IMG/VR virus record: IMGVR_UViG_2563366800_000002
Direction: 5' to 3' (one strand)
Length of the DNA: 15,788 nucleotides
DNA from: a virus
Taxonomy: Duplodnaviria; Heunggongvirae; Uroviricota; Caudoviricetes
In this document: positions 1 through 15,788 of the stretch, piece by piece
How the letters are laid out: each line of letters begins with the position of its first letter
Position numbering within the stretch: position 1 is the first letter of the stretch
Notes under the pieces: model-generated
The model's input: only the letters and a program-made list of their open reading frames with translations
Database searches by the model: none
Told to the model about the DNA's origin: nothing
Translations under genes and position numbers: made by a program

Positions 1-1224
1 ATGGCTGGCACAAACAAACTGAGCGACAAAAAGCTAAAAGCATTGCTGGGTTCTGAGCGTGAAGCGCCGATCATGATTGCCGATGGTGAGGGGCTAAGCG
101 TTAAGGTCTCGAAGCAAGGTAACGTTAGCTGGGTATTTTCATACCGGTTGGGAGGAAGGGGTAGCAAACTCGAACGTTTAACGCTTGGCCGTTACCCTGA
201 TATGCCGCTAAAACTTGCGCGAGAAAAGCGGGAACAGTGTCGCCAGTGGCTGGCTGGTGGGCTTGATCCGAAAACTGAGATTGAGCTGAGCACAGAAGAA
301 ACGCTTAAGCCTGTAACGGTTAAAGACGCCCTGGAATATTGGTTGGTGAATTACGCCAGGAGAAAGCGCAGTGATGAGGCGTTGGTGAGGGCGCAGCTAC
401 GCAAGCATATTTACCCGCGACTTGGTCGTTATCCGATCACCAGATGTGAAACCCGCCATTGGGTGGCCTGTTTTGACGAAATAAACCAGACTAAACCCAT
501 GACCGCCGGCCGCATGTTCCAGATTTCTAAACAGGCGTTACGTTTCTGCAAGGTTCGCCGTTATGCTGCCAGTGATGCTCTGGCCTTTCTCACCATTCAG
601 GATGTAGGCCAGCCATCTGGTCAACGTGATCGCGTATTGTCAGATAGCGAGCTGGCTGATGTGTGGCGCTGTACAGATAGCGATGATCAGCAGCCGTATT
701 ATTCACGTCTGCTCAAAATGCTGGTGCTTTTTGGTGCGCGAACGATGGAAGTTCGCCTTTCTCGATGGTCAGAGTGGGATTTTACATCGTGGATTTGGAC
801 TGTACCGAAAGAGCATAGCAAAACCAGAGAGAAAATCGTGAGGTCGATACCTGAAGCTATACGCCCGTGGCTGGAAGAGTTAAAGCGCGAGACAGGGAAA
901 ACAGGTTTGTTACTGGGCGAAGATCGTACCCGTCAGGCTGTATCATTGAAAGGGCGCAGGCTTTTTAAAGATTTTCACCATAACGAGCCGTGGACACTTC
1001 ACGATCTGCGTCGGACGTTTTCTACGGGGCTAAACAATATGGGTATAGCACCGCATATAGTCGAGCTGCTGTTGGGCCATGCCTTGCCGGGAGTTATGGC
1101 GATTTATAACCGTAGTCTTTACTTACCGGAGAAGCTGGACGCGCTGAACAAGTGGTATGACCGCTTAGAACTTCTCGCGGGTAATCACTCTAATATCGTT
1201 ATTTTAAAGGCTGGTGAAAAATGA
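1..1224 (+). CDS. int: Tyrosine site-specific integrase, P4-type
   Basis: 407-aa ORF. C-terminal catalytic region has HDLRRTF, LLGH and the AIYNR tyrosine typical of tyrosine recombinases; N-terminal region resembles the arm-binding domain of P4-like integrases. Gene sits at the island edge. Confidence 0.9.
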   Translation: MAGTNKLSDKKLKALLGSEREAPIMIADGEGLSVKVSKQGNVSWVFSYRLGGRGSKLERLTLGRYPDMPLKLAREKREQCRQWLAGGLDPKTEIELSTEETLKPVTVKDALEYWLVNYARRKRSDEALVRAQLRKHIYPRLGRYPITRCETRHWVACFDEINQTKPMTAGRMFQISKQALRFCKVRRYAASDALAFLTIQDVGQPSGQRDRVLSDSELADVWRCTDSDDQQPYYSRLLKMLVLFGARTMEVRLSRWSEWDFTSWIWTVPKEHSKTREKIVRSIPEAIRPWLEELKRETGKTGLLLGEDRTRQAVSLKGRRLFKDFHHNEPWTLHDLRRTFSTGLNNMGIAPHIVELLLGHALPGVMAIYNRSLYLPEKLDALNKWYDRLELLAGNHSNIVILKAGEK

Positions 1225-2024
1225 GAATTAGCCACAAAAAAGATTTGCCAACATGGTTTGATTTAGATAACTACACTCAATTTATTGGCATGTCAGATAA
1301 AGACTTATTTTATCAGTTGGTTGTTAGATATGACATGCTTGAAAACTTCTATCGATATGGCGGGTCTTTTTATAATGAACCTCTTACAAATAACGATGAA
1401 GTAGGAAGGATACTTGGAAATGGCGCGGTCGCTAATGCGATTGATAGAGCTACGTACTTCTATGATGCGTTTAAACTTCCTATTAAAAGAGAAGGTGTTT
1501 TGTCTGGTGGGGTTGCGTTACGACCAATGTCCATTGAAGACTTTATTTATATGAAAGATGCTGTAGATAATTATATGGAAAATAATTTTACGGGAACGGC
1601 TGAAAATTTAGTTTACCATTCATTTACAAGTGTTAGCTCATTTTTGGAACCAAATGACCTTTTTATTAAAGTTGATTTGTCACGCCCGGATGATTTATTG
1701 ATTGATGTGTTTAAAAAAAACCTCAAGAATTGGCGTGAGGAATTAAAAATAAAAGAAAAGGAAAAAACATACCAGTCATGGGAAACAATTAAAAAAAAGG
1801 TATACGATTATTCACTTTTCCCCGTAGTTGATTTGATGATCTGGGCTAAATCTCGCGGGGCATGCGTCACCAATGGCGTGCTTGCTGTGGCTGTGTTTCC
1901 GAACGGAGAGTATGACTCAACGCAGATAGCGCAAACCGTAAAGCCAAATATAGAAAAAATCTTCTCAATTTCTTCTATAGAAAAAATCAGGTCAGAACTT
2001 CAGGATAGAAAAATTCTTCCTTAA
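1221..2024 (+). CDS. Hypothetical protein, AT-rich orphan cargo gene (function unknown)
   Basis: 267-aa ORF whose ATG (1221) overlaps the integrase TGA (ATGA). Hand counts on three 60-nt lines give 23 to 38% GC, against 57% for a line in int. Lys/Asn/Asp/Tyr-rich protein with no motif I recognise. Confidence 0.6.
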   Translation: MRISHKKDLPTWFDLDNYTQFIGMSDKDLFYQLVVRYDMLENFYRYGGSFYNEPLTNNDEVGRILGNGAVANAIDRATYFYDAFKLPIKREGVLSGGVALRPMSIEDFIYMKDAVDNYMENNFTGTAENLVYHSFTSVSSFLEPNDLFIKVDLSRPDDLLIDVFKKNLKNWREELKIKEKEKTYQSWETIKKKVYDYSLFPVVDLMIWAKSRGACVTNGVLAVAVFPNGEYDSTQIAQTVKPNIEKIFSISSIEKIRSELQDRKILP

Positions 2025-2119
2025 TCTTGGTGGTCAAAACAATTTAATTTTCGTCTAGTGTGACATCCAATCACAAGGATAACAATAGCCCCCACAAACT
2101 TAGAAACAGTGGAGGCAAC

Positions 2120-2404
2120 ATGCAAATTATCACCTTTACCCCGCCAAATCCTGAACAACGCCGCACCATTCTGGAGGAGTACGGCTTCAAGTTCGATCGC
2201 CGAATCCGCGAAGATGAATGCAGCGAGATCACCAGTCTTTCTCGTTCGAGCCGCTGGAAGATGGAACAGCAGGGGCGCTTCCCGCCGCGCTGTCACTTTG
2301 GCCGCAACAGCTGTGCCTGGCTTCTTTCGGATGTGCTCTGGTGGGTTCGTAATCCGCCTGCCGTGGAAAACGTCAATAACCCGTACAGCCGCAAATCTGC
2401 TTAA
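2120..2404 (+). CDS. alpA: AlpA-family transcriptional regulator (phage/island excision-type regulator)
   Basis: GGAGG at 2111-2115 then ATG at 2120. The 94-aa product has the AlpA-like helix-turn-helix pattern (ITSLSRSSRWKMEQQGRFPP ... AWLLSDVLWWVRN). The ORF-track start at 2060 lacks an RBS. Confidence 0.75.
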   Translation: MQIITFTPPNPEQRRTILEEYGFKFDRRIREDECSEITSLSRSSRWKMEQQGRFPPRCHFGRNSCAWLLSDVLWWVRNPPAVENVNNPYSRKSA

Positions 2405-2424
2405 TTAACCACAGGTAATCAGAG

Positions 2425-3108
2425 ATGAAAAATATTAATGCCCTTAACGGGCAGGGATTCGCTCACCCTGTTGCCAGTAAAAGCGATATTAGCGTGCAGC
2501 TTAAACAGCTTCCTGCCGTCGAATTTCACGGGCAACGCGTGGTGACGTTCGCAATGATTGATACCGCGCACCAGCGACCTAAAGACACGGCTAAAAAGAC
2601 TTTTCAGCGTAATCGCACTCGCTTCATTGATGGTGAGGACTTTTTTATTGTCGGCGCGTCAGAGGTCGAATGGGGAGGGGCTGGATATTTAGACAGGGGC
2701 ATTAAACGCCCTGGCAAAAAAATGAACAGTCCGATACGTGGCCGCGTAACACTGATTACGGAATCAGGCTATCTGCTGCTGACCAAACCGTTTAACGATG
2801 ATTTGGCCTGGCAGGTACAGCGCCAGCTCGTGAAAACTTATTTCCGTTGCCCGGAGTTTGTCACTTTCCATCATGTGGATCTGCCGTCGCTCGAAGAACT
2901 GATCGCCATGCCGGTTACTGATGCGCAAAACGCCGTGACTCGTGCGGACAAGCATTCTAAGCAGTTTCATGGCTCACAGGGCAGTAATGGAATGAATCTC
3001 CGCAAGAAGGAACTCAAAGTTCTGCGTCCGGCGGTACGGCTGGTAGATGCGATGGGGCAGATTGATTTCGATAAATATGAGTGGGAGGCGGCACATGATC
3101 GCGCATAA
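2425..3108 (+). CDS. ORF6N-domain protein (antirepressor-like DNA-binding protein)
   Basis: 227-aa ORF. N-terminal segment (FHGQRVVTF..IDTAH...DTAKKTFQRNRTRFIDGEDFFIV ... GRVTLITESGYLLLTKPFNDDLAWQVQRQLVKTYF) fits the ORF6N pattern as recalled from memory. Confidence 0.65.
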   Translation: MKNINALNGQGFAHPVASKSDISVQLKQLPAVEFHGQRVVTFAMIDTAHQRPKDTAKKTFQRNRTRFIDGEDFFIVGASEVEWGGAGYLDRGIKRPGKKMNSPIRGRVTLITESGYLLLTKPFNDDLAWQVQRQLVKTYFRCPEFVTFHHVDLPSLEELIAMPVTDAQNAVTRADKHSKQFHGSQGSNGMNLRKKELKVLRPAVRLVDAMGQIDFDKYEWEAAHDRA

Positions 3109-3225
3109 AACAAAGGCGACCGGGGGCGGTCGCCAATGGGAAAACACTAAACATAAGCCCGAACATCATAGCGATTTGCTGGCTGGTGGGCAATGTGATC
3201 AGTGTGCTGGCTTGCTGGTGGGCTG

Positions 3226-3408
3226 TCAGCCTTTGGGTTCTATGCCTTCTTTGCGTAGCTTATCACGACAAGCATTTTTTACCCATGAGCTGAAATTACC
3301 AGGCCCTGCAACTTCGTTAATTTGTTGCAACAATGTGTCTTCGAAGCGGATGTTTTTCTTTGTGCTGCCGGAGCGATCAAATTTTGGTTTCACATTTTCT
3401 TCTTGCAT
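3226..3408 (-). CDS. YlcI/YnfO-like small ribbon-helix-helix-type protein, candidate repressor
   Basis: 60-aa ORF on the minus strand with KNIRFEDTLLQQINEVAG..GNFSSWVKNACRDKL, matching the YlcI/YnfO signature as recalled. GGTGG lies 9 nt upstream of the ATG. Divergent from the primase operon. Confidence 0.6.
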   Translation of the reverse strand: MQEENVKPKFDRSGSTKKNIRFEDTLLQQINEVAGPGNFSSWVKNACRDKLRKEGIEPKG

Positions 3409-3454
3409 TGGTACGTACCACCGTTATAAACTGAAATCAAATGGTACGTACCAC
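3409..3454. promoter_or_regulatory. Two copies of a 13-bp palindrome-containing repeat TGGTACGTACCAC (3409-3421 and 3442-3454) in the divergent promoter region; candidate operator
   Basis: Exact direct repeat, 33 bp centre to centre; the GGTACGTACC core is a perfect palindrome. Abuts the start of the minus-strand gene and lies about 100 bp upstream of the + strand operon. Confidence 0.5.
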
Positions 3455-3483
3455 ATTAAAAATACGCAACCATTAAATACAGC

Positions 3484-3518
3484 GAAGCCCGGCAGTGCGG
3501 GAACACTAACCGGGCTTC
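3484..3518 (+). other. Leader hairpin: 9-bp perfect inverted repeat GAAGCCCGG / CCGGGCTTC with a 17-nt loop, upstream of the first operon gene
   Basis: Read directly from the sequence. Lies between the operator repeats and the ATG at 3554; not followed by a T-run. Confidence 0.4.
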
Positions 3519-3553
3519 TAACCACCAACGATAACGAGAGTATCGAGGCAGCT

Positions 3554-3757
3554 ATGAGAAATCATACCATACACCCGCAAGGGCGGGACTCGTACAACCT
3601 GAATAAATACATCTGGCGTTTTATCGCCCTGAGCACGGCACAACCGCGCGTGATTCACATCGTGGCCACCAGCGAACAGGAAGCACGCCAGCAATCCCCG
3701 GCTGGCTGCGTGATGGTATTCGCCGCCCGTATTCGTCAGGGGGTGTGCCATGCCTGA
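3554..3757 (+). CDS. Small protein, possible Icd-like host cell division inhibitor; first gene of the primase operon
   Basis: GAGG 5 nt upstream of ATG 3554. The 67-aa product (MRNHTIHPQGRDSYNLNKYIWRFIAL...VMVFAARIRQG) resembles Icd-like proteins of P4-family prophages from memory only. Its end overlaps the next ORF start. Confidence 0.45.
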   Translation: MRNHTIHPQGRDSYNLNKYIWRFIALSTAQPRVIHIVATSEQEARQQSPAGCVMVFAARIRQGVCHA

Positions 3758-4070
3758 TATGTCAAATTACCAGTACCTGATTAATCCGCATTTTAACTGT
3801 GAGCATGATATTGCTAAAAAGGTTTATTCCGCTGCGGATGGGGCTACTGACAATATATCAATGGGTATTGCGTCAATTGGTAGCCTGATGTGGCATGCGT
3901 CAGAAAATGAGGAATATGACGAAAAGGCTATGCGCATTGATATGGGTAATATCGGTTTGTTACTGGCAATGCTTGGGCAGTTTGATATTTCGTTACGGTG
4001 CACCATTGAAAATGCCACAGATGCATTAAATGCCATAAAGAAAGCGAATACTGATTCAAATCGGGGATAA
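3750..4070 (+). CDS. Hypothetical small protein (positional analogue of P4 epsilon)
   Basis: 106-aa ORF whose ATG overlaps the upstream stop by 8 nt. No recognisable motif. Confidence 0.45.
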   Translation: MPDMSNYQYLINPHFNCEHDIAKKVYSAADGATDNISMGIASIGSLMWHASENEEYDEKAMRIDMGNIGLLLAMLGQFDISLRCTIENATDALNAIKKANTDSNRG

Positions 4071-4076
4071 ATAATC

Positions 4077-4376
4077 ATGAGAACATATTTATCTGGCTTG
4101 ACTGCCAGCGGTTATGCACACCCCAAAATTATCCCCGGCGCTATTTATTGGGATAAGAACGGCAACAGAGTAACAGTAAAATCGATAATGTTTGACCGTG
4201 TGTATTTTATTCGTGATGGCTATTCATTTCATAGCTCGCTGAACGTGGAGATCTTTATTTGCAGATTCCGGCGGGAAATCCCGCCTTCCAGAAATAACCA
4301 TGTGTCATGTATGGATGTTGATAAAAAACTACAGGAACTGAAAAACATGATTGCCGCGTGGAGAGAGCAGAAATGA
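4077..4376 (+). CDS. Hypothetical small protein, translationally coupled to the primase gene
   Basis: 99-aa ORF. Its TGA (4374-4376) overlaps the primase ATG (4373-4375) as ATGA. Confidence 0.45.
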   Translation: MRTYLSGLTASGYAHPKIIPGAIYWDKNGNRVTVKSIMFDRVYFIRDGYSFHSSLNVEIFICRFRREIPPSRNNHVSCMDVDKKLQELKNMIAAWREQK

Positions 4377-6496
4377 AAAAAGCGCCAAATTTAAAACACC
4401 AGCCACGTGACAAAATGACGGAAGTCATCATTTTTGCGGGTAGTGATGCGTGGGCACATGCGAATCAGTGGCAGGAACAGGACGGGCGACTGGCTGGCGA
4501 TAACGTGCCTCCTGTCTGGCTTGGAGAGCAACAACTTGCCGAACTGGACAACCTGCAAATCGTACCGGACGGACGCTATCGCGTGCGTCTCTATCAGGCG
4601 GGGTTATTGCGTCCGGGGCTTGTTAATACCATCGGGCAGAAACTGGCAGCGGCAGGTGTCAGGGATGCTGATTATTATCCTGAAGGAATGCACAGCCAGA
4701 AACGGGAGAACTGGCGCGAATATCTGGAACGTGAACGGGCAGAGCAGGCGGAAAAGAAAAAGGTAGTTGAACTGCCTGTAAAGAAAAAAGAGCCATGCTA
4801 TCAGGATGATGAATTAAAGCCCCGCGTTGAAAGTCGCGTCGATGGTGTTTTCTGGGTAACGCCCAAAGTGGATAAGCAGTCAGGCGAAATTATCCGGCCT
4901 GAGACGTGGTTATGTTCTCCGCTTGAACTACTGGGAACGGGGACGATCGGTAAAGAGCATTACCGCGTGATGCGCTGGAAAAAATTAGCAAACCATGAAG
5001 TCATCACAATGGCGATCCCGTGTGGTGGCATTGGCGACCGTGACGGCTGGCGGTTGCTTAAAGATCACGGGCTGAATGTGACAACAAACGGCAAATACAG
5101 GGCTATCCTGGCTGACTGGATGCAGTTAAGCGGAAGCCATGAGGAATGGCAGTTAAGCACAACAACGGGCTGGCATTTTGGCGCGTACATCATGCCGGAC
5201 GGTTCAATCATTGGTGATTCTGAAAAACCGATCCTGTTTACCGGAAAAAGTGCCGCTGTTAATGGCTATTCGGTTGCGGGTACGGCGGAGGGCTGGCGCG
5301 ACAGCGTGGCGCGGCTGGCTGGTGGCAATCCGTCCATGATGCTGGGTGTTGCCACGTCACTGGCAGCACCTTTGATTGGCCTTGTTGGTGCTGACGGCTT
5401 CGGGGTACATCTTTTCGAACAGTCATCGGCAGGGAAAACCACCACGCAGAACATCGCTTCAAGTTTATGGGGAGAGCCGGACGCGCAACGGCTGACCTGG
5501 TACGGAACGGCGTTAGGTATCGCCAACGAGGCCGAAGCACACAACGACGGGCTGTTACCCCTGGATGAAATAGGCCAGGCCGGAAACGCGCGGGAAGTGT
5601 CCACGTCAGCCTATACGCTGTTTAACGGTTCGGGGAAATTACAGGGGGCGAAGGACGGCGGCAACAGGGAGATCAAACACTGGCGCACGGTGGCAATCAG
5701 CACCGGAGAAATGGATGTTGAGACATTCCTCAAAAGTGAGGGGGTAAAAGTCAAAGCAGGCCAGCTTGTCCGTCTGCTTAACGTACCGATGGAGAAAGCC
5801 ACGCAATTTCACGAATACAGCACCGGAAAGGCGCACGCAGACGCGTTAAAGGATGCCTGGACTGCAAATCACGGGGCGGCGGGTCGTGAGTGGGTTAAAT
5901 GGCTGGCAGACCACCAGCAGGAGGCAAAGGACACGGTAAGGGAATGCCGCGAACGGTGGCACAACCTGATACCGGAGAGCTACGGCGAGCAGGTCCACCG
6001 CGTGGGGGAACGTTTCGCCATACTGGAGGCTGCGCTTGTGCTTTCCGGTCATGTAACTGGCTGGGCCGCGCAGGAATGCCGGGACGCAATACAGCATAAC
6101 TTTAATGCCTGGGTGAAGGAGTTCGGCACGGGTAACAGGGAATTTAAACAGATGGTTGAACAGGCTGAGGCGTTTTTGTCGTCGTTCGGGTTCAGTCGAT
6201 ACCTTCCTTACCCAAACAGTGATGAGCGTGATTTACCGATTAAAGACCTTGCCGGATACAGAAAGGGGAGTATCAGAAATGAAGATGATGAGTTCCGCTT
6301 TTACACGTTTCCTCATGTGTTTGAGGGTGAGATAGCACAGGGATTTAATCCGTCTCACTTTGCCCGCGCGTTGAGTGCTGCCGGAATGCTGGAAGCGGGT
6401 AACGATCGCCGTTACAAGAAAAAGGCGCTCGGCAAAATTGGGGGGAAGCAGCATGTTTTTTACGTGCTGATGTTCCAGCCTGAAGCAGAAGATTAA
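4373..6496 (+). CDS. Primase/helicase-type replication initiator (P4 alpha-like)
   Basis: About 707 aa from ATG 4373 (the track's 4358 is a GTG five codons upstream). Walker A-like SSAGKTTTQNIASSLWG in the central region; followed directly by an iteron array. Confidence 0.85.
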   Translation: MKKAPNLKHQPRDKMTEVIIFAGSDAWAHANQWQEQDGRLAGDNVPPVWLGEQQLAELDNLQIVPDGRYRVRLYQAGLLRPGLVNTIGQKLAAAGVRDADYYPEGMHSQKRENWREYLERERAEQAEKKKVVELPVKKKEPCYQDDELKPRVESRVDGVFWVTPKVDKQSGEIIRPETWLCSPLELLGTGTIGKEHYRVMRWKKLANHEVITMAIPCGGIGDRDGWRLLKDHGLNVTTNGKYRAILADWMQLSGSHEEWQLSTTTGWHFGAYIMPDGSIIGDSEKPILFTGKSAAVNGYSVAGTAEGWRDSVARLAGGNPSMMLGVATSLAAPLIGLVGADGFGVHLFEQSSAGKTTTQNIASSLWGEPDAQRLTWYGTALGIANEAEAHNDGLLPLDEIGQAGNAREVSTSAYTLFNGSGKLQGAKDGGNREIKHWRTVAISTGEMDVETFLKSEGVKVKAGQLVRLLNVPMEKATQFHEYSTGKAHADALKDAWTANHGAAGREWVKWLADHQQEAKDTVRECRERWHNLIPESYGEQVHRVGERFAILEAALVLSGHVTGWAAQECRDAIQHNFNAWVKEFGTGNREFKQMVEQAEAFLSSFGFSRYLPYPNSDERDLPIKDLAGYRKGSIRNEDDEFRFYTFPHVFEGEIAQGFNPSHFARALSAAGMLEAGNDRRYKKKALGKIGGKQHVFYVLMFQPEAED

Positions 6497-6520
6497 CTCC
6501 CCTGTGTGAGGTGAAAAGTT

Positions 6521-6643
6521 GCGGGTTATGCGGGTTATCCTGTGTGTAAGTGCATTAACTGTATGAATAAAAAGGAAATCAATAACCCGCACGTAACCCG
6601 CAAAACGGCAGTTATAACCCGCAAAAGTGCGATTATAACCCGC
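6521..6643. repeat. Iteron-type replication origin: GCGGGTTAT x2 (6521-6538), AT-rich spacer, then the complement ATAACCCGC in four copies (6582-6643)
   Basis: Read directly. Inverted arrangement of a 9-mer around an AT-rich core, immediately downstream of the primase gene. Confidence 0.6.
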
Positions 6644-6707
6644 AGAATTTCACCGTAAGGGTGTAAACAAGCGTAACTATCAACGTTAAAACCGGAGAAC
6701 AGACAGC

Positions 6708-7130
6708 ATGACAGCACAGATAGCAGCTTACGGGCGGCTGGTGGCTGACCCGCAGTTAAAGACCACCAGCAAGGGCACACAAATGGCTATGGCAAGCATG
6801 GCGGTCCCCCTGCCGTGCAATCAGGCAGATGACGGACAGGCGACGATGTGGTTATCCGTCCTGGCGTTTGGCAGACAGGCCGACGCACTGGCAAAACACC
6901 ACAAAGGCGAGCTGGTGAGCGTGGCGGGTAACATGCAGGTAAGCCAGTGGACAGGCCAGAACGGGGAAACGCGGCAGGGCTGGCAGGTTATCGCAGACAG
7001 CGTAATCAGTGCCAGAACGGCGCGACCTGGTGGCAAAAAAGGCCAGCAGGGTCAGGCTACTGACGCTCTAAATAGGGCTAAGCAACAGGCGGGGAATGAT
7101 GATCCATACGGGGATAACATACCCTTTTAG
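6708..7130 (+). CDS. ssb: Single-stranded DNA-binding protein (SSB-like)
   Basis: GGAGA RBS then ATG 6708. 140-aa product with a Gly/Gln-rich linker and an acidic C-terminal tip DDPYGDNIPF resembling the SSB DDDIPF tail. Confidence 0.7.
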   Translation: MTAQIAAYGRLVADPQLKTTSKGTQMAMASMAVPLPCNQADDGQATMWLSVLAFGRQADALAKHHKGELVSVAGNMQVSQWTGQNGETRQGWQVIADSVISARTARPGGKKGQQGQATDALNRAKQQAGNDDPYGDNIPF

Positions 7131-7147
7131 CGATAACAGGGGGATAC

Positions 7148-7396
7148 ATGCCAGTGACATTTGAAGAAGTTCAGCAACATAAAAAGTTTCATGGTATTGA
7201 TGATCTGGAAACCACGACAGCAAAAAAATATCGCCGTCTGCTTTCTTCCGATGCGTTATTTGTTGTGGATCATCATGATTTTCTGCGCAGCTCACTGACC
7301 GGGGAAATTTTCGCAACCAACCGTGAGCAGGTGGAAGCGATGATCGAATATTTGTGGAAAATAAGGCGCAGAATGCGCGATCCCGTGAAACAGTAA
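7148..7396 (+). CDS. Hypothetical small protein
   Basis: 82-aa ORF with a purine-rich RBS; last gene before a terminator. No recognisable motif. Confidence 0.4.
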   Translation: MPVTFEEVQQHKKFHGIDDLETTTAKKYRRLLSSDALFVVDHHDFLRSSLTGEIFATNREQVEAMIEYLWKIRRRMRDPVKQ

Positions 7397-7405
7397 AGCG
7401 ATAAA

Positions 7406-7433
7406 GGCCCGGATTTTTCCCGGGTCTTTTTTT
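7406..7433 (+). terminator. Putative intrinsic terminator (5-bp GC stem CCCGG/CCGGG followed by a run of seven T)
   Basis: Sequence aaaGGCCCGGatttttCCCGGGtcttttttt, directly after the replication-module genes. Confidence 0.5.
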
Positions 7434-7525
7434 CAGGTTTTGTAAATTATTTGTTCGTGGTTGTTTCTGGCTGTTCAGTGATTCTGGCTGATATTTACAT
7501 ACTGATTTTTATGTATATGTTGGCG

Positions 7526-7600
7526 TGTGGCACTCAGACGTGAGCCGCCACAATGCCGCCTGACCCCCTGCGCGATGCCGGGTTGATCTGCGAGATGCCG
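7526..7600. promoter_or_regulatory. Candidate late-promoter control region: inverted repeat TGTGGC-N15-GCCACA (7526-7552) followed by three ATGCCG repeats about 21 bp apart (7553, 7575, 7595)
   Basis: Read directly. Lies 70 to 145 bp upstream of the capsid ATG (7671), with no strong -35/-10 nearby. Confidence 0.35.
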
Positions 7601-7670
7601 AGAGTGTCGGGCGGCGCTCCCTCCGTGTTGGTTTCACGTCCTGAATCTTAACCAATACGAGAAAACCTTC

Positions 7671-8816
7671 ATGAAGAAATTAATCGAACTCCGCCAGCAA
7701 AAAAACGCCCTGAAAAACCAGATGCGATCCCTGCTGGAAAAAGCCGACAGTGAAAACCGCAGCCTGAACGATGACGAGGGCAAACAGTTTGATGAACTGC
7801 GTGCAAAAGCCGATTCCCTCGACACAGAAATTTCCCGTCTTGAAGCTGTTGCGGATGAAGAACGTAACCAGCCTGGTGTTTCCGTCGAAGAGAAAATCAC
7901 CAAAGATGAACTGCGCTCTTACATTCTGACCGGGGAAACCCGCAACCTGTCCGGCAGTGTCCCGGCTGATGGTGGCTATACCGTTATTCCCGAGCTGAAT
8001 AAAGAGATTATGCGCCAGCTTGCCGATGAATCGGTGATGCGCAAAATCTGTACCGTTAAAACCATTCACAGCAATGAATTTAAGCAACCGGTTTCCGCTG
8101 GTGGCGCGGTGGTTGAGCATGGCGAGGAAGGTGCGGCACGTAACCAGACGGCAACGCCGAAACTGAACGAAGTCAGCATCCGCCTGTATCCGATCTACGC
8201 TTACCCGAAAACCACTCAGGAAATTATCGATTTTTCCGAAGTCGATATTATGAGCTGGTTATCTTCTGAAATTGGCGACACTTTCGTTGATACCGAAGAA
8301 ACGGATCTGGTTTCCGGTGACGGCGAGAAAAAAGCTAAAGGTTTCCTGGCGTTCCCGCGCACTGCGGATAACGACAAAACCCGTCCTTTCGGTACGCTCC
8401 AGACGAAAAAAGTTACTGGCAGTCTCAGCGCCGACATGCTGATTGACCTGAAATTTACGCTGCGCAATAAGTACCGCAAAAAAGCTGTATGGGTGATGAA
8501 CTCAAATACAGCCGCCTCCGCACAAAAACTGAAAAATGCCACTGGTGATTACATCTGGCGCGATCGTTTACAGGCTGGTGATCCTGATTCTCTGCTGGGG
8601 CTTCCGGTTGAATATCTGGAATTTATGCCGGACGGTGTGATTGCAGTAGGTGACTTTAAGCGCGGTTATTTCATCGTTGACCATGAAACCGGTACGCGTA
8701 CCCGTCCGGACTTCAGCGAACCCGGATTCATTAACATCTATACCCAGAAATATCTGGGCGGTGGTGTGGTGGATTCGAACGCCATCAAGATTCTGGAAAT
8801 TCAGGCTGGTGAGTAA
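7671..8816 (+). CDS. Major capsid protein, HK97-like fold, with N-terminal coiled-coil scaffold-like domain
   Basis: 381-aa ORF. Charged, heptad-like N-terminus (first 70 aa) then a capsid-like body; followed by a strong terminator and a prohead protease gene. Confidence 0.8.
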   Translation: MKKLIELRQQKNALKNQMRSLLEKADSENRSLNDDEGKQFDELRAKADSLDTEISRLEAVADEERNQPGVSVEEKITKDELRSYILTGETRNLSGSVPADGGYTVIPELNKEIMRQLADESVMRKICTVKTIHSNEFKQPVSAGGAVVEHGEEGAARNQTATPKLNEVSIRLYPIYAYPKTTQEIIDFSEVDIMSWLSSEIGDTFVDTEETDLVSGDGEKKAKGFLAFPRTADNDKTRPFGTLQTKKVTGSLSADMLIDLKFTLRNKYRKKAVWVMNSNTAASAQKLKNATGDYIWRDRLQAGDPDSLLGLPVEYLEFMPDGVIAVGDFKRGYFIVDHETGTRTRPDFSEPGFINIYTQKYLGGGVVDSNAIKILEIQAGE

Positions 8817-8822
8817 TGAGCA

Positions 8823-8845
8823 AGGAGGCTTCGGCCTCCTTTTTT
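8823..8845 (+). terminator. Intrinsic terminator (AGGAGGC - TTCG loop - GCCTCCT, then TTTTT)
   Basis: Perfect 7-bp GC-rich stem with a TTCG loop and a T-run, immediately after the capsid stop; likely partial read-through attenuation. Confidence 0.6.
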
Positions 8846-8864
8846 AGCTTCAGGGGATACACCG

Positions 8865-9425
8865 ATGAAAAACACCGATTTTGAAATCCGCACATCTGAA
8901 CTGACCGCCAGCAATAAAAAGCTGGTGGGGTATGCCGTTCGCTGGAACAGCCTTTCAGAAATTATCTGGGACGAATTCCGCGAACAGTTCACGCCGGGGG
9001 CTTTTGCTGACTATCTGGCGGCGGGTAATGATGTGCGCTGCCTGTATGAGCATGACTATACCCAACTGCTGGGGCGCACCAAATCCGGCACTCTGGTACT
9101 GACTGAGGATAACACCGGGTTACGTTTTGAACTGACACCGCCGGATACCCAGCTTGGAAAAGATGTGCTTACGCTGGTGGAGCGTGGCGACATTACAGGA
9201 ATGAGCTTTGGTTTTCGCGCATTATGCGAGGAGTGGAGTATCGCGCAAAAACCGTATTTGCGTACCGTAACCGCCGCTGAACTCCGTGAAATCACAATAA
9301 CGTCGATGCCTGCTTATCCAGAATCTGGCGTGGAGATTGCCCACCGTTCGTTGTTTGCACAGCACCCTGAATTATGCCCGACAGGAAATAATCGTCATCG
9401 CTGGTCTGAGCTGGCGGGGTTGTGA
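8865..9425 (+). CDS. Prohead maturation protease, HK97 family
   Basis: 186-aa ORF with AGGGGA RBS. N-terminal pattern (ELTASNKKLVGYAVRWNSLS...GAF...LYEHD...LGRTKSGTLVLTEDNTGL...ERGDITGMSFGF) is typical of HK97-family proteases. Confidence 0.8.
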   Translation: MKNTDFEIRTSELTASNKKLVGYAVRWNSLSEIIWDEFREQFTPGAFADYLAAGNDVRCLYEHDYTQLLGRTKSGTLVLTEDNTGLRFELTPPDTQLGKDVLTLVERGDITGMSFGFRALCEEWSIAQKPYLRTVTAAELREITITSMPAYPESGVEIAHRSLFAQHPELCPTGNNRHRWSELAGL

Positions 9426-9426
9426 T

Positions 9427-10641
9427 ATGTGGTGGCCTTTTAGTCGTAAAAAAAGCGAGCAGCGTAACCTGTCCATTGATGATTTTCTGGCGCTGTCCGG
9501 CGTACCGAATACCGGATCCGGAGAATATGTTTCTGCCGGGACGGCTGAATCATTGCCTGCAGTGATGAACGCGGTTTCTGTCATCGCTGAGGCGGTGGCC
9601 ACGATGCCGTGTTATCTGTATCTGGTACGTAATGACAAGGGCAGGGAGGCGCGGGAATGGCTGGACAGTCACCCGGTAGATATTCTGCTGAATGAGCAGC
9701 CTAATTCGTGCCAGACACCTTACCAGTTTAAACGCACAATGATGCGTCACTGCCTGCTGAACGGTAACGCCTATGCGGTTATTGAGTGGGGGCAAGACGG
9801 GCAGCCAAAATCACTTCATCCTTATGCGCCGGGGTGTGTTGTACCGGAACGCACAGGCGCACACAAATACCGCTATACCATCACCGAACCCTATACAGGA
9901 ACGGTGCGCACGTATTTACAGGAAGAAGTTCTGCATCTCCGCTATGCCTCGGATGATGGCTTTCTGGGGCGTTCCCCTGTCACGATTTGCCGTGAGGCGC
10001 TTGGGCTTGGCCTTGCTCAACAGCGCCACGGAGCCAGCATTATGAAAGATGGCATGATGGCGGCAGGGATTATCACGTCAGGCGAATGGCTGGACGGCGT
10101 GAAAGGTAAACAGGCATTAGATGCTCTGGAACGCTACAAGGGGGCGAAAAATGCCGGAAAAACGCCAATCCTTGAAGGGGGCATGGATTACAAGCAACTG
10201 GGAATGAGTAACCAGGATGCGGAATGGCTGGCCTCCCGTCGCTTCTCCATTGAAGACATCGCCCGCATGTTCAACGTATCGCCTATTTTTCTGCAGGAAT
10301 ACAGCAACAGCACCTACAGCAATTTCAGCGAGGCAAGCCGCGCGTTTCTGACCATGACAATGCGCCCATGGCTGGCGAACTTCGAACAGCAAATCAAGGC
10401 CGCTTTGCTGGTGGCTTCTCCCGTACCTGGTACCCGTTATCTGGTTGAGTTTGATTCAGCCGATTTATTACGCGCCACACCCACCGAACGTTATGCCACG
10501 TATGAGAAAGGGATTAAGAACGGGATCATGAATCCGAACGAAGCCCGTGAGCGTGAGGGTATGCCGCCGCGTGAAGGTGGTGATGAGTTCAGCCAGGCAT
10601 GGAAACAGACTGTGGAAATTAAAGGGAGAAAAGATGAGTGA
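9427..10641 (+). CDS. Portal protein, HK97 family
   Basis: ATG at 9427 directly after the protease stop (the track's 9337 start would overlap the protease by 90 nt). About 404 aa, placed next to protease and capsid. Confidence 0.8.
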   Translation: MWWPFSRKKSEQRNLSIDDFLALSGVPNTGSGEYVSAGTAESLPAVMNAVSVIAEAVATMPCYLYLVRNDKGREAREWLDSHPVDILLNEQPNSCQTPYQFKRTMMRHCLLNGNAYAVIEWGQDGQPKSLHPYAPGCVVPERTGAHKYRYTITEPYTGTVRTYLQEEVLHLRYASDDGFLGRSPVTICREALGLGLAQQRHGASIMKDGMMAAGIITSGEWLDGVKGKQALDALERYKGAKNAGKTPILEGGMDYKQLGMSNQDAEWLASRRFSIEDIARMFNVSPIFLQEYSNSTYSNFSEASRAFLTMTMRPWLANFEQQIKAALLVASPVPGTRYLVEFDSADLLRATPTERYATYEKGIKNGIMNPNEAREREGMPPREGGDEFSQAWKQTVEIKGRKDE

Positions 10642-10936
10642 AGCCAGAATTACACCTGATGAAGTCAGGGCACATCTTCGACTTGATGATGATTTATCCG
10701 GTGAAGGCGAACTTCTGAAAATGTATACCGATGCGGCGCTGGAAGCCTGCCAGAAGCATATCGGGAAACGTTTTGAAGACGGGCTGGAATTTACCCCGGC
10801 AATGCGTGTTGGTTGCCTGATGTACATCGCTTTCCTGTACGAGAACCGGGAAGCGGTTTCACCAGTGGAGCACTCGGAACTGCCTATGGCTATTTCTGCG
10901 CTCTGGTCAGTTTATCGTGACGTAGGGGTGTACTGA
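10634..10936 (+). CDS. Head-tail connector/adaptor protein (gp6-like)
   Basis: AGGGAG RBS; ATG 10634 overlaps the portal stop. About 100 aa starting MSEARITPDEVRAHLRLDDD, matching the gp6-like connector N-terminal pattern. Confidence 0.65.
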   Translation: MSEARITPDEVRAHLRLDDDLSGEGELLKMYTDAALEACQKHIGKRFEDGLEFTPAMRVGCLMYIAFLYENREAVSPVEHSELPMAISALWSVYRDVGVY

Positions 10937-11376
10937 TGCCGTGGCAACCATTAAGGCGATGCACTGAGCCTGGCTGTAATAAGCGCGTGAAGTCCGGCAA
11001 GTGTGAAGAGCACAGGCGGGCTGCATGGCGTGCAGAGGATGCCAGACGGGGACACCGCCGCGCGCGCGGGTATTCCCGACAGTGGGACAAATACCGCGCC
11101 CTGTACCTGAGCAAAAACCCGTTATGCGTGCGTTGTCTGGCTAAGGGGATTTATACGCCAGCTCTTGTGGTGGATCACATCATTCCCATCAATGGCGGCG
11201 GTGATGTTCTCTTCTGGCCTGAGTGGAATCACCAGGCATTGTGCCAGACGTGCCACAACCGTAAGACGACACGGGAAGATCCAGCCACGAAAGCAAACCG
11301 TAAAGCGGGCATGTATCGCGAGCAGGAAGAACGGGCGGCACACCGTAACGACTGGATGTATGGCGATGATGACTGA
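10936..11376 (+). CDS. HNH endonuclease (packaging-associated)
   Basis: 146-aa ORF with Cys-rich N-terminus and the HNH core VVDHIIPINGGGDVLFWPEWNHQALCQTCHNRKT. Sits just upstream of the terminase genes as in HK97-like cos packaging modules. Confidence 0.85.
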   Translation: MPWQPLRRCTEPGCNKRVKSGKCEEHRRAAWRAEDARRGHRRARGYSRQWDKYRALYLSKNPLCVRCLAKGIYTPALVVDHIIPINGGGDVLFWPEWNHQALCQTCHNRKTTREDPATKANRKAGMYREQEERAAHRNDWMYGDDD

Positions 11377-11545
11377 ACAGGAGCAAACCAGGCTGATACG
11401 TGGACTGATAAGGCAGCGTGACACATGGAAGACACAGGAGACAGAGCACAAAGCCAACAGGACAGGGCGCACAAAACGCACCACAGCGAAGCGATTAACC
11501 GACCGTGACCGCGAGGTCATGGAATGTTTTCGCAATCGCTGGTGA
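11366..11545 (+). CDS. Possible small basic protein (59 aa) overlapping the HNH stop; uncertain
   Basis: Tandem ATG at 11366 and 11369, ORF to TGA at 11545; Arg/Lys/Thr-rich product. No clear RBS; could be a non-coding part of the packaging site. Confidence 0.2.
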   Translation: MMTEQEQTRLIRGLIRQRDTWKTQETEHKANRTGRTKRTTAKRLTDRDREVMECFRNRW

Positions 11546-11553
11546 GGCCGTCA

Positions 11554-11613
11554 GAGGGGGTGGGGGTGGTTTTCAGGACGAAACCGTCCCTGCCGGACAC
11601 CGACCGCCCCCTC
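11554..11613. other. G-rich nested dyad symmetry between HNH and TerS; candidate cos / terminase recognition region
   Basis: GAGGGGGTGG (11554-11563) pairs with CCGCCCCCTC (11604-11613); inner CAGGACG ... CGTCCCTG; followed by T-rich AAATTTTTGTG. The position matches where cos lies in HK97-like genomes. Confidence 0.3.
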
Positions 11614-11663
11614 AAATTTTTGTGCACGGTAATTTTTTTGAAAATAATTGGGCGAAAAAAAAC

Positions 11664-12020
11664 ATGGCAAGACCACCAAAAGCCCCCGCTTACCTGGATG
11701 AAATCGCGGTCAGGCAGTGGAAGGAAAAATCGCGCCAGCTTTCCGGGCGGGAAGACCTTACCCCCGCCGACTGGAGCAATCTGGAACTGTATTGTGTTAA
11801 CTACTCCATATACCGCAAAGCCGTCGAAGACCTTGCGACGCGCGGGTTCAGCATTGTTAACAGTCAGGGCAGCGAGAGCAGAAACCCCGCCCTGAGCGCA
11901 AAGGCTGACGCAGAAAGAATAATGATCAAAATGGCTTCTTTGCTGGGTTTTGACCCGGTAAGCCGCCGCAGAAATCCACCGGAAACAGAGGAAGAGGACG
12001 AGCTTGACCGCCTGGCATGA
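11664..12020 (+). CDS. terS: Terminase small subunit, P27 family
   Basis: Product from ATG 11664 starts MARPPKAPAYLDE and ends ...LLGFDPVSRRRNPPE, fitting the P27-family TerS pattern. The track's longer ORF from 11505 runs through the dyad region and was not used. Confidence 0.75.
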   Translation: MARPPKAPAYLDEIAVRQWKEKSRQLSGREDLTPADWSNLELYCVNYSIYRKAVEDLATRGFSIVNSQGSESRNPALSAKADAERIMIKMASLLGFDPVSRRRNPPETEEEDELDRLA

Positions 12021-13665
12021 GTACGCAGAAGGCGTAAAAAACGGCAAAATTACGGCCTGTAAACGACTGAAACAGGCCGTTAAACGGTATTTTTCTGACC
12101 TTGAAAACCCCCTTTACACGTTCGATCCGGAGGTCGTGGAGCGGTTTATTGCCTTTTCCAGGGTGTGTCCGCACGTAAAAGGCGCAATGCGCGGTAGCCC
12201 CATTGAGCTGGAGCCGTGGCAGCAGTTCGCCTTTGCGTGCATCCTGGGCTTTAAGGTTAAGGCCACCGGACGGCGCAAATACACCAGCGCATTCATTGAA
12301 GTACCTCGAAAAAATGCCAAATCCACGGTCGCCGCTATCCTGGCTAACTGGTTTCTGGTTATGGAAAACGGGCAGCAGGATATTTACACCGCCGCCGTGA
12401 GTCGTGATCAGGCGCGGATCGTGTTTGATGATGCGCGTCAGATGTGCCTTTTATCCCGACCGTTACGAAAGCGGGTAAATATTCAGGCACACAAGGTGAT
12501 ACACCCGAAAACCAACAGTCTGTTAAAGCCACTGGCAGCAAAAGCAGCAACCATTGAAGGTACAAACCCGAGTCTTGCCATTGTGGATGAATATCACCTG
12601 CACCCTGACAACGGGGTTTATTCCGCGCTTGAACTGGGAATGGGGGCACGCCCGGAGGGGCTGTTATTTGCCATCACCACATCGGGGAGCAACGTTGTTT
12701 CAGCCTGTAAACAACACTACGACTATTGCTGCCAGATACTGGATGGTGAAGAGGTGAACGAATCCATGTTCGTTCTGATTTATGAGCTGGATGATGAAAG
12801 CGAGGTTGACGATCCGGCGATGTGGATAAAGGCGAATCCCAATATCGATGTTTCCGTAGATCGTGAAAAACTGGCCTCAACCATCCAGAAAGCGCGGGGT
12901 ATTCCGTCGCAGTGGGTGGAAATGCTCACCAAGCGATTCAATATCTGGTGTCAGGGGGCTACGCCGTGGATGGGTAACGGTGCATGGGCTGAGTGCGCCG
13001 GAACGTTCACGGAGGAAGATTTACACGGTCAGGAGTGTTACGCGGGGCTTGATTTATCATCCACAAGCGACATCTCCAGCGTGTGCTATGCCTTTCCGGT
13101 TGGTAAAACCATTATGCTGGTTTCTCGTCACTATCTGCCGGAATTTCAGCTACAGAACCCCGCCAATAAAAACCGCGCCATCTATCGCCAGTGGGCAAAG
13201 GCGGGCTGGATACGCACAACACCGGGTGACTGCATTGATTATGACCGTATCCGTGATGACATCATGGCGGATGCAGAGAATTTCAATATCAGGCTGGTGG
13301 GCTTTGATACGTGGAACGCCACGCACCTGAGAACGCAGTTACAGGGGGCAGGCTTTGAGGTGGAGCCGTTCCCTCAAACCTACCTTCGTTTCAGTCCGGC
13401 GGCGAAATCGTTCGAGGTTTTTGTTAACCGGAAGGTGATTGTGCATCGTGGTGATCCGGTGCTGGCCTGGTCAATGAGTAATGTTGTGATGCAGAGTGAC
13501 GCGAACGCCAATATCAAGCCGAACAAGAAAAAATCATCCAACAAGATAGACCCGAGCGTTGCGGCGCTGATGGCGTTTGGCACATTCCAGGCTGAGCATG
13601 AGGAATTTGCATTTGATATGAGCGACAGCCAGAAAGAGCGACTAGCGGCATTTGATGGGGTATGA
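12004..13665 (+). CDS. terL: Terminase large subunit
   Basis: 553-aa ORF. N-terminus (W.EYAEGV.NGKI.A ... IELEPWQQF) and ATPase region are typical of TerL. The only in-frame start near the N-terminus is TTG at 12004, overlapping terS by 17 nt. Confidence 0.8.
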   Translation: MTAWHEYAEGVKNGKITACKRLKQAVKRYFSDLENPLYTFDPEVVERFIAFSRVCPHVKGAMRGSPIELEPWQQFAFACILGFKVKATGRRKYTSAFIEVPRKNAKSTVAAILANWFLVMENGQQDIYTAAVSRDQARIVFDDARQMCLLSRPLRKRVNIQAHKVIHPKTNSLLKPLAAKAATIEGTNPSLAIVDEYHLHPDNGVYSALELGMGARPEGLLFAITTSGSNVVSACKQHYDYCCQILDGEEVNESMFVLIYELDDESEVDDPAMWIKANPNIDVSVDREKLASTIQKARGIPSQWVEMLTKRFNIWCQGATPWMGNGAWAECAGTFTEEDLHGQECYAGLDLSSTSDISSVCYAFPVGKTIMLVSRHYLPEFQLQNPANKNRAIYRQWAKAGWIRTTPGDCIDYDRIRDDIMADAENFNIRLVGFDTWNATHLRTQLQGAGFEVEPFPQTYLRFSPAAKSFEVFVNRKVIVHRGDPVLAWSMSNVVMQSDANANIKPNKKKSSNKIDPSVAALMAFGTFQAEHEEFAFDMSDSQKERLAAFDGV

Positions 13666-13955
13666 CGAGAATGACTGAAACCGATCTACTAAAAATAATT
13701 CGCTGCGTTACCGGAGTCTGCCAGGCAACAGGCAAACCGGAGGCCAAGCAGCCGGATACCGTCACCGCTGAAAATTACGCGCGTGTGGTGGCTAAGGTGA
13801 TGCGCCGTGACGGTATTGAGCTTAACGGCGTGGATATGCGCAACATACGAACCAGAGTCCTTGAGTTGCTGGCATACCGTCGCCGTTCTCAACAACGGAG
13901 GGAGAGCGCGAAAAATACTTACCAGTGGAAGAAGCCGGAACGGTTGCGGCGGTAG
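13662..13955 (+). CDS. Hypothetical protein, last gene of the packaging operon
   Basis: 97-aa ORF; ATG 13662 overlaps the terL TGA (ATGA). Basic C-terminus (RRRSQQRRESAK). No recognisable motif. Confidence 0.4.
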   Translation: MTRMTETDLLKIIRCVTGVCQATGKPEAKQPDTVTAENYARVVAKVMRRDGIELNGVDMRNIRTRVLELLAYRRRSQQRRESAKNTYQWKKPERLRR

Positions 13956-14294
13956 ATTCCTGATATTCAGGAAAACCACGAATCTGTGGGTTTTACTGGC
14001 GCGGTTACGGCGGTGACACGCACCGAGGCAGAACAATTACCGTAGGTTAAAGCGACAGTATTCACACCAAAGGCAGAAATTAGCGGTTAACGTAACTGAC
14101 TGATATTTTCAGGAACAGCCAACGGCTGAGGCCGGAGCTATAAGAATAGCTTTGGGTACAGTCCTCAGTTTTGAGGGATGTTAACCAACTGAATAATAAG
14201 CAAACCTCAAAATTGAGTTTTGTATCTGCCTGAGTTATTTCTGTGCTAACTTGTTGATATTCCCGACGGCCCAAAAATGGGTTGGCTGGTGGGT

Positions 14295-14412
14295 GAGTTG
14301 CAGATTTGCAACTCGACCATGAAACTACGGAAACTACCCGTAGTTTGGGTAGTAAGAGCAACACCCAGATTTTGGGGCTTACTCGCGATCCCCAAATAAA
14401 GGGGATCGGTGG
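14295..14412. repeat. 118-bp structured repeat, copy A
   Basis: Six mismatches to copy B over 118 aligned positions, no indels. Starts with the near-palindrome GAGTTGCAGATTTGCAACTC and contains further inverted repeats (AAACTACGG / CCGTAGTTT; CCCC / GGGG). Confidence 0.75.
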
Positions 14413-14442
14413 CATCACTGGCCCCACTTTCCTGATGTGTTT

Positions 14443-14594
14443 GCGGGTTATTTGGGAGAGGTTGCGGGTTATTTTGAATGACTTGCGGGTTACGATTTGG
14501 CTAACATTTGAACATGTCATTTTTCAACGCATTGATATTAAATAATAAAAAATACTTAGCACGCGAAGATAACCCGCTAACCCGCATAACCCGC
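14443..14594. repeat. Second iteron cluster: GCGGGTTAT / GCGGGTTAC x3 (14443-14493), AT-rich spacer, complement ATAACCCGC-type x3 (14569-14594)
   Basis: Same 9-mer and the same inverted layout as the origin at 6521-6643, about 7.9 kb away. Confidence 0.55.
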
Positions 14595-14728
14595 ACTGTT
14601 TTGTATATATATACGAAAAATTGCATTCAGGAGGGGTAGCAAAATCCCTACCGTCTCTTATCTCTTGGAGTGCCCGCCTCTTCGAATTTTAACCCCCGTG
14701 AAATTACAAAATTTCCCTGACTGATGGC

Positions 14729-14846
14729 GAGTTGCAGATCTGCAACTCGACTATGAAACTACGGAAACTACCCGTAGTTTGGGTAGTAAGAGTAACACCC
14801 AGATTTTGGGGCTTACTTGCGATACCCAAATACAGGGGATCGGTGG
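14729..14846. repeat. 118-bp structured repeat, copy B
   Basis: Direct repeat of 14295-14412, offset 434 bp. Here the first 20 bp form a perfect palindrome GAGTTGCAGATCTGCAACTC. Confidence 0.75.
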
Positions 14847-15251
14847 AAGAAATATCGTTTCTCATATGTGAGTACCGAGGGCGGAATTCCGCCTTCGGTT
14901 ACTTATTGTGCTCATGCACAGGGAGGGGCGGGTCAAATCTCTGTACCCTGACGTCTTCCGGACTGCCCGCTCCATCGATTTTTTATACCCGCGAAAAATG
15001 CTTCACGCTGGTGGGCATGATGCGTGGGGATGCTGATAATGGGTTATTGTGGGATAGATGTCTCATACAATAAGAGATTCATAATTTGCTTTTTAATACT
15101 GTTATACTCGCCGCCTTTCTACCGTGCTCATGCTTTCGCATATTTTCGGCTTTGTGCAATAATCCGTATATCACTCGGTGTATCACTTTTAGCTAAAATG
15201 CATGGCGTGTTTGTTAATTTAACTGATTAAAATCAGTGGGATATAAAGTTT

Positions 15252-15788
15252 ATGAAACATATTGTAGAAGTAATGATCCCCGAAGCGGAGATTAAAGCGC
15301 GTATCGCCGAACTGGGTCGTCAGATTACTGAGCGTTACAAAGACAGCGGCAGCGATATGGTGCTGGTGGGTCTGCTGCGTGGCTCATTTATGTTTATGGC
15401 GGACCTGTGCCGTGAAGTTCAGGTATCTCATGAAGTCGACTTTATGACCGCCTCCAGCTACGGTAGCGGCATGTCCACCACCCGTGATGTGAAAATCCTC
15501 AAAGATCTGGATGAAGATATCCGTGGCAAGGACGTGCTGATTGTTGAAGATATCATCGACTCGGGGAATACACTGTCGAAAGTGCGTGAGATCTTAAGCC
15601 TGCGCGAACCGAAGTCGTTGGCGATTTGTACGCTGCTGGATAAACCGTCCCGTCGTGAAGTGAACGTCCCGGTTGAATTTATCGGTTTCTCGATCCCGGA
15701 TGAGTTTGTGGTGGGTTACGGCATTGATTACGCACAGCGTTACCGTCATCTGCCGTATATCGGCAAAGTGATTCTGCTGGACGAGTAA
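15252..15788 (+). CDS. hpt: Hypoxanthine phosphoribosyltransferase (host chromosomal gene)
   Basis: 178-aa product with the PRTase motif [13 protein letters not shown] and full-length resemblance to enterobacterial Hpt as recalled; host-like codon usage; TAA at the window end. Confidence 0.9.

What the first reader, a model, noticed from the sequence alone, without database searches (positions are those of the whole stretch)
1221..2024. AT-rich orphan gene fused to the integrase stop: candidate accessory or anti-phage cargo
A 267-aa ORF starts on an ATGA overlap with the integrase stop and is far more AT-rich than anything else in the island (hand counts of 23 to 38% GC on three lines, against 57% for a line in int). 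The integrase-proximal slot is a known hotspot where P4-like satellites and PICIs carry defence or competition genes. I see no Walker, HEPN (R-x4-6-H), HNH or obvious PD-(D/E)xK motif, so it does not fit a family I know. The last 150 nt or so are GC-richer, suggesting a mosaic 3' end.
Basis: partly seen in the sequence, partly recalled or inferred. Interest (0 to 1): 0.8.

Follow-up and report, generated by a model that had tools for sequence, protein, structure and literature searches.

The report
DUF6387 cassette gene in phage satellite
The AT-rich gene fused to the integrase stop is real but is not an orphan: it belongs to a large uncharacterised family (Pfam DUF6387) found so far only between the integrase and the AlpA regulator of phage satellites and related islands, where it is one of several swappable optional genes, so an anti-phage role is plausible but unproven.

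Summary
The ORF at 1221-2024 (267 aa, ATGA overlap with the int stop, GC 0.36 against 0.51 for the rest of the island) is confirmed. The window is an E. coli capsid-forming PICI (cf-PICI) inserted between gcd and hpt.

The gene is not an orphan. It is a full-length member of Pfam DUF6387 (103 bits, cutoff 28.9), a family with about 1300 clusters at 50% identity.

All 21 family contexts I sampled read int -> DUF6387 -> alpA. The literature places the same family next to the AlpA-type excision factor in an EARL (ROD21-like) genomic island. It is almost absent from phage and plasmid records.

The slot is hypervariable. Beside integrases at least 83% identical and mostly near-identical AlpA sit five DUF6387 subtypes (23-37% identical to each other), two unrelated families and one singleton, all AT-rich.

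The slot is also optional. Three cf-PICIs with other integrase types, including the O157:H7 element that I infer to be the experimentally functional EcCIEDL933 type, have only a 364-409 nt non-coding gap there.

Best reading: an optional, fast-diversifying conflict gene (anti-phage or anti-competitor) that acts by binding rather than catalysis. Its function is untested.

The parts
1221..2024 (+). DUF6387-family gene (267 aa), the finding itself
   Evidence: ORF. Pfam PF19924 full-length match, 103.2 bits. 100% identical to RefSeq WP_016236857.1, annotated 'DUF6387 family protein'. AlphaFold model pLDDT 89.7, all-alpha.
1..1224 (+). P4-type tyrosine integrase (Arm-DNA-bind_3 + Phage_int_M + Phage_integrase), the left conserved flank of the cassette
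   Evidence: Pfam. At least 91% identical within each of two E. coli integrase types while the slot gene changes.
1221..1224 (+). ATGA start/stop overlap between int and DUF6387, implying co-transcription and probably translational coupling
   Evidence: Sequence. A 4-nt overlap is seen in 5 of the 6 genome loci checked in detail, and the same ATGA junction appears in L004, L005, L006, L008 and L019 and in L025, L028, L085 and L087.
1821..1940 (+). GC-richer patch inside the ORF, encoding aa 201-240, the conserved family core (P201, D204, L205, W208, I216, V220, F226, P227, G229, E230, Q238, T239)
   Evidence: GC 0.52-0.55, against 0.27-0.33 in most of the remaining 60-nt blocks of the ORF. This is also the region of highest column conservation.
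1950..2016 (+). Three direct copies of ATAGAAAAAWTC, starting at 1950, 1977 and 2005
   Evidence: 3 matches found against 0.12 expected. The first two mirror the peptide repeat IEKI, 9 aa apart, which is conserved in the family. The third is in a different reading frame. Significance unknown.
2025..2087 (+). Cassette-specific non-coding tail. It varies together with the slot gene.
   Evidence: In alignments of seven loci, similarity resumes only at about 2088. No sigma-70 consensus promoter was found on the + strand between 900 and 2500.
2088..2116 (+). Conserved hairpin GCCCCCAC-N13-GTGGAGGC. Its 3' arm contains the alpA Shine-Dalgarno sequence GGAGG. It is the start of the conserved alpA module.
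   Evidence: RNA fold. It is conserved across loci whose slot genes differ. Covariation support is weak: 2 of 6 pairs, -4.2 kcal/mol.
2120..2404 (+). alpA (Phage_AlpA helix-turn-helix regulator), the right conserved flank
   Evidence: Pfam. At least 95% identical in 7 of the 8 E. coli islands compared, whatever the slot gene.
15200..15221 (+). Right copy of the 22-bp att direct repeat GTATATCACTCGGTGTATCACT, marking the island end just before hpt
   Evidence: The left copy lies 44 bp upstream of the int ATG in locus L001, outside the window. The island lies between gcd and hpt.

Best explanation
The ORF is a genuine protein-coding gene of Pfam family DUF6387. It sits in a capsid-forming phage-inducible chromosomal island (cf-PICI) of E. 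coli.

It is the occupant of an optional, recombination-swapped, AT-rich single-gene cassette that runs from the integrase stop codon to about 32 nt upstream of alpA.

Inferred from the anatomy: it is co-transcribed with int and probably translationally coupled to it (ATGA overlap). That would mean it is made while the island sits integrated, and again on entry into a new cell.

Inferred function: it is an accessory conflict protein, either anti-phage or directed against competing mobile elements. It would work by binding a target protein rather than by catalysis. The poorly conserved central third (about aa 41-156) would be the specificity region, and the conserved N-terminal motif and C-terminal helical domain would be the scaffold.

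Shown here: the gene, its family, the fold class, the synteny, the cassette boundaries, the slot's variability and its dispensability.

Not shown: expression, the target, and any phenotype.
For: Family and coding status:
- Full-length Pfam hit.
- 1300 clusters at 50% identity at E <= 1e-3, and 452 at E <= 1e-10.

The window is a cf-PICI: int, alpA, DUF927 primase, SSB, capsid, protease, portal, connector, HNH, TerS and TerL, with no tail or lysis genes among the ORFs scanned, a 22-bp att repeat, and a position between gcd and hpt.

The slot is hypervariable next to conserved flanks:
- The E. coli identity matrix gives int >= 91% within each type, AlpA >= 95% in 7 of 8 islands, and slot proteins at 100%, 34% or <= 28%.
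- In 50 IMG/VR contigs the slot holds DUF6387 in 19, family B in 20, family C in 10 and a singleton in 1.
- The DUF6387 subtypes are 23-37% identical to each other.
- The same rcnR att site carries DUF6387 in one island and family B in another.

Other points:
- All occupants are AT-rich, GC 0.34-0.40 against about 0.49.
- The slot is optional. Non-coding gaps of 364-409 nt sit there in the O157:H7 cf-PICI and in two others. EcCIEDL933 from O157:H7 is experimentally inducible and transferable (bioRxiv 10.1101/2022.09.08.507074).
- The PICI 5' end is a published immune-system location (PMC11364771).
- A BREX system follows a related integrase at the same att site.
- Non-enzymatic reading: the confident model is all-alpha with no structural neighbour, long family members carry no fused domains, and the family is acidic with a median pI of 5.25.
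- Conservation is high at both ends and low in the middle.
Against: - No match to any of the 5027 PADLOC models, and only a PHROG of unknown function.
- The family is confined to one context. All 21 sampled loci read int -> DUF6387 -> alpA.
- It occurs in 1 of 50,697 phage records and 1 of 72,556 plasmid records, and that 'plasmid' looks like an excised satellite. Typical defence genes are also found in prophages, plasmids and defence islands.
- Within this integrase clade the slot was never empty (50 of 50), and only three families plus one singleton, all of similar size, share it. That looks more like functional alleles than an open cargo site.
- In the EARL island ICEKp258.2 the family sits next to the AlpA-family regulator annotated as the excision factor (PMC10763509). 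The family description reports an 843-bp unknown gene beside that factor in most EARL islands (PMC6035254). EARL islands are not known to be phage satellites.
- No experiment exists for any family member. 'DUF6387' occurs in only two papers, both gene tables.
Confidence: 0.42

Rival explanations
1. Modulator of the island's own switch. DUF6387 and its slot analogues would tune when alpA (the master activator, or the excision factor in other islands) is expressed. It could do this, for example, by sensing a helper-phage protein, making it a non-essential functional analogue of the SaPI Stl gatekeeper that sets helper specificity.
For: - DUF6387 lies directly upstream of alpA and is co-oriented with it in 21 of 21 contexts. 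This holds even when two extra ORFs separate it from int (L026).
- It also sits next to the AlpA-family excision factor in the EARL island ICEKp258.2 (PMC10763509), and an 843-bp unknown gene accompanies that factor in most EARL islands (PMC6035254).
- The conserved alpA module begins only 32 nt upstream of the ATG, at a hairpin that includes the Shine-Dalgarno sequence. Any alpA promoter must therefore lie in the variable cassette, or alpA is read through from int.
- The conserved ends and variable middle fit a constant-partner plus variable-sensor design.
- Only a few families share the slot, and it is never empty in this integrase clade.
- The family is absent from phages and plasmids.
Against: - No helix-turn-helix or other DNA-binding fold is detectable, and the family is acidic.
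- Near-identical AlpA proteins pair with unrelated slot proteins, which argues against a specific AlpA partner.
- cf-PICIs with an empty slot exist, including the O157:H7 type whose alpA-dependent induction by helpers is published (10.1101/2022.09.08.507074). A slot protein is therefore not needed for induction.
- EcCIMP1's slot gene is a tiny unrelated ORF that its authors treat as accessory (PMC11773190).
Confidence: 0.25
2. Establishment or anti-defence factor. It would be made together with the integrase immediately after the satellite DNA enters a new cell, and it would neutralise a host barrier (restriction or another defence) by binding it.
For: - The ATGA coupling to int ties its expression to the moment of integration.
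- The protein is acidic, all-alpha and non-enzymatic.
- Fast diversification fits an arms race.
- Confinement to integrating islands fits a function tied to the element's own entry.
Against: - The pI of 5.4 is only mildly acidic compared with classical DNA mimics. That comparison rests on my own knowledge of ArdA and Ocr, not on a test here.
- There is no similarity to any solved anti-restriction protein.
- In the EARL island ICEKp258.2 the gene is not next to int (PMC10763509).
- Family B genes are not overlapped with int; they start about 92 nt after its stop.
Confidence: 0.1
3. Other cargo with no role in conflict, such as a host-adaptive factor or an addiction-type toxin, or a silenced passenger gene kept only by linkage.
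For: - Low GC fits xenogeneic silencing. This is an inference and H-NS binding was not tested.
- One of the 12 near-identical E. coli copies is split by a 1-nt indel into two annotated CDSs (H5).
- The slot can be empty.
Against: - A family of about 1300 clusters with conserved full-length architecture, strongly conserved residues (D204 invariant; Y18, R36 and R172 in 103 of 104 sequences) and a confidently folded model indicates purifying selection for a function.
- Strict synteny argues against a random passenger.
Confidence: 0.12

Closest known systems
Pfam PF19924 (DUF6387), including the '843-bp gene of unknown function' beside the excision factor of EARL/ROD21-like genomic islands and the DUF6387 gene at the end of ICEKp258.2
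   Same: Full-length HMM match. Similar length (267 aa against 280-287 aa). It lies immediately upstream of an AlpA-family gene and is co-oriented with it, in an island that uses a P4-type integrase (PMC6035254, PMC10763509).
   Different: Here it lies inside a phage satellite and overlaps the int stop. [quoted passage not shown] Identity to the enterobacterial relatives I sampled is only 29-37%. I did not align it directly with SEN1999.
Immune systems carried at the 5' end of PICIs (Fillol-Salom et al. 2022, as cited in PMC11364771) and the defence hotspots of P4-like satellites
   Same: Integrase-proximal position, variability between otherwise near-identical elements, AT-richness, and dispensability for the satellite life cycle.
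   Different: There is no match to a known defence model and no effector domain. The slot holds only single genes of 216-318 aa from three families plus one singleton, rather than an open assortment of systems. No phenotype has been tested.
SaPI master repressor Stl
   Same: It lies between int and the island's regulatory or lytic genes, is highly divergent between related islands, and is of similar size.
   Different: No helix-turn-helix domain was detected. It is not divergently transcribed from the regulatory gene. cf-PICIs with an empty slot exist, including the type reported as inducible, so it cannot be an obligatory repressor.
Other occupants of the int-alpA interval: YfjH of the E. coli K-12 prophage CP4-57, EcCIMP1_002, and the families B and C found here
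   Same: Same genomic position. Families B and C are AT-rich, and all are of unknown function.
   Different: Unrelated in sequence (hhalign probability below 2%). yfjH is on the opposite strand. EcCIMP1_002 is a much smaller ORF (PMC11773190).

Membership tests
Pfam DUF6387 (PF19924) | Whole-protein HMM score above the gathering cutoff, with near full-length coverage | tested here: met
   103.2 bits against a cutoff of 28.9. Residues 2-249 match profile positions 3-249 of 258.
Pfam DUF6387 (PF19924) | Family-typical context: directly upstream of an AlpA-family gene in an island with a P4-type integrase | tested here: met
   The window reads int-DUF6387-alpA. The same order holds in 21 of 21 sampled family loci.
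Capsid-forming PICI (cf-PICI) | int, alpA and a replication module, plus its own capsid, protease, portal, connector, HNH, TerS and TerL, with no tail or lysis genes, in an element of about 15 kb flanked by att repeats | tested here: met
   Pfam on the window's larger ORFs, RefSeq annotation of the identical locus, and 22-bp direct repeats about 15.3 kb apart.
Capsid-forming PICI (cf-PICI) | Induction by a helper phage and transfer in its own small capsids fitted with helper tails | not testable with these tools
   This needs an experiment. It has been published only for EcCIEDL933 (10.1101/2022.09.08.507074).
Known anti-phage defence systems (PADLOC-DB v2) | Match to a model of a known or candidate defence protein | tested here: not met
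   0 families at E <= 1. The other slot occupants also gave none. Current DefenseFinder models could not be run.
PICI 5' accessory / immune hotspot | Located between int and the regulator, with different genes at that position in otherwise closely related islands | tested here: met
   The slot is empty in three cf-PICIs with other integrase types.
PICI 5' accessory / immune hotspot | The gene confers protection against phages or competing elements | not testable with these tools
   No experiment exists for any DUF6387 protein.
Stl-like master repressor | N-terminal helix-turn-helix DNA-binding domain | tested here: not met
Stl-like master repressor | Required to keep the island quiescent, so present in every functional island | tested here: not met
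   The slot is empty in the O157:H7 cf-PICI and in two others.
DNA-mimic anti-restriction proteins (ArdA/Ocr type) | Sequence or fold similarity to a solved member, and a very acidic surface | tested here: not met
   No PDB sequence hit and no fold hit. The pI is 5.43.

The most novel reading that the evidence does not exclude
DUF6387 would be a new, structurally unprecedented, single-protein phage-recognition module specific to AlpA-type integrative islands. Its hypervariable central region would bind a phage protein. That binding would either block the phage or set which helper can switch the island on. The int-alpA slot would then be a cassette locus of interchangeable specificity determinants (DUF6387, family B, family C) for Gram-negative satellites, whose induction trigger is not yet understood.
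Probability: 0.3. Interest if true: 0.75.

Novelty: new member of a known kind. Interest (0 to 1): 0.45.

Why it matters
How Gram-negative PICIs and cf-PICIs sense their helper phages, and what they carry to fight competitors, is only partly known.

This analysis turns a vague 'AT-rich orphan' into a defined target. It is a large family specific to these islands, with a confident model that has no structural neighbour. It sits in a precisely bounded cassette that recombination swaps between near-identical satellites.

cf-PICIs with this type of large terminase are in about 10% of complete E. coli genomes (534 of 5426).

Natural isogenic comparisons already exist for direct tests: the same integrase and alpA with DUF6387 subtype 1, subtype 2, family B or family C in the slot, and empty-slot cf-PICIs among those with other integrase types.

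If the gene proves to be a defence or helper-specificity factor, it would add a new protein family and a new hotspot logic. If it has no phenotype, it remains an ordinary DUF.

Tried and rejected
- **Known defence, phage and curated family libraries.** PADLOC gave nothing. PHROGs gave only phrog_23422, of unknown function. NCBIfam gave nothing.
- **Sequence search of the PDB.** The single sequence gave only coiled-coil noise. A 104-sequence profile gave 0 hits.
- **Idea that the other slot proteins are very diverged DUF6387.** Rejected: hhalign probability is below 2% for the L002 protein, the L003 protein and YfjH.
- **Idea that family B starts with an AlpA/excisionase-like helix-turn-helix.** It looks so by eye, but hhalign against AlpA and a PDB profile search gave no support. 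I make no such claim.
- **Idea that the three ATAGAAAAAWTC repeats are operator sites.** Two of them are explained by a conserved peptide repeat, and they are absent from loci with the same alpA. Left as a minor observation.
- **Idea of an obligatory slot function (Stl-like).** Weakened by the empty slots in other cf-PICIs.
- **Fused domains in longer family members.** None found.
- **Rfam and tRNA scans of the window.** Nothing found.
- **Genome-collection scan with the family alignment.** It gave only 6 loci, and the broad alignment was too diverse to seed a scan.
- **Fillol-Salom 2022 (Cell).** Not held in the paper library. A text search for the names I recalled for its defence systems returned only unrelated papers.
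Full report
**1. What is in the sequence**

The window is nearly all of a 15.3-kb island.
- Its genes run on the + strand: a P4-type tyrosine integrase (1-1224), the ORF in question (1221-2024), alpA (2120-2404), and an ORF6N protein.
- Next come an Icd-like ORF, DUF4222, a DUF927 primase/helicase and SSB.
- They are followed by a full HK97-type head and packaging module: capsid, S78 protease, portal, connector, HNH, TerS and TerL.
- The larger ORFs scanned include no tail or lysis genes.
- The identical sequence lies in E. coli strain DAX4 between gcd and hpt.
- A 22-bp direct repeat flanks the island. The right copy is at window 15200-15221, and the left copy is 44 bp upstream of int.

This is the architecture of a capsid-forming PICI (cf-PICI), as described in bioRxiv 10.1101/2022.09.08.507074. 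Elements with this type of TerL occur in 534 of 5426 complete E. coli genomes. The exact int-ORF-alpA segment occurs in 12 of them.

**2. Check of the observation**

The ORF, its ATGA overlap with the int stop and its low GC are all real.
- GC is 0.356 (GC3 0.32), against 0.509 for the rest of the island. It is the most AT-rich 804-nt stretch of the window.
It encodes the most conserved residues of the protein family and is followed by an AT-rich tail, so it is not a mosaic joint.

**3. It is not an orphan**

- The protein is a full-length member of Pfam DUF6387 (103 bits), and RefSeq already names it so.
- An exhaustive profile search found 1300 clusters at 50% identity at E <= 1e-3, and 452 at E <= 1e-10. 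Nearly all of the 150 listed are single-domain proteins of about 250-300 aa.
- Longer members carry no extra domain.
- In a 104-sequence alignment, D204 is invariant. Y18, R36 and R172 are each in 103 of 104 sequences, F13 in 102, and P10, W208 and P227 in 96-98.
- The N-terminal 40 residues and residues 157-245 are conserved, and residues 41-156 are poorly conserved.

**4. Structure**

- With the deep alignment, AlphaFold gives a confident all-alpha model (pLDDT 89.7, pTM 0.83).
- Foldseek against viral models finds nothing, and a profile search of PDB sequences finds nothing.
- No catalytic or DNA-binding fold is recognisable. The family is acidic, with a median pI of 5.25.

**5. Context of the family**

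- In all 21 sampled contexts the order is int -> DUF6387 -> AlpA-family gene. The loci come from E. coli, Shigella, Serratia, Klebsiella, Yersinia, Xenorhabdus, Enterobacter, Tenebrionibacter, Edaphovirga and metagenomes. Their replication and packaging modules differ. Identity to the query ranges from about 20% to 37%.
- The 4-nt overlap with int is usually present.
- Where two small ORFs are inserted after int, DUF6387 still sits directly before alpA.
- The family is found in 1 of 50,697 phage records, which is a 1.8-kb fragment. It is found in 1 of 72,556 plasmid records, which is a 17-kb circular element with int, capsid and terminase and is most likely an excised satellite.
- The only two papers that mention DUF6387 list it in gene tables next to an AlpA-type regulator.
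- In ICEKp258.2 it sits next to the AlpA-family gene annotated as the excision factor (PMC10763509). The description of the EARL/ROD21-like islands says that factor is 'accompanied by an 843 bp gene of unknown function' in most members (PMC6035254).
- No functional data exist.

**6. The slot is hypervariable**

- Among eight E. coli islands there are two integrase types, each at least 91% identical within the type. AlpA is at least 95% identical in seven of the eight.
- Their slot proteins are either identical, 34% identical (a second DUF6387 subtype), or unrelated.
- A scan of IMG/VR with the window's integrase returned 50 cf-PICI-like contigs. Each has one main ORF of 216-318 aa in the slot, apart from one truncated 171-aa DUF6387 copy. 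These are DUF6387 in 19, a second family 'B' in 20, a third family 'C' in 10, and a singleton in 1.
- The five full-length DUF6387 subtypes are only 23-37% identical to each other.
- All four kinds occur beside integrases at least 83% identical to the window's.
- All occupants are AT-rich: 0.34-0.40, against about 0.49 for the rest of each locus.
- The same DUF6387 allele (97% nt identity) also sits in an island at a different att site, with a recombination joint inside the int 3' end.
- The cassette runs from the int stop to about nt 2088. The conserved alpA module begins there, with a hairpin whose 3' arm contains the alpA Shine-Dalgarno sequence.
- An element with an 86.5%-identical integrase at the same gcd/hpt site carries a BREX system after int.

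**7. The slot is optional**

- cf-PICIs with other integrase types have only a 364-409-nt AT-rich non-coding gap between int and alpA. This holds for the O157:H7 element at roxA/phoQ, which has 47% identical int and 47% identical AlpA. It also holds for the elements at cspD and at tqsA.
- EcCIEDL933, the O157:H7 prototype, is experimentally inducible, alpA-dependent and transferable (10.1101/2022.09.08.507074).
- I examined another O157:H7 strain, so the identity of that element with EcCIEDL933 is an inference.
- A slot protein is therefore not required for the cf-PICI life cycle.

**8. Interpretation**

The data fit an optional, fast-diversifying accessory cassette.
- The published location of PICI immune systems at the 5' end (PMC11364771), together with the AT-richness, the allelic diversity and the dispensability, makes a conflict function the leading hypothesis. 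That function would be anti-phage or anti-competitor.
- The fold and the conservation pattern suggest binding rather than catalysis.
- Against this stand the lack of any defence-model hit and the strict confinement of the family to the position just upstream of alpA. These keep a regulatory reading alive, in which the gene modulates alpA or excision-factor expression or sets helper specificity. Smaller possibilities are an establishment factor or neutral cargo.
- I give 0.42 to the conflict reading, 0.25 to the regulatory reading, and the rest to the other rivals and to possibilities I have not listed.

**9. Verdict**

- The 'orphan' label and the 'mosaic 3' end' are wrong.
- The cargo interpretation is partly supported but unproven.
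- The gene is a new member of a known kind: a DUF-family gene in a known satellite hotspot.
- Its interest is moderate. It would rise considerably if a phage or induction phenotype were found, because the family is large, specific to these islands and without a structural neighbour.

Noticed in passing
window 2088-2116: Hairpin GCCCCCAC-N13-GTGGAGGC immediately upstream of alpA. Its 3' arm contains the alpA Shine-Dalgarno sequence GGAGG. It marks the point where sequence conservation resumes after the variable cassette, and it is kept across loci with different slot genes. It could block alpA translation on read-through transcripts from int. Covariation support is weak (2 of 6 pairs).
   Followed up: partly
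window 1950-2016: Three direct copies of ATAGAAAAAWTC, spaced 27 and 28 nt apart (3 found, 0.12 expected). Two mirror a conserved peptide repeat (IEKI...IEKI). The third is in another reading frame. They are present only in the near-identical loci L001 and L019.
   Followed up: partly
L002:4320-5108, L015:4820-5644, L017:2785-3603, L018:2467-3396, L084:3048-3842, L081:3558-4487: A second uncharacterised family ('B', 262-318 aa, no Pfam or PADLOC hit) occupies the same int-alpA slot. It has a conserved N-terminal motif, roughly P..EY..L.RA..LLGC...DL.H, and is as diversified as DUF6387 (down to about 21% identity). The helix-turn-helix look of the motif got no statistical support.
   Followed up: partly
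L003:3237-3887 and 10 IMG/VR loci (e.g. L053:2379-3029); L034:1221-2060: A third slot family ('C', 216-219 aa) is followed by a long (about 600 nt) repeat-containing non-coding stretch before alpA, which includes tandem CATTCAACAG units. There is also a singleton 279-aa slot protein with no relatives in the sample.
   Followed up: no
L016:4881-8187 (E. coli Ec1120, gcd/hpt site): An integrase 86.5% identical in nucleotide sequence to the window's, at the same att site, is followed by a WYL-domain gene and a BREX system (DUF1819, DUF1788, brxC) rather than a satellite. The same integrase type therefore also mobilises or anchors a defence island.
   Followed up: no
L080:2756-3119, L082:3746-4154, L083:2856-3220: In cf-PICIs without a slot gene, the int-alpA gap is still strongly AT-rich (GC 0.32-0.36) and 364-409 nt long. 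This suggests that the AT-richness of the interval is partly a property of the alpA regulatory region itself.
   Followed up: partly
L020 (CP018459.1, Klebsiella 'plasmid' pKp_Goe_795-4, 16,971 bp circular): This record, deposited as a plasmid, carries int, DUF6387, an AlpA-like DNA-binding gene, capsid, terminase and a 3.4-kb gene annotated as tape measure. It looks like an excised circular cf-PICI-like satellite.
   Followed up: no
window 13662-13955 (+) and 14080-14520 (-): Two ORFs (97 and 146 aa) lie between TerL and the right att repeat, in a lower-GC region (about 0.44). Neither has a Pfam or PADLOC hit. They are a possible 3'-end accessory region of the island.
   Followed up: partly
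NZ_CP026935.2 (E. coli CFS3292), hit H5: One of the 12 near-identical copies has a 1-nt length difference, and the DUF6387 gene is annotated there as two CDSs. It is a probable frameshifted allele.
   Followed up: no
window 3047-3757: The 236-aa mechanical ORF matches the Icd-like cell-division-inhibitor domain only at residues 188-231. RefSeq annotates a short Icd-like CDS there instead, plus a small antisense gene. The long ORF is probably not the real gene.
   Followed up: no

Follow-up and report, generated by a model that had tools for sequence, protein, structure and literature searches.

Chi sites in an integrated capsid-forming phage satellite beside Escherichia coli hpt

Chi-rich phages and the satellite at hpt

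Over-representation of Chi is known from Rec-/Inh- lambdoid phages and from concatemer-packaging phages, whereas Rec+Inh+ phages avoid the octamer (Bobay et al. 2013, PMC3784561). The LLS-type lambdoid phages described as having “no Rec module, high Chi” (Zheng et al. 2025, PMC12315714) correspond to the Rec-/Inh- lambdoids of Bobay et al. (PMC3784561). P1-like phages are among the strongest over-representers (Bobay et al., PMC3784561), and P1 is cited as Chi-selected by Zheng et al. (PMC12315714). For satellites, we found no earlier report of Chi over-representation in the literature, and papers on capsid-forming PICIs (cf-PICIs), including that on the prototype EcCIEDL933 (Alqurainy et al., 10.1101/2022.09.08.507074), do not mention Chi or RecBCD.

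The window analyzed here, a stretch of 15,788 nucleotides, is an integrated cf-PICI, a phage satellite beside E. coli hpt. The ∼15.4-kb island is inserted at the hpt start codon and its body occupies positions 1..15250 on the + strand, with ∼172 bp on the attL side falling beyond the window. The att core, TATGAAACATA(C/T)TGTAGAAG, overlaps the hpt start codon; the attR copy (TATGAAACATATTGTAGAAG) lies at 15251..15270 (+), and attL is ∼170 to 190 bp upstream of position 1. The gene order is int, DUF6387, AlpA, ORF6N anti-repressor, Icd-like, DUF4222, DUF927 primase, and SSB, followed by major capsid, S78 prohead protease, portal, head-tail connector, HNH, TerS (P27), TerL, and an accessory/cis region. 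Every recognized island gene is on the + strand, which has a strong GC skew (+0.09). The gene content makes this a cos-type packaging satellite with HNH, TerS, and TerL, which supports the cos-ended nature supposed in the sequence-only reading. We recognized no strand-annealing recombinase, no exonuclease, and no inhibitor of RecBCD (Gam, Abc2, or gp5.9) in the island, and an inhibitor could be hidden among its small open reading frames (ORFs) of unassigned function. The island is Rec-/Inh- in the sense of Bobay et al. but, because it encodes an SSB, not strictly “no Rec module” in that of Zheng et al.

Like the LLS-type phages, the island is a temperate, cos-packaging, concatemer-dependent Enterobacterales element without a strand-annealing recombinase or RecBCD inhibitor. 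Both it and LLS carry many Chi sites, mainly on the top strand with the terminase genes drawn on the left (12:3 and 20:3, respectively) and more densely toward the right end, and in neither does codon usage explain them. Unlike LLS, the island is a 15-kb satellite that lacks tail, lysis, and lambdoid regulatory genes and has an SSB, and its Chi density is higher (∼1.0/kb versus 0.54 in LLS and ∼0.2 in the Rec- set of Bobay et al.). RecBCD dependence has been demonstrated for LLS; for the island, we propose it by analogy. EcCIEDL933 has the same layout (int-alpA-primase, then capsid-protease-portal-connector-HNH-TerS-TerL), a similar length (∼15.4 kb), and ∼74 to 80% nucleotide identity to the window in the packaging module, but it has another integrase and an att at roxA/phoQ rather than hpt; it carries 8 + and 5 - Chi, its second commonest octamer. 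P1 is likewise temperate and without its own general recombination system, and it needs RecA and RecBCD; its 94.8-kb genome, by contrast, is packaged by the headful (pac) mechanism, has terminal redundancy, and circularizes by recombination, whereas the island has cohesive ends.

Based on the evidence set out here, we think it probable, at roughly 60%, that Chi serves the satellite to tame RecBCD on its own linear or concatemeric DNA, as in Rec-less, Chi-rich lambdoid phages and P1, with selection on the element itself having loaded it with Chi.

Chi census and excess over chance and host

An exhaustive scan of the window for GCTGGTGG found 13 + and 3 - sites, of which 12 + and 3 - belong to the island. 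On the + strand, Chi occurs in the integrase gene (253..260, in the Ala-Gly-Gly frame GCT-GGT-GG and common to the relative KSC9, or L001), in the ORF6N-to-Icd stretch (3182..3189, common to KSC9), 32 bp downstream of the latter (3214..3221, not in KSC9), in the DUF927 primase gene (5318..5325, Ala-Gly-Gly frame), and at the 5′ end of the SSB gene (6737..6744, Leu-Val frame). The last of these is directly right of the iterons (TAACCCGC) of a probable replication origin in the primase-SSB intergenic region (6497..6707). Further + sites lie in the major capsid gene (8097..8104), the prohead protease gene (8921..8928 and 9173..9180), the portal gene (10407..10414), the TerL gene (13293..13300), the accessory/cis region (14285..14292, antisense only to the doubtful “orf146-”), and an unsupported ORF at 14732-15073 in the accessory region (15007..15014). 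The three - sites are in the Icd-like gene region (3666..3673), the primase gene (5911..5918), and the SSB gene (6763..6770), the latter two common to KSC9. Outside the island, a + site in chromosomal hpt (15362..15369) is in the same place in K-12. The stretch around 3182 may be noncoding, since no family matches the N-terminal part of “orf236”.

The sequence-only reading had listed the same 13 + and 3 - sites and missed none; its position 5328 was a typographical error for 5318. It had also put two Chi copies exactly at att-like junction ends, which is incorrect: none is at the att junction, the site at 253 being within the integrase gene and that at 15007 being 244 bp from attR. The 18-nucleotide similarity between these two sites is just Chi plus a few bases.

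Chi is the commonest octamer in the island, and its count is far above that in shuffled sequences. Dinucleotide shuffles gave a mean of 0.39 Chi (maximum, 3 in 200). Synonymous-codon shuffles, which leave every protein and the codon set of every gene unchanged, gave 1.67 on the + strand of the window (maximum, 6 in 3000) versus 13 observed and 0.52 on the - strand versus 3 observed; for the island coding sequences alone, the values were 1.17 versus 10 and 0.48 versus 3. One-mismatch neighbors are 17 times rarer than Chi, with a corresponding contrast of 5.3 times in the K-12 flank, and NCTGGTGG is G in 12/15 cases. Peptide contexts capable of encoding Chi do so in 10/15 cases in the island (6/11 Leu-Val-G and 4/4 Ala-Gly-Gly) versus 22/71 (31%) in host leading-strand genes.

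These counts bear on the idea that G-rich skew, frequent CTG/GTG codons, and particular peptides yield Chi by chance. The + strand skew suits it, as do the eight + sites in the CTG-GTG frame (one in hpt, the other seven in the island), and Leu-Val codon usage had been offered as a partial cause. Leu-Val is, however, no more frequent per codon in the island than in host genes (it is less so), four island sites are in the Ala-Gly-Gly frame, and both the rarity of one-mismatch neighbors and the bias toward G speak against chance. The codon-preserving shuffles refute this explanation as far as computation can, and we give it next to no chance.

Comparison with the host gives a smaller excess. The 15 Chi in 15.25 kb exceed the 3.3 expected at the K-12 mean by 4.5-fold (P=2e-6), in agreement with the early estimate of several-fold above the E. 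coli average. The chromosome shares the octamer, its leading/coding-strand preference, and a similar observed/expected ratio; host leading-strand core genes have 0.37 sense Chi/kb, an observed/expected ratio of 4.4, and only 0.034/kb in the opposite orientation. Against these genes, the window excess is only ∼2x (P=0.01 to 0.03); in total Chi, the island has 15 versus 6.2 expected (P=0.002; 2.4 times the density). The cf-PICI family mean of 0.42 sense Chi/kb is not above the leading-strand value (P=0.08). Leading-strand core genes are the fairest host baseline, and this comparison counts against our preferred explanation.

Some shaping of cf-PICIs by the chromosome is real, because they invariably run with replication (KOPS in the flanks are 9:0 with the gene strand) and their own KOPS are co-oriented and at host level (14:1 for E. 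coli elements, 3:0 for the window). The island, mostly integrated and co-oriented, might have taken on the polar Chi and KOPS architecture of the host leading strand as a whole, either during long residence or under host-level selection for repair of forks and for segregation, with Chi having no role in the satellite cycle. The family's sense-Chi density and observed/expected ratio, both close to the values for K-12 leading-strand genes, would agree with this, as would the lambdoid prophages, 98% of which are known to be co-oriented and which carry KOPS at the host level. We nevertheless consider it unlikely. In addition to the excess in island total, four classical E. coli PICIs (43.6 kb) carry 26 + and 20 - Chi, or ∼1/kb, versus 17.6 expected from leading-strand genes (P=1e-8), yet have no KOPS. 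Chi in the opposite orientation is of no use in fork repair and is rare in host leading-strand genes, yet in E. coli PICIs it is enriched 6 to 7 times over shuffles. P4 and Rec+Inh+ lambdoid prophages are also integrated, yet have few or no Chi. Finally, the element is accessory, being present in ∼10% of genomes, and per-site host-level selection on it should be weaker than on core genes, not stronger.

Conservation among relatives

Chi is the commonest or second commonest + strand octamer, at 4 to 12 times the shuffled level, in each of the six closest relatives, namely, KSC9, EcCIEDL933, vB_KppS-Ant (derived from virions), and three further E. coli islands. Among 21 representative Enterobacterales species taken together, it outnumbers every other octamer (137 versus 60 for the runner-up), with counts that are not independent because the relatives share ancestry. 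It is also first or second in 10/10 Enterobacteriaceae, but some of the other elements fall short of this; Chi is absent from two Symbiopectobacterium loci. The Pasteurellaceae relatives show no Chi enrichment. The columns of the conserved sites are non-Chi in the Xenorhabdus and Pasteurellaceae relatives despite conserved peptides. Chi richness is a family-wide and host-specific trait.

Four sites are exact Chi in 58 to 75% of relatives versus 14.5% for the mean octamer. Among the 24 other Enterobacterales relatives, the protease site at 8921 is exact in 62% (95.6th percentile of all octamers) and that at 9173 in 75% (98.6th percentile), the latter with a preceding codon that varies (ACG/GAG/GCG) and a constant final G. 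The portal site at 10407 is kept in 6/6 E. coli/Klebsiella relatives and 58% of the family, and the TerL site at 13293 in 58% of the family. The major capsid site at 8097 is rare, being exact in 2/25 Enterobacterales sequences (window included) and 2/7 Pasteurellaceae; close relatives have ACTGGCGG (L001, L004, and L005) or GCTGGCGG (L003). Synonymous third positions within the four conserved sites are 0.92 conserved, versus 0.55 overall, 0.54 in the 12-nucleotide flanks, and 0.69/0.60 for CTG/GTG codons elsewhere. Substitutions sit immediately beyond the octamer and conservation ends exactly at its edges, which again argues against a compositional origin. These patterns support nucleotide-level purifying selection on the sites across genera. 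Because relatives conserve Chi sites, satellites probably share the strategy known from phages. In EcCIEDL933, both protease-gene Chi have been lost and two new ones occur elsewhere in that gene.

Orientation, cos, and RecBCD

The sequence-only reading had stressed that Chi falls mostly in one orientation. The + bias exists (12:3) but is no greater than coding-strand asymmetry predicts (shuffle-expected ratio, 2.4 to 3.2:1; binomial P=0.3 to 0.5), because all island genes sit on one strand, and orientation bias within the window is not itself evidence of function. A putative cos site lies in the intergenic region between a small ORF after HNH and terS (11546..11663). Its position and the end that would be exposed are taken from the linear virion-derived record of one relative, vB_KppS-Ant, which terminates at the homologue of window positions 11555-11579. 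Oriented Chi had been suggested to serve linear cos-ended DNA, and the + orientation is the one recognized by RecBCD entering via this presumed right cos end, which is also the case in lambda and LLS. Chi density peaks near that end, and the portal site is the first correctly oriented Chi, ∼1.17 kb inside it.

Under our preferred explanation, cos packaging by HNH-TerS-TerL and the lack of a recognizable recombinase, exonuclease, or RecBCD inhibitor would leave the satellite with DNA stages that have free double-strand ends, namely, the right cos end from terminase cutting, rolling-circle or concatemer tails, and, in a new cell, the end injected first. RecBCD, which we infer to act on island DNA in vivo, would load at the right end and move leftward, meeting + strand 5′-GCTGGTGG-3′ from its 3′ side, the first after ∼1.2 kb and four within 3.5 kb. 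Recognition would switch the enzyme from DNA degradation to RecA loading, which would limit loss of the 15-kb genome and favor recombination giving packageable multimers. The benefit may be protection of incoming linear DNA, Chi-stimulated concatemer formation in the donor (the LLS/P1 model), or both. Helper phages, of which HK106 and HK446 are known, would, if Gam is expressed, leave RecBCD off in the donor cell, which counts against the proposal.

The same sequence facts would be expected if dense Chi instead halted degradation early, so that little DNA reached Cas1-Cas2 or other degradation-dependent defenses, and the benefit were escape from adaptive immunity rather than replication or packaging. 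RecBCD degradation products are described in the literature as feeding CRISPR adaptation. Chi sites are said to limit this feeding, reportedly a 2015 finding of Levy et al. The both-strand enrichment in classical PICIs would suit protection from either end. Such evasion would leave both the Chi richness of concatemer-needing phages and the peak in Chi density close to the right cos end unexplained; we regard it as very improbable as the main cause. It is compatible with RecBCD taming and may be additive rather than exclusive.

The contrasts with classical PICIs and P4 fit the taming of RecBCD, in our reading. P4 is, like the island, an integrating E. coli satellite with its own primase and cohesive ends, and it has no Chi in 11.6 kb (probability, 0.05 at the density of the host and 1e-4 at that of PICIs). 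P2 and P4 are packaged from monomeric circles. Together with the absence of Chi, such packaging fits the contrast between monomer- and concatemer-packaging phages drawn by Bobay et al. (PMC3784561). The island also shows a P4-like pair of ∼120-nucleotide direct repeats around an iteron cluster. In the accessory/cis region, the Chi at 14285 abuts copy 1 of a 121-nucleotide direct repeat.

Gene content and boundaries of the island

The window holds an E. coli chromosomal island with gcd on one side and hpt on the other. Its genes, all on the + strand, encode in order an integrase, DUF6387, AlpA, an ORF6N anti-repressor, an Icd-like protein, DUF4222, a DUF927 primase, SSB, major capsid protein, S78 prohead protease, portal, head-tail connector, HNH, TerS, and TerL. 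Pfam matches to Phage_integrase with Arm-DNA-bind_3, Phage_AlpA, and DUF927 make up the PICI early module (relatives are annotated alike), and the packaging genes matched Phage_capsid, Peptidase_S78, Phage_portal, Phage_connect_1, HNH, and Terminase_4, with TerL taken from annotation. The capsid-protease-portal-connector-HNH-TerS-TerL order is that of capsid-forming PICIs (cf-PICIs) of Proteobacteria, and family scans of the window ORFs returned no tail, holin, or lysis family. Judged by this architecture (an early module, capsid and packaging genes of its own but none for tails or lysis, ∼15 kb, att-flanked), the island is a cf-PICI. Helper induction, small tail-less capsids, and high-frequency transfer are traits of that class; the sequence of a Klebsiella relative, vB_KppS-Ant, came from induced particles. 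The prototype cf-PICI, EcCIEDL933, is a separate lineage with a packaging module ∼74 to 80% identical to that of the window. This module was found in 534 of 5,426 complete E. coli genomes; the exact island was absent from complete genomes, where the best match had 97.3% identity over 94% of the window.

Comparison with K-12 and the relative KSC9 placed a 20-bp att core, TATGAAACATA(C/T)TGTAGAAG, on the hpt start codon. attR lies at 15251-15270 and attL ∼170 to 190 bp upstream of the window, as seen in the KSC9 homologue, giving an element of ∼15.4 kb (about 15,422 bp). The insertion falls within the 19 bp that open the hpt reading frame (hpt, 15252-15788), and the island rebuilds them. The native 205-bp upstream region of hpt in K-12 is displaced ∼15 kb, to the gcd side, so hpt in lysogens must be transcribed from island-derived sequence.

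Two clusters of an iteron motif, TAACCCGC, are separated by about half the length of the circular element. The first, between the primase and SSB genes (6497-6707), has copies at 6521 and 6530 on the − strand and at 6583, 6594, 6615, and 6636 on the + strand. The second (region 14290-14850) has copies at 14443, 14464, and 14485 (−) and at 14570, 14578, and 14587 (+) and is flanked by 121-nt direct repeats (14292-14412 and 14726-14846) that are 94% identical, a layout similar to that of P4, which has an ori plus crr with two 120-bp repeats. The − strand “orf146” (14080-14520), which overlaps the region of the second cluster, matched no family and is unlikely to be a gene.

Chi content against shuffled and host baselines

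An exhaustive scan of the window for Chi, GCTGGTGG, found 13 copies on the + strand and 3 on the − strand, compared with a mean of 0.39 expected under dinucleotide shuffles. The sequence-only reading had overlooked none, and its positions all matched save one, 5328, which is really 5318. With the boundaries mapped, 12 + and 3 − sites belong to the island, and the + site at 15362 is chromosomal and also present in K-12. Two copies had been thought to sit at att-like junctions; with the att core mapped against K-12 and KSC9, neither 253 nor 15007 does. The neighboring sites at 3182 and 3214, 32 bp apart, fall within a possibly noncoding stretch (3108-3485) of an ORF (3047-3757, 236 codons) whose N-terminal 146 codons have no family match and whose residues 147 to 235 match Icd-like PHROGs.

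The Chi excess is real and nonrandom. Synonymous-codon shuffles of each gene (n = 3,000) gave 1.67 expected + sites, never more than 6, and 0.52 expected − sites, so that the counts stood far above the codon-preserving shuffles that had been proposed as a check. For the island coding sequences alone, we counted 10 sense sites against 1.17 expected and 3 antisense sites against 0.48 (observed/expected, 8.6 and 6.2). Chi is the top octamer of the island, whereas its 24 one-mismatch neighbors average 0.71 copies, a 17-fold contrast compared with 5.3-fold in the K-12 flank. By reading frame, 7 of the island's + sites are xxG-CTG-GTG-Gxx, 4 are GCT-GGT-GG, and 1 is outside any supported gene. Leu-Val and Ala-Gly-Gly peptides are no commoner in the island than in host genes, and 10 of 15 Chi-capable peptide contexts are used as Chi, compared with 22 of 71 in K-12 leading-strand genes. 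Taken with the shuffles, these observations show that codon usage, including the Leu-Val CTG-GTG preference offered earlier as a partial alternative, does not explain the excess. A maximal-order Markov (M6) expectation of 11.25 was set aside as uninformative, since Chi itself dominates the underlying 7-mer counts.

At the K-12 mean (1,008 Chi per 4.6 Mb), 3.3 sites would be expected where the island has 15 (P = 2e-6; 0.98 versus 0.217 Chi/kb), which bears out the earlier estimate of a density several-fold above the E. coli average. A stricter baseline applies because every island gene is on the leading strand. Leading-strand genes in a 150-kb part of the K-12 genome have a sense Chi density of 0.37/kb (observed/expected, 4.4) and an antisense density of 0.034/kb; the window exceeds them ∼2-fold in sense (P = 0.01 to 0.03), ∼6-fold in antisense (P = 0.016), and, with both orientations summed, 2.4-fold (P = 0.002). 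A smaller baseline, 20 kb of co-oriented K-12 genes, proved insufficient, and the apparent excess of the family fell when 150 kb were used. The orientation bias proposed from sequence does exist (12:3) but is no more than coding-strand asymmetry predicts (P = 0.3 to 0.5), whereas the family-level ratio of 137:25 exceeds that expectation. A replichore-like polarity of Chi around the element's ori was not significant in pooled E. coli cf-PICIs (left, +14/−9; right, +30/−12). Within window positions 1-15250, the polar chromosome motif KOPS (GGGNAGGG) occurs three times on the + strand and never on the − strand, and + strand GC skew is +0.09, ∼3 times the K-12 leading-strand value.

Conservation and distribution of Chi among relatives

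Individual sites were examined in a 48-sequence alignment in which Enterobacterales relatives were scored for exact Chi. Of these relatives, 58 to 75% have exact Chi at the sites 8921 and 9173 (protease), 10407 (portal), and 13293 (TerL), which places the four at the 95th to 99th percentiles of octamer retention (mean, 14.5%). Synonymous third positions within the four octamers are 0.92 conserved (permutation P < 5e-5), compared with 0.55 overall, 0.54 in the adjoining 12 nt on each side, and 0.69 and 0.60 in other CTG and GTG codons. The bases directly flanking the octamer do change (TTG to CTG, GCT to GCA/GCC, and ACG to GAG to GCG). EcCIEDL933 lacks both protease sites yet has two other Chi in its protease gene, and the capsid gene site at 8097 is rare among relatives, the closest of which differ from Chi there by one or two bases. 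The columns of the conserved sites encode the same peptides in Xenorhabdus and Pasteurellaceae, but without Chi. Together, these patterns indicate that, where the host RecBCD reads GCTGGTGG, the octamer is under purifying selection and its sites turn over. We also considered a longer protein-binding motif, for example GGCTGGTGGG, and rejected it, as conservation falls at the octamer edges and synonymous positions beyond them show only background conservation.

The six closest relatives (KSC9, EcCIEDL933, three other E. coli islands, and vB_KppS-Ant) each have 6 to 10 + sites, 4 to 12 times over shuffles, and Chi ranks first or second among their + octamers. Scanning one genome per species recovered 65 loci with matching capsid-to-TerL synteny, which share ancestry, so group counts are phylogenetically nonindependent. 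Across 21 non-Morganellaceae Enterobacterales elements (327 kb), we counted 137 + sites (0.42/kb) and 25 − sites (0.08/kb), compared with 0.15 and 0.11/kb in the flanks, and Chi was the top octamer of the pool (runner-up, 60 copies). The 16 Xenorhabdus/Photorhabdus elements have 33 + and 2 − sites (flanks, 3 and 1), and the 7 Pasteurellaceae elements have 6 + sites, which is no enrichment, and 2 − sites (flanks, 2 and 1). Chi is the first or second octamer in 10/10 Enterobacteriaceae elements but not uniformly in other Enterobacterales elements, and two Symbiopectobacterium loci have none. The Pasteurellaceae-specific Chi forms (GNTGGTGG, Haemophilus-type; GSTGGAGG) showed no excess over flanks in the Pasteurellaceae relatives. 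The commonest word of the Haemophilus and Pasteurella relatives is the uptake signal sequence AAGTGCGGT, which is found on both strands at host-like density (36 + and 30 − in 111 kb; loci L049, L052, L053, L057, L058, and others).

Some relatives have unusual records. In the accessory region of vB_KppS-Ant (L007), a 765-aa ORF (2036-4333) is annotated “tail length tape measure protein,” a label unexpected in a tail-less family that may be a misannotation. One related cf-PICI (L005, NZ_CP137705.1) lies inside terL of an HK97-like prophage (coordinates 344-1372 and 16875-17618); terL is cut into N- and C-terminal pseudogene halves, inactivating the packaging gene of a potential helper. A classical PICI (L074, NZ_CP148328.1) with int, alpA, Icd-like, DUF4222, primase, protease-capsid fusion, and DUF1441 genes was deposited as a complete, circular 10,790-bp “plasmid,” possibly an excised or episomal form captured in assembly.

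RecBCD and the proposed role of Chi

Beta/RecT, Erf, Sak, Sak4, exonuclease, Gam, Abc2, and gp5.9 were not detectable by homology in Pfam and PHROGs searches of the ORFs or in a PDB sequence search of five ORFs of unassigned function. Several small ORFs have no assigned function, and the small conserved ones include phrog_1957, phrog_15327, phrog_1561, DUF4222, and DUF6387. The island does encode SSB, a Rec-module function in the scheme of Zheng et al.; it is thus Rec−/Inh− (no strand-annealing recombinase module or RecBCD inhibitor) in the sense of Bobay but not strictly without a Rec module in that of Zheng et al. Over-representation of Chi in recombinase-less phages that need concatemers is established (Bobay 2013, PMC3784561; Zheng et al. 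2025, PMC12315714), and the island, like other Rec−/Inh− Chi-rich temperate elements, carries Chi at or above host density. Propagation of one such lambdoid phage, LLS, is enhanced by RecBCD, reduced in recB/recC, and normal in recD (Zheng et al. 2025, PMC12315714). Without tail, lysis, or lambdoid early-operon genes, the island is a satellite rather than a lambdoid phage. Neither of these two studies mentions satellites, and neither the cf-PICI papers nor the SatelliteFinder paper mentions Chi or RecBCD. Full-text searches for Chi sites with PICI or phage satellite returned only a review discussing lambdoids and unrelated papers, and the searched literature contained no report of a RecBCD effect on propagation of any PICI. 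The helpers HK106 and HK446, whose Rec-module status we sought, do not appear in the text of Zheng et al. 2025.

We assign a probability of about 0.6 to the reading that PICIs belong to this known class of Chi-rich, Rec-less elements and use Chi on their own linear or concatemeric DNA, with functional steps that we infer. On that DNA, Chi would make RecBCD act as a recombinase instead of a nuclease, either during concatemer formation and packaging in the donor, where RecBCD could be silenced by helper Gam, or upon entry into the recipient. The linear vB_KppS-Ant record starts 22 bp before terS and ends in sequence homologous to window 11555-11579, which suggests a cos within the 11546-11663 intergenic region. 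Relative to this predicted cos, with the terminase genes drawn at left, the + Chi (12/15 sites, a ratio within coding-strand expectation) are on the top strand, which would be the RecBCD-active orientation of lambda and LLS (20/23 sites), where terminase leaves the right end free and RecBCD enters there (Zheng et al. 2025, PMC12315714). The nearest + Chi is ∼1.17 kb inside the inferred right end, with four within 3.5 kb, and + Chi density across the family is highest 1 to 4 kb inside that end.

The Chi load might instead reflect chromosome-level shaping of a co-oriented integrated island, an effect that is real but an improbable explanation here. Flanking KOPS lie 9:0 on the elements' gene strand, so the islands are always co-oriented with replication (as were 4/4 inspected att sites, with no relative integrated anti-oriented), and cf-PICIs carry co-oriented KOPS at host level, like lambdoid prophages. 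Shaping of this kind fails to account for Chi in the “useless” orientation, enriched 6 to 7 times over shuffles in E. coli PICIs, or for four classical E. coli PICIs (L074, L075, L078, and L079; 43.6 kb pooled) with 26 + and 20 − Chi and no KOPS. Nor does it fit P4, which has zero Chi, or Rec+Inh+ lambdoid prophages, which are integrated too yet avoid Chi (Bobay 2013, PMC3784561). Further P4-like prophages were set aside as independent samples because their cores, 95 to 99% identical to P4, add little. The classical PICIs have ∼1 Chi per kb, in near-equal numbers on the two strands despite one-strand genes; Chi in the cf-PICI packaging module is sense-only.

Most lambdoid helpers are Chi-free and Gam-reliant. 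It is conceivable, though very improbable, that Chi content is a self/nonself label in conflict with helper phages, making the host nuclease an interference weapon: the satellite would neutralize or outlast the helper's RecBCD inhibitor, and RecBCD would then destroy the helper concatemers, which lack Chi, but spare and even recombine the Chi-saturated satellite DNA. The near-symmetric Chi of classical PICIs, at ∼1 per kb, and the lack of a recognizable inhibitor are compatible with such a label.

Phage satellites are major agents of gene transfer. Should PICIs depend on Chi and RecBCD in the way we favor, the RecBCD/RecA status of donor and recipient would be a determinant of satellite spread, RecBCD-guarding defenses and phage Gam would act oppositely on satellites and helpers, and the rule to “manipulate or supersede host recombination,” known for lambdoid phages and P1, would extend to satellites. 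Chi density could also mark PICI-type, concatemer-packaged satellites apart from P4-type ones. At ∼1 Chi per kb, the density is the highest among the elements compared (LLS, 0.54/kb; Bobay's Rec− lambdoids, ∼0.2/kb).

Follow-up and report, generated by a model that had tools for sequence, protein, structure and literature searches.

In the immI regions of P1 and P7 and in P4, an RNA that pairs at the ribosome-binding site (RBS) of ORF 1 governs the distal genes by polarity. SymR and the sar RNA of P22 are discrete RNAs of 77 and 69 nt, respectively, each with a terminator. SymR represses translation, its -10 element (TAGAAT) is required, as silent mutations there are inactivating, and the RNA is stable and not a classical addiction antitoxin (Kawano, Aravind, Storz, 2007; PMC1891008). 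Meanwhile, Gram-negative PICIs and cf-PICIs are common and widespread; the former are induced through the activator AlpA, and a repressor was not found there (PMC6092414). YlcI/YnfO and Icd-like proteins have been named in the literature only as accessory genes, and our literature search retrieved no mention of SymR/SymE together with PICIs or satellites.

The window analyzed herein, namely the whole 15,788-nucleotide stretch of viral DNA, was shown by its ORFs and Pfam matches to carry int, AlpA, a DUF927 primase, SSB, capsid, protease, portal, HNH, and TerS/TerL genes. Judged from this gene set and from the RefSeq annotation of a close relative, H1 (96.7% identity over window positions 3100-4500; situated between yljB and clpS), the window is a capsid-forming PICI (cf-PICI) satellite. 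A blastn search against 50,697 phage records returned two short matches only. What comparative sequence analysis of the control region showed is the elements themselves, their conservation, the strand of the RNA, the kinship with SymR and sar, and the co-variation between operators and protein.

A reading made earlier from the sequence alone (hereafter the sequence-only reading) had described a small minus-strand YlcI/YnfO-like gene facing three coupled small ORFs ahead of the primase, and this arrangement was confirmed in both respects. The minus-strand gene (3226-3408) encodes a 60-residue member of the YlcI/YnfO family (DUF3950), passing the cut-offs of both PF13132 (33 bits versus 25) and NF041551 (31.1 versus 30), and is predicted to be a ribbon-helix-helix repressor. 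A likely ylcI terminator, a GC-rich hairpin followed by TTTGTTTTAT, was identified by a terminator scan at 3115-3134 on the same strand and was also present in H1, whose upstream genes differ; a predicted weak terminator-like site on the plus strand (3214-3230) may limit read-through from alpA. On the plus strand, ORF 1 of the operon (3554-3757, 67 aa, Shine-Dalgarno GAGG at 3545-3548) was assigned as icd-like from NF033153 (71 bits) and the RefSeq annotation of H1. It was followed by ORF106 (3750-4070), the ATG of which overlaps the icd-like stop by 8 nt, by a DUF4222 gene (4077-4376; PF13973, E = 2.9e-17), and, through an ATGA overlap of stop and start at 4373-4376, by the distal DUF927 primase/helicase gene pri-rep (4373-6496; PF06048, 164 bits; H1 annotation). 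The Icd-like ORF occupies the kil position, its counterpart in P4 scoring 76 bits against the same NF033153 model. The PHROG label "transcriptional repressor" was considered as a clue to Icd-like function and rejected; it was probably inherited from an obsolete P4 cI protein annotation.

The two ORFs behind the icd-like gene had been described as devoid of any recognizable motif and put forward as candidates for helper-hijacking or interference functions. The former description held for ORF106, which gave no Pfam, NCBIfam, or PADLOC match, and failed for its neighbor, the DUF4222 gene. ORF106 did match phrog_15327 (annotated as function unknown), and an exhaustive HMMER search over 1.84 billion representatives gathered 16 small nameless clusters. 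Its AF2 model (pLDDT 81.6) predicted a two-helix hairpin, for which Foldseek searches against the PDB and BFVD returned no match at E ≤ 1e-3, only generic helical hairpins being retrieved. As modeled, this ORF, which sits in a variable slot, is a narrowly distributed helical-hairpin orphan. In EcCICFT073, UM146, an O157 PICI, and several further relatives, the gene immediately before the primase likewise encodes DUF4222, which is, as far as gene order indicates, a conserved primase partner. A link of the two ORFs to helper derepression found no support, and neither protein resembles P4 epsilon; when all small window ORFs were compared by BLASTP with the ORFs of the P4 left operon, epsilon among them, no similarity was detected.

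Between the divergent genes, a repeat search recovered the two exact copies of TGGTACGTACCAC reported earlier (13 nt each, at 3409-3421 and 3442-3454, 33 bp start to start), each containing the perfect 12-bp palindrome TGGTACGTACCA. Allowing up to one mismatch, GGTACGTACC occurred in the window at these two sites only, compared with a shuffled expectation of 0.24. Furthermore, the 10-bp core of both copies was invariant, with varying flanks, in 19 relatives belonging to several genera, and this conservation is a stronger argument for the predicted operators than their rarity within the window. Both were located inside overlapping divergent promoters, an arrangement kept across all allele classes. 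The predicted operon promoter P_icd (3403-3432, plus strand) consists of a -35 element TTGCAT (3403-3408), an 18-nt spacer, and a -10 element TAAACT (3427-3432), or alternatively TATAAA (3425-3430) with a 16-nt spacer, and its start was predicted at approximately 3437-3440. TTGCAT, along with the T, the A, and the final T of the -10, was invariant in alignment A1, and equivalent promoters (TTGACG/TTGAAG, 16-18 nt, TATAGT/TATACT) were found in EcCICFT073, UM146, and an O157 PICI. Operator 1 lies in the P_icd spacer and adjoins the ylcI start codon, and operator 2, which spans approximately +3 to +15 relative to the P_icd start, also overlaps with the -10 predicted for P_ylcI. The latter promoter (3441-3469, minus strand; -35 TTGCGT at 3469-3464, 17-nt spacer, -10 TACCAT at 3446-3441) was read from the sequence and is the weakest of the three promoter predictions; GCAACC, as well as AT ahead of operator 2, was kept in most but not all relatives. 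A stricter sigma-70 consensus scan of the window listed none of the three proposed promoters, and the sites that it did list were no commoner than in shuffled sequence.

As for the protein, the YlcI sequences were 52-100% identical across Enterobacterales and one Aliiglaciecola locus, and a search for homologous proteins gave 6 clusters only. Profile alignment of YlcI alleles with Arc/Mnt by hhalign gave an E-value of 9e-4 but a probability of 22%, in the beta-strand/helix A register, placing the variable residues 17 and 19 on Arc Q9 and N11 and the invariant R21 on Arc R13; K17, N19, and R21 were accordingly predicted to be the base-reading positions. Neither the YlcI profile nor the CFT073 allele gave meaningful matches when searched against PDB sequences, and Pfam at E ≤ 10 returned DUF3950 alone for nine YlcI members. 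The AF2 monomer was poor (pLDDT 61; helices at 25-34 and 41-54 after an unstructured strand region), and its confidence was too low for a fold search. The alignment register suggests that the YlcI/YnfO protein may be an Arc-like ribbon-helix-helix dimer.

Comparison of approximately 45 relatives falling into at least 8 allele classes revealed that the operator sequence co-varies with these predicted DNA-reading residues. Namely, the core was shared unchanged among relatives with the strand motif STKKNIRF, and was switched to GGTA(AC/GT)TACC where the motif was STMKH, to GGT(T/G)CGAACC where it was STRRT, and to GGTAGGTACC where it was ST(M/T)KN, every switched allele being present in two copies 33-35 bp apart. 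The more distant YlcI alleles of EcCICFT073, UM146, and the O157 PICI were accompanied by unrelated palindromes (GGGCCACACC, GTGTTCAACAC, and CTGGAATCCAG, respectively) at the same promoter positions. In contrast, the operators remained identical where AlpA was only 47% identical. Co-variation with YlcI and not with AlpA points to an allele-specific repressor, probably of the ribbon-helix-helix type, and on this ground the divergent switch envisaged in the sequence-only reading, with the small minus-strand protein acting on the palindromes, appears to be the most likely arrangement.

The operon leader contained the 9-bp-stem hairpin noticed in the same reading, an inverted repeat of 9 nt (3484-3492/3510-3518) with a 17-nt loop and a stem extendable by AGTG/CACT. 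Comparative analysis suggested that this structure is formed on the minus strand, as part of a SymR/sar-like cis-antisense RNA of approximately 80 nt (3473-3553) whose predicted 5' end, AGC at 3553, is directly upstream of the icd-like ATG. The RNA would be complementary to the icd-like Shine-Dalgarno and the operon leader. Its 5' stem-loop (3521-3552) bears the anti-Shine-Dalgarno and an inner stem CGAUA/UAUCG (3545-3541 with 3533-3529), and its terminator stem-loop (3484-3518) comprises 9-10 bp plus an apical 4-bp GUGUU...CAC stem and is followed by the tail GCUGUAUUUAA (3483-3473). A predicted extended -10 promoter, TGgTATGAT (3561-3569, minus strand; TATGAT at 3566-3561), is embedded within codons 3-5 of the icd-like gene, and in all 32 sequences compared a spacing of exactly 7 nt separated TAnnnT from the downstream AGC start, although the inner bases of this element and the encoded amino acids varied. 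RNAalifold yielded 23 pairs with compensatory changes in 13 of them (5 of 6 in the 5' stem-loop); 96.9% of the cells were paired, versus 85.5% in shuffled alignments and 31-47% in slid registers, and the minimum free energy of the antisense RNA was -36.5 kcal/mol (z -4.6). Moreover, the wobble cells in relatives amounted to 111 G·U on the minus strand versus 0 on the plus strand, the plus-strand version having A·C mismatches there. The compensatory changes and this imbalance together indicated a structured RNA on the minus strand. In relatives, a run of U5-6 came after the hairpin on the minus strand and not on the plus strand; the tract was weak in the window (UAUUUAA), so that read-through into ylcI may occur. 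From these comparisons, the hairpin is best described as the terminator of the predicted antisense RNA and not as a leader terminator. Rfam at the gathering cut-off found nothing in the control region of the window and 18 relatives, and an Rfam E-value scan of positions 1-3300 found nothing either. Elsewhere in the loci of the relatives, tRNA-Sec was matched in two and an int-alpA RNA in L023. The RNA cassette was detected in 27% of complete E. coli genomes, EcCICFT073 included.

A covariance model of this RNA, R1, was built with SymR left out. R1 scored 86 bits on the window RNA and, on sequences outside its building set, 87.6 bits on L035, 76.7 on UM146, 63.9 on EcCICFT073 (NC_004431.1, 1380769-1380851, minus strand), and 49.6 on the O157 locus. 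It further matched the arc-ant spacer of a P22-like plasmid (40.1 bits), the annotated K-12 symR (1836-1920; 33.7 bits, E 1.5e-7 to 3e-6, full length and on the correct strand), and the annotated P22 sar terminator (15.6 bits, E 0.007), while a scan of P4 gave no R1 match. In the reverse direction, Rfam symR (RF01809) matched the window at 31.4 bits (E 1e-3; full model 1-77, minus strand 3553-3481), below its GA of 61, and Rfam sar (RF00262) at 17.7 bits on the hairpin only, below its gathering cut-off of 43. The R1 matches to SymR, the arc-ant spacer, and the sar terminator suggested that the module resembles P22 immI and not P4. In the window, the apparent target is the Icd-like gene and not symE. 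The cassette without ylcI behind it was found at K-12 symE and in the P22-like arc-ant spacer, and in the Leminorella relative L036 the same repressor/operator/RNA cassette was situated ahead of a SymE toxin gene (PF08845, 8e-14).

Several other interpretations of these elements were weighed. The sequence-only reading had taken the hairpin as a terminator in the plus-strand leader and compared the layout with the P4 left operon, where immunity acts by premature termination. The hairpin is indeed a perfect inverted repeat in the window that also folds on the plus strand, and the layout part of the comparison was upheld by the Icd-like ORF 1 of P4. Nevertheless, no T-run follows the stem on the plus strand (TAACCACC), every wobble position favors the minus strand, and the plus strand of relatives would carry A·C mismatches at all 111 of these cells. 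Furthermore, C4-family RNA, isrK, and c4-a1b1 were absent from the window both at the gathering cut-off and at E ≤ 10, whereas Rfam detected all three in P4 itself (74.9, 60.8, and 44.1 bits, respectively), and R1 had no match in P4; a P4-type attenuator at this place is therefore extremely improbable, and the immunity part of the parallel was not sustained. That the palindromes are instead bound by AlpA, a helper-phage protein, or a host factor, or serve replication or packaging, is very unlikely: AlpA is the sole regulator experimentally shown in these elements, but the operators track the YlcI allele, co-vary at the YlcI residues predicted to read bases, and, whichever the allele class, lie within a conserved promoter at the classic sites, namely the spacer and +1.

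Two further alternatives concern the role of the minus-strand RNA. A longer ylcI mRNA might start in the icd-like gene and have this structure as its 5' leader, the hairpin stabilizing or attenuating that transcript, given that the structure shares its strand with ylcI, whose ATG follows 65 nt downstream, that the U-tract is weak in the window and the predicted P_ylcI not universal, and that L027 and L035 have an additional same-strand gene between the RNA and ylcI. We consider this unlikely in view of the hairpin and U5-6 run of many relatives, the discreteness of the homologous SymR and sar RNAs with their own terminators, and the occurrence of the cassette where ylcI is missing. The leader and discrete-RNA readings are compatible, given partial read-through. 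The Icd protein of P1 inhibits cell division, and the RNA with the icd-like gene might accordingly constitute a type I toxin-antitoxin pair controlling a toxic cell-division inhibitor without gating the primase operon. Kinship with SymR, a type I antitoxin, and the position of the same cassette ahead of the SymE toxin in L036 speak for such a pair, which we regard as doubtful since the icd-like gene is tightly coupled to replication genes and SymR is stable and no classical addiction antitoxin (PMC1891008). This reading, too, is compatible with the explanation below.

It is probable, in our estimation, that the region constitutes the control module of the cf-PICI replication operon, with two layers in a P22 immI-like build, for which we infer binding, repression, translational block, polarity, and override by helper-induced AlpA. 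In the transcriptional layer, YlcI/YnfO, probably as an Arc-like ribbon-helix-helix dimer, would bind both GGTACGTACC palindromes; its occupancy of operator 1 in the P_icd spacer and of operator 2, past the P_icd start and over the P_ylcI -10, would silence the operon and place the repressor under its own control. The matched repressor/operator alleles differ from one satellite to another. In the post-transcriptional layer, the promoter in the first icd-like codons would fire backwards to produce the two-hairpin RNA of approximately 80 nt from 3553 to around 3473. This RNA, whose complementarity to the operon leader is complete and takes in the Shine-Dalgarno, would block ORF 1 translation as SymR and sar do. 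Through the translational coupling of the four genes, such a block is proposed to lower primase expression by polarity. The operon would be expressed only once its transcription clearly exceeds the antisense RNA pool.

The repressor/antisense RNA module may be the "off switch" of these widespread satellites, and the Icd-like and YlcI/YnfO genes, usually regarded as "accessory", stand at the center of the control region. The proposal thus comprises a repressor with matched operators and a second, RNA-based gate, both present in the experimentally tractable EcCICFT073. It also links SymR, P22 sar, and the satellite RNA, which Rfam keeps apart without a shared clan. A broader interpretation, which we put forward tentatively as somewhat short of an even chance when taken as a whole, is that YlcI/YnfO repressor/operator pairs and the sar/SymR-like RNA provide the missing allele-specific immunity of Gram-negative PICIs and cf-PICIs, and that sar, SymR, and the satellite RNA form one superfamily, namely a portable cassette that has its promoter within the target's opening codons and is placed before unrelated genes (ant, symE, icd-like, and ash-like). 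If operator alleles do act as immunity types, the coexistence of related satellites in one genome, at up to 7 copies, would be explained.

In Gram-positive PICIs (SaPIs), the gene of the Stl/Rpr master repressor is divergent from the xis/pri-rep operon, which it controls, and shows allelic diversity between islands (PMC6092414). The satellite shares this layout and diversity, with a predicted repressor, whereas Stl proteins are larger, of the helix-turn-helix type, and inactivated by helper-phage proteins. With the immunity systems of P4, P1, and P7, it has in common an Icd-like ORF 1 and small ORFs ahead of the primase (kil/eta ... alpha in P4). The C4-family RNAs of those systems (CI RNA in P4; C4 RNA, followed by icd and ant, in P1 and P7), however, are on the operon strand, processed from the leader, and matched by a1/b1 target sites, in contrast to the satellite RNA, a predicted true cis-antisense transcript of another family.

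The similarity to SymR extends to a 5' AGYCAU start, two hairpins, a UGGUUAG-like linker, and an apical GUGUUGGCGCAC stem, with reciprocal model matches, and to an identical predicted promoter geometry (TAGAAT in SymR, TATGAT in the window, then 7 nt and an A, here A3553), such that the predicted window -10 occupies the position of the SymR -10. On the other hand, the satellite RNA scores below the Rfam gathering cut-off, its apparent target is an Icd-like gene heading a four-gene operon instead of symE, and a dedicated YlcI-type repressor is predicted, while symE transcription is under LexA. P22 immI likewise differs in that it regulates the antirepressor gene ant instead of an Icd-like ORF and primase operon, and in belonging to a phage and not a PICI; the single repressor gene of the satellite is divergent, as mnt is, and its operon contains no repressor gene in the manner of arc. 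In both, nevertheless, a small repressor (the ribbon-helix-helix proteins Mnt and Arc in P22, a putatively Arc-like protein in the satellite) is associated with operators within overlapping divergent promoters (Pant/Pmnt in P22). When the annotated P22 features were set against the predicted satellite RNA, sar also agreed with it: each is an antisense RNA of approximately 70-80 nt that is driven from within the opening codons of the gene it regulates, begins at the start codon, can pair with the RBS, and has its terminator a short way upstream, the terminator hairpins being similar even in sequence (GAAGCCC...GUUnnnGCA...GGGCUUC).

The first genes of the 15.8-kb window were arranged in the order integrase, DUF6387 gene, AlpA-family gene and ORF6N antirepressor-like gene, followed by a minus-strand YlcI/YnfO gene, an Icd-like gene, two small ORFs, and the DUF927 primase and SSB genes, while the remainder comprised a complete head and packaging set (major capsid, protease, portal, connector, HNH, TerS, and TerL). 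This content matches that published for capsid-forming PICIs (10.1101/2022.09.08.507074), and the same gene set was found between yljB and clpS in H1, an E. coli relative 96.7% identical to window positions 3100–4500. All of the sequence features described in the sequence-only reading were recovered at identical positions. The operon begins with the icd-like gene (3554–3757, plus strand), whose stop is overlapped by 8 nt by ORF106 (3750–4070, plus), followed by a plus-strand gene at 4077–4376 and the plus-strand primase gene, the ATG of which (4373) forms an ATGA overlap with its predecessor. The ORF at 4077–4376, previously regarded as lacking a recognisable motif, was identified as DUF4222 (PF13973). 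The DUF6387 gene (1221–2024) is an accessory gene that separates int from alpA, its start overlapping the stop of the integrase gene; it gave no PADLOC defence-system match and was absent from H1. Between the primase and capsid genes lie the SSB gene and, after it, an 82-aa ORF belonging to phrog_1957, a family of unknown function (together 6708–7396); both are present in H1. The Rfam int-alpA RNA motif was detected above threshold in the Photorhabdus relative L023 (3332–3398) and was not found in window positions 1–3300 even at E ≤ 0.1.

In a permissive Rfam scan, the minus strand at 3553–3481 gave a full-length, sub-threshold match to SymR (31.4 bits, E 1e-3, GA 61), and the hairpin at 3484–3518 weakly matched sar. 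RNAalifold analysis of an alignment of 32 distinct sequences of this RNA yielded two stem-loops, one at the 5′ end and the other a long terminator, with 23 pairs in total, 13 of which showed compensatory changes. For this structure, 96.9% of the cells were paired, compared with 85.5% in column shuffles (0/500 reached the observed value), and 31–47% paired when the partners were slid by 1–3 columns. Furthermore, 111 of the 732 cells were G·U on the minus strand, corresponding to A·C mismatches on the plus strand, and none favored the opposite orientation. This strand test was decisive, placing the hairpin in a predicted minus-strand RNA and not, as had been proposed, in the operon leader. On the minus strand, a U5–6 run follows the hairpin in many relatives, the window having UAUUUAA at this place; on the plus strand, the hairpin is followed by TAACCACC. 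All 32 sequences start with AGC and carry TAnnnT exactly 7 nt upstream (TATGAT with an extended-10 TG in the window), the inner bases of which, as well as the amino acids encoded there, vary across the alignment. The predicted RNA, extending from 3553 to approximately 3473, is complementary to the leader including the SD sequence (GAGG, 3545–3548), with a predicted fold of −36.5 kcal/mol (z = −4.6). Just upstream of the antisense promoter, codons 7–13 of the icd-like gene contain a small GC hairpin (CCCGC AAG GGCGGG, 3574–3590), kept in the 'HPQGRD' Icd-like subtype (window, L002–L004, L016, L022, EcCICFT073, and UM146), which could reflect a coding constraint or be part of promoter or RNA control.

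The covariance model R1 built from this alignment was then applied to sequences not used in its construction, and it scored 87.6, 70.4, and 61.3 bits at the relative loci L035, L027, and L009, and 63.9, 76.7, and 49.6 bits in EcCICFT073, UM146, and the O157 PICI, respectively. The annotated symR of E. coli K-12 was matched over the whole model on the correct strand, scoring 33.7 bits with E-values of 3e-6 and 1.5e-7 when 85 kb and 4 kb were searched, respectively. SymR, which is stable and acts as a repressor of symE translation (PMC1891008), shares with the satellite RNA the 5′ AGUCAUAACUG, the UGAUUAG linker, and the apical GUGUUGGCGCAC, as well as the promoter geometry of TAGAAT, 7 nt, and then A; silent changes in this hexamer abolished SymR (Kawano et al., PMC1891008). 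In a P22-like phage-plasmid found by blastn (L047, NZ_CP146567.1), R1 gave 40.1 bits in the arc-ant spacer (2504–2586), on the strand opposite ant; the 5′ end of the match falls 6 nt into the ant gene. This arc-ant RNA weakly matched Rfam symR (21.8 bits) and was not reported by the Rfam sar model at E ≤ 1; the Rfam sar family seems too narrow. In P22 itself, whose annotated Psar lies within the first ant codons, the hairpin part of R1 matched the annotated sar terminator (15.6 bits, E 0.007). The ORF that comes first after the cassette differs among relatives: it encodes an Icd-like protein of 58–95 aa; in L035, an Ash-domain protein whose C-terminus is Icd-like; in Buttiauxella, a 176-aa protein of unknown function; and in L036 (Leminorella grimontii, NZ_AUUA01000012.1), a SymE toxin (PF08845, 8e-14). 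In L036, the SymE toxin is preceded by a YlcI-type repressor, paired operators (GGTAGGTACC and GGTACCTACC), and a SymR-like RNA, situated some 200 nt before locus position 2501. This locus directly connects the satellite cassette with symE/symR.

Loci encoding YlcI-like relatives were collected from viral contigs (12) and genomes (28). Wherever the intergenic region was kept, a 10-bp element was present in two copies 33–35 bp apart, copy 1 adjoining the ylcI ATG; in the distant Aliiglaciecola locus L040, the spacing was 30 bp. Proteins with the strand STKKNIRF were associated with GGTACGTACC (19 loci from Escherichia, Pantoea, Serratia, Xenorhabdus, and others), STMKHIRF with GGTA(AC/GT)TACC, STRRTIRF with GGT(T/G)CGAACC, and ST(M/T)KNIRF with GGTAGGTACC and GGTA(A/C)CTACC. 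More distant YlcI/YnfO alleles had palindromes of unrelated sequence at equivalent promoter positions, namely, GGGCCACACC in EcCICFT073 (ALKARVP), GTGTT(C/T)AACAC in UM146 (TVAARVP; gene absent from the RefSeq annotation), and CTGGAATCCAG in the O157:H7 PICI (KLQARAP), whose insertion site is a prophage terminase gene. Since the window and H1 have identical ylcI and operators and their AlpA proteins are just 47% identical, the operators do not track AlpA. Profile comparison aligned the YlcI alleles with Arc/Mnt in the expected register (E 9e-4), the variable residues 17 and 19 corresponding to Arc Gln9 and Asn11 and the invariant Arg21 to Arc Arg13, which are base-contacting residues in Arc. 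The palindromes are hence the predicted operators of the divergent YlcI-like protein, which may have an Arc/Mnt-like fold.

In the intergenic alignment, TTGCAT (3403–3408) was invariant, as were the T, A, and final T of a −10 element located 18 nt downstream (TAAACT, 3427–3432). Other allele classes displayed TTGACG/TTGAAG, 16–18 nt, and then TATAGT/TATACT/TTAAAT, with one palindrome inside the spacer and one right after the −10. This predicted layout therefore positions operator 1 (3409–3421) in the spacer of the operon promoter P_icd and operator 2 (3442–3454) at approximately +3 to +15. The predicted ylcI promoter (minus strand; TTGCGT 3469–3464, 17 nt, TACCAT 3446–3441) is less conserved and overlaps operator 2. 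A generic promoter scan of the window listed neither promoter, and both are sequence predictions. A direct repeat (GCTGGCTGGTGGGC/GCTTGCTGGTGGGC, 3178–3191 and 3210–3223, 32 bp apart) separates the stop of ylcI from the terminator hairpin of that gene. The repeat is kept in H1, and its place is taken in EcCICFT073 and UM146 by a second small minus-strand ORF downstream of ylcI. At 3359–3922 and 3694–3873 of UM146 (L045, NC_017632.1), where RefSeq has a 187-aa plus-strand 'hypothetical protein', the minus strand carries a gene for a YlcI/YnfO-family protein (NF041551, 59.7 bits) that lacks annotation, along with another small ORF matching one in EcCICFT073. The annotated 187-aa ORF is likely to be spurious, and the Icd-like CDS as annotated extends too far at its 5′ end.

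Of 5426 complete E. coli genomes, 1473 contained the portion of the query that covers the RNA and the icd leader, with a maximum of 7 copies in one genome, as against 71 for the full query including the window operator allele, and therefore the RNA cassette is conserved and the repressor/operator allele variable. In E. coli O157:H7 H6437 (L046, NZ_CP038339.1, 1448–7297), the O157 PICI lies inside the large-terminase gene of a prophage, a helper-embedded configuration described in PMC10111431, with a YlcI/operator/antisense RNA/icd-like/DUF4222/primase module bearing its own operator allele.

Regarding the distal ORFs, DUF4222 was located directly upstream of the primase gene and overlapped its start in the window, L002–L005, L008, L011, L012, EcCICFT073, UM146, and the O157 PICI; it appears to be a conserved primase partner. 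The slot of ORF106 was variable. ORF106 had 16 homologue clusters among 1.84 billion representatives and matched no named family or defence system, and its model, a confident two-helix hairpin, had no significant structural neighbour. No backing was gained for these two ORFs as candidates for helper hijacking, and neither was similar to P4 epsilon. A more plausible candidate for acting on a helper-phage repressor is the ORF6N-domain gene (PF10543, 2425–3108), which directly follows alpA, matches several PHROG anti-repressor families, and is absent from H1.

In a quiescent island, YlcI-type dimers on both operators would repress P_icd and the repressor's own promoter, and escaped transcripts would pair with the antisense RNA over the SD, leaving the first ORF untranslated and, through polarity, keeping the coupled downstream genes including the primase low. 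Upon induction, operon transcription would have to exceed the antisense RNA pool. AlpA, which is required and turned on by the helper (PMC6092414), may act at P_icd or through read-through from upstream. Each of these steps, from binding and repression to the translational block and polarity, is inferred from the precedents of Arc/Mnt, sar, SymR, and C4/CI.

The suggested parallel with P4 held for gene order and the Icd-like first ORF and failed for the type of immunity: the P4 left-operon leader carries, on the operon strand, a C4-family RNA (74.9 bits), an isrK-like element, and c4-a1b1 targets, none of which Rfam found in the window, and R1 had no match in P4. The P4 record (L043, NC_001609) still contains an obsolete 'cI gene product, transcriptional repressor' CDS (8168–8584), the C-terminal 65 aa of which are Icd-like (76 bits), and the true CI RNA (Rfam C4) lies at 8420–8507; the PHROG 'transcriptional repressor' label on Icd-like families probably stems from this annotation. 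Every component of the module is of a known kind, and what appears undescribed in the searchable literature is their combination before the replication operon of Gram-negative PICIs and cf-PICIs, the predicted allele-specific repressor/operator pairs, and the link among SymR, sar, and the satellite RNA.

Follow-up and report, generated by a model that had tools for sequence, protein, structure and literature searches.

The two iteron clusters of the DNA analysed here (15,788 nucleotides, hereafter the window) are, judged by relatives in which they adjoin, the two halves of one replication origin, of which the first lies next to the initiator gene and the second about 7.8-7.9 kb downstream, in the right arm. 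The window is a capsid-forming PICI (cf-PICI) of E. coli, a phage satellite inserted between gcd and hpt, with genes for int, PriRep (DUF927), ssb, an HK97-type capsid, protease, portal, connector, HNH, TerS and TerL. It combines the features by which a cf-PICI is recognised (its own capsid and packaging set, int and a replicon), has no tail genes among the island's genes, and matches the gene order of EcCIEDL933 (bioRxiv 10.1101/2022.09.08.507074). The attR core, identified with the help of the near-identical island L001, lies 65 bp upstream of hpt; both iteron clusters and both 121-bp repeats are inside the island, whose circle measures ~15.5 kb (Table 1). An origin located after pri-rep is the usual case in PICIs; in the window, a second origin unit lies apart from it in the right arm. 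We think it probable that the cf-PICI origin consists of two inverted paralogous units, A and B, that these have been split in the window, and that PriRep initiates replication via both.

Table 1. Replicon and right-arm features of the window (nucleotide positions; the strand is given for coding features).
Feature	Position	Strand	Remarks
PriRep, predicted fused primase / self-loading replicative helicase and initiator	4373..6496	+	707 aa; DUF927
Putative iteron-recognition domain, last ~108 PriRep residues	6170..6493	+	C-terminus/iteron covariation
Origin unit A (cluster 1)	6521..6643		2 abutting iterons, A+T-rich spacer, 4 inverted iterons
121-bp repeat R, copy 1	14292..14412		four consecutive hairpins, no iterons
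Origin unit B (cluster 2)	14443..14594		3 iterons, A+T-rich spacer, 3 abutting inverted iterons
Unit B conserved tail, ACTGTTTTG(TA)5CGAAAAATTGCA	14595..14625		candidate DNA-unwinding element
Element X1	14626..14725		always follows arm unit B; possibly cos-like site
121-bp repeat R, copy 2	14726..14846		94% identical to copy 1
Element X2	14911..15020		diverged second copy of X
attR core GTATATCACTCGGTGTATCACT	15166..15187		direct repeat of sequence left of int in L001 (family D3)

The initial annotation had described the same iteron in two distant clusters with the same inverted layout, the first just past the primase gene. The copy counts confirm the shared iteron: GCGGGTTAT occurs 9 times against 0.18 expected (none of 200 shuffles reached 9) and GCGGGTTA 12 times against 0.47 expected, all copies of both being confined to the two clusters. 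The position of cluster 1 also holds, as 25 bp separate its start from the stop codon of the gene for the 707-aa DUF927 protein. Its plus-strand iterons (6521 and 6530) are followed by a spacer of 43 bp (67% A+T) and by complement iterons at 6583, 6594, 6615 and 6636, spaced by 11, 21 and 21 bp. Cluster 2, ~570 bp from attR, has plus-strand iterons at 14443, 14464 and 14485 with a 21-bp spacing, a spacer of 75 bp (71% A+T, 84% in its core) and complement iterons at 14570, 14578 and 14587. The claim of a common layout stands as far as the opposed iterons around an A+T-rich spacer are concerned, but the order is not the same: cluster 1 reads tight-AT-spaced and cluster 2 spaced-AT-tight, and the two are mirror images. 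Aligned end to end, cluster 1 and the reverse complement of cluster 2 reach a score of 80 (shuffles: mean 23, maximum 35), and this alignment identifies unit B as a paralogue of unit A in inverted orientation.

PriRep, for which an alternative GTG start exists at 4358, matches Pfam DUF927 (E = 7.9e-48), and its counterpart in L001 is annotated as a DUF927 protein in RefSeq. Over residues 218-602, PriRep resembles the SaPI 'pathogenicity island protein' 8tch (E = 6.7e-15); there are further matches to the helicase 5dgk (E = 1e-3) and to the NCBIfam Cch1 helicase (E = 1.2e-10, well below the cut-off of that model). These matches place PriRep in the SaPI Rep / Cch helicase family. SaPI Reps load themselves and read, through a C-terminal winged-helix domain, the iterons that flank an A+T-rich centre (PMC9371898). 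The origins of E. coli PICIs have been described as iteron sets around an A+T-rich region, and autonomous replication has been shown for the rep-ori segment of EcCICFT073 (PMC6092414). Cluster 1 has both the canonical position of a PICI ori, right after pri-rep and before ssb, and the PICI / SaPI-type pattern (++ / AT / ----), while cluster 2 shares the design but not the position. Each unit alone has the full SaPI-type design, and unit A alone might suffice, an observation that speaks against a two-site model.

Judged by covariation, the iteron class goes with the ~110 residues at the C-terminal end of PriRep. Over about 600 residues, the PriRep of strain 042 agrees with that of L003 (80-100% in each block of 40 residues); its last ~70 residues are about 100% identical to the window protein (90% in the preceding block), and the accompanying iterons are of the window's type rather than that of L003. 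Across genera, the terminal motifs of PriRep track the iteron class, whereas the helicase core does not covary with it. We infer that the C-terminal domain recognises the iterons; its AF2 model (mean pLDDT 52) is too poor for a fold comparison.

The evidence that the two clusters belong together comes from the relatives in which they adjoin. In EcCIEDL933, the prototype cf-PICI of E. coli O157:H7 (L005), A and B lie side by side in the 370-bp gap after pri-rep, and no iteron cluster was found in the right arm. Unit A of the window is 93% identical to the first half of this origin (L005:12797-12944) and unit B 78% identical to its second half. The two islands have the same iteron, GCGGGTTAT, closely related PriReps (88% identity in the C-terminal domain, 96% in the core) and the same packaging module (TerL 94%), but EcCIEDL933 has a small gene between origin and ssb that is missing in the window. 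It is unlikely that the adjacency in EcCIEDL933 is an assembly error, as many independent genomes show it too. In L018, L048, L061 and L073, PriRep is 98-99% identical to that of the window, and A and B again adjoin; unit B of the L073-type islands is 85% identical to arm B of the window over 162 bp, (TA)n tail included. Across Enterobacterales, adjacency of A and B is the common state, with 9 of 20 loci showing it. In the lineage of the window, the B copy beside A would have been lost, B now being found in the right arm.

A comparison among islands revealed that arm B is present in all 17 of those with A only in which the right arm was examined (the window, L001, L006, L023, L028, L032, L034, L035, L052, L060, L069 and L103-L108), and in none of the 6 whole islands with adjacent A+B (L005, L040 and L099-L102; Fisher's exact test, p about 1e-5, which is overstated as the islands are related). 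All the E. coli arm-B copies have the B-X1 junction in common, which suggests a single origin of arm B in E. coli, and the complementarity count is therefore confounded by shared ancestry. A split with the cognate iteron in the distal unit is found in three independent iteron classes: that of the window; GGGACAAG, in E. albertii L078 (A at 12162-12296, B at 14454-14570 and followed by the same tail); and GAACCAAC, in the Serratia islands L089, L095 and L088 (A-to-B distances of 4.7, 2.2 and 6.2 kb). The relative orientation of A and B is maintained in all the split islands. Taken together, the distribution and recurrence of the split layout support A and B as paired cis sites of one replicon.

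The right arm holds further repeated elements. The repeats reported in the initial annotation on both sides of cluster 2 are genuine direct repeats, but their length is 121 bp and not 118 bp. They contain no copy of GCGGGTTA, copy 1 has fold z-scores of -6.6 and -9.1 on the two strands, and right arms devoid of unit B (L002, L040) have a single R copy. Element X1 can be aligned both to X2 and to the region upstream of terS, and B-X1 is a constant pair in the B-carrying E. coli right arms. This tight linkage to X, which is possibly selected for another reason, is a second observation against a two-site model. The right arm of the window also looks as if an R-B-X arm had recombined with an R-Y-X arm.

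Arm B might accordingly be viewed as a non-functional relic, a recombined half-origin retained through a selected X (possibly a packaging site) ~30 bp away. The constant junction, the likeness of X to the sequence upstream of terS, the recombinant look of the arm and the copies of arm B in islands with other replicons (see below) all fit such a history. The pattern of diversity does not. Among 29 distinct copies of arm B, diversity is 0.012 in the iteron columns and 0.152 in the spacers, a roughly 12-fold difference within one and the same 152 bp that linkage to X cannot account for; 5 of 53 columns are variable in the iterons and 49 of 99 in the spacers (Fisher's exact test, p = 3.6e-7), and none of 5000 block permutations reproduced the contrast. 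By this measure, the arm-B iterons are under purifying selection. Furthermore, the iteron of the distal unit is also the cognate one in two more, unrelated, iteron classes, and among the islands examined arm B accompanies every A-only origin and no adjacent A+B. We consider a relic rather unlikely.

Copies of arm B also occur apart from their cognate replicon. The GCGGGTTAT arm unit is found in islands with other replicons, namely L003 (GGGACAAC), L004 and L047 (GGTAGA-type), as well as L049 and L054, in which the replicon iteron is the P4-type TGTTCACC; in Serratia oryzae L082, a GAACCAAC unit is found behind a TGGGATAA origin. These orphans differ from the cognate copies at only 4-19 of 250 positions and thus may be recent. 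Arm B can thus persist without a cognate initiator, and as it sits in foreign replicons, its presence alone is no proof of use by the resident PriRep; it is from sequence that we infer its function.

One might speculate that the origins of enterobacterial PICIs are modular pairs of inverted half-origins, able to work even at a distance of kilobases, and that the distal unit and a cos-like element together make up a portable 'replicate-and-package' cassette, by which satellites would practise origin piracy. Islands with unrelated replicons would then keep the cassette to be copied in trans by the PriRep of a co-resident island, or as a decoy. We regard this as very unlikely. The narrower proposal, that B-X is replicated in trans by a co-resident GCGGGTTAT-type PriRep or acts as a decoy and that in the window it only happens to coincide with a cognate replicon, is the least probable of all the explanations considered here. 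It draws on intact orphans in at least 5 E. coli islands with other replicons, on the one analogous case in Serratia and on the presence of B-like sequence in about 375 of 5426 E. coli genomes, compared with 260 for A-like sequence. However, it leaves the strict pairing with A-only origins unexplained, and the low divergence of the orphans is compatible with a recent exchange of modules in which no selection took part.

Unit B is trailed by a conserved tail that is nearly invariant among the arm copies (diversity 0.013), in which the number of TA repeats ranges from 5 to 8. The same tail follows B of other iteron classes, both in the adjacent B of L003 and in L078. Such constancy could also be expected of a control site, at which arm B would titrate PriRep, limit copy number by handcuffing with A, or control a promoter at the (TA)n tract. 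In iteron plasmids, iteron clusters outside the origin act in this way (P1 incA, R6K), and where A and B adjoin, unit B stops just before the start codon of the next gene. Nevertheless, no sigma-70 consensus was found in or beside unit B, tail included, and arm B of the window has no gene after it. Induced PICIs replicate in a burst, for which negative control of copy number is not obviously useful, and the features expected where DNA melts, an A+T-rich stretch and a (TA)n tract, are present in B. A role in control is thus unlikely in our opinion.

We favour an origin made of two inverted paralogous units, each of the SaPI type with opposed iterons around an A+T-rich stretch. After excision, hexamers of the island's own PriRep would bind the iterons of both units through the C-terminal domain, melt the A+T-rich stretches, for which the (TA)n tract by B is a candidate, and then load themselves as the replicative helicase. 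Replication would start from, or be aided by, two sites on opposite sides of the circle, with unit B acting either as a firing origin or as an enhancer. The layout would resemble that of P4 ori/crr or of R6K, and would have arisen independently.

The comparison with phage P4 was made in the initial annotation, which likened the two clusters to ori and crr. According to its record, P4 indeed has two iteron sites, separated by 4.8 kb, and crr comes right behind the alpha gene. P4 is likewise a satellite with its own primase-helicase initiator and with one iteron site directly after the initiator gene. What stands is the layout, two separated sites with one iteron; the initiator, the iteron and the repeats are not of the P4 type. 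No similarity between PriRep and P4 alpha could be detected (best BLASTP E = 0.11 over 51 residues), the iteron of the window is GCGGGTTAT instead of the P4 type I iteron TGTTCACC, and whereas the two direct 120-bp repeats that make up P4 crr each hold iterons, the 121-bp repeats of the window just flank cluster 2. PICIs of the TGTTCACC type (L002, L049) have one cluster only. Unlike the sites of P4, the units of the window are inverted paralogues; crr is a 'cis required region' in the annotation of the record, and unit B would be comparable to it in layout. The analogy is thus apt for the layout only, the split of the clusters being, on these comparisons, unrelated to that of P4. A functional counterpart of ori and crr in the strict sense, with A and B both indispensable in cis, a protein-bridged loop and one start site, is a possibility that we entertain tentatively. 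The shared iteron at separated sites, the overall plan, the complementarity of arm B with A-only origins, as a need for B in cis would produce, and the retained orientation are in line with it. The differences in initiator, iteron and repeats are not, and each unit being by design a complete SaPI-type origin, independent firing is equally possible.

In R6K, the gamma, alpha and beta origins also provide a case in which an iteron cluster acts with distant sites, through the same initiator and in a small replicon. However, the pi initiator belongs to an unrelated family, and R6K has one cluster with single distant sites, not two complete units. The closest parallel to the individual units is found in the Rep-ori of the SaPIs of Staphylococcus aureus, which has a homologous helicase core, an origin directly after rep, opposed iterons around an A+T-rich centre and a C-terminal domain that sets specificity (PMC9371898). 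SaPI origins are described as a single unit, whereas the origin of the window is an inverted paralogous pair, of which the second unit can be kilobases away.

Two distant clusters with one shared iteron had been proposed in the initial annotation, and this is what we found: the window has 12 copies of GCGGGTTA, where 0.47 would be expected by chance, all of them inside cluster 1, just after the primase-helicase (PriRep) gene, or cluster 2, in the right arm. Both clusters are within the island limits. In each, copies on one strand are separated by an A+T-rich spacer from copies on the opposite strand, as had been described, but the clusters are mirror images rather than identical in order, with two abutting iterons, the spacer and four iterons about 21 bp apart in cluster 1, and three iterons 21 bp apart, the spacer and three abutting iterons in cluster 2. 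Since cluster 1 can be aligned throughout with the reverse-complemented cluster 2 (score 80; 300 shuffles gave a mean of 23 and a maximum of 35), the two are inverted paralogues. Cluster 2 does sit between two direct repeats (R, 94% identical), which are 121 bp long and not 118 bp. A promoter scan found no sigma-70 consensus in or beside either cluster, and a promoter role of the (TA)n tract that follows cluster 2 is not supported. Its repeat number ranges from 5 to 8 in copies that otherwise hardly differ, a variation reminiscent of microsatellites within a candidate unwinding element. Rfam gave no match for the whole window at the gathering threshold or for the right arm at E <= 1, so the clusters and the 121-bp repeat belong to no known RNA family.

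Features of the island and of the compared loci (window coordinates unless a locus is named)
Feature	Coordinates	Remark
Tyrosine integrase (int)	1-1224	window starts at int start codon
Accessory proteins DUF6387 and ORF6N; DUF4222 protein	between int and PriRep gene	
PriRep	4373-6496	707-aa DUF927 protein
Cluster 1 (unit A)	6521-6643	
SSB	6708-7130	
HK97-type head/packaging set	7671-13665	capsid, S78 protease, portal, connector, HNH, P27-family TerS, TerL
X relative, directly upstream of terS	11548-11640	
R, first copy	14292-14412	
Cluster 2 (unit B, arm B)	14443-14594	
(TA)n tract	14603-14612	
X element, first	14626-14725	
R, second copy	14726-14846	
X element, second	14911-15020	
Attachment site	15166-15187	22-bp direct repeat, other copy left of int
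R in L002	16393-16513	
Orphan arm unit	L003:13031-13183	own iteron GGGACAAC
Orphan arm unit	L004:13031-13183	own iteron GGTAGA-type
Orphan arm unit	L047:475-605	own iteron GGTAGA-type
Orphan arm unit	L049:375-528	own iteron P4-type TGTTCACC
Orphan arm unit	L054	own iteron P4-type TGTTCACC
Orphan arm unit, Serratia oryzae	L082:18237-18384	GAACCAAC distal unit behind TGGGATAA origin
PriRep terminal motif RYKKKAL.K.GGKQHVFYV		iteron G(C/T)GGGTTA
PriRep terminal motif G(Y/F)QRKSPRI.GRQINVYV		iteron GAACCAAC
PriRep terminal motif WQIRTPRLKH		iterons GGGACAA and TGGGATAA

Nearly all of the 15.8-kb window is one mobile element, whose gene set and order, with no tail genes in the window, identify it by sequence as a capsid-forming PICI (cf-PICI) of the EcCIEDL933 type. 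A near-identical element lies between gcd and hpt in E. coli B1172. A tRNA scan of the window found none, and the attachment site is thus not a tRNA. The GC content is low (32-40%, about 50% elsewhere) at 1200-2100, which spans the DUF6387 gene beside int; the ORF6N-domain gene follows at 2425-3108. Both genes are probably accessory cargo, and no PADLOC model was matched by the accessory genes near int or by a 97-aa right-arm protein. Near int, the compared island L001 is about 260 bp longer than the window, the extra DNA including a gene annotated as an HTH regulator. In E. coli CFS3292 (NZ_CP026935.2:4125361-4127833), ISApl1 (IS30-like) has inserted into the right arm of an island that otherwise resembles the window, and separates the parts matched by window 13900-15300. 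In L103-L107 and L006 (E. coli TUM1881, ETEC4085, VTB97432v, AH19B041, 361 and 042), a related cf-PICI lies inside terL of an HK97-like prophage: in the RefSeq annotation, a terL fragment without C-terminus is directly left of int and one without N-terminus directly right of arm B, so that the satellite interrupts a packaging gene of the resident prophage.

The arrangement in EcCIEDL933, the prototype cf-PICI, relates the two clusters to each other. There, the 370-bp gap after pri-rep contains a homologue of cluster 1 (unit A) followed directly by a homologue of cluster 2 (unit B), the latter with spaced iterons, A+T-rich stretch, abutting triple and (TA)n tract as in the window, and the right arm holds no iteron cluster. 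The units are likewise adjacent in L018, L048, L061, L073 and other islands whose PriRep is 98-99% identical to that of the window; their unit B is 85% identical to cluster 2 over 162 bp and ends in the same tail, TGTTTTG(TA)nCGAAAAATTG. In other Enterobacterales, a two-unit origin behind the DUF927 primase gene is the common state (9 of 20 loci), with various iterons. Taken together, these islands make the window a case of a split two-unit origin: ssb now directly follows unit A, and unit B is in the right arm. Remnants of unit B behind unit A in two further islands, L008 and L014, show its deletion there. We consider it almost certain that clusters 1 and 2 represent the paired units of a single origin type and came apart in the lineage of the window. 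A helper-phage or plasmid origin as the source of cluster 2 was rejected on the BLAST outcome, as cluster 2 found no match among plasmids and, among phage records, nothing beyond chance matches and 78 bp of a 2.2-kb fragment record. In Yersinia pekkanenii (L086), a GAACCAAC origin region is present three times (7143-7410, 11725-11992 and 12906-13203) within and beside a primase gene. The tblastn match to this gene extends over 2.9 kb, which points to a tandem duplication that took in the origin and the 3' part of the gene.

Does the distal unit take part in replication? Conservation of the clusters in related islands, which had been set down as a check, bears on this directly. Arm B is present in all 17 islands with unit A alone behind pri-rep and a covered right arm (the window, L001, L006, L023, L028, L032, L034, L035, L052, L060, L069 and L103-L108, the last six being further genomes taken from BLAST matches), 7.4-10.5 kb downstream and in the same relative orientation, and in none of the 6 complete islands with adjacent units (L005, L040, L099-L102). 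Since these islands have common ancestry and a single junction between arm B and the X element is found in all E. coli arm copies, there are fewer independent events than the nominal Fisher p of about 1e-5 implies. Match coordinates from BLAST give the same pairing in further genomes. Three unit A-only islands (L008, L014, L024) were left out, their contigs ending at the equivalent of L003:12354, before the position of B, and two from Serratia (L085, L087), with no B in the covered flank, are uninformative, as their sequence stops short of the island end. The split also recurs independently. In L078 of E. albertii (iteron GGGACAAG), pri-rep is followed by unit A, and unit B lies 2.2 kb downstream at the island end, with GGGACA-type iterons and a (TA)n tail as in the window; in Serratia L089, L095 and L088 (iteron GAACCAAC), B lies 4.7, 2.2 and 6.2 kb from A, each with the cognate iteron. 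The distal unit thus follows the proximal iteron in three iteron classes.

The variation within arm B carries a footprint of constraint. Among 29 distinct sequences, mean pairwise diversity is 0.012 in iteron columns versus 0.152 between iterons, and 5 of 53 iteron columns are variable versus 49 of 99 between them (Fisher p = 3.6e-7). None of 5000 random block placements was as conserved as the iterons, and the tail (14595-14625) is likewise nearly invariant. Complementarity, recurrence, selection and the protein side all suggest that the distant unit B is probably functional, and we think it rather likely that arm B is bound by the PriRep of the island and takes part in replication. It may act as a second origin, as a looping enhancer of unit A or as a copy-number limiter; a real melting and loading site is slightly favoured, as the SaPI-type design is complete in both units and B has the (TA)n tract.

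An arm unit of the window's iteron class, GCGGGTTAT, is also found in right arms of E. coli islands with a different iteron in their own origin (the E. coli orphans of the table), always joined to an X element of about 100 bp. Its presence is therefore no proof of its use. Each of the islands that bear orphans has its own complete multi-unit origin, and the orphans differ from the nearest cognate copy at only 4-19 of 250 positions. The simplest reading is that they are leftovers of recent exchange of the pri-rep-ori module, or they may be used in trans; they are neutral as to the function of arm B in the window. These non-cognate islands had also raised the idea that a factor other than the primase binds cluster 2, which we dropped because EcCIEDL933 has cluster 2 as half of a bona fide origin and distal units in other iteron classes are cognate.

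On the protein side, PriRep belongs to the SaPI Rep/SCCmec Cch family (match to 8tch, E = 6.7e-15), being a primase fused to a self-loading helicase. In a set of 23 proteins, the terminal motif but not the helicase core tracks the iteron class. Strain 042 (L006) has a PriRep that agrees with that of L003 over about 600 residues (80-100% per 40-residue block) and with that of the window over the last ~70 residues (about 100%, and 90% in the preceding block); its iterons are the GCGGGTTAT of the window and not the GGGACAAC of L003. An AF2 model of the C-terminal 148 residues was too poor for use (mean pLDDT 52).

Repeat R occurs once in right arms of unrelated PICIs and as a single copy in arms without unit B (L002, L040). 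Its fold is a series of four hairpins (z = -6.6 for the + strand and -9.1 for the - strand), the last with a compensatory change between islands (GATCCCC..GGGGATC versus GATACCC..GGGTATC). The two copies in the window apparently record a recombination that joined an R-B-X arm to an R-Y-X arm. The distance from arm B to the first X element is always about 30 bp. Both X elements align with the sequence directly upstream of terS and share with it ...GGAC.GCCCGCC.C.TCAAATTTTT... Since HK97-type phages have their cos upstream of terS, X may be a cos-like packaging site in three diverged copies; the lambda cosN (GGGCGGCGACCT) is absent, even allowing 2 mismatches.

The usual view of a PICI origin is that of a single iteron block following rep. 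Where enterobacterial PICIs encode a DUF927 PriRep, the origin is instead a pair of inverted units; the second has been relocated repeatedly to the opposite end of the island, with its cognate iteron kept. Adjacent, split and orphan forms coexist naturally and so provide a variant series for testing the role of a second initiator-binding site, for which a second start site, a looping enhancer and copy control are conceivable. The role of P4 crr as such a site is a question dating from the 1980s. On the practical side, cf-PICI mini-replicons or deletion mutants may misbehave if the site adjacent to pri-rep is taken as the sole origin, and, with the orphans in view, cross-replication between co-resident satellites becomes an idea that can be tested. 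E. coli PICI origins have been described as two iteron sets around an A+T-rich region (PMC6092414). In the literature searched, we found no two-unit, split, bipartite or second PICI origin, and no relevant open-access paper on P4 crr.

The initial annotation had likened the two sites to ori and crr of P4. The P4 record confirms two separate sites, with crr (4291-4590) immediately past the alpha gene's 3' end and the ori iterons (9310-9413) 4.8 kb away, and the two-site layout of the window resembles this plan; as crr adjoins the alpha gene, cluster 1 corresponds by position to crr and cluster 2 to ori. The likeness ends with the layout: P4 alpha has no significant similarity to PriRep (E = 0.11), the iterons differ, and the 120-bp repeats of P4 are iteron-bearing units, whereas the 121-bp repeats of the window are free of iterons. 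In the SaPI Reps, which are homologous to PriRep, a C-terminal winged-helix domain reads iterons flanking an A+T-rich centre, and self-loading occurs with no need of a loader (PMC9371898); such C-terminal reading matches the covariation of PriRep C-terminus and iteron. By these comparisons, the system of the window is assigned to the PICI/SaPI PriRep-ori family and not to the ori/crr family of P4.

Follow-up and report, generated by a model that had tools for sequence, protein, structure and literature searches.

The window, the whole 15,788-nt stretch of DNA analysed here, holds a capsid-forming PICI (cf-PICI) of E. coli that belongs to the EcCIEDL933 lineage and is integrated at the 5′ end of hpt; all genes described below lie on the + strand. 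The first gene of the window, at the island's left end, encodes a tyrosine integrase (1–1224; PF13356, PF00589, and PF22022; PHROG integrase) and is followed, in the interval between int and alpA, by a DUF6387 accessory gene (1221–2024; PF19924, E = 2e-29) with no match in PADLOC. The AlpA-type regulator/excisionase, the induction switch of PICIs, is encoded at 2120–2404 (PF05930; PHROG 2790, E = 2e-39), and alpA is required for the induction of EcCIEDL933, the prototype and experimentally characterised cf-PICI of E. coli O157:H7 (Alqurainy et al., 10.1101/2022.09.08.507074; PDB 9gyi). The left arm continues with an ORF6N-domain, anti-repressor-like protein (2425–3108; PF10543; PHROG anti-repressor, E = 4e-34), a small Icd-like protein (3563–3757; PHROG 6196; 52% identity to the Icd-like protein of EcCIEDL933), and a DUF4222 protein (4077–4376; PF13973), which is positioned 5′ of pri-rep as in EcCIEDL933. 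The replication protein of the island, a DUF927 primase-replicase (Pri-Rep; 4373–6496; PF06048, E = 8e-48; PHROG DNA primase, E = 2e-180), is 89% identical to its EcCIEDL933 counterpart. Adjoining the 3′ end of its gene is an iteron cluster, TTGCGGGTTA / TAACCCGC (6515–6645), placed by pattern positions and alignment, which is the probable replication origin. A single-strand DNA-binding protein (6708–7130; PF00436) and a conserved 82-aa protein (7148–7396; PHROG 1957; 43% identity to an EcCIEDL933 homologue at the equivalent position) lead up to the capsid gene.

Beyond the packaging module, a conserved 97-aa protein (13662–13955; PHROG 1561; 66% identity to its EcCIEDL933 homologue) precedes a non-coding block at the right end (14292–14846), in which two 121-nt multi-hairpin direct repeats (14292–14412 and 14726–14846) flank a second iteron cluster (14441–14597). 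DNA matches to the 97-aa ORF occur in many E. coli genomes with no adjacent match to the packaging module, and the 121-nt element likewise matches genomes with no such match nearby; we assume that these genomes carry other PICIs. The attR core (15251–15273) covers the 22 nt at the start of hpt and was defined from three relatives (L001, L003, and L019), in which 23 bp of K-12 sequence overlap between the two junctions. The left site, attL, lies ~170–190 bp 5′ of the integrase gene, beyond the left edge of the window, and is found between gcd and int in L001 and L003, which encode a 100% identical integrase. From attL to attR, the island of L003 measures 15,706 bp, and that of the window, which lacks 261 bp found in L003, ~15.4 kb. 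Tail genes just outside the window, which the first-pass annotation had named as evidence against a satellite, can be discounted for the close relatives, as these islands (~15.4–15.7 kb) have core genes on both sides: insertion is in the first codons of hpt, with gcd on the left and hpt/can on the right, also in the relatives with the identical integrase.

Capsid and packaging module

All head and packaging genes named in the first-pass annotation (capsid, protease, portal, connector, HNH, TerS, and TerL) are present at full length on the + strand, and their profile matches are strong, ranging from E = 4e-5 for the connector (2e-28 by PHROG) to 5e-93. The HK97-fold major capsid protein (7671–8816; PF05065, E = 6e-61) is 74.5% identical to that of EcCIEDL933 and matches the solved T=4 capsid protein of that island (PDB 9gyi) at E = 2.5e-185. 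The scaffold-like N-terminus ascribed to it is real: residues 1–93 form a delta (scaffold) domain, 41% charged, that aligns to the segment cleaved off in EcCIEDL933, whose mature N-terminal residue S93 pairs with S94 of the window protein. A prohead serine protease of family S78 (8865–9425; PF04586, E = 7e-46) and the portal protein (9427–10641; PF04860, E = 5e-93; 81% identity to EcCIEDL933) follow. Downstream of the connector, which is discussed below, lies the gene for the HNH endonuclease (10936–11376; PF01844; 84% identity to EcCIEDL933), the terminase cofactor of HK97-type cos packaging. The module also includes a gene absent from the earlier list, a conserved 61-aa ORF between HNH and terS (11360–11545; PHROG 3173). 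It is 77% identical to a small ORF of EcCIEDL933 that, from the gene order, appears to be gene 1792, the mutant of which has severely reduced transfer (Alqurainy et al., 10.1101/2022.09.08.507074). A putative cos region, GGGGGTGGGGG ... CCGCCCCCTCAAATTTTT ... ATTTTTTTGAAAATA (11556–11646), is proposed because it lies between hnh and terS; it shows the highest conservation in an alignment of this interval from 19 loci, above that of the upstream coding DNA. The module ends with the small terminase (11664–12020, 118 aa; P27 / Terminase_4 family; PF05119, E = 5e-23; 89% identity to EcCIEDL933), for which a long ORF starting at 11505 was rejected, and the large terminase with its ATPase and nuclease (12004–13665; PF03354, E = 4e-26; PF20441, E = 3e-51; 94% identity).

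The packaging module is thus collinear with that of EcCIEDL933, every gene having a full-length homologue there (56%–94% protein identity). The two islands share int, alpA, DUF4222, the DUF927 pri-rep, ssb, capsid, protease, and portal genes and, onward in the same order, the connector, HNH, small ORF, TerS, TerL, and 97-aa ORF; they are similar in size (~15.4 kb), and iterons and the cos block are common to both. They differ in the integrase (47% identity), the att site (the roxA/phoQ region in EcCIEDL933 vs. the 5′ end of hpt), the DUF6387 and ORF6N accessory genes of the window, and the connector (only 56% identity), and in a PF05521 protein of 112 aa, missing here, that EcCIEDL933 encodes between its portal and connector. 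With classical PICIs of Gram-negative bacteria (e.g. EcCICFT073) the island shares the left arm of int, alpA, and pri-rep, whereas those elements do not encode a capsid protein, portal, or TerL and instead remodel the capsids of their helpers. The resemblance to phage HK97 extends to the HK97-fold capsid protein with delta domain, the S78 protease, the portal, the gp6-family connector, and HNH-dependent cos packaging with P27-type TerS and TerL. In contrast to HK97, the genes stand in a rearranged order, the genome is small, the capsid is presumably T=4, and a gp7-type head-closure gene as well as tail and lysis genes are lacking.

Because every gene of the module has phage homologues in PHROGs, the locus might be read not as a satellite but as a decayed HK97-like prophage of which the head half is left. 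We regard this as barely credible, as the left arm (int, AlpA, DUF4222, and a Pri-Rep so close to that of EcCIEDL933) is of PICI type, the order capsid, protease, portal, connector, HNH, TerS, TerL is that of cf-PICIs and not of phages, and the att junctions precisely delimit a unit of 15.4–15.7 kb between core genes. Furthermore, PHROG scans of 20 window ORFs assigned no ORF to the tail or lysis category, in line with the first-pass annotation, and revealed no repressor remnants. An intact HK97-like prophage, for which the one at L101 (21677–41600) served as a true example for comparison, was rejected, since the window has no contiguous tail, lysis, and immunity modules. The cf-PICI biology proposed earlier is instead supported by the PICI left arm, the module collinear with EcCIEDL933, and the size of ~15.4 kb.

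The connector and the missing head-closure gene

The sole head–tail gene of the island encodes a gp6-like connector (adaptor Ad1; 10634–10936; PF05135, E = 4e-5; PHROG 40 'head-tail adaptor Ad1', E = 2e-28). Its family profile matches an 'adaptor protein' in the PDB (E = 2e-7) and HK97 gp6 (3JVO, E = 1e-4), which on profile similarity places the protein in the HK97 gp6 family; identity to connectors of true phages (SfI, SfII, phiP27) is low, at 34%–40%. The portal gene runs 8 nt into the start of the connector gene, leaving no room for a head-closure gene. A tblastn search of the window with the EcCIEDL933 closure protein gave no match, nor did a profile of 13 closure proteins from cf-PICIs in all six frames, even at E ≤ 10 (positive controls, 5e-49 and 1e-46). 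The small ORFs of the window gave no match to PF05521, a family that does recognise the closure proteins of both EcCIEDL933 and strain E423. According to these searches, the island has no PF05521 head-closure ('adaptor') gene, while the other packaging genes (8/8) are intact and full length. That a second head–tail gene is missing between portal and HNH had been overlooked in the first-pass annotation.

This absence affects how the island is classified. Its size lies within the ~10–18 kb range given for cf-PICIs (criterion i of He et al.), and it has the terminal integrase, AlpA regulation, primase-replicase, capsid, protease, and portal, gp6-like connector, and HNH, TerS, and TerL; the components forbidden in cf-PICIs, lysis genes and a tail module, are absent from the window ORFs scanned, and the PF05521 head–tail adaptor is lacking. 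The adaptor is one of the 11 core components of SatelliteFinder and is also included in the search criteria of He et al. (10.1101/2025.02.11.637232). As 10 of the 11 suffice for a 'Type B' cfPICI in SatelliteFinder, membership holds there, though not under the stricter gene list of He et al. The mere presence of a cf-PICI in the window is an ordinary finding, cf-PICIs being an already known family; the form without a closure gene is a modestly novel variant.

In necks of the HK97/SPP1 type, a gp6/gp15-family ring adjoins the portal, and behind it comes a gp7/gp16-family stopper, the closure protein, which keeps the DNA in the head and makes contact with the tail. With the gp6-family ring on the portal side and the closure protein on the tail side, the island connector, by analogy, more likely has to fit the closure protein of a helper than the tail itself. 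The first-pass annotation had assigned the choice of tails to the connector at 10634–10936; the gene is there, whereas a rule based on the connector alone needs amending, as tail fit was mapped in EcCIEDL933, EcCIGN02175, and KpCIDSM30104 to adaptor and connector as a pair, the swapping of which alters which tails fit (He et al., 10.1101/2025.02.11.637232). EcCIGN02175 and KpCIDSM30104, the cf-PICIs used in that study to show tail piracy, belong to the same family and follow the same packaging-module concept, the head–tail region between portal and HNH being a hypervariable cassette. Compared by their description, they carry adaptor and connector, unlike the window, which has the connector only.

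Distribution and maintenance of closure-less islands

Connectors of the closure-less clade were found in 143 of 5426 complete E. coli genomes (~2.6%), about a quarter of the genomes with a connector detectable by the query used, and in 11 of 11 sampled rows portal and HNH were annotated beneath the connector match. Likewise, the closure gene is missing from each of the 45 IMG/VR loci whose connector reaches an identity of at least 89%. Islands of this form are integrated at four different sites (gcd/hpt, cspD/clpS, MFS/proX, and a prophage terL), and one identical connector protein occurs with different integrases and two capsid alleles. Within the clade, connector dN/dS values of 0.04–0.23 indicate purifying selection, and in a tree of portal and TerL the closure-less lineages are scattered, with ~7 separate occurrences. 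Judging from this number of genomes, the four sites, the purifying selection, and the recurrence across cf-PICI lineages, the closure-less form is maintained and not decaying. These observations, including the sharing of one connector protein across att sites, integrases, and capsid alleles, together with the intact remainder of the packaging module, also make it improbable that the island is a transfer-defective derivative, stranded by the loss of its adaptor gene and kept by vertical inheritance. In favour of such a derivative, the missing gene is essential for the transfer of EcCIEDL933, and the frameshifted ssb gene of the close relative L020 points to some decay in the group.

The insertions in terL resemble the HE-PICIs (PMC10111431), in that the close relatives L100 and L101 sit inside this prophage late gene and the prophage hosting them could act as helper; in contrast, the window copy is chromosomal, at hpt. 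Published HE-PICI sites include A:Terminase_1, C:CLP_protease, capsid gene E, and V:Phage_TTP_13, among others, and capsid-forming islands are unmentioned in that text (PMC10111431).

Particle completion and helper range

Helper-dependent induction, island-sized capsids built from island proteins, and transfer dependent on helper tails have been demonstrated only for EcCIEDL933, EcCIGN02175, and KpCIDSM30104; for the window island, induction, small capsids, and transfer are inferred by homology with EcCIEDL933. A helper phage would switch on AlpA, after which the island would excise and be replicated by the DUF927 primase-replicase on the TTGCGGGTTA iterons, followed by expression of the late operon. 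The capsid protein with its own delta-domain scaffold would build a small procapsid (probably T=4) on the island portal, the S78 protease would remove residues 1–93, and TerS, TerL, HNH, and the 61-aa ORF product would recognise the conserved cos block at ~11556–11646, with a single island genome of ~15.4 kb being packaged. The gp6-like connector ring would then attach to the portal, the helper's own head-closure protein would bind this ring, and the helper tail would join. We consider this account of an EcCIEDL933-lineage cf-PICI, with its predicted life cycle and completion by a helper, likely as a whole; for the particular step in which a helper closure protein is placed on the island connector before the tail, the chances seem about even.

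A plausible donor of the closure protein exists, since some closure-less islands lie inside HK97-like prophages that encode a closure protein ~50% identical to that of EcCIEDL933 and a full tail module. The connectors of closure-less islands share 33%–35% identity with the connector of the embedding prophage vs. 36% for closure-encoding islands, and these similar values give no sequence sign of mimicry; moreover, the same prophage type harbours both island forms, so that embedding does not discriminate between them. The finding that cf-PICI proteins interact only among themselves and not with their phage counterparts (He et al., 10.1101/2025.02.11.637232) argues against an easy use of a phage closure protein.

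This lack of interaction would better suit a functional cf-PICI that needs only tails, as the first-pass annotation had it, with the gp6-like ring alone retaining the DNA and docking directly on the tail-completion end of some helper tails. The repeated loss of the closure gene in several lineages is also in line with this explanation, as are the E. coli closure-less connectors themselves, which form a long, separate branch and are remodelled in their first third compared with the nearest closure-encoding relative, from strain E423. Still, we find it rather unlikely: the stopper has its place behind the ring in HK97/SPP1-type necks, the connector (100 vs. 98 aa) aligns end to end with those of closure-encoding islands without an added domain, and transfer of EcCIEDL933 required each of its packaging genes (Alqurainy et al., 10.1101/2022.09.08.507074), the closure gene included to judge by gene order. 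Of the earlier claim that the island takes only tails, the absence of tail genes therefore stands, and the word 'only' is doubtful, given the missing PF05521 gene. Tentatively, we favour borrowing of both the closure protein and the tail from the helper; a common and recurrent cf-PICI sub-lineage that gave up its closure protein and lives in this way has somewhat less than even odds.

Among phage satellites, cf-PICIs are reportedly the most abundant, and they have been proposed to cross species boundaries by the release of DNA-filled, tail-less capsids that are joined to free tails. The existence of a conserved, mobile cf-PICI lineage without an adaptor means that either a gp6-like ring suffices alone or the helper supplies one more protein, and either outcome refines the rules on which phages can spread closure-less islands. 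It also bears on whether extracellular tail capture holds for all cf-PICIs. If a helper closure protein is used, capsids without tails may lack stability or competence once outside the cell, and the helper range would be set by the fit between the connector and the phage closure protein, a rule that, if true, differs from the 'tail piracy' of the cf-PICIs tested.

Packaging module and family membership

The island carries a packaging module homologous to that of EcCIEDL933, the experimentally characterised capsid-forming phage satellite (cf-PICI) of E. coli O157:H7: all genes of the EcCIEDL933 module but one have a full-length homologue in the window, and their order is kept. On the plus strand, Pfam and PHROGs searches identified a major capsid protein (7671-8816, PF05065, E=6e-61; 74.5% identity to EcCIEDL933), an S78 prohead protease (8865-9425; 61%), a portal (9427-10641, E=5e-93; 81%), a gp6-like head-tail connector (10634-10936, PF05135, PHROG 'adaptor Ad1' at E=2e-28; 56%), an HNH endonuclease (10936-11376; 84%), the P27-type small terminase TerS (11664-12020; 89%), and the large terminase TerL (12004-13665; 94%). 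This bears out the first-pass annotation, which had placed these seven functions in 7671-13665 and had reported neither tail nor lysis genes, two PHROGs categories to which none of the scanned window ORFs was assigned. Its gene list needs amendment in two places, as the TerS it named is present but corresponds to the 118-aa protein at 11664-12020, and a 61-aa ORF on the same strand (11360-11545), 77% identical to the EcCIEDL933 ORF between HNH and terS, had been omitted. By gene order, this small ORF appears to be gene 1792 of Alqurainy et al., mutation of which severely reduced EcCIEDL933 transfer, each of the other packaging genes being absolutely required (10.1101/2022.09.08.507074).

The window capsid protein matches its EcCIEDL933 counterpart, of which the structure is solved (PDB 9gyi), at E=2.5e-185. 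Its residue S94 aligns with S93 of EcCIEDL933, the experimentally determined mature N-terminus, and is preceded by a delta domain of 93 residues, 41% of which are charged. Based on the homologous module in the same order, the capsid match, and the aligned cleavage site, the island is by sequence a cf-PICI of the EcCIEDL933 lineage, in agreement with its initial reading. The family itself is established (Alqurainy et al., 10.1101/2022.09.08.507074), and SatelliteFinder has a 'Type B' class for elements with 10 of the 11 core components, many of them noted there as probably functional; as one missing component is thus tolerated, the island is a cf-PICI member by this definition.

To the left of the module lie genes for an integrase, DUF6387, AlpA, an ORF6N anti-repressor-like protein, an Icd-like protein, DUF4222, a DUF927 primase-replicase (Pri-Rep, 89% identity to EcCIEDL933), and SSB. 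The DUF6387 gene (1221-2024) between int and alpA and the ORF6N gene (2425-3108) after alpA occupy variable accessory slots, which hold other genes in EcCIEDL933 and several relatives. PADLOC yielded no defence-system matches for seven accessory or unknown ORFs, including these two.

The missing head-closure gene and its distribution

EcCIEDL933 encodes two proteins between portal and HNH, a 112-aa 'phage head closure protein' and a 98-aa connector, whereas the window island has the connector alone. He et al. call the two proteins adaptor and connector, count both among the defining genes, and found that swapping the pair alters the set of phage tails that fit (10.1101/2025.02.11.637232). In the window, the end of the portal gene and the start of the connector gene share 8 nt, with HNH immediately behind the connector. 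The EcCIEDL933 closure protein gave no tblastn match in the window, and a profile built from 13 cf-PICI closure proteins, with two positive controls scoring 5e-49 and 1e-46, matched neither any frame of the window nor the closure-less relatives, flanks included. Likewise, PF05521, which recognises the closure proteins of EcCIEDL933 (7e-23) and strain E423 (3e-19), had no match among the small ORFs of the window. A fusion hiding the closure function can be dismissed, since portal, connector, and HNH do not differ in length from their EcCIEDL933 counterparts. Three ORFs (7148-7396, 11360-11545, and 13662-13955) were considered as replacements and rejected because each has a homologue in EcCIEDL933, an island that encodes a closure protein itself. 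The small unknown ORFs, including the one at 3750-4070 (no Pfam match), match neither PF05521 nor the closure profile.

The clade of the window connector (at least 90% DNA identity over the full length) is present in 143 of the 5426 complete E. coli genomes, with portal and HNH annotated under the connector match in 11/11 sampled rows; other connector clades occur in another 387 genomes of this set. None of the 45 IMG/VR loci whose connector shows 89% identity or more has a closure gene. The lineage uses four integration sites with differing integrases (gcd/hpt, cspD/clpS, MFS/proX, and a prophage terL gene), and the identical connector protein WP_001287546.1 is combined with various integrases and two capsid alleles about 68% identical. 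In a tree of portal and TerL, closure-less islands are scattered over roughly seven separate positions among closure-encoding relatives, including Pantoea, a rough count from a neighbour-joining tree of a recombining gene set and a sample biased by the query. Within the clade, the connector has a dN/dS of 0.04-0.23. That the island is a defective remnant is hard to reconcile with the number of genomes, the four sites, the low dN/dS, and the recurrence of the closure-less state, and we regard it as improbable. Together with the swapped partners, these patterns across genomes indicate that the closure-less state is maintained as a variant and is not a product of decay.

In strain E423, the module DNA is 88-94% identical to that of the window, yet it contains a closure gene and a connector of another clade; the divergent segment starts at the portal 3' end and reaches ~100 bp inside the connector gene, spanning 467 bp in E423 and 125 bp in the window. 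Of the capsid gene, two alleles (window 7671-8816; 15929-17098 in the strain KSC9 locus) circulate on modules otherwise 98-100% identical. The 389-aa KSC9-type allele shares the first ~66 delta-domain residues almost exactly and has a shell about 68% identical, which makes the gene a mosaic and implies an internal recombination breakpoint.

Integration sites and non-coding DNA

The window begins with the integrase ATG and finishes with the hpt stop codon. The integrase is 100% identical in E. coli KSC9 and B1172, in both of which int is preceded by gcd at a distance of ~400 bp and the downstream genes are hpt, can, and yadG. The packaging module of B1172 is 99.9% identical to that of the window. 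As far as KSC9 and B1172 show, no tail genes adjoin the element; adjoining tail genes were what the first-pass annotation had named as telling against its reading. Comparison with the empty K-12 site revealed an att core of 23 bp, TATGAAACATA(C/T)TGTAGAAG..., which covers the first hpt codons; attR lies at 15251-15273 and attL ~170-190 bp upstream of the window (3145-3167 in the B1172 locus), giving an island length of 15,706 bp for B1172 and ~15.4 kb for the window. The island inserts within the first 19-22 nt of hpt and reconstitutes the 5' end of the gene (15240-15275), changing Hpt residue 4 from Thr to Ile (MKHT to MKHI). The native hpt promoter and ribosome-binding region are replaced by island DNA and now lie ~15.4 kb away; judged from this separation, hpt expression must depend on the right-end island sequence.

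Other cf-PICIs closely related to the window island are inserted in terL of an HK97-like lambdoid prophage, as in E. coli rl0044 (L101, 4278-21483), E. coli O177:H21 (L100, 4279-21484), and the IMG/VR loci L047, L050, L051, L053, L055-L057, L059, L060, and L085. The prophage terL is split into N-terminal and C-terminal fragments, and the island is directly followed by the prophage portal, capsid, connector, head-closure, and tail genes. The terL-island junction is found in 34 complete genomes. A helper-embedded arrangement has been published for classical PICIs, in a paper whose text names neither terL nor capsid-forming islands (PMC10111431). The C-terminal part of the window integrase (residues 262-395) weakly matches the PHROG large-terminase family phrog_9, which we suspect stems from terminase-integrase fusion calls at terL-embedded islands inside that profile.

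Between the small ORF and terS, the block 11556-11646 is conserved above the neighbouring coding DNA (19 loci) and is a putative cos site by analogy with the HK97-type hnh-cos-terS arrangement. A 15,474-bp IMG/VR contig checked for cos termini appears to be trimmed, since its end coincides exactly with a gene boundary. Two iteron clusters (TTGCGGGTTA direct, TAACCCGC inverted) surround AT-rich DNA at 6515-6645 and 14441-14597. The former directly follows pri-rep, the usual position of a PICI origin, and the right-end cluster is the one that most resembles the origin region of EcCIEDL933 (8242-8393 in its locus). This second Pri-Rep iteron cluster falls within the 1.3 kb between the last ORF and hpt, which is without annotation in relatives, and is flanked by two direct, 94% identical copies of a 121-nt element (14292-14412 and 14726-14846). 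The element forms several hairpins (RNA fold z-score -5.2 to -6.4 on either strand) and occurs in 707 of the 5426 complete E. coli genomes near a 97-aa right-end ORF, without annotation in nearly all of the matches listed. In one hairpin, a two-sided change (GATCCCC/GGGGATC vs GATACCC/GGGTATC) is compatible with an RNA stem and a DNA palindrome alike. The element has no Rfam match, and across the whole window Rfam returned nothing at gathering thresholds, the right end giving matches at chance level only.

Probable route of head completion

In HK97- and SPP1-type necks, a gp6/gp15-family ring binds the portal, and the channel is next closed by a gp7/gp16-family protein, which offers the tail its joining surface. 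The profile of the window connector family matched an 'adaptor protein' (2e-7) and HK97 gp6 (3JVO, 1e-4) among PDB sequences, identifying the connector at the sequence level as a member of the HK97 gp6 family; this search was used because the AlphaFold2 single-sequence model (mean pLDDT 49.5) was of insufficient quality to search for folds. On an island that encodes just the first ring, the second neck protein, the closure protein, would be acquired from the helper, followed by the tail. Alternatively, the connector ring might dock helper tails directly with no closure protein, but it shows no added domain for this role, and we consider direct docking rather doubtful. Suitable donors are at hand, as closure-less islands are found inside HK97-like prophages whose closure protein is ~50% identical to that of EcCIEDL933 (gene at 25331-25669 in L101) and which also encode neck proteins of the gp10 and gp17 types and a complete tail. 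We therefore favour a helper-supplied closure protein, to which we give about an even chance, over direct docking. Counting against a borrowed closure protein, closure-less and closure-encoding islands both occur in the same prophage type, their connectors do not differ in similarity to that of the embedding prophage, and He et al. stress that head proteins of islands fail to interact with those of phages (10.1101/2025.02.11.637232). Connector similarity was also discarded as a predictor of the helper, given this lack of difference and the low identity (34-40%) to the nearest true-phage connectors, those of SfI, SfII, and phiP27.

Compared with the gene list of He et al. (10.1101/2025.02.11.637232), the island misses one item, the adaptor, and our literature search found no paper describing or testing adaptor-less cf-PICIs. 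While a cf-PICI as such is ordinary, the adaptor-less state is what is new here.

Follow-up and report, generated by a model that had tools for sequence, protein, structure and literature searches.

The 118-bp stretch between positions 11546 and 11663 of the window, i.e. of the 15,788-nucleotide stretch of viral DNA analysed here, is most probably the cos site of a capsid-forming PICI (cf-PICI), of the HK97/SfV type and cut to 3′ cohesive ends. A candidate cos between the HNH endonuclease and TerS genes had been proposed in the initial annotation, and it is supported by the class of the packaging enzymes, by constrained sequence blocks, by their register with mapped DNA ends, by the virion contig of a related element and by the findings of He et al. 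on packaged DNA. The locus of cos is thus well supported; the nick positions, the overhang polarity and the pairing of proteins with blocks we infer.

The element and its packaging enzymes

The window holds a cf-PICI of E. coli, integrated beside hpt and related to EcCIEDL933, which begins before position 1 and reaches to about 14-15 kb, within the cf-PICI size range of about 10-18 kb. Its genes in the window comprise int, alpA, primase, SSB, capsid, protease, portal, adaptor, HNH, TerS and TerL (Table 1). The earlier reading as a capsid-forming satellite is upheld, as every cf-PICI hallmark is present, among them integrase, alpA and a PICI-type replication module, and no tail or lysis ORFs were found between int and hpt. 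PADLOC, applied to the accessory ORFs as well as to the small ORF, detected no defence genes. Two relatives, EcCIEDL933 and KpCIDSM30104, have been demonstrated to be induced by a helper, to travel on helper tails and to require HNH, TerS and TerL for their transfer (Alqurainy et al. 2022/2023; He et al. 2025), and in EcCIEDL933 transfer is lost in mutants of HNH, of TerS and of TerL alike (Alqurainy et al. 2022/2023).

The order HNH-(cos)-TerS-TerL is as first described, and every other feature listed in the initial annotation was likewise found where it had been placed. The packaging enzymes belong to the HNH-dependent cos class, for which an HNH protein encoded beside the terminase and a TerL of HK97 type are the marks in the account of Kala 2014 as relayed by PMC9410871. 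The HNH protein is presumed to be the partner of TerL in cos cleavage. TerS is homologous to its SfV counterpart (36% identity, E 7e-21) and had zero matches among PDB sequences, while TerL matches a single PDB entry, that of the large terminase from HK97 (6Z6D, E 7.6e-43, residues 46-541).

Table 1. Coordinates of the element's genes and of the predicted cos features in the window.
Feature	Position	Strand	Remarks
int	1-1224		
AlpA	2120-2404		E 5.3e-10
DUF927 primase	4358-6496		
SSB	6708-7130		
Adaptor/connector	10634-10936		single gene between portal and HNH
HNH endonuclease	10936-11376	+	Pfam HNH E 8.8e-10; phrog_144 E 3.6e-45; PDB 5H0M HNH endonuclease E 9.3e-16
Small basic protein gene, 58 aa	11369-11545	+	conserved ATG at 11369; alternative starts 11360, 11366
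Outer inverted repeat	11554-11613	.	arms 11554-11563 GAGGGGGTGG and 11604-11613 CCGCCCCCTC
Block A, G-block GGGGGTGGGGGTGGTTTTCAGGACGAA	11556-11582	.	mean pairwise identity 0.905
Spacer	11583-11594	.	sequence variable, length fixed; identity 0.51
Block B GGACACCGACCGCCCCCTCAAATTTTT, C-rich then T5; predicted nicking region (cosN equivalent)	11595-11621	.	core 11604-11621 identity 0.922; aligns with SfV and HK97 end regions
Predicted 10-nt 3′ cohesive end CGACCGCCCC	11601-11610	.	homology to SfI/SfV and HK97 ends
Block C GCACGGTAATTTTTTTGAAAATAA (GCACGG..T7GAAAATAA); predicted TerS recognition site (cosB equivalent)	11624-11647	.	identity 0.909
terS leader and ribosome-binding region, variable	11648-11663	+	identity 0.66
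Small terminase TerS, P27 family	11664-12020	+	Pfam Terminase_4 E 1.6e-23
Large terminase TerL, HK97 type	12004-13665	+	Pfam TerL_ATPase and TerL_nuclease

Architecture of the intergenic stretch

The gap between HNH and TerS (11377-11663), given as 288 bp in the initial annotation, really measures 287 nt, most of which is occupied by a small gene. Since this small ORF is a real gene, as described below, the non-coding gap is confined to 118 bp (11546-11663). Within it three blocks stand out, of which block A, the G-block, is separated from the C-rich block B by a spacer of variable sequence and fixed length, and block C is followed by the terS leader, where the relatives carry GGAAA and then an in-frame TAA ahead of the terS ATG. 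The T-rich tract noted earlier in the gap consists of T-runs at 11617-11621 and 11633-11639.

The block identities in Table 1 are mean pairwise values over 15 diverged relatives. Third codon positions of the flanking genes show identities of 0.51-0.68, below those of block A, the core of block B and block C, and the constraint on these blocks is hence stronger than on the flanking synonymous sites. Their spacing is equally rigid: each of the 46 elements measured has 48-50 nt between the G-block and T5 and 15-16 nt between T5 and T7. The three blocks recur in more than 46 elements, always just 5′ of terS where the host genera were listed, which include Klebsiella, Citrobacter, Serratia, Xenorhabdus, Photorhabdus and Erwinia; they are found likewise in those of Aeromonas, Gilliamella, Haemophilus, Rodentibacter and Pasteurella, and also in the experimentally validated prototype EcCIEDL933; the G-block occurs across elements of Enterobacterales, Aeromonas, Orbales and Pasteurellales. 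The composite motif GGGGG-N45-58-AATTTTT-N8-14-TTTTTTGAAAA has one site in the window (in two overlapping registers) and none in 200 shuffles.

Register with mapped cos sites

The cohesive sequence of SfI/SfV, found experimentally, is the 10-nt TGCCCGCCCC (PMC3636060), and the minimal TerS site of HK97 spans +15 to +29 (PMC11331095). In a MAFFT alignment the SfI/SfV decamer coincides with the terminal decamer of HK97 in the columns of window 11601-11610, and the HK97 TerS site falls on window 11625-11639. Block C lies at +14 to +37 relative to the predicted left end; the carry-over of the HK97 TerS-site geometry is weak, because HK97 gp1 has no detectable sequence similarity to the satellite TerS. 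The layout of an upstream G-run, a C-rich decamer and a downstream A/T tract is that of the HK97 and SfV cos sites, with G-runs comparable to block A located 5′ of both phage ends.

From this short alignment to two phages, the nicks are predicted at 11600/11601 on the bottom strand and at 11610/11611 on the top strand, each within about 5 nt. We read "cleavage between -1 and +1" together with "10-nt 3′ overhang" to mean that in the GenBank record of HK97 the overhang belongs to the right end. A literature search for physically mapped ends of any cf-PICI found none, and no description of the cos sequence of EcCIEDL933 or KpCIDSM30104 was found in the texts on these elements.

Virion DNA of a related element

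The record vB_KppS-Ant, a Nextera XT assembly of virion DNA from particles grown on K. pneumoniae DSM 30104 (PMC8006926), corresponds to the related element KpCIDSM30104. Its contig is linear, and its first and last 200 nt match the chromosome of ATCC 13883 exactly, with the intervening 69 nt, which contain blocks B and C and lie around 3123756-3123824 of NZ_KN046818.1, being absent. Such a gap is expected for a linear molecule ending there and hints at an end within the site, with no bearing on the polarity of the overhang. It is asymmetric about the predicted cut, with 21-31 nt on one side and 38 nt on the other, and part of it could stem from the behaviour of the assembly at T-runs. In addition, a high-molecular-weight band of packaged KpCIDSM30104 DNA has been attributed to annealed cohesive cos ends (He et al., 10.1101/2025.02.11.637232).

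Further sequence records were searched for ends at the site. A scan of IMG/VR with the G-block for contigs ending within it returned 20 loci, none of them informative, and among the IMG/VR contigs found via TerS none ends at the site, the exception being one contig that starts about 60 nt upstream. Klebsiella phage P12620-1 (PQ569648.1) was considered as a second virion record; its sequence ends inside the small ORF, with unrelated DNA joined exactly at the terS start, and it was left out because it looks like a chimeric assembly.

The inverted repeat and alternative readings

The nested dyad described in the initial annotation is real, with an inner hairpin that is not conserved. The arms of the outer repeat are complementary at 9 of 10 positions with 40 nt between them, the predicted cohesive end partly coincides with the right arm, and SfV has an equivalent, perfect repeat of 8 nt (GGGGCGGG / CCCGCCCC). 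The inner hairpin of 5 bp at 11576-11589 is lineage-specific, being paired in only 40% of the cells across the relatives. A GC-rich inverted repeat close to the T5 run might suggest an intrinsic terminator or attenuator between the head/HNH genes and terS-terL, with the conservation reflecting RNA structure. The outer arms are indeed complementary in 84% of the cells across the relatives, and the RNA folds with -38 kcal/mol (z = -2.39), a modest gain only, as 4 of 200 shuffles are equally good. Neither helix shows informative covariation, and a search of Rfam for an RNA element gave no match. The combination of GC-rich stem, short loop and immediate U-run that characterizes a Rho-independent terminator is absent; owing to the 40-nt loop and the AAA between stem and T-run, a terminator scan did not call the dyad. 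Conservation and fixed spacing moreover continue for 35 nt past the stem into block C, the homologous positions of SfI/SfV and HK97 are physical DNA ends, and a strong terminator would sever the terminase genes from their operon, all of which renders this reading very improbable.

Two further explanations give the region a role in packaging or in terminase expression. In pac phages TerS typically binds close to terS or inside it, and the region could accordingly be a pac-type site at which headful packaging begins, yielding permuted and terminally redundant DNA. Against this speak the HNH gene adjoining the terminase genes, the HK97-type TerL, the alignment of the site with mapped cos ends, the cohesive ends reported for KpCIDSM30104 and the virion contig of that element, which is linear with a clean gap instead of a terminal overlap; we give headful packaging hardly any probability. 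Alternatively, the A/T-rich block C and its flanks might be a promoter or operator of terS-terL (such as a late-activator or IHF site), with the cut elsewhere. At 20-50 nt upstream of terS there are A/T tracts and a TCAAATTTTTG element that is similar to part of the IHF consensus, and in our reading the copy in Pasteurella, AATCAAATTTTTA, is an exact fit to WATCAANNNNTTR. Most lineages have an imperfect IHF-like match, however, and the interpretation of TCAAATTTTTG as an IHF site was not adopted because the match is perfect in Pasteurella only. A sigma-70-like promoter was looked for on the + strand and not found, and the G-block, the C-rich decamer, the 48-50 nt spacing and the break in the virion contig are left unexplained by a regulatory site, which could in any case coexist with cos, as in lambda cosB. 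As a replacement for cos such a site appears most unlikely.

Comparison with known packaging systems

The cos of the window element resembles that of the Shigella flexneri serotype-converting phages SfV and SfI in the HNH gene immediately upstream, in the homologous TerS, and in the succession of a G-rich block, about 45-50 nt, a C-rich decamer and a T-run, the G-block being an inverted copy of the cohesive decamer. Outside these short motifs the sequences of SfV and the window differ. In SfV, T7 follows directly after the decamer with an A5 tract further on, whereas T5 followed by T7GAAAATAA stands in the window; a small ORF between HNH and cos is absent from SfV, which is a complete phage with tail genes, unlike the window element, which lacks them.

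HK97 (gp74 HNH, gp1 TerS, gp2 TerL) shares the homologous TerL, the position of HNH before and of terS-terL after cos, the upstream G-run, the C-rich terminal decamer and a T7 tract at about +23/+24 within the TerS-bound region, and its cut leaves a 10-nt 3′ overhang. The block sequences differ, the G-run of HK97 is located about 65 nt from the T7 tract, and 319 nt separate gp74 from the end. Differing block sequences are in keeping with satellite and helper being packaged separately (Alqurainy et al.). The cos blocks have the architecture of HK97/SfV and not their sequence, which would account for the absence of crossing between the two packaging systems.

EcCIEDL933 and KpCIDSM30104 agree with the window element in type, gene order and the three intergenic blocks. 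They differ in having two genes between portal and HNH, where the window element has the single adaptor gene, and in being integrated at roxA/phoQ instead of hpt. The tripartite arrangement of lambda cos (cosQ-cosN-cosB), with an upstream element, a nicking site and a small-terminase region beside the terminase genes, is alike by analogy only, since lambda has 12-nt 5′ overhangs, no HNH partner and the unrelated Nu1/gpA terminase. With a TerS of the P27 family, a TerL of HK97 type and an HNH protein, the window element probably does not have a lambda-type 5′ cos.

The small basic protein

The ORF between HNH and cos, of which the initial annotation had said that it may or may not be real, is a genuine conserved protein-coding gene. 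It matches phrog_3173 over its full length (E 6.3e-27), is annotated by PGAP in an identical copy and in EcCIEDL933, and four diverged lineages keep its reading frame open and conserve the C-terminus, ...RDRE(V/L)MECFRNR; dN/dS within lineages is 0.07-0.5. The ORF exists as previously delimited (11366-11545), with the qualification that PGAP places the start at 11360 and the relatives conserve the ATG at 11369, giving 58 aa rather than 59. Its start overlaps the HNH stop (ATGACTGA), and it ends 10 nt ahead of the G-block. The AF2 model depicts a helix (residues 3-33), a disordered basic linker and a second helix (45-55), with a mean pLDDT of 76 and a pTM of 0.36, and was considered too weak to support a search by fold. 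The protein would be co-translated with HNH and is perhaps a packaging accessory.

In EcCIEDL933 a mutant of "hypothetical gene 1792" transfers poorly. This gene may be the small ORF or the ORF after TerL, the RefSeq tags not corresponding to the old numbering.

Proposed packaging mechanism

Upon helper induction the element would excise, circularise and replicate into concatemers. The satellite's own TerS would then bind block C just 3′ of the cut, and TerL together with HNH would cut each strand once within the C-rich block, the nicks being some 10 nt apart and leaving the predicted overhang. Packaging would proceed rightwards, with terS-terL entering first, into the small satellite-made capsids and stop at the next cos. 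The G-block, upstream of the cut and at its fixed distance from T5, would be the third required element; like cosQ of lambda, it may assist in placing the enzymes or prompt the terminating cut. To our knowledge, the G-block of HK97/SfV-type sites has never been dissected and has no documented function.

A more far-reaching proposal has two parts that are put forward jointly and tentatively, as a possibility we consider rather unlikely. The cf-PICI cos would be a three-part site independent of that of the helper, with the G-block as a second protein-recognition element that positions HNH/TerL or acts like cosQ and is shared in principle with HK97 and SfV. The fast-evolving phrog_3173 protein would be a lineage-specific packaging accessory, which either tunes cos recognition or shields the satellite from the helper terminase.

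By packaging only themselves in their own capsids and borrowing tails, cf-PICIs spread across species, and no description of the cis-acting site behind this exclusivity was found in the literature searched. The base-level prediction of the cut, the TerS site and the G-block makes the separation of satellite and helper packaging directly testable. Furthermore, the consensus motif flags this cf-PICI lineage in genomes and viromes and helps to spot mislabelled "phage" records.

Gene content of the element

The window is a phage satellite from E. coli that belongs to the capsid-forming PICIs (cf-PICIs), and the gap between its HNH endonuclease gene and terS is likely to be the cos of this satellite. 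Element type, gene order and the requirement for HNH, TerS and TerL are already published and the cos position is as synteny predicts; no description of a cf-PICI cos sequence was found in the open texts searched. Useful outputs are a base-level cos prediction and a family-wide motif with rigid geometry, as well as the establishment of the small ORF between HNH and the gap as a real gene.

Features of the window (nt; identity is mean pairwise identity, for the spacer simply identity)
Feature	Position	Sequence or match	Identity
Tyrosine integrase	1-1224		
DUF6387 protein	between integrase and AlpA		
AlpA regulator	2120-2404		
ORF6N protein	after AlpA		
DUF4222 protein, then DUF927 primase	after ORF6N protein (primase 4358-6496)		
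SSB	between primase and major capsid		
Major capsid	7671-8816		
Prohead protease, then portal	after major capsid		
Head-tail adaptor, single	10634-10936		
HNH endonuclease	10936-11376		
Small ORF	11369-11545 (+)		
Block A (G-block)	11556-11582	GGGGTGGGGG..GTTTTCAGGACRAA	0.905
Spacer	11583-11594		0.51
Block B core	11604-11621	CCGCCCCCTCAAATTTTT	0.922
Block C	11624-11647	GCACGGTGATTTTTTTGAAAATAA	0.909
TerS, P27-family	11664-12020		
TerL	12004-13665		
97-aa ORF directly 3' of TerL, then host gene hpt	13662-13955	phrog_1561 (unknown function), E 3.7e-47	

The cf-PICI family has been described (Alqurainy et al., 10.1101/2022.09.08.507074; He et al., 10.1101/2025.02.11.637232). Tail or lysis genes are absent from the window, and the capsid-forming satellite without tail genes proposed in the initial annotation is borne out by the gene content and by the same layout in the prototype EcCIEDL933. 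The 1085 nt from HNH to terS (10936-12020) are present in 515 of 5426 complete E. coli genomes, every time chromosomally, with up to five matching places in some genomes. An identical, PGAP-annotated copy adjoins hpt in strain CFS3292 (NZ_CP026935.2; 100% identity over the 1085 nt). Compared with the window at 4355-5052 and 15689-16663, this copy carries IS1A in the regulatory/replication region and ISApl1 between element and hpt, both absent from the window, and its DUF6387 gene is split, which is not the case in the window.

Between portal and HNH, EcCIEDL933 and KpCIDSM30104 each harbor two genes, for head closure and connector proteins (15296-15923 in LR881103.1 and 31104-31735 in locus L109), whereas the window contains a single Ad1-like adaptor/connector gene (phrog_40). 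As He et al. (10.1101/2025.02.11.637232) link these two proteins to tail compatibility, the window lineage may differ in tail attachment or may rely on a helper protein. A counterpart of the 97-aa ORF is also found 3' of TerL in EcCIEDL933, where mutation of the 'hypothetical gene 1792' severely reduced transfer; this gene may be either the 97-aa ORF or the small ORF. A 146-aa ORF (14080-14520, minus strand) between the last satellite gene and hpt, without a match in Pfam or PADLOC, could be cargo carried by the satellite or sit at the attachment-site junction.

The small ORF

The small basic ORF, the reality of which had been left open, is a real and rapidly evolving gene. It is matched over its full length by phrog_3173 (E 6.3e-27), called by PGAP in the identical copy of the element as well as in EcCIEDL933, and open in frame in four diverged lineages, with a dN/dS of 0.07-0.5 within lineages (Nei-Gojobori). 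Compared with L020, a relative of its own clade, the window shows seven non-synonymous and no synonymous changes. The start common to the relatives is the ATG at 11369, and its overlap with the HNH stop (ATGACTGA) suggests translational coupling of the two genes. The four lineages share the N-terminal motif M(T/N)E(Q/K)(E/D)..L...L.R.R(D/E).(W/F) and the C-terminal motif (K/R)R..(E/Q/D)R(D/E)RE(V/L/I)(M/R)E(C/A)FRNR, and the stop is always located about 10-13 nt 5' of the G-block. AlphaFold predicts a long helix (residues 3-33) joined by a disordered basic linker to a short helix (45-55); the mean pLDDT is 76, and the model contains no recognisable fold.

The small ORF is not universal among the relatives. 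Three variants carry a premature stop (L040, L017, L010), two a frameshift (L079, L080), and in a Citrobacter-type lineage it is deleted (L052, L061, L113). No trace of its conserved end (TTCCGCAACCGCTGA) was found 5' of the G-block in Xenorhabdus, Haemophilus and Pasteurella elements. As the few elements with a disrupted or absent small ORF look intact otherwise, it is either dispensable or these copies are decaying.

Conserved blocks in the gap

The features noted in the initial annotation are all present where they had been placed, and the order HNH, TerS, TerL holds. The HNH-TerS interval measures 287 nt, not 288, and is mostly coding; with the small ORF being real, the true non-coding stretch is 11546-11663 (118 nt). 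Alignment of 60 distinct IMG/VR relatives and then of 15 diverged representatives revealed three conserved blocks A, B and C in this stretch, with identities to be compared with those at third codon positions of HNH (0.56), small ORF (0.51) and TerS (0.68).

In a scan of one genome per species, the same blocks were found directly 5' of terS in numerous genera, among them Klebsiella, Citrobacter, Pluralibacter, Serratia, Rahnella, Erwinia, Xenorhabdus (in many species), Photorhabdus, Aeromonas, Gilliamella, Frischella, Haemophilus and Rodentibacter; they also occur in a Pasteurella element with a 60% identical TerS. The geometry is rigid despite a variable interior sequence: in each of the 46 elements measured, 48-50 nt separate the G-block end from where the T5 run begins, and the T5 and T7 runs are 15-16 nt apart. 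The composite motif is found once in the window, in two overlapping registers, and in none of 200 shuffles, and is present in 128 of 181 fetched loci, nearly always as a single site 5' of terS.

Comparison with mapped cos ends

Among solved structures, TerL matches a single one, 6Z6D of the HK97 large terminase (E 7.6e-43). For TerS, homology is seen with its SfV counterpart (36% identity, E 7e-21), while similarity to HK97 gp1 is not detectable. The TerS frame is open through the whole cos region from GTG 11505; the resulting 171-aa ORF (11505-12020) was rejected as spurious, since relatives have an in-frame TAA 6 nt 5' of the ATG, which places the true start at 11664.

When run-off sequences from virion DNA of SfI, a close SfV relative, were compared with the prophage, 10 nt were missing, TGCCCGCCCC, and were interpreted as the cohesive end (PMC3636060); in the SfV record they occupy positions 8-17. 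The HK97 cut falls between the final base of the record (end ...GACCGCCGCCAAA) and the first, leaving a 10-nt 3' overhang (PMC11331095, PMC9410871), and its minimal TerS site is +15 to +29, CTAACCCGATTTTTT (PMC11331095). A MAFFT alignment was made of the window, KpCIDSM30104, one Xenorhabdus and one Haemophilus element, and SfV and HK97 with their ends joined. In it, window 11601-11610 (CGACCGCCCC) shares its columns with both the SfI/SfV decamer and the terminal 10 nt of HK97, and window 11625-11639 (CACGGTAATTTTTTT), within block C, with the HK97 TerS site.

From this register we infer a bottom-strand nick near 11600/11601 and a top-strand nick near 11610/11611 with a 3' overhang, TerS binding at block C and packaging towards terS; the chances that the predicted nick positions are right to within 5 nt are roughly even. 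The gap is likely to be the satellite's own cos, of the HNH-dependent 3'-cos class, in which TerS would recognise block C and TerL together with HNH would cut the two strands of the C-rich decamer at staggered positions. A third element at a fixed distance would be the G-block, with a role like that of lambda cosQ proposed purely by analogy. An upstream G-run is common to window, SfV and HK97, and in SfV and the window it is an inverted copy of the C-rich decamer. The architecture is shared with HK97 and SfV but the sequence differs, which fits the independent and mutually exclusive packaging of satellite and helper (Alqurainy et al., 10.1101/2022.09.08.507074).

The virion contig of KpCIDSM30104

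The 16.5-kb record LR881103, 'Escherichia phage vB_KppS-Ant', is a Nextera XT assembly of DNA from particles grown on K. pneumoniae DSM 30104 (PMC8006926), a strain which carries the cf-PICI KpCIDSM30104 studied by He et al. (10.1101/2025.02.11.637232). The record starts 22 nt 5' of terS and ends inside the G-block region. Its first and last 200 nt match the chromosome of ATCC 13883 (= DSM 30104) exactly, and judged by these matches it is KpCIDSM30104; the 69 nt between them, GAACACGAGGGCGCCAGGCACCACCCGCCCCCTCAAATTTTTTCGCACGGTGATTTTTTTGAAAATAAA, are absent. One edge of this gap is 21 nt and the opposite edge 38 nt away from the predicted decamer. The break is a physical hint: assembly would have run across this point on a circular or permuted template but not on a linear molecule with its end there, and in transposase libraries the terminal tens of bases of linear molecules are under-sampled. 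A high-molecular-weight band of packaged KpCIDSM30104 DNA has been attributed to annealing of cohesive cos ends (He et al., 10.1101/2025.02.11.637232). vB_KppS-Ant was published as a filamentous ssDNA phage, with a 'tail length tape measure protein' annotated after TerL.

Alternative readings of the gap

The nested G-rich dyad at 11554-11613 and the T-rich tract reported initially were both confirmed: the outer arms (11554-11563 and 11604-11613) are 9/10 complementary and 40 nt apart, enclosing a 5-bp hairpin (11576-11589), and T-runs are located at 11617-11621 and 11633-11639. The RNA fold of the dyad region (-38 kcal/mol, z = -2.39) is only modestly better than those of shuffles, the terminator scan did not call the dyad, and Rfam gave no match. 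A terminator or attenuator is very improbable: its loop would be 40 nt long and AAA would separate the stem from the T-run, the inner hairpin is not conserved (40% of cells pair in the relatives' alignment), and the conservation extends into block C. The outer arms are complementary in 84% of cells yet never covary, and hence their complementarity is uninformative on RNA or DNA structure.

We give just as little credence to a pac or headful site, which is contradicted by the types of packaging enzyme, by the report of cohesive ends and by the clean break in the contig. Equally slight is the probability of a promoter or IHF site, as no plus-strand sigma-70-like promoter was found and the IHF-like match is perfect in Pasteurella only; an IHF site could, however, exist alongside cos.

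Variant loci

In Xenorhabdus hominickii the G-block just 5' of terS is expanded to tandem GGGGTA units (GGGGTAGGGGTAGGGGTAGGGGTAGGGGTATC; locus L147) with the rest of the site intact; this telomere-like run could form a G-quadruplex. In a second copy (L179), everything between the T5 run and the beginning of block C, T5 included, is missing (...CCTCCTGCAATTTTTTTGAAAATAA); this is probably a defective cos. Several terS-cos modules often occur in one Xenorhabdus genome, with four loci in X. mauleonii (L123, L137, L138, L178) and three each in X. anantnagensis and X. kozodoii. The 106.5-kb record of Klebsiella phage P12620-1 (PQ569648.1; 840-16704) ends with a cf-PICI segment. Unrelated DNA adjoins this segment precisely where terS begins, and the record breaks off within the small ORF, so that a chimeric assembly seems likely.

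Follow-up and report, generated by a model that had tools for sequence, protein, structure and literature searches.

Cos-like packaging sites, origin-like repeats, and a conserved hairpin-rich element in the right-hand non-coding region of a probable capsid-forming phage satellite of Escherichia coli

Results

The DNA analyzed here (15,788 nucleotides; the window) is identical to a locus of E. coli B1172 that lies between gcd and hpt in the RefSeq annotation. It encodes an integrase, a DUF6387 protein, an HTH regulator, Icd-like and DUF4222 proteins, a DUF927 primase, and SSB, together with a major capsid protein, an HK97-type protease, a portal, a head-tail connector, HNH, a P27-family TerS, TerL, and a small hypothetical protein. 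The identical locus as annotated by RefSeq thus contains what defines a capsid-forming PICI (cf-PICI), i.e., integrase, primase, capsid, portal, protease, HNH, TerS, and TerL, and it lacks genes for a tail. The same repertoire (int, primase, capsid, protease, portal, connector, HNH, TerS, and TerL, again no tail genes) is given for cf-PICIs by Alqurainy et al. (10.1101/2022.09.08.507074). The window is, therefore, probably a cf-PICI, a phage satellite, integrated in the first codons of hpt, and the stretch 14254-15015 probably its right-hand non-coding, cis-acting region, built from modules that are exchanged among E. coli satellites. This stretch is composed of DNA-packaging (cos) sites, origin-like repeats, and a conserved hairpin-rich element, and contains no attachment site. 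Its modules follow each other in the order half cos flank with Chi, 118-bp element, iterons with cosA, 118-bp element with terminator-like hairpin, and cosB with Chi, followed by the attP arm and the att core (Table 1). That the region is organized in repeated units, one of which carries iterons, had been stated in an initial annotation of the sequence and was borne out.

Table 1. Features of the window discussed in the text (positions refer to the window; a dot denotes a feature without assigned strand).
Feature	Position	Strand	Remarks
Primase-proximal origin	6520..6644	.	Same TGCGGGTTA iterons and same convergent layout as the right-end cluster; follows the primase gene
Internal cos-like site	11550..11663 (about)	+	Between HNH and terS, position as in HK97, SfI, and phiP27
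Last gene of the satellite late operon	13662..13955	+	97 aa, phrog_1561, no Pfam; 118-bp element normally next
Orphan motif TTGATATTCCCGA, then small hairpin with A-rich loop, then GGCTGGTGG	14253..14293	+	Chi at 14285-14292
Hairpin-rich element, copy 1	14294..14412	.	No terminator-like hairpin after it
Portable block, iteron cluster plus cosA	14413..14727	+	Left edge CATCACTGG
Second origin-like iteron cluster	14442..14595	.	Three forward and three reverse TGCGGGTTA around a 70% A+T spacer
cosA, diverged HK97-family cos-like site	14630..14727	+	Predicted 10-nt cohesive sequence TGCCCGCCTC at 14671-14680
Hairpin-rich element, copy 2	14728..14846	.	Repeat comparison
Linker: small hairpin (AGAAATATCGTTTCT) and strong G+C hairpin 14868-14903 with partly T-rich tail	14847..14905	+	Terminator-like on the + strand
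cosB, putative SfV/SfII/ST64B/phiP27-type cos site	14921..15015	+	10-nt cohesive sequence TGCCCGCTCC at 14964-14973; Chi at 15007-15014
Island DNA between cosB and att core	15016..15251	+	Presumed P arm of attP
attR core	15252..15270	+	First 19 nt of the hpt ORF; alignment of K-12, attL side, and attR side

The product of the last late gene belongs to a narrow protein family, whose members end in YxWKKPERLRR with little or no variation. It had no Pfam match and falls into a PHROG of unknown function; only 33 clusters were recovered when HMMER was run in full. Its AlphaFold model consists of three helices (pLDDT 76), for which no fold match in the PDB was found and in which no nucleic-acid-binding fold is recognizable.

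The boundary of the island was placed, as the initial annotation had proposed, by alignment to an island-free gcd-hpt region and to the attL side, with strain K-12 serving as the reference. The DNA of K-12 and the attL side align colinearly, and this alignment extends into the start codon of hpt. The direct repeat present at both ends of the island reads ATGAAACATA(C/T)TGTAGAAG, the attR copy occupying 15252-15270, and the att core (ATGAAACATAYTGTAGAAG) lies at the start of hpt. Because this core is formed by the initial 19 nt of hpt, the whole of 14254-15251 belongs to the island, and 14254-15015 is absent from the K-12 locus. The latter stretch had been taken for the island junction, with att-like ends at 14293, 14727, and 15015; the att core is instead found 240 bp further right, inside hpt. 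As none of these three ends matches it, the att reading fails, and the stretch bears no record of one attachment site having been used repeatedly. A 22-bp direct repeat (GTATATCACTCGGTGTATCACT) is present at 15166-15187 and, in a second copy, adjoining int, and in the joined form the two copies flank the core on both sides; presumably, they are arm-type integrase sites. Analogous paired repeats of its own lie on both sides of the core in a 10.79-kb record deposited as a plasmid, which is really a circular satellite.

What the three ends do have in common is CCCG, an A-tract, and CTG(G/A)TGG, but their relatedness is weaker than had been claimed (only 51-68% pairwise identity). The exact Chi octamer (GCTGGTGG) closes two of them (14285-14292 and 15007-15014). 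The ends at 14727 and 15015 are the flanks AACCCCCGTGAAATT and ATACCCGCGAAAAAT, respectively, followed by CTGATGG or the Chi octamer; what had appeared att-like corresponds to the flank that lies downstream in an HK97-type cos site, together with Chi or a Chi-like heptamer. The two segments of ~75 bp to which these flanks belong (14630-14703 and 14922-14998) are related to the extent estimated initially (67.9% identity; 65 to 70% by the earlier estimate); the likeness of both to cos sites had been overlooked.

The cos of HK97 is laid out as a G-run with TCAAATC, a C/G-rich cut region, and ACCCG with a T-tract. With the cos sites of HK97, SfV, SfI, SfII, ST64B, and phiP27, the two window segments share a left part that is rich in G and contains TCAAATC, a C/G-rich cohesive sequence of 10 nt, and a downstream ACCCG with A/T tract, and judged by this likeness they appear to be HK97-family cos sites. 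When a phage collection was searched with blastn, only window positions 14921-15000 were matched. In this comparison, cosB was 91-95% identical to SfII, ST64B, SfI, SfV, SfIV, and related Escherichia phages, and 82% to phiP27; over 80 bp, its identity to the cos of SfII, SfV, and ST64B is 92-95%. Homology of the flanks (82-95% over 53-80 bp) extends to 20 phage records, and the matches fall at or beside the genome ends where the phage record is linear, and in phiP27 they cover the annotated cos-site. For SfI, the genome ends were mapped experimentally to the 10-nt sequence TGCCCGCCCC (PMC3636060), from which the 10-mer of cosB differs by one mismatch; the annotated cohesive sequence of phiP27 is CGCCCGCCCC. 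In the window, 7 nt of the common version of cosB are missing, and one position of the 10-mer is substituted. Among the IMG/VR loci, ~31 of 85 carry cosB at the right end. Contig ends in IMG/VR, which are not physical ends, and the 16.5-kb "phage" record LR881103.1 were also considered as evidence for virion ends and discarded as uninformative.

The second site, cosA, is 68% identical to cosB, at a spacing of 293 bp, and had no real match in the phage collection (blastn, E <= 1). Its downstream flank is made up of CCCG and an A/T tract and terminates in the Chi-like CTGATGG. In HK97, the TerS site is located +15 to +29 bp downstream of the cut and is read through a C:G pair and an A-tract (PMC11331095). 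The sequences ATACCCGCGAAAAAT in cosB and AACCCCCGTGAAATT in cosA resemble this site (CTAACCCGATTTTTT in HK97) and are situated ~4 nt nearer the predicted cut; 10-mer and TerS-site-like motif are kept in both cosA and cosB. The stretch at 14253-14293 also resembles a cos downstream flank, with the cleavage part absent; the stem of its hairpin varies between loci, pairing being retained.

A further cos-like site is found in the gap between HNH and terS. It consists of a G-run, CCGGACACCGACCGCCCCC, and a T-tract, and its downstream motif (GCACGG) sets it apart from cosA and cosB. In other cf-PICIs, the site is conserved as well. The TerS and TerL of the island are only 36% and 30% identical to their SfII counterparts, compared with the 92-95% identity of cosB to the SfII cos. 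Because of this discrepancy, and because of the canonical position of the internal site, we infer that the latter is the island's own cos and that cosA and cosB are extra, helper-type sites. Satellites of other packaging types are arranged similarly: in the lambda-type satellite, which has a Nu1-like gene, a lambda-like cos lies upstream of that gene, and in the DUF1441-type satellite a G-rich site lies upstream of the TerS-like gene; in members of both types cosB is additionally present at the right end.

The iteron cluster preceding cosA, the second in the window, was confirmed to comprise TGCGGGTTA three times in forward (14442, 14463, and 14484) and three times in reverse orientation (14570, with one mismatch, 14578, and 14587). 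At <=1 mismatch, the window contains 17 matches to this sequence compared with 3.7 expected. In PICI origins, two sets of iterons enclose an AT-rich core (PMC6092414). The right-end cluster conforms to this layout but not in its position, 8 kb from the primase gene. Because it shares the 9-mer and the convergent layout with the primase-proximal origin, which is the published layout of PICI origins, it may be regarded as another origin-like site, at which the initiator encoded by the island itself would act. Together with cosA, the cluster forms a block that is evidently portable: in the right ends of two further satellites (L216 and L222) the same block, from CATCACTGG via the iterons to the cos site, begins at the same left joint and lacks the 118-bp element. 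The idea of a miniature element carrying only an origin-like site and a cis-acting signal, put forward in the initial annotation, holds to the extent that this block recurs in L216; the att-like ends that were part of it do not. Origin and right-end iteron clusters match each other in L222, L164, and L207. The primase-proximal origin of L216, however, uses other iterons (CTGTCTACC) than its right end, and therefore a role in self-replication is not general.

The 118-bp repeat described initially (14295-14412 and 14729-14846, six mismatches in 118) was recovered by a repeat finder as 121 nt of 94% identity with the copies spaced 434 bp apart. It is made up of a 20-22-bp palindrome, four 7-mers (AAACTAC twice, then GTAGTTT and GTAGTAA), and further hairpins. 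Among 5,426 complete E. coli genomes, 704 contain the element, at a median of one and a maximum of six places per genome, and in all seven annotated loci that were examined it lies inside a satellite. This copy number and the satellite context rule out a dispersed intergenic repeat (REP/BIME, ERIC, etc.). The element occurs in four satellite types, at hpt, thiM, ydgV, and yejO and beside a lambdoid prophage. Between loci it is 91-97% identical, the adjacent gene 72-86%. Its core GTAGTTTGGGTAGTAA is invariant in all copies recovered, with the caveat that the first scan selected on that 16-mer; when a different part of the element served as the anchor, the set of loci obtained was essentially unchanged. 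As 16 of 80 element-bearing loci have no cos after the element, it is not tied to cos. No counterpart was detected in the phage collection; among plasmids (PLSDB), the only full match was the excised satellite, and no similarity to oriT or ssi was seen. A scan of genome contigs with the 16-mer gave chance matches only, in unrelated phyla, and a literature search with strings from the element sequence retrieved no paper. Two scans of IMG/VR with independent anchors both yielded the same ~85 near-identical copies, so that there are no distant homologues from which covariation could be read. Open reading frames across the element look spurious, and coding potential was dismissed.

Both strands of the element fold far better than shuffled sequences (z of -7.8 and -6.8). 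The difference in folding energy between the strands mostly reflects base composition, and the attempt to choose an RNA strand on this criterion was dropped. In an RNAalifold alignment of 30 very similar copies, the covariation term was 0.11, and a double change occurred in at least one sequence at 5 of 40 pairs; that covariation is almost nil is because the copies are too alike. Rfam 15 had no match in 13600-15788 (E <= 1), ARAGORN reported no tRNA or tmRNA, and no sigma-70 promoter was found before the element. In most contexts the element is followed by a small hairpin and then by a strong G+C hairpin, which is terminator-like on the + strand. In the window, the stem of the latter (14874-14899) comprises 11 pairs and its tail is TACTTATTGT; the corresponding tail of the L221 and L194 types is not rich in T. 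At the equivalent place, after a homologue of the small gene, a simple intrinsic terminator is present in a distant cf-PICI.

The tandem arrangement is rare: doubled forms account for 13 of 850 genome matches and 4 of 85 IMG/VR loci. The common form is a single unit of ~312 bp, consisting of gene stop, flank motif with Chi, 118-bp element, hairpin, and cosB. The window corresponds to this form plus an added unit of 118-bp element, iterons, and cosA. Copy 1 of the element shares 97.5% identity with the element of L002 and 94.9% with copy 2, and the joints fall at the short common strings TCGGTGG and CTGRTGG.

Chi sites are conspicuously frequent. In 15.8 kb, 16 were counted, compared with 0.39 in shuffled sequences, and 13 of them are on the + strand; Chi is found directly beside each module.

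Discussion

In the genomes of HK97, SfI, and phiP27, cos is located between HNH and terS; cosA and cosB, on the other hand, lie away from all terminase genes, are followed by Chi, and are present as two sites. The arrangement of the island suggests a division of labor, in which its own HNH, TerS, and TerL would serve the internal cos, and the terminases of HK97/SfV-like helper phages could cut cosA or cosB, opening a second packaging route to the satellite. A precedent for multiple sites exists in the PICI EcCICFT073, which has two cos sites that resemble helper-phage cos and are both functional (PMC6092414). EcCICFT073 and the present island are both satellites of Gram-negative bacteria with more than one helper-phage-like cos and with an origin in which two sets of iterons flank an AT-rich core. 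The sites of EcCICFT073 are, however, of the lambda/phi80 type, with specificity redirected by Rpp, whereas the extra sites described here are of the HK97/SfV type and lie at the right end of the island, which, unlike EcCICFT073, is a capsid-forming PICI with its own terminase and an internal cos-like site. Packaging of cf-PICIs has been described as relying solely on their own terminase and capsids (10.1101/2022.09.08.507074). A cf-PICI that keeps near-perfect copies of helper-phage cos would gain another way of entering phage heads and could draw on more kinds of helper, which bears on the spread of such islands between strains.

Such a role presupposes that the extra sites are functional. 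They could also be debris from recombination between a satellite and an HK97-like prophage, in which case cosA, the half cos flank, and perhaps cosB would be non-functional and only the internal cos would matter. The modest resemblance of cosA to cosB and the lack of a phage match for cosA agree with this notion, as do the half site at 14253-14293, the lack of a right-end cos in many satellites with the 118-bp element (the 16 of 80 loci mentioned above), and the reported self-packaging of cf-PICIs with their own machinery. Against it stands that, in several satellite families and at several insertion sites, cosB and phage cos agree at 92-95% over 80 bp, when neighboring coding DNA is 72-86% identical. 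That neither cosA nor cosB has lost its 10-mer or its TerS-site-like motif also argues against decay, and so does the precedent of EcCICFT073. We, therefore, consider the debris explanation unlikely and favor helper-type sites that may be cleaved.

For the iteron cluster, the nearest analogue among known systems is crr of P4, which it resembles in being a second cluster of origin iterons, several kilobases from the first, in a satellite with a primase-helicase. In contrast to crr, the cluster has the full origin layout of convergent iterons around an AT-rich stretch, travels with a cos site, and also occurs together with a non-matching origin. The primase-helicase of the island would bind to it, be it as a second origin or as a P4-crr-like site.

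For the 118-bp element, our best guess is that it acts as RNA, as a structured 3' end of the late operon or as an insulator; together with the following hairpin, it would mark the end of the operon before cos, att, int, or a host gene. With about equal likelihood it acts as DNA, namely as a cis site for replication or packaging that forms hairpins or binds protein; either role can be put forward only tentatively. Within the latter possibility, the element might be a single-strand initiation (ssi) signal for the satellite primase or SSB, or a binding array based on the four AAACTAC/GTAGTTT 7-mers. Conservation of the sequence, the loops included, exceeds what structure alone would need, and the 16-mer core is invariant in the copies from the scan selected on it and in essentially the same loci recovered with the other anchor. 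There are three separate palindromes, and relative to shuffled sequences both strands fold equally well. Moreover, all four element-bearing satellite families encode a primase, and most encode SSB. Against action as DNA stand the lack of oriT or ssi similarity in PLSDB, the existence of satellites with the same primase types but without the element (L216 and L222), and the adjacent small protein, which has no recognizable nucleic-acid-binding fold.

As to the origin of the tandem layout, we infer recombination between satellites at short shared Chi-like strings, rather than duplication in place or repeated integration. It is improbable that the units were left behind by an att site used several times over, or that they are tandem miniature non-autonomous elements each with an att-like end. 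Units do recur with a similar end motif, the block of iterons and cos travels as a unit even in a satellite with a different origin of its own, and in L221 the element and its hairpin are flanked by direct repeats of ~40 bp. However, the att core lies elsewhere and is unlike the three ends, and the arm-type repeats of the integrase are found only near the true core. Furthermore, the end motifs track the type of cos and not the integrase or the insertion site, the unit being present at hpt, thiM, clpS, ydgV, and yejO.

Several parts of the region are of known kinds, namely cos, iteron origin, Chi, and att arms. Covering the cf-PICI literature as far as a keyword search reaches, we found no treatment of cos placement, a right-end helper-type cos, a second iteron cluster, or the 118-bp element; in the satellite literature, surveyed partly by keyword, no helper-type HK97/SfV cos on a cf-PICI, portable block of origin and cos, or conserved 118-bp element was encountered. 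As a speculative generalization, in which we have little confidence so far, exchangeable right-end cassettes of two sorts might be common to E. coli satellites that differ in packaging, with at least four types among them. One would be blocks of origin plus cos, and helper-type cos sites, amounting to a natural cosmid that lets even a cf-PICI be replicated or packaged by foreign partners. The other would be the undescribed structured element of 118 nt, under tighter constraint than the neighboring gene, functioning either as a novel RNA of satellites or as a signal in single-stranded DNA. The portable block and the 118-bp element are small and concrete targets for deletion and transduction tests.

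In lambda, RecBCD entering at the right end of cos-cut DNA meets properly oriented Chi, an interplay of Chi and cos that Kobayashi and co-workers are said to have described in 1982. The packaging direction of the island, taken from the phage alignments (cos, then terS), is such that RecBCD coming from a right end cut at cos would meet the + strand sites in active orientation. Sites so oriented may protect that end from RecBCD. Different from the case of lambda, Chi occurs here at ~40 times the density expected from shuffled sequences and beside each module; its orientation also matches the leading strand of the chromosome.

As to annotation, the boundary of the island is to be drawn inside hpt, three cos-like sites are to be entered on the island, and the interpretation of the repeated ends as att scars is wrong. 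Promoter-like sites in the island DNA between cosB and the att core could now drive hpt.

Island DNA upstream of hpt

The insertion point of the island lies in the first codons of hpt. Because the island sits within these codons, the native upstream region of hpt stays at the attL side, and the gene is now preceded by island DNA. Two promoter-like sites are present there, from which hpt could be expressed.

Features of the island and of its junction with hpt
Feature	Coordinates	Location
Third cos-like site	11550-11663	HNH-terS gap
Small gene	13662-13955	last gene of the late operon
Promoter-like site	15012-15040	island DNA before hpt
Promoter-like site	15135-15163	island DNA before hpt
Junction with hpt	15016-15270 (L001, 2088-2313)	island DNA and the start of hpt

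cos-like sites, Chi and iterons

The downstream motif of the third cos-like site is unlike that of cosA and cosB, and this site is probably the packaging site belonging to the island itself. Across the whole window there are 16 copies of the Chi octamer GCTGGTGG (0.39 expected from shuffles), 13 of them on the plus strand.

In L216, the right-end iterons (TGCGGGTTA) differ from those of its own origin (CTGTCTACC/GGTAGACA; regions 3960-4230 and 9037-9183). The right end of L222, a cf-PICI with a ProQ/FinO-family gene (regions 1955-2485 and 9720-9900), carries a pair of neighbouring cos-like sites that differ in type.

The small protein

The protein encoded by the small gene is common to four satellite families, and its C-terminus, YxWKKPERLRR, is invariant or nearly so. 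The family comprises only 33 clusters at 50% identity among 1.8 billion representatives. Its AlphaFold model consists of three helices, for which no fold match was found.

Other satellites

L218 (NZ_CP148328.1; 10,790 bp), filed as a plasmid, is actually a circular excised satellite of the DUF1441 type, in which a gene is followed by Chi, the 118-bp element, a hairpin, cosB, Chi, attP and int. In the O157:H7 island of the yejM/yejO interval (L221, 12960-13225), the element and hairpin are present and have direct repeats of ∼40 bp (TGAACTTAAAGCAAAGCGCAAAATTGCG) on both sides. In L164 (∼10040 onward), one copy of the 118-bp element is truncated by an apparent insertion sequence. L224 (LR881103.1), a 16.5-kb "phage" out of an induced prophage, is a cf-PICI with one gene annotated as tape-measure protein; its small-gene homologue is followed by a plain terminator, and both the 118-bp element and a right-end cos are absent. 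As cargo, the lambda-type satellite L008 has one TIR-domain gene and one gene for abortive infection (796-1671 and 9246-10007).
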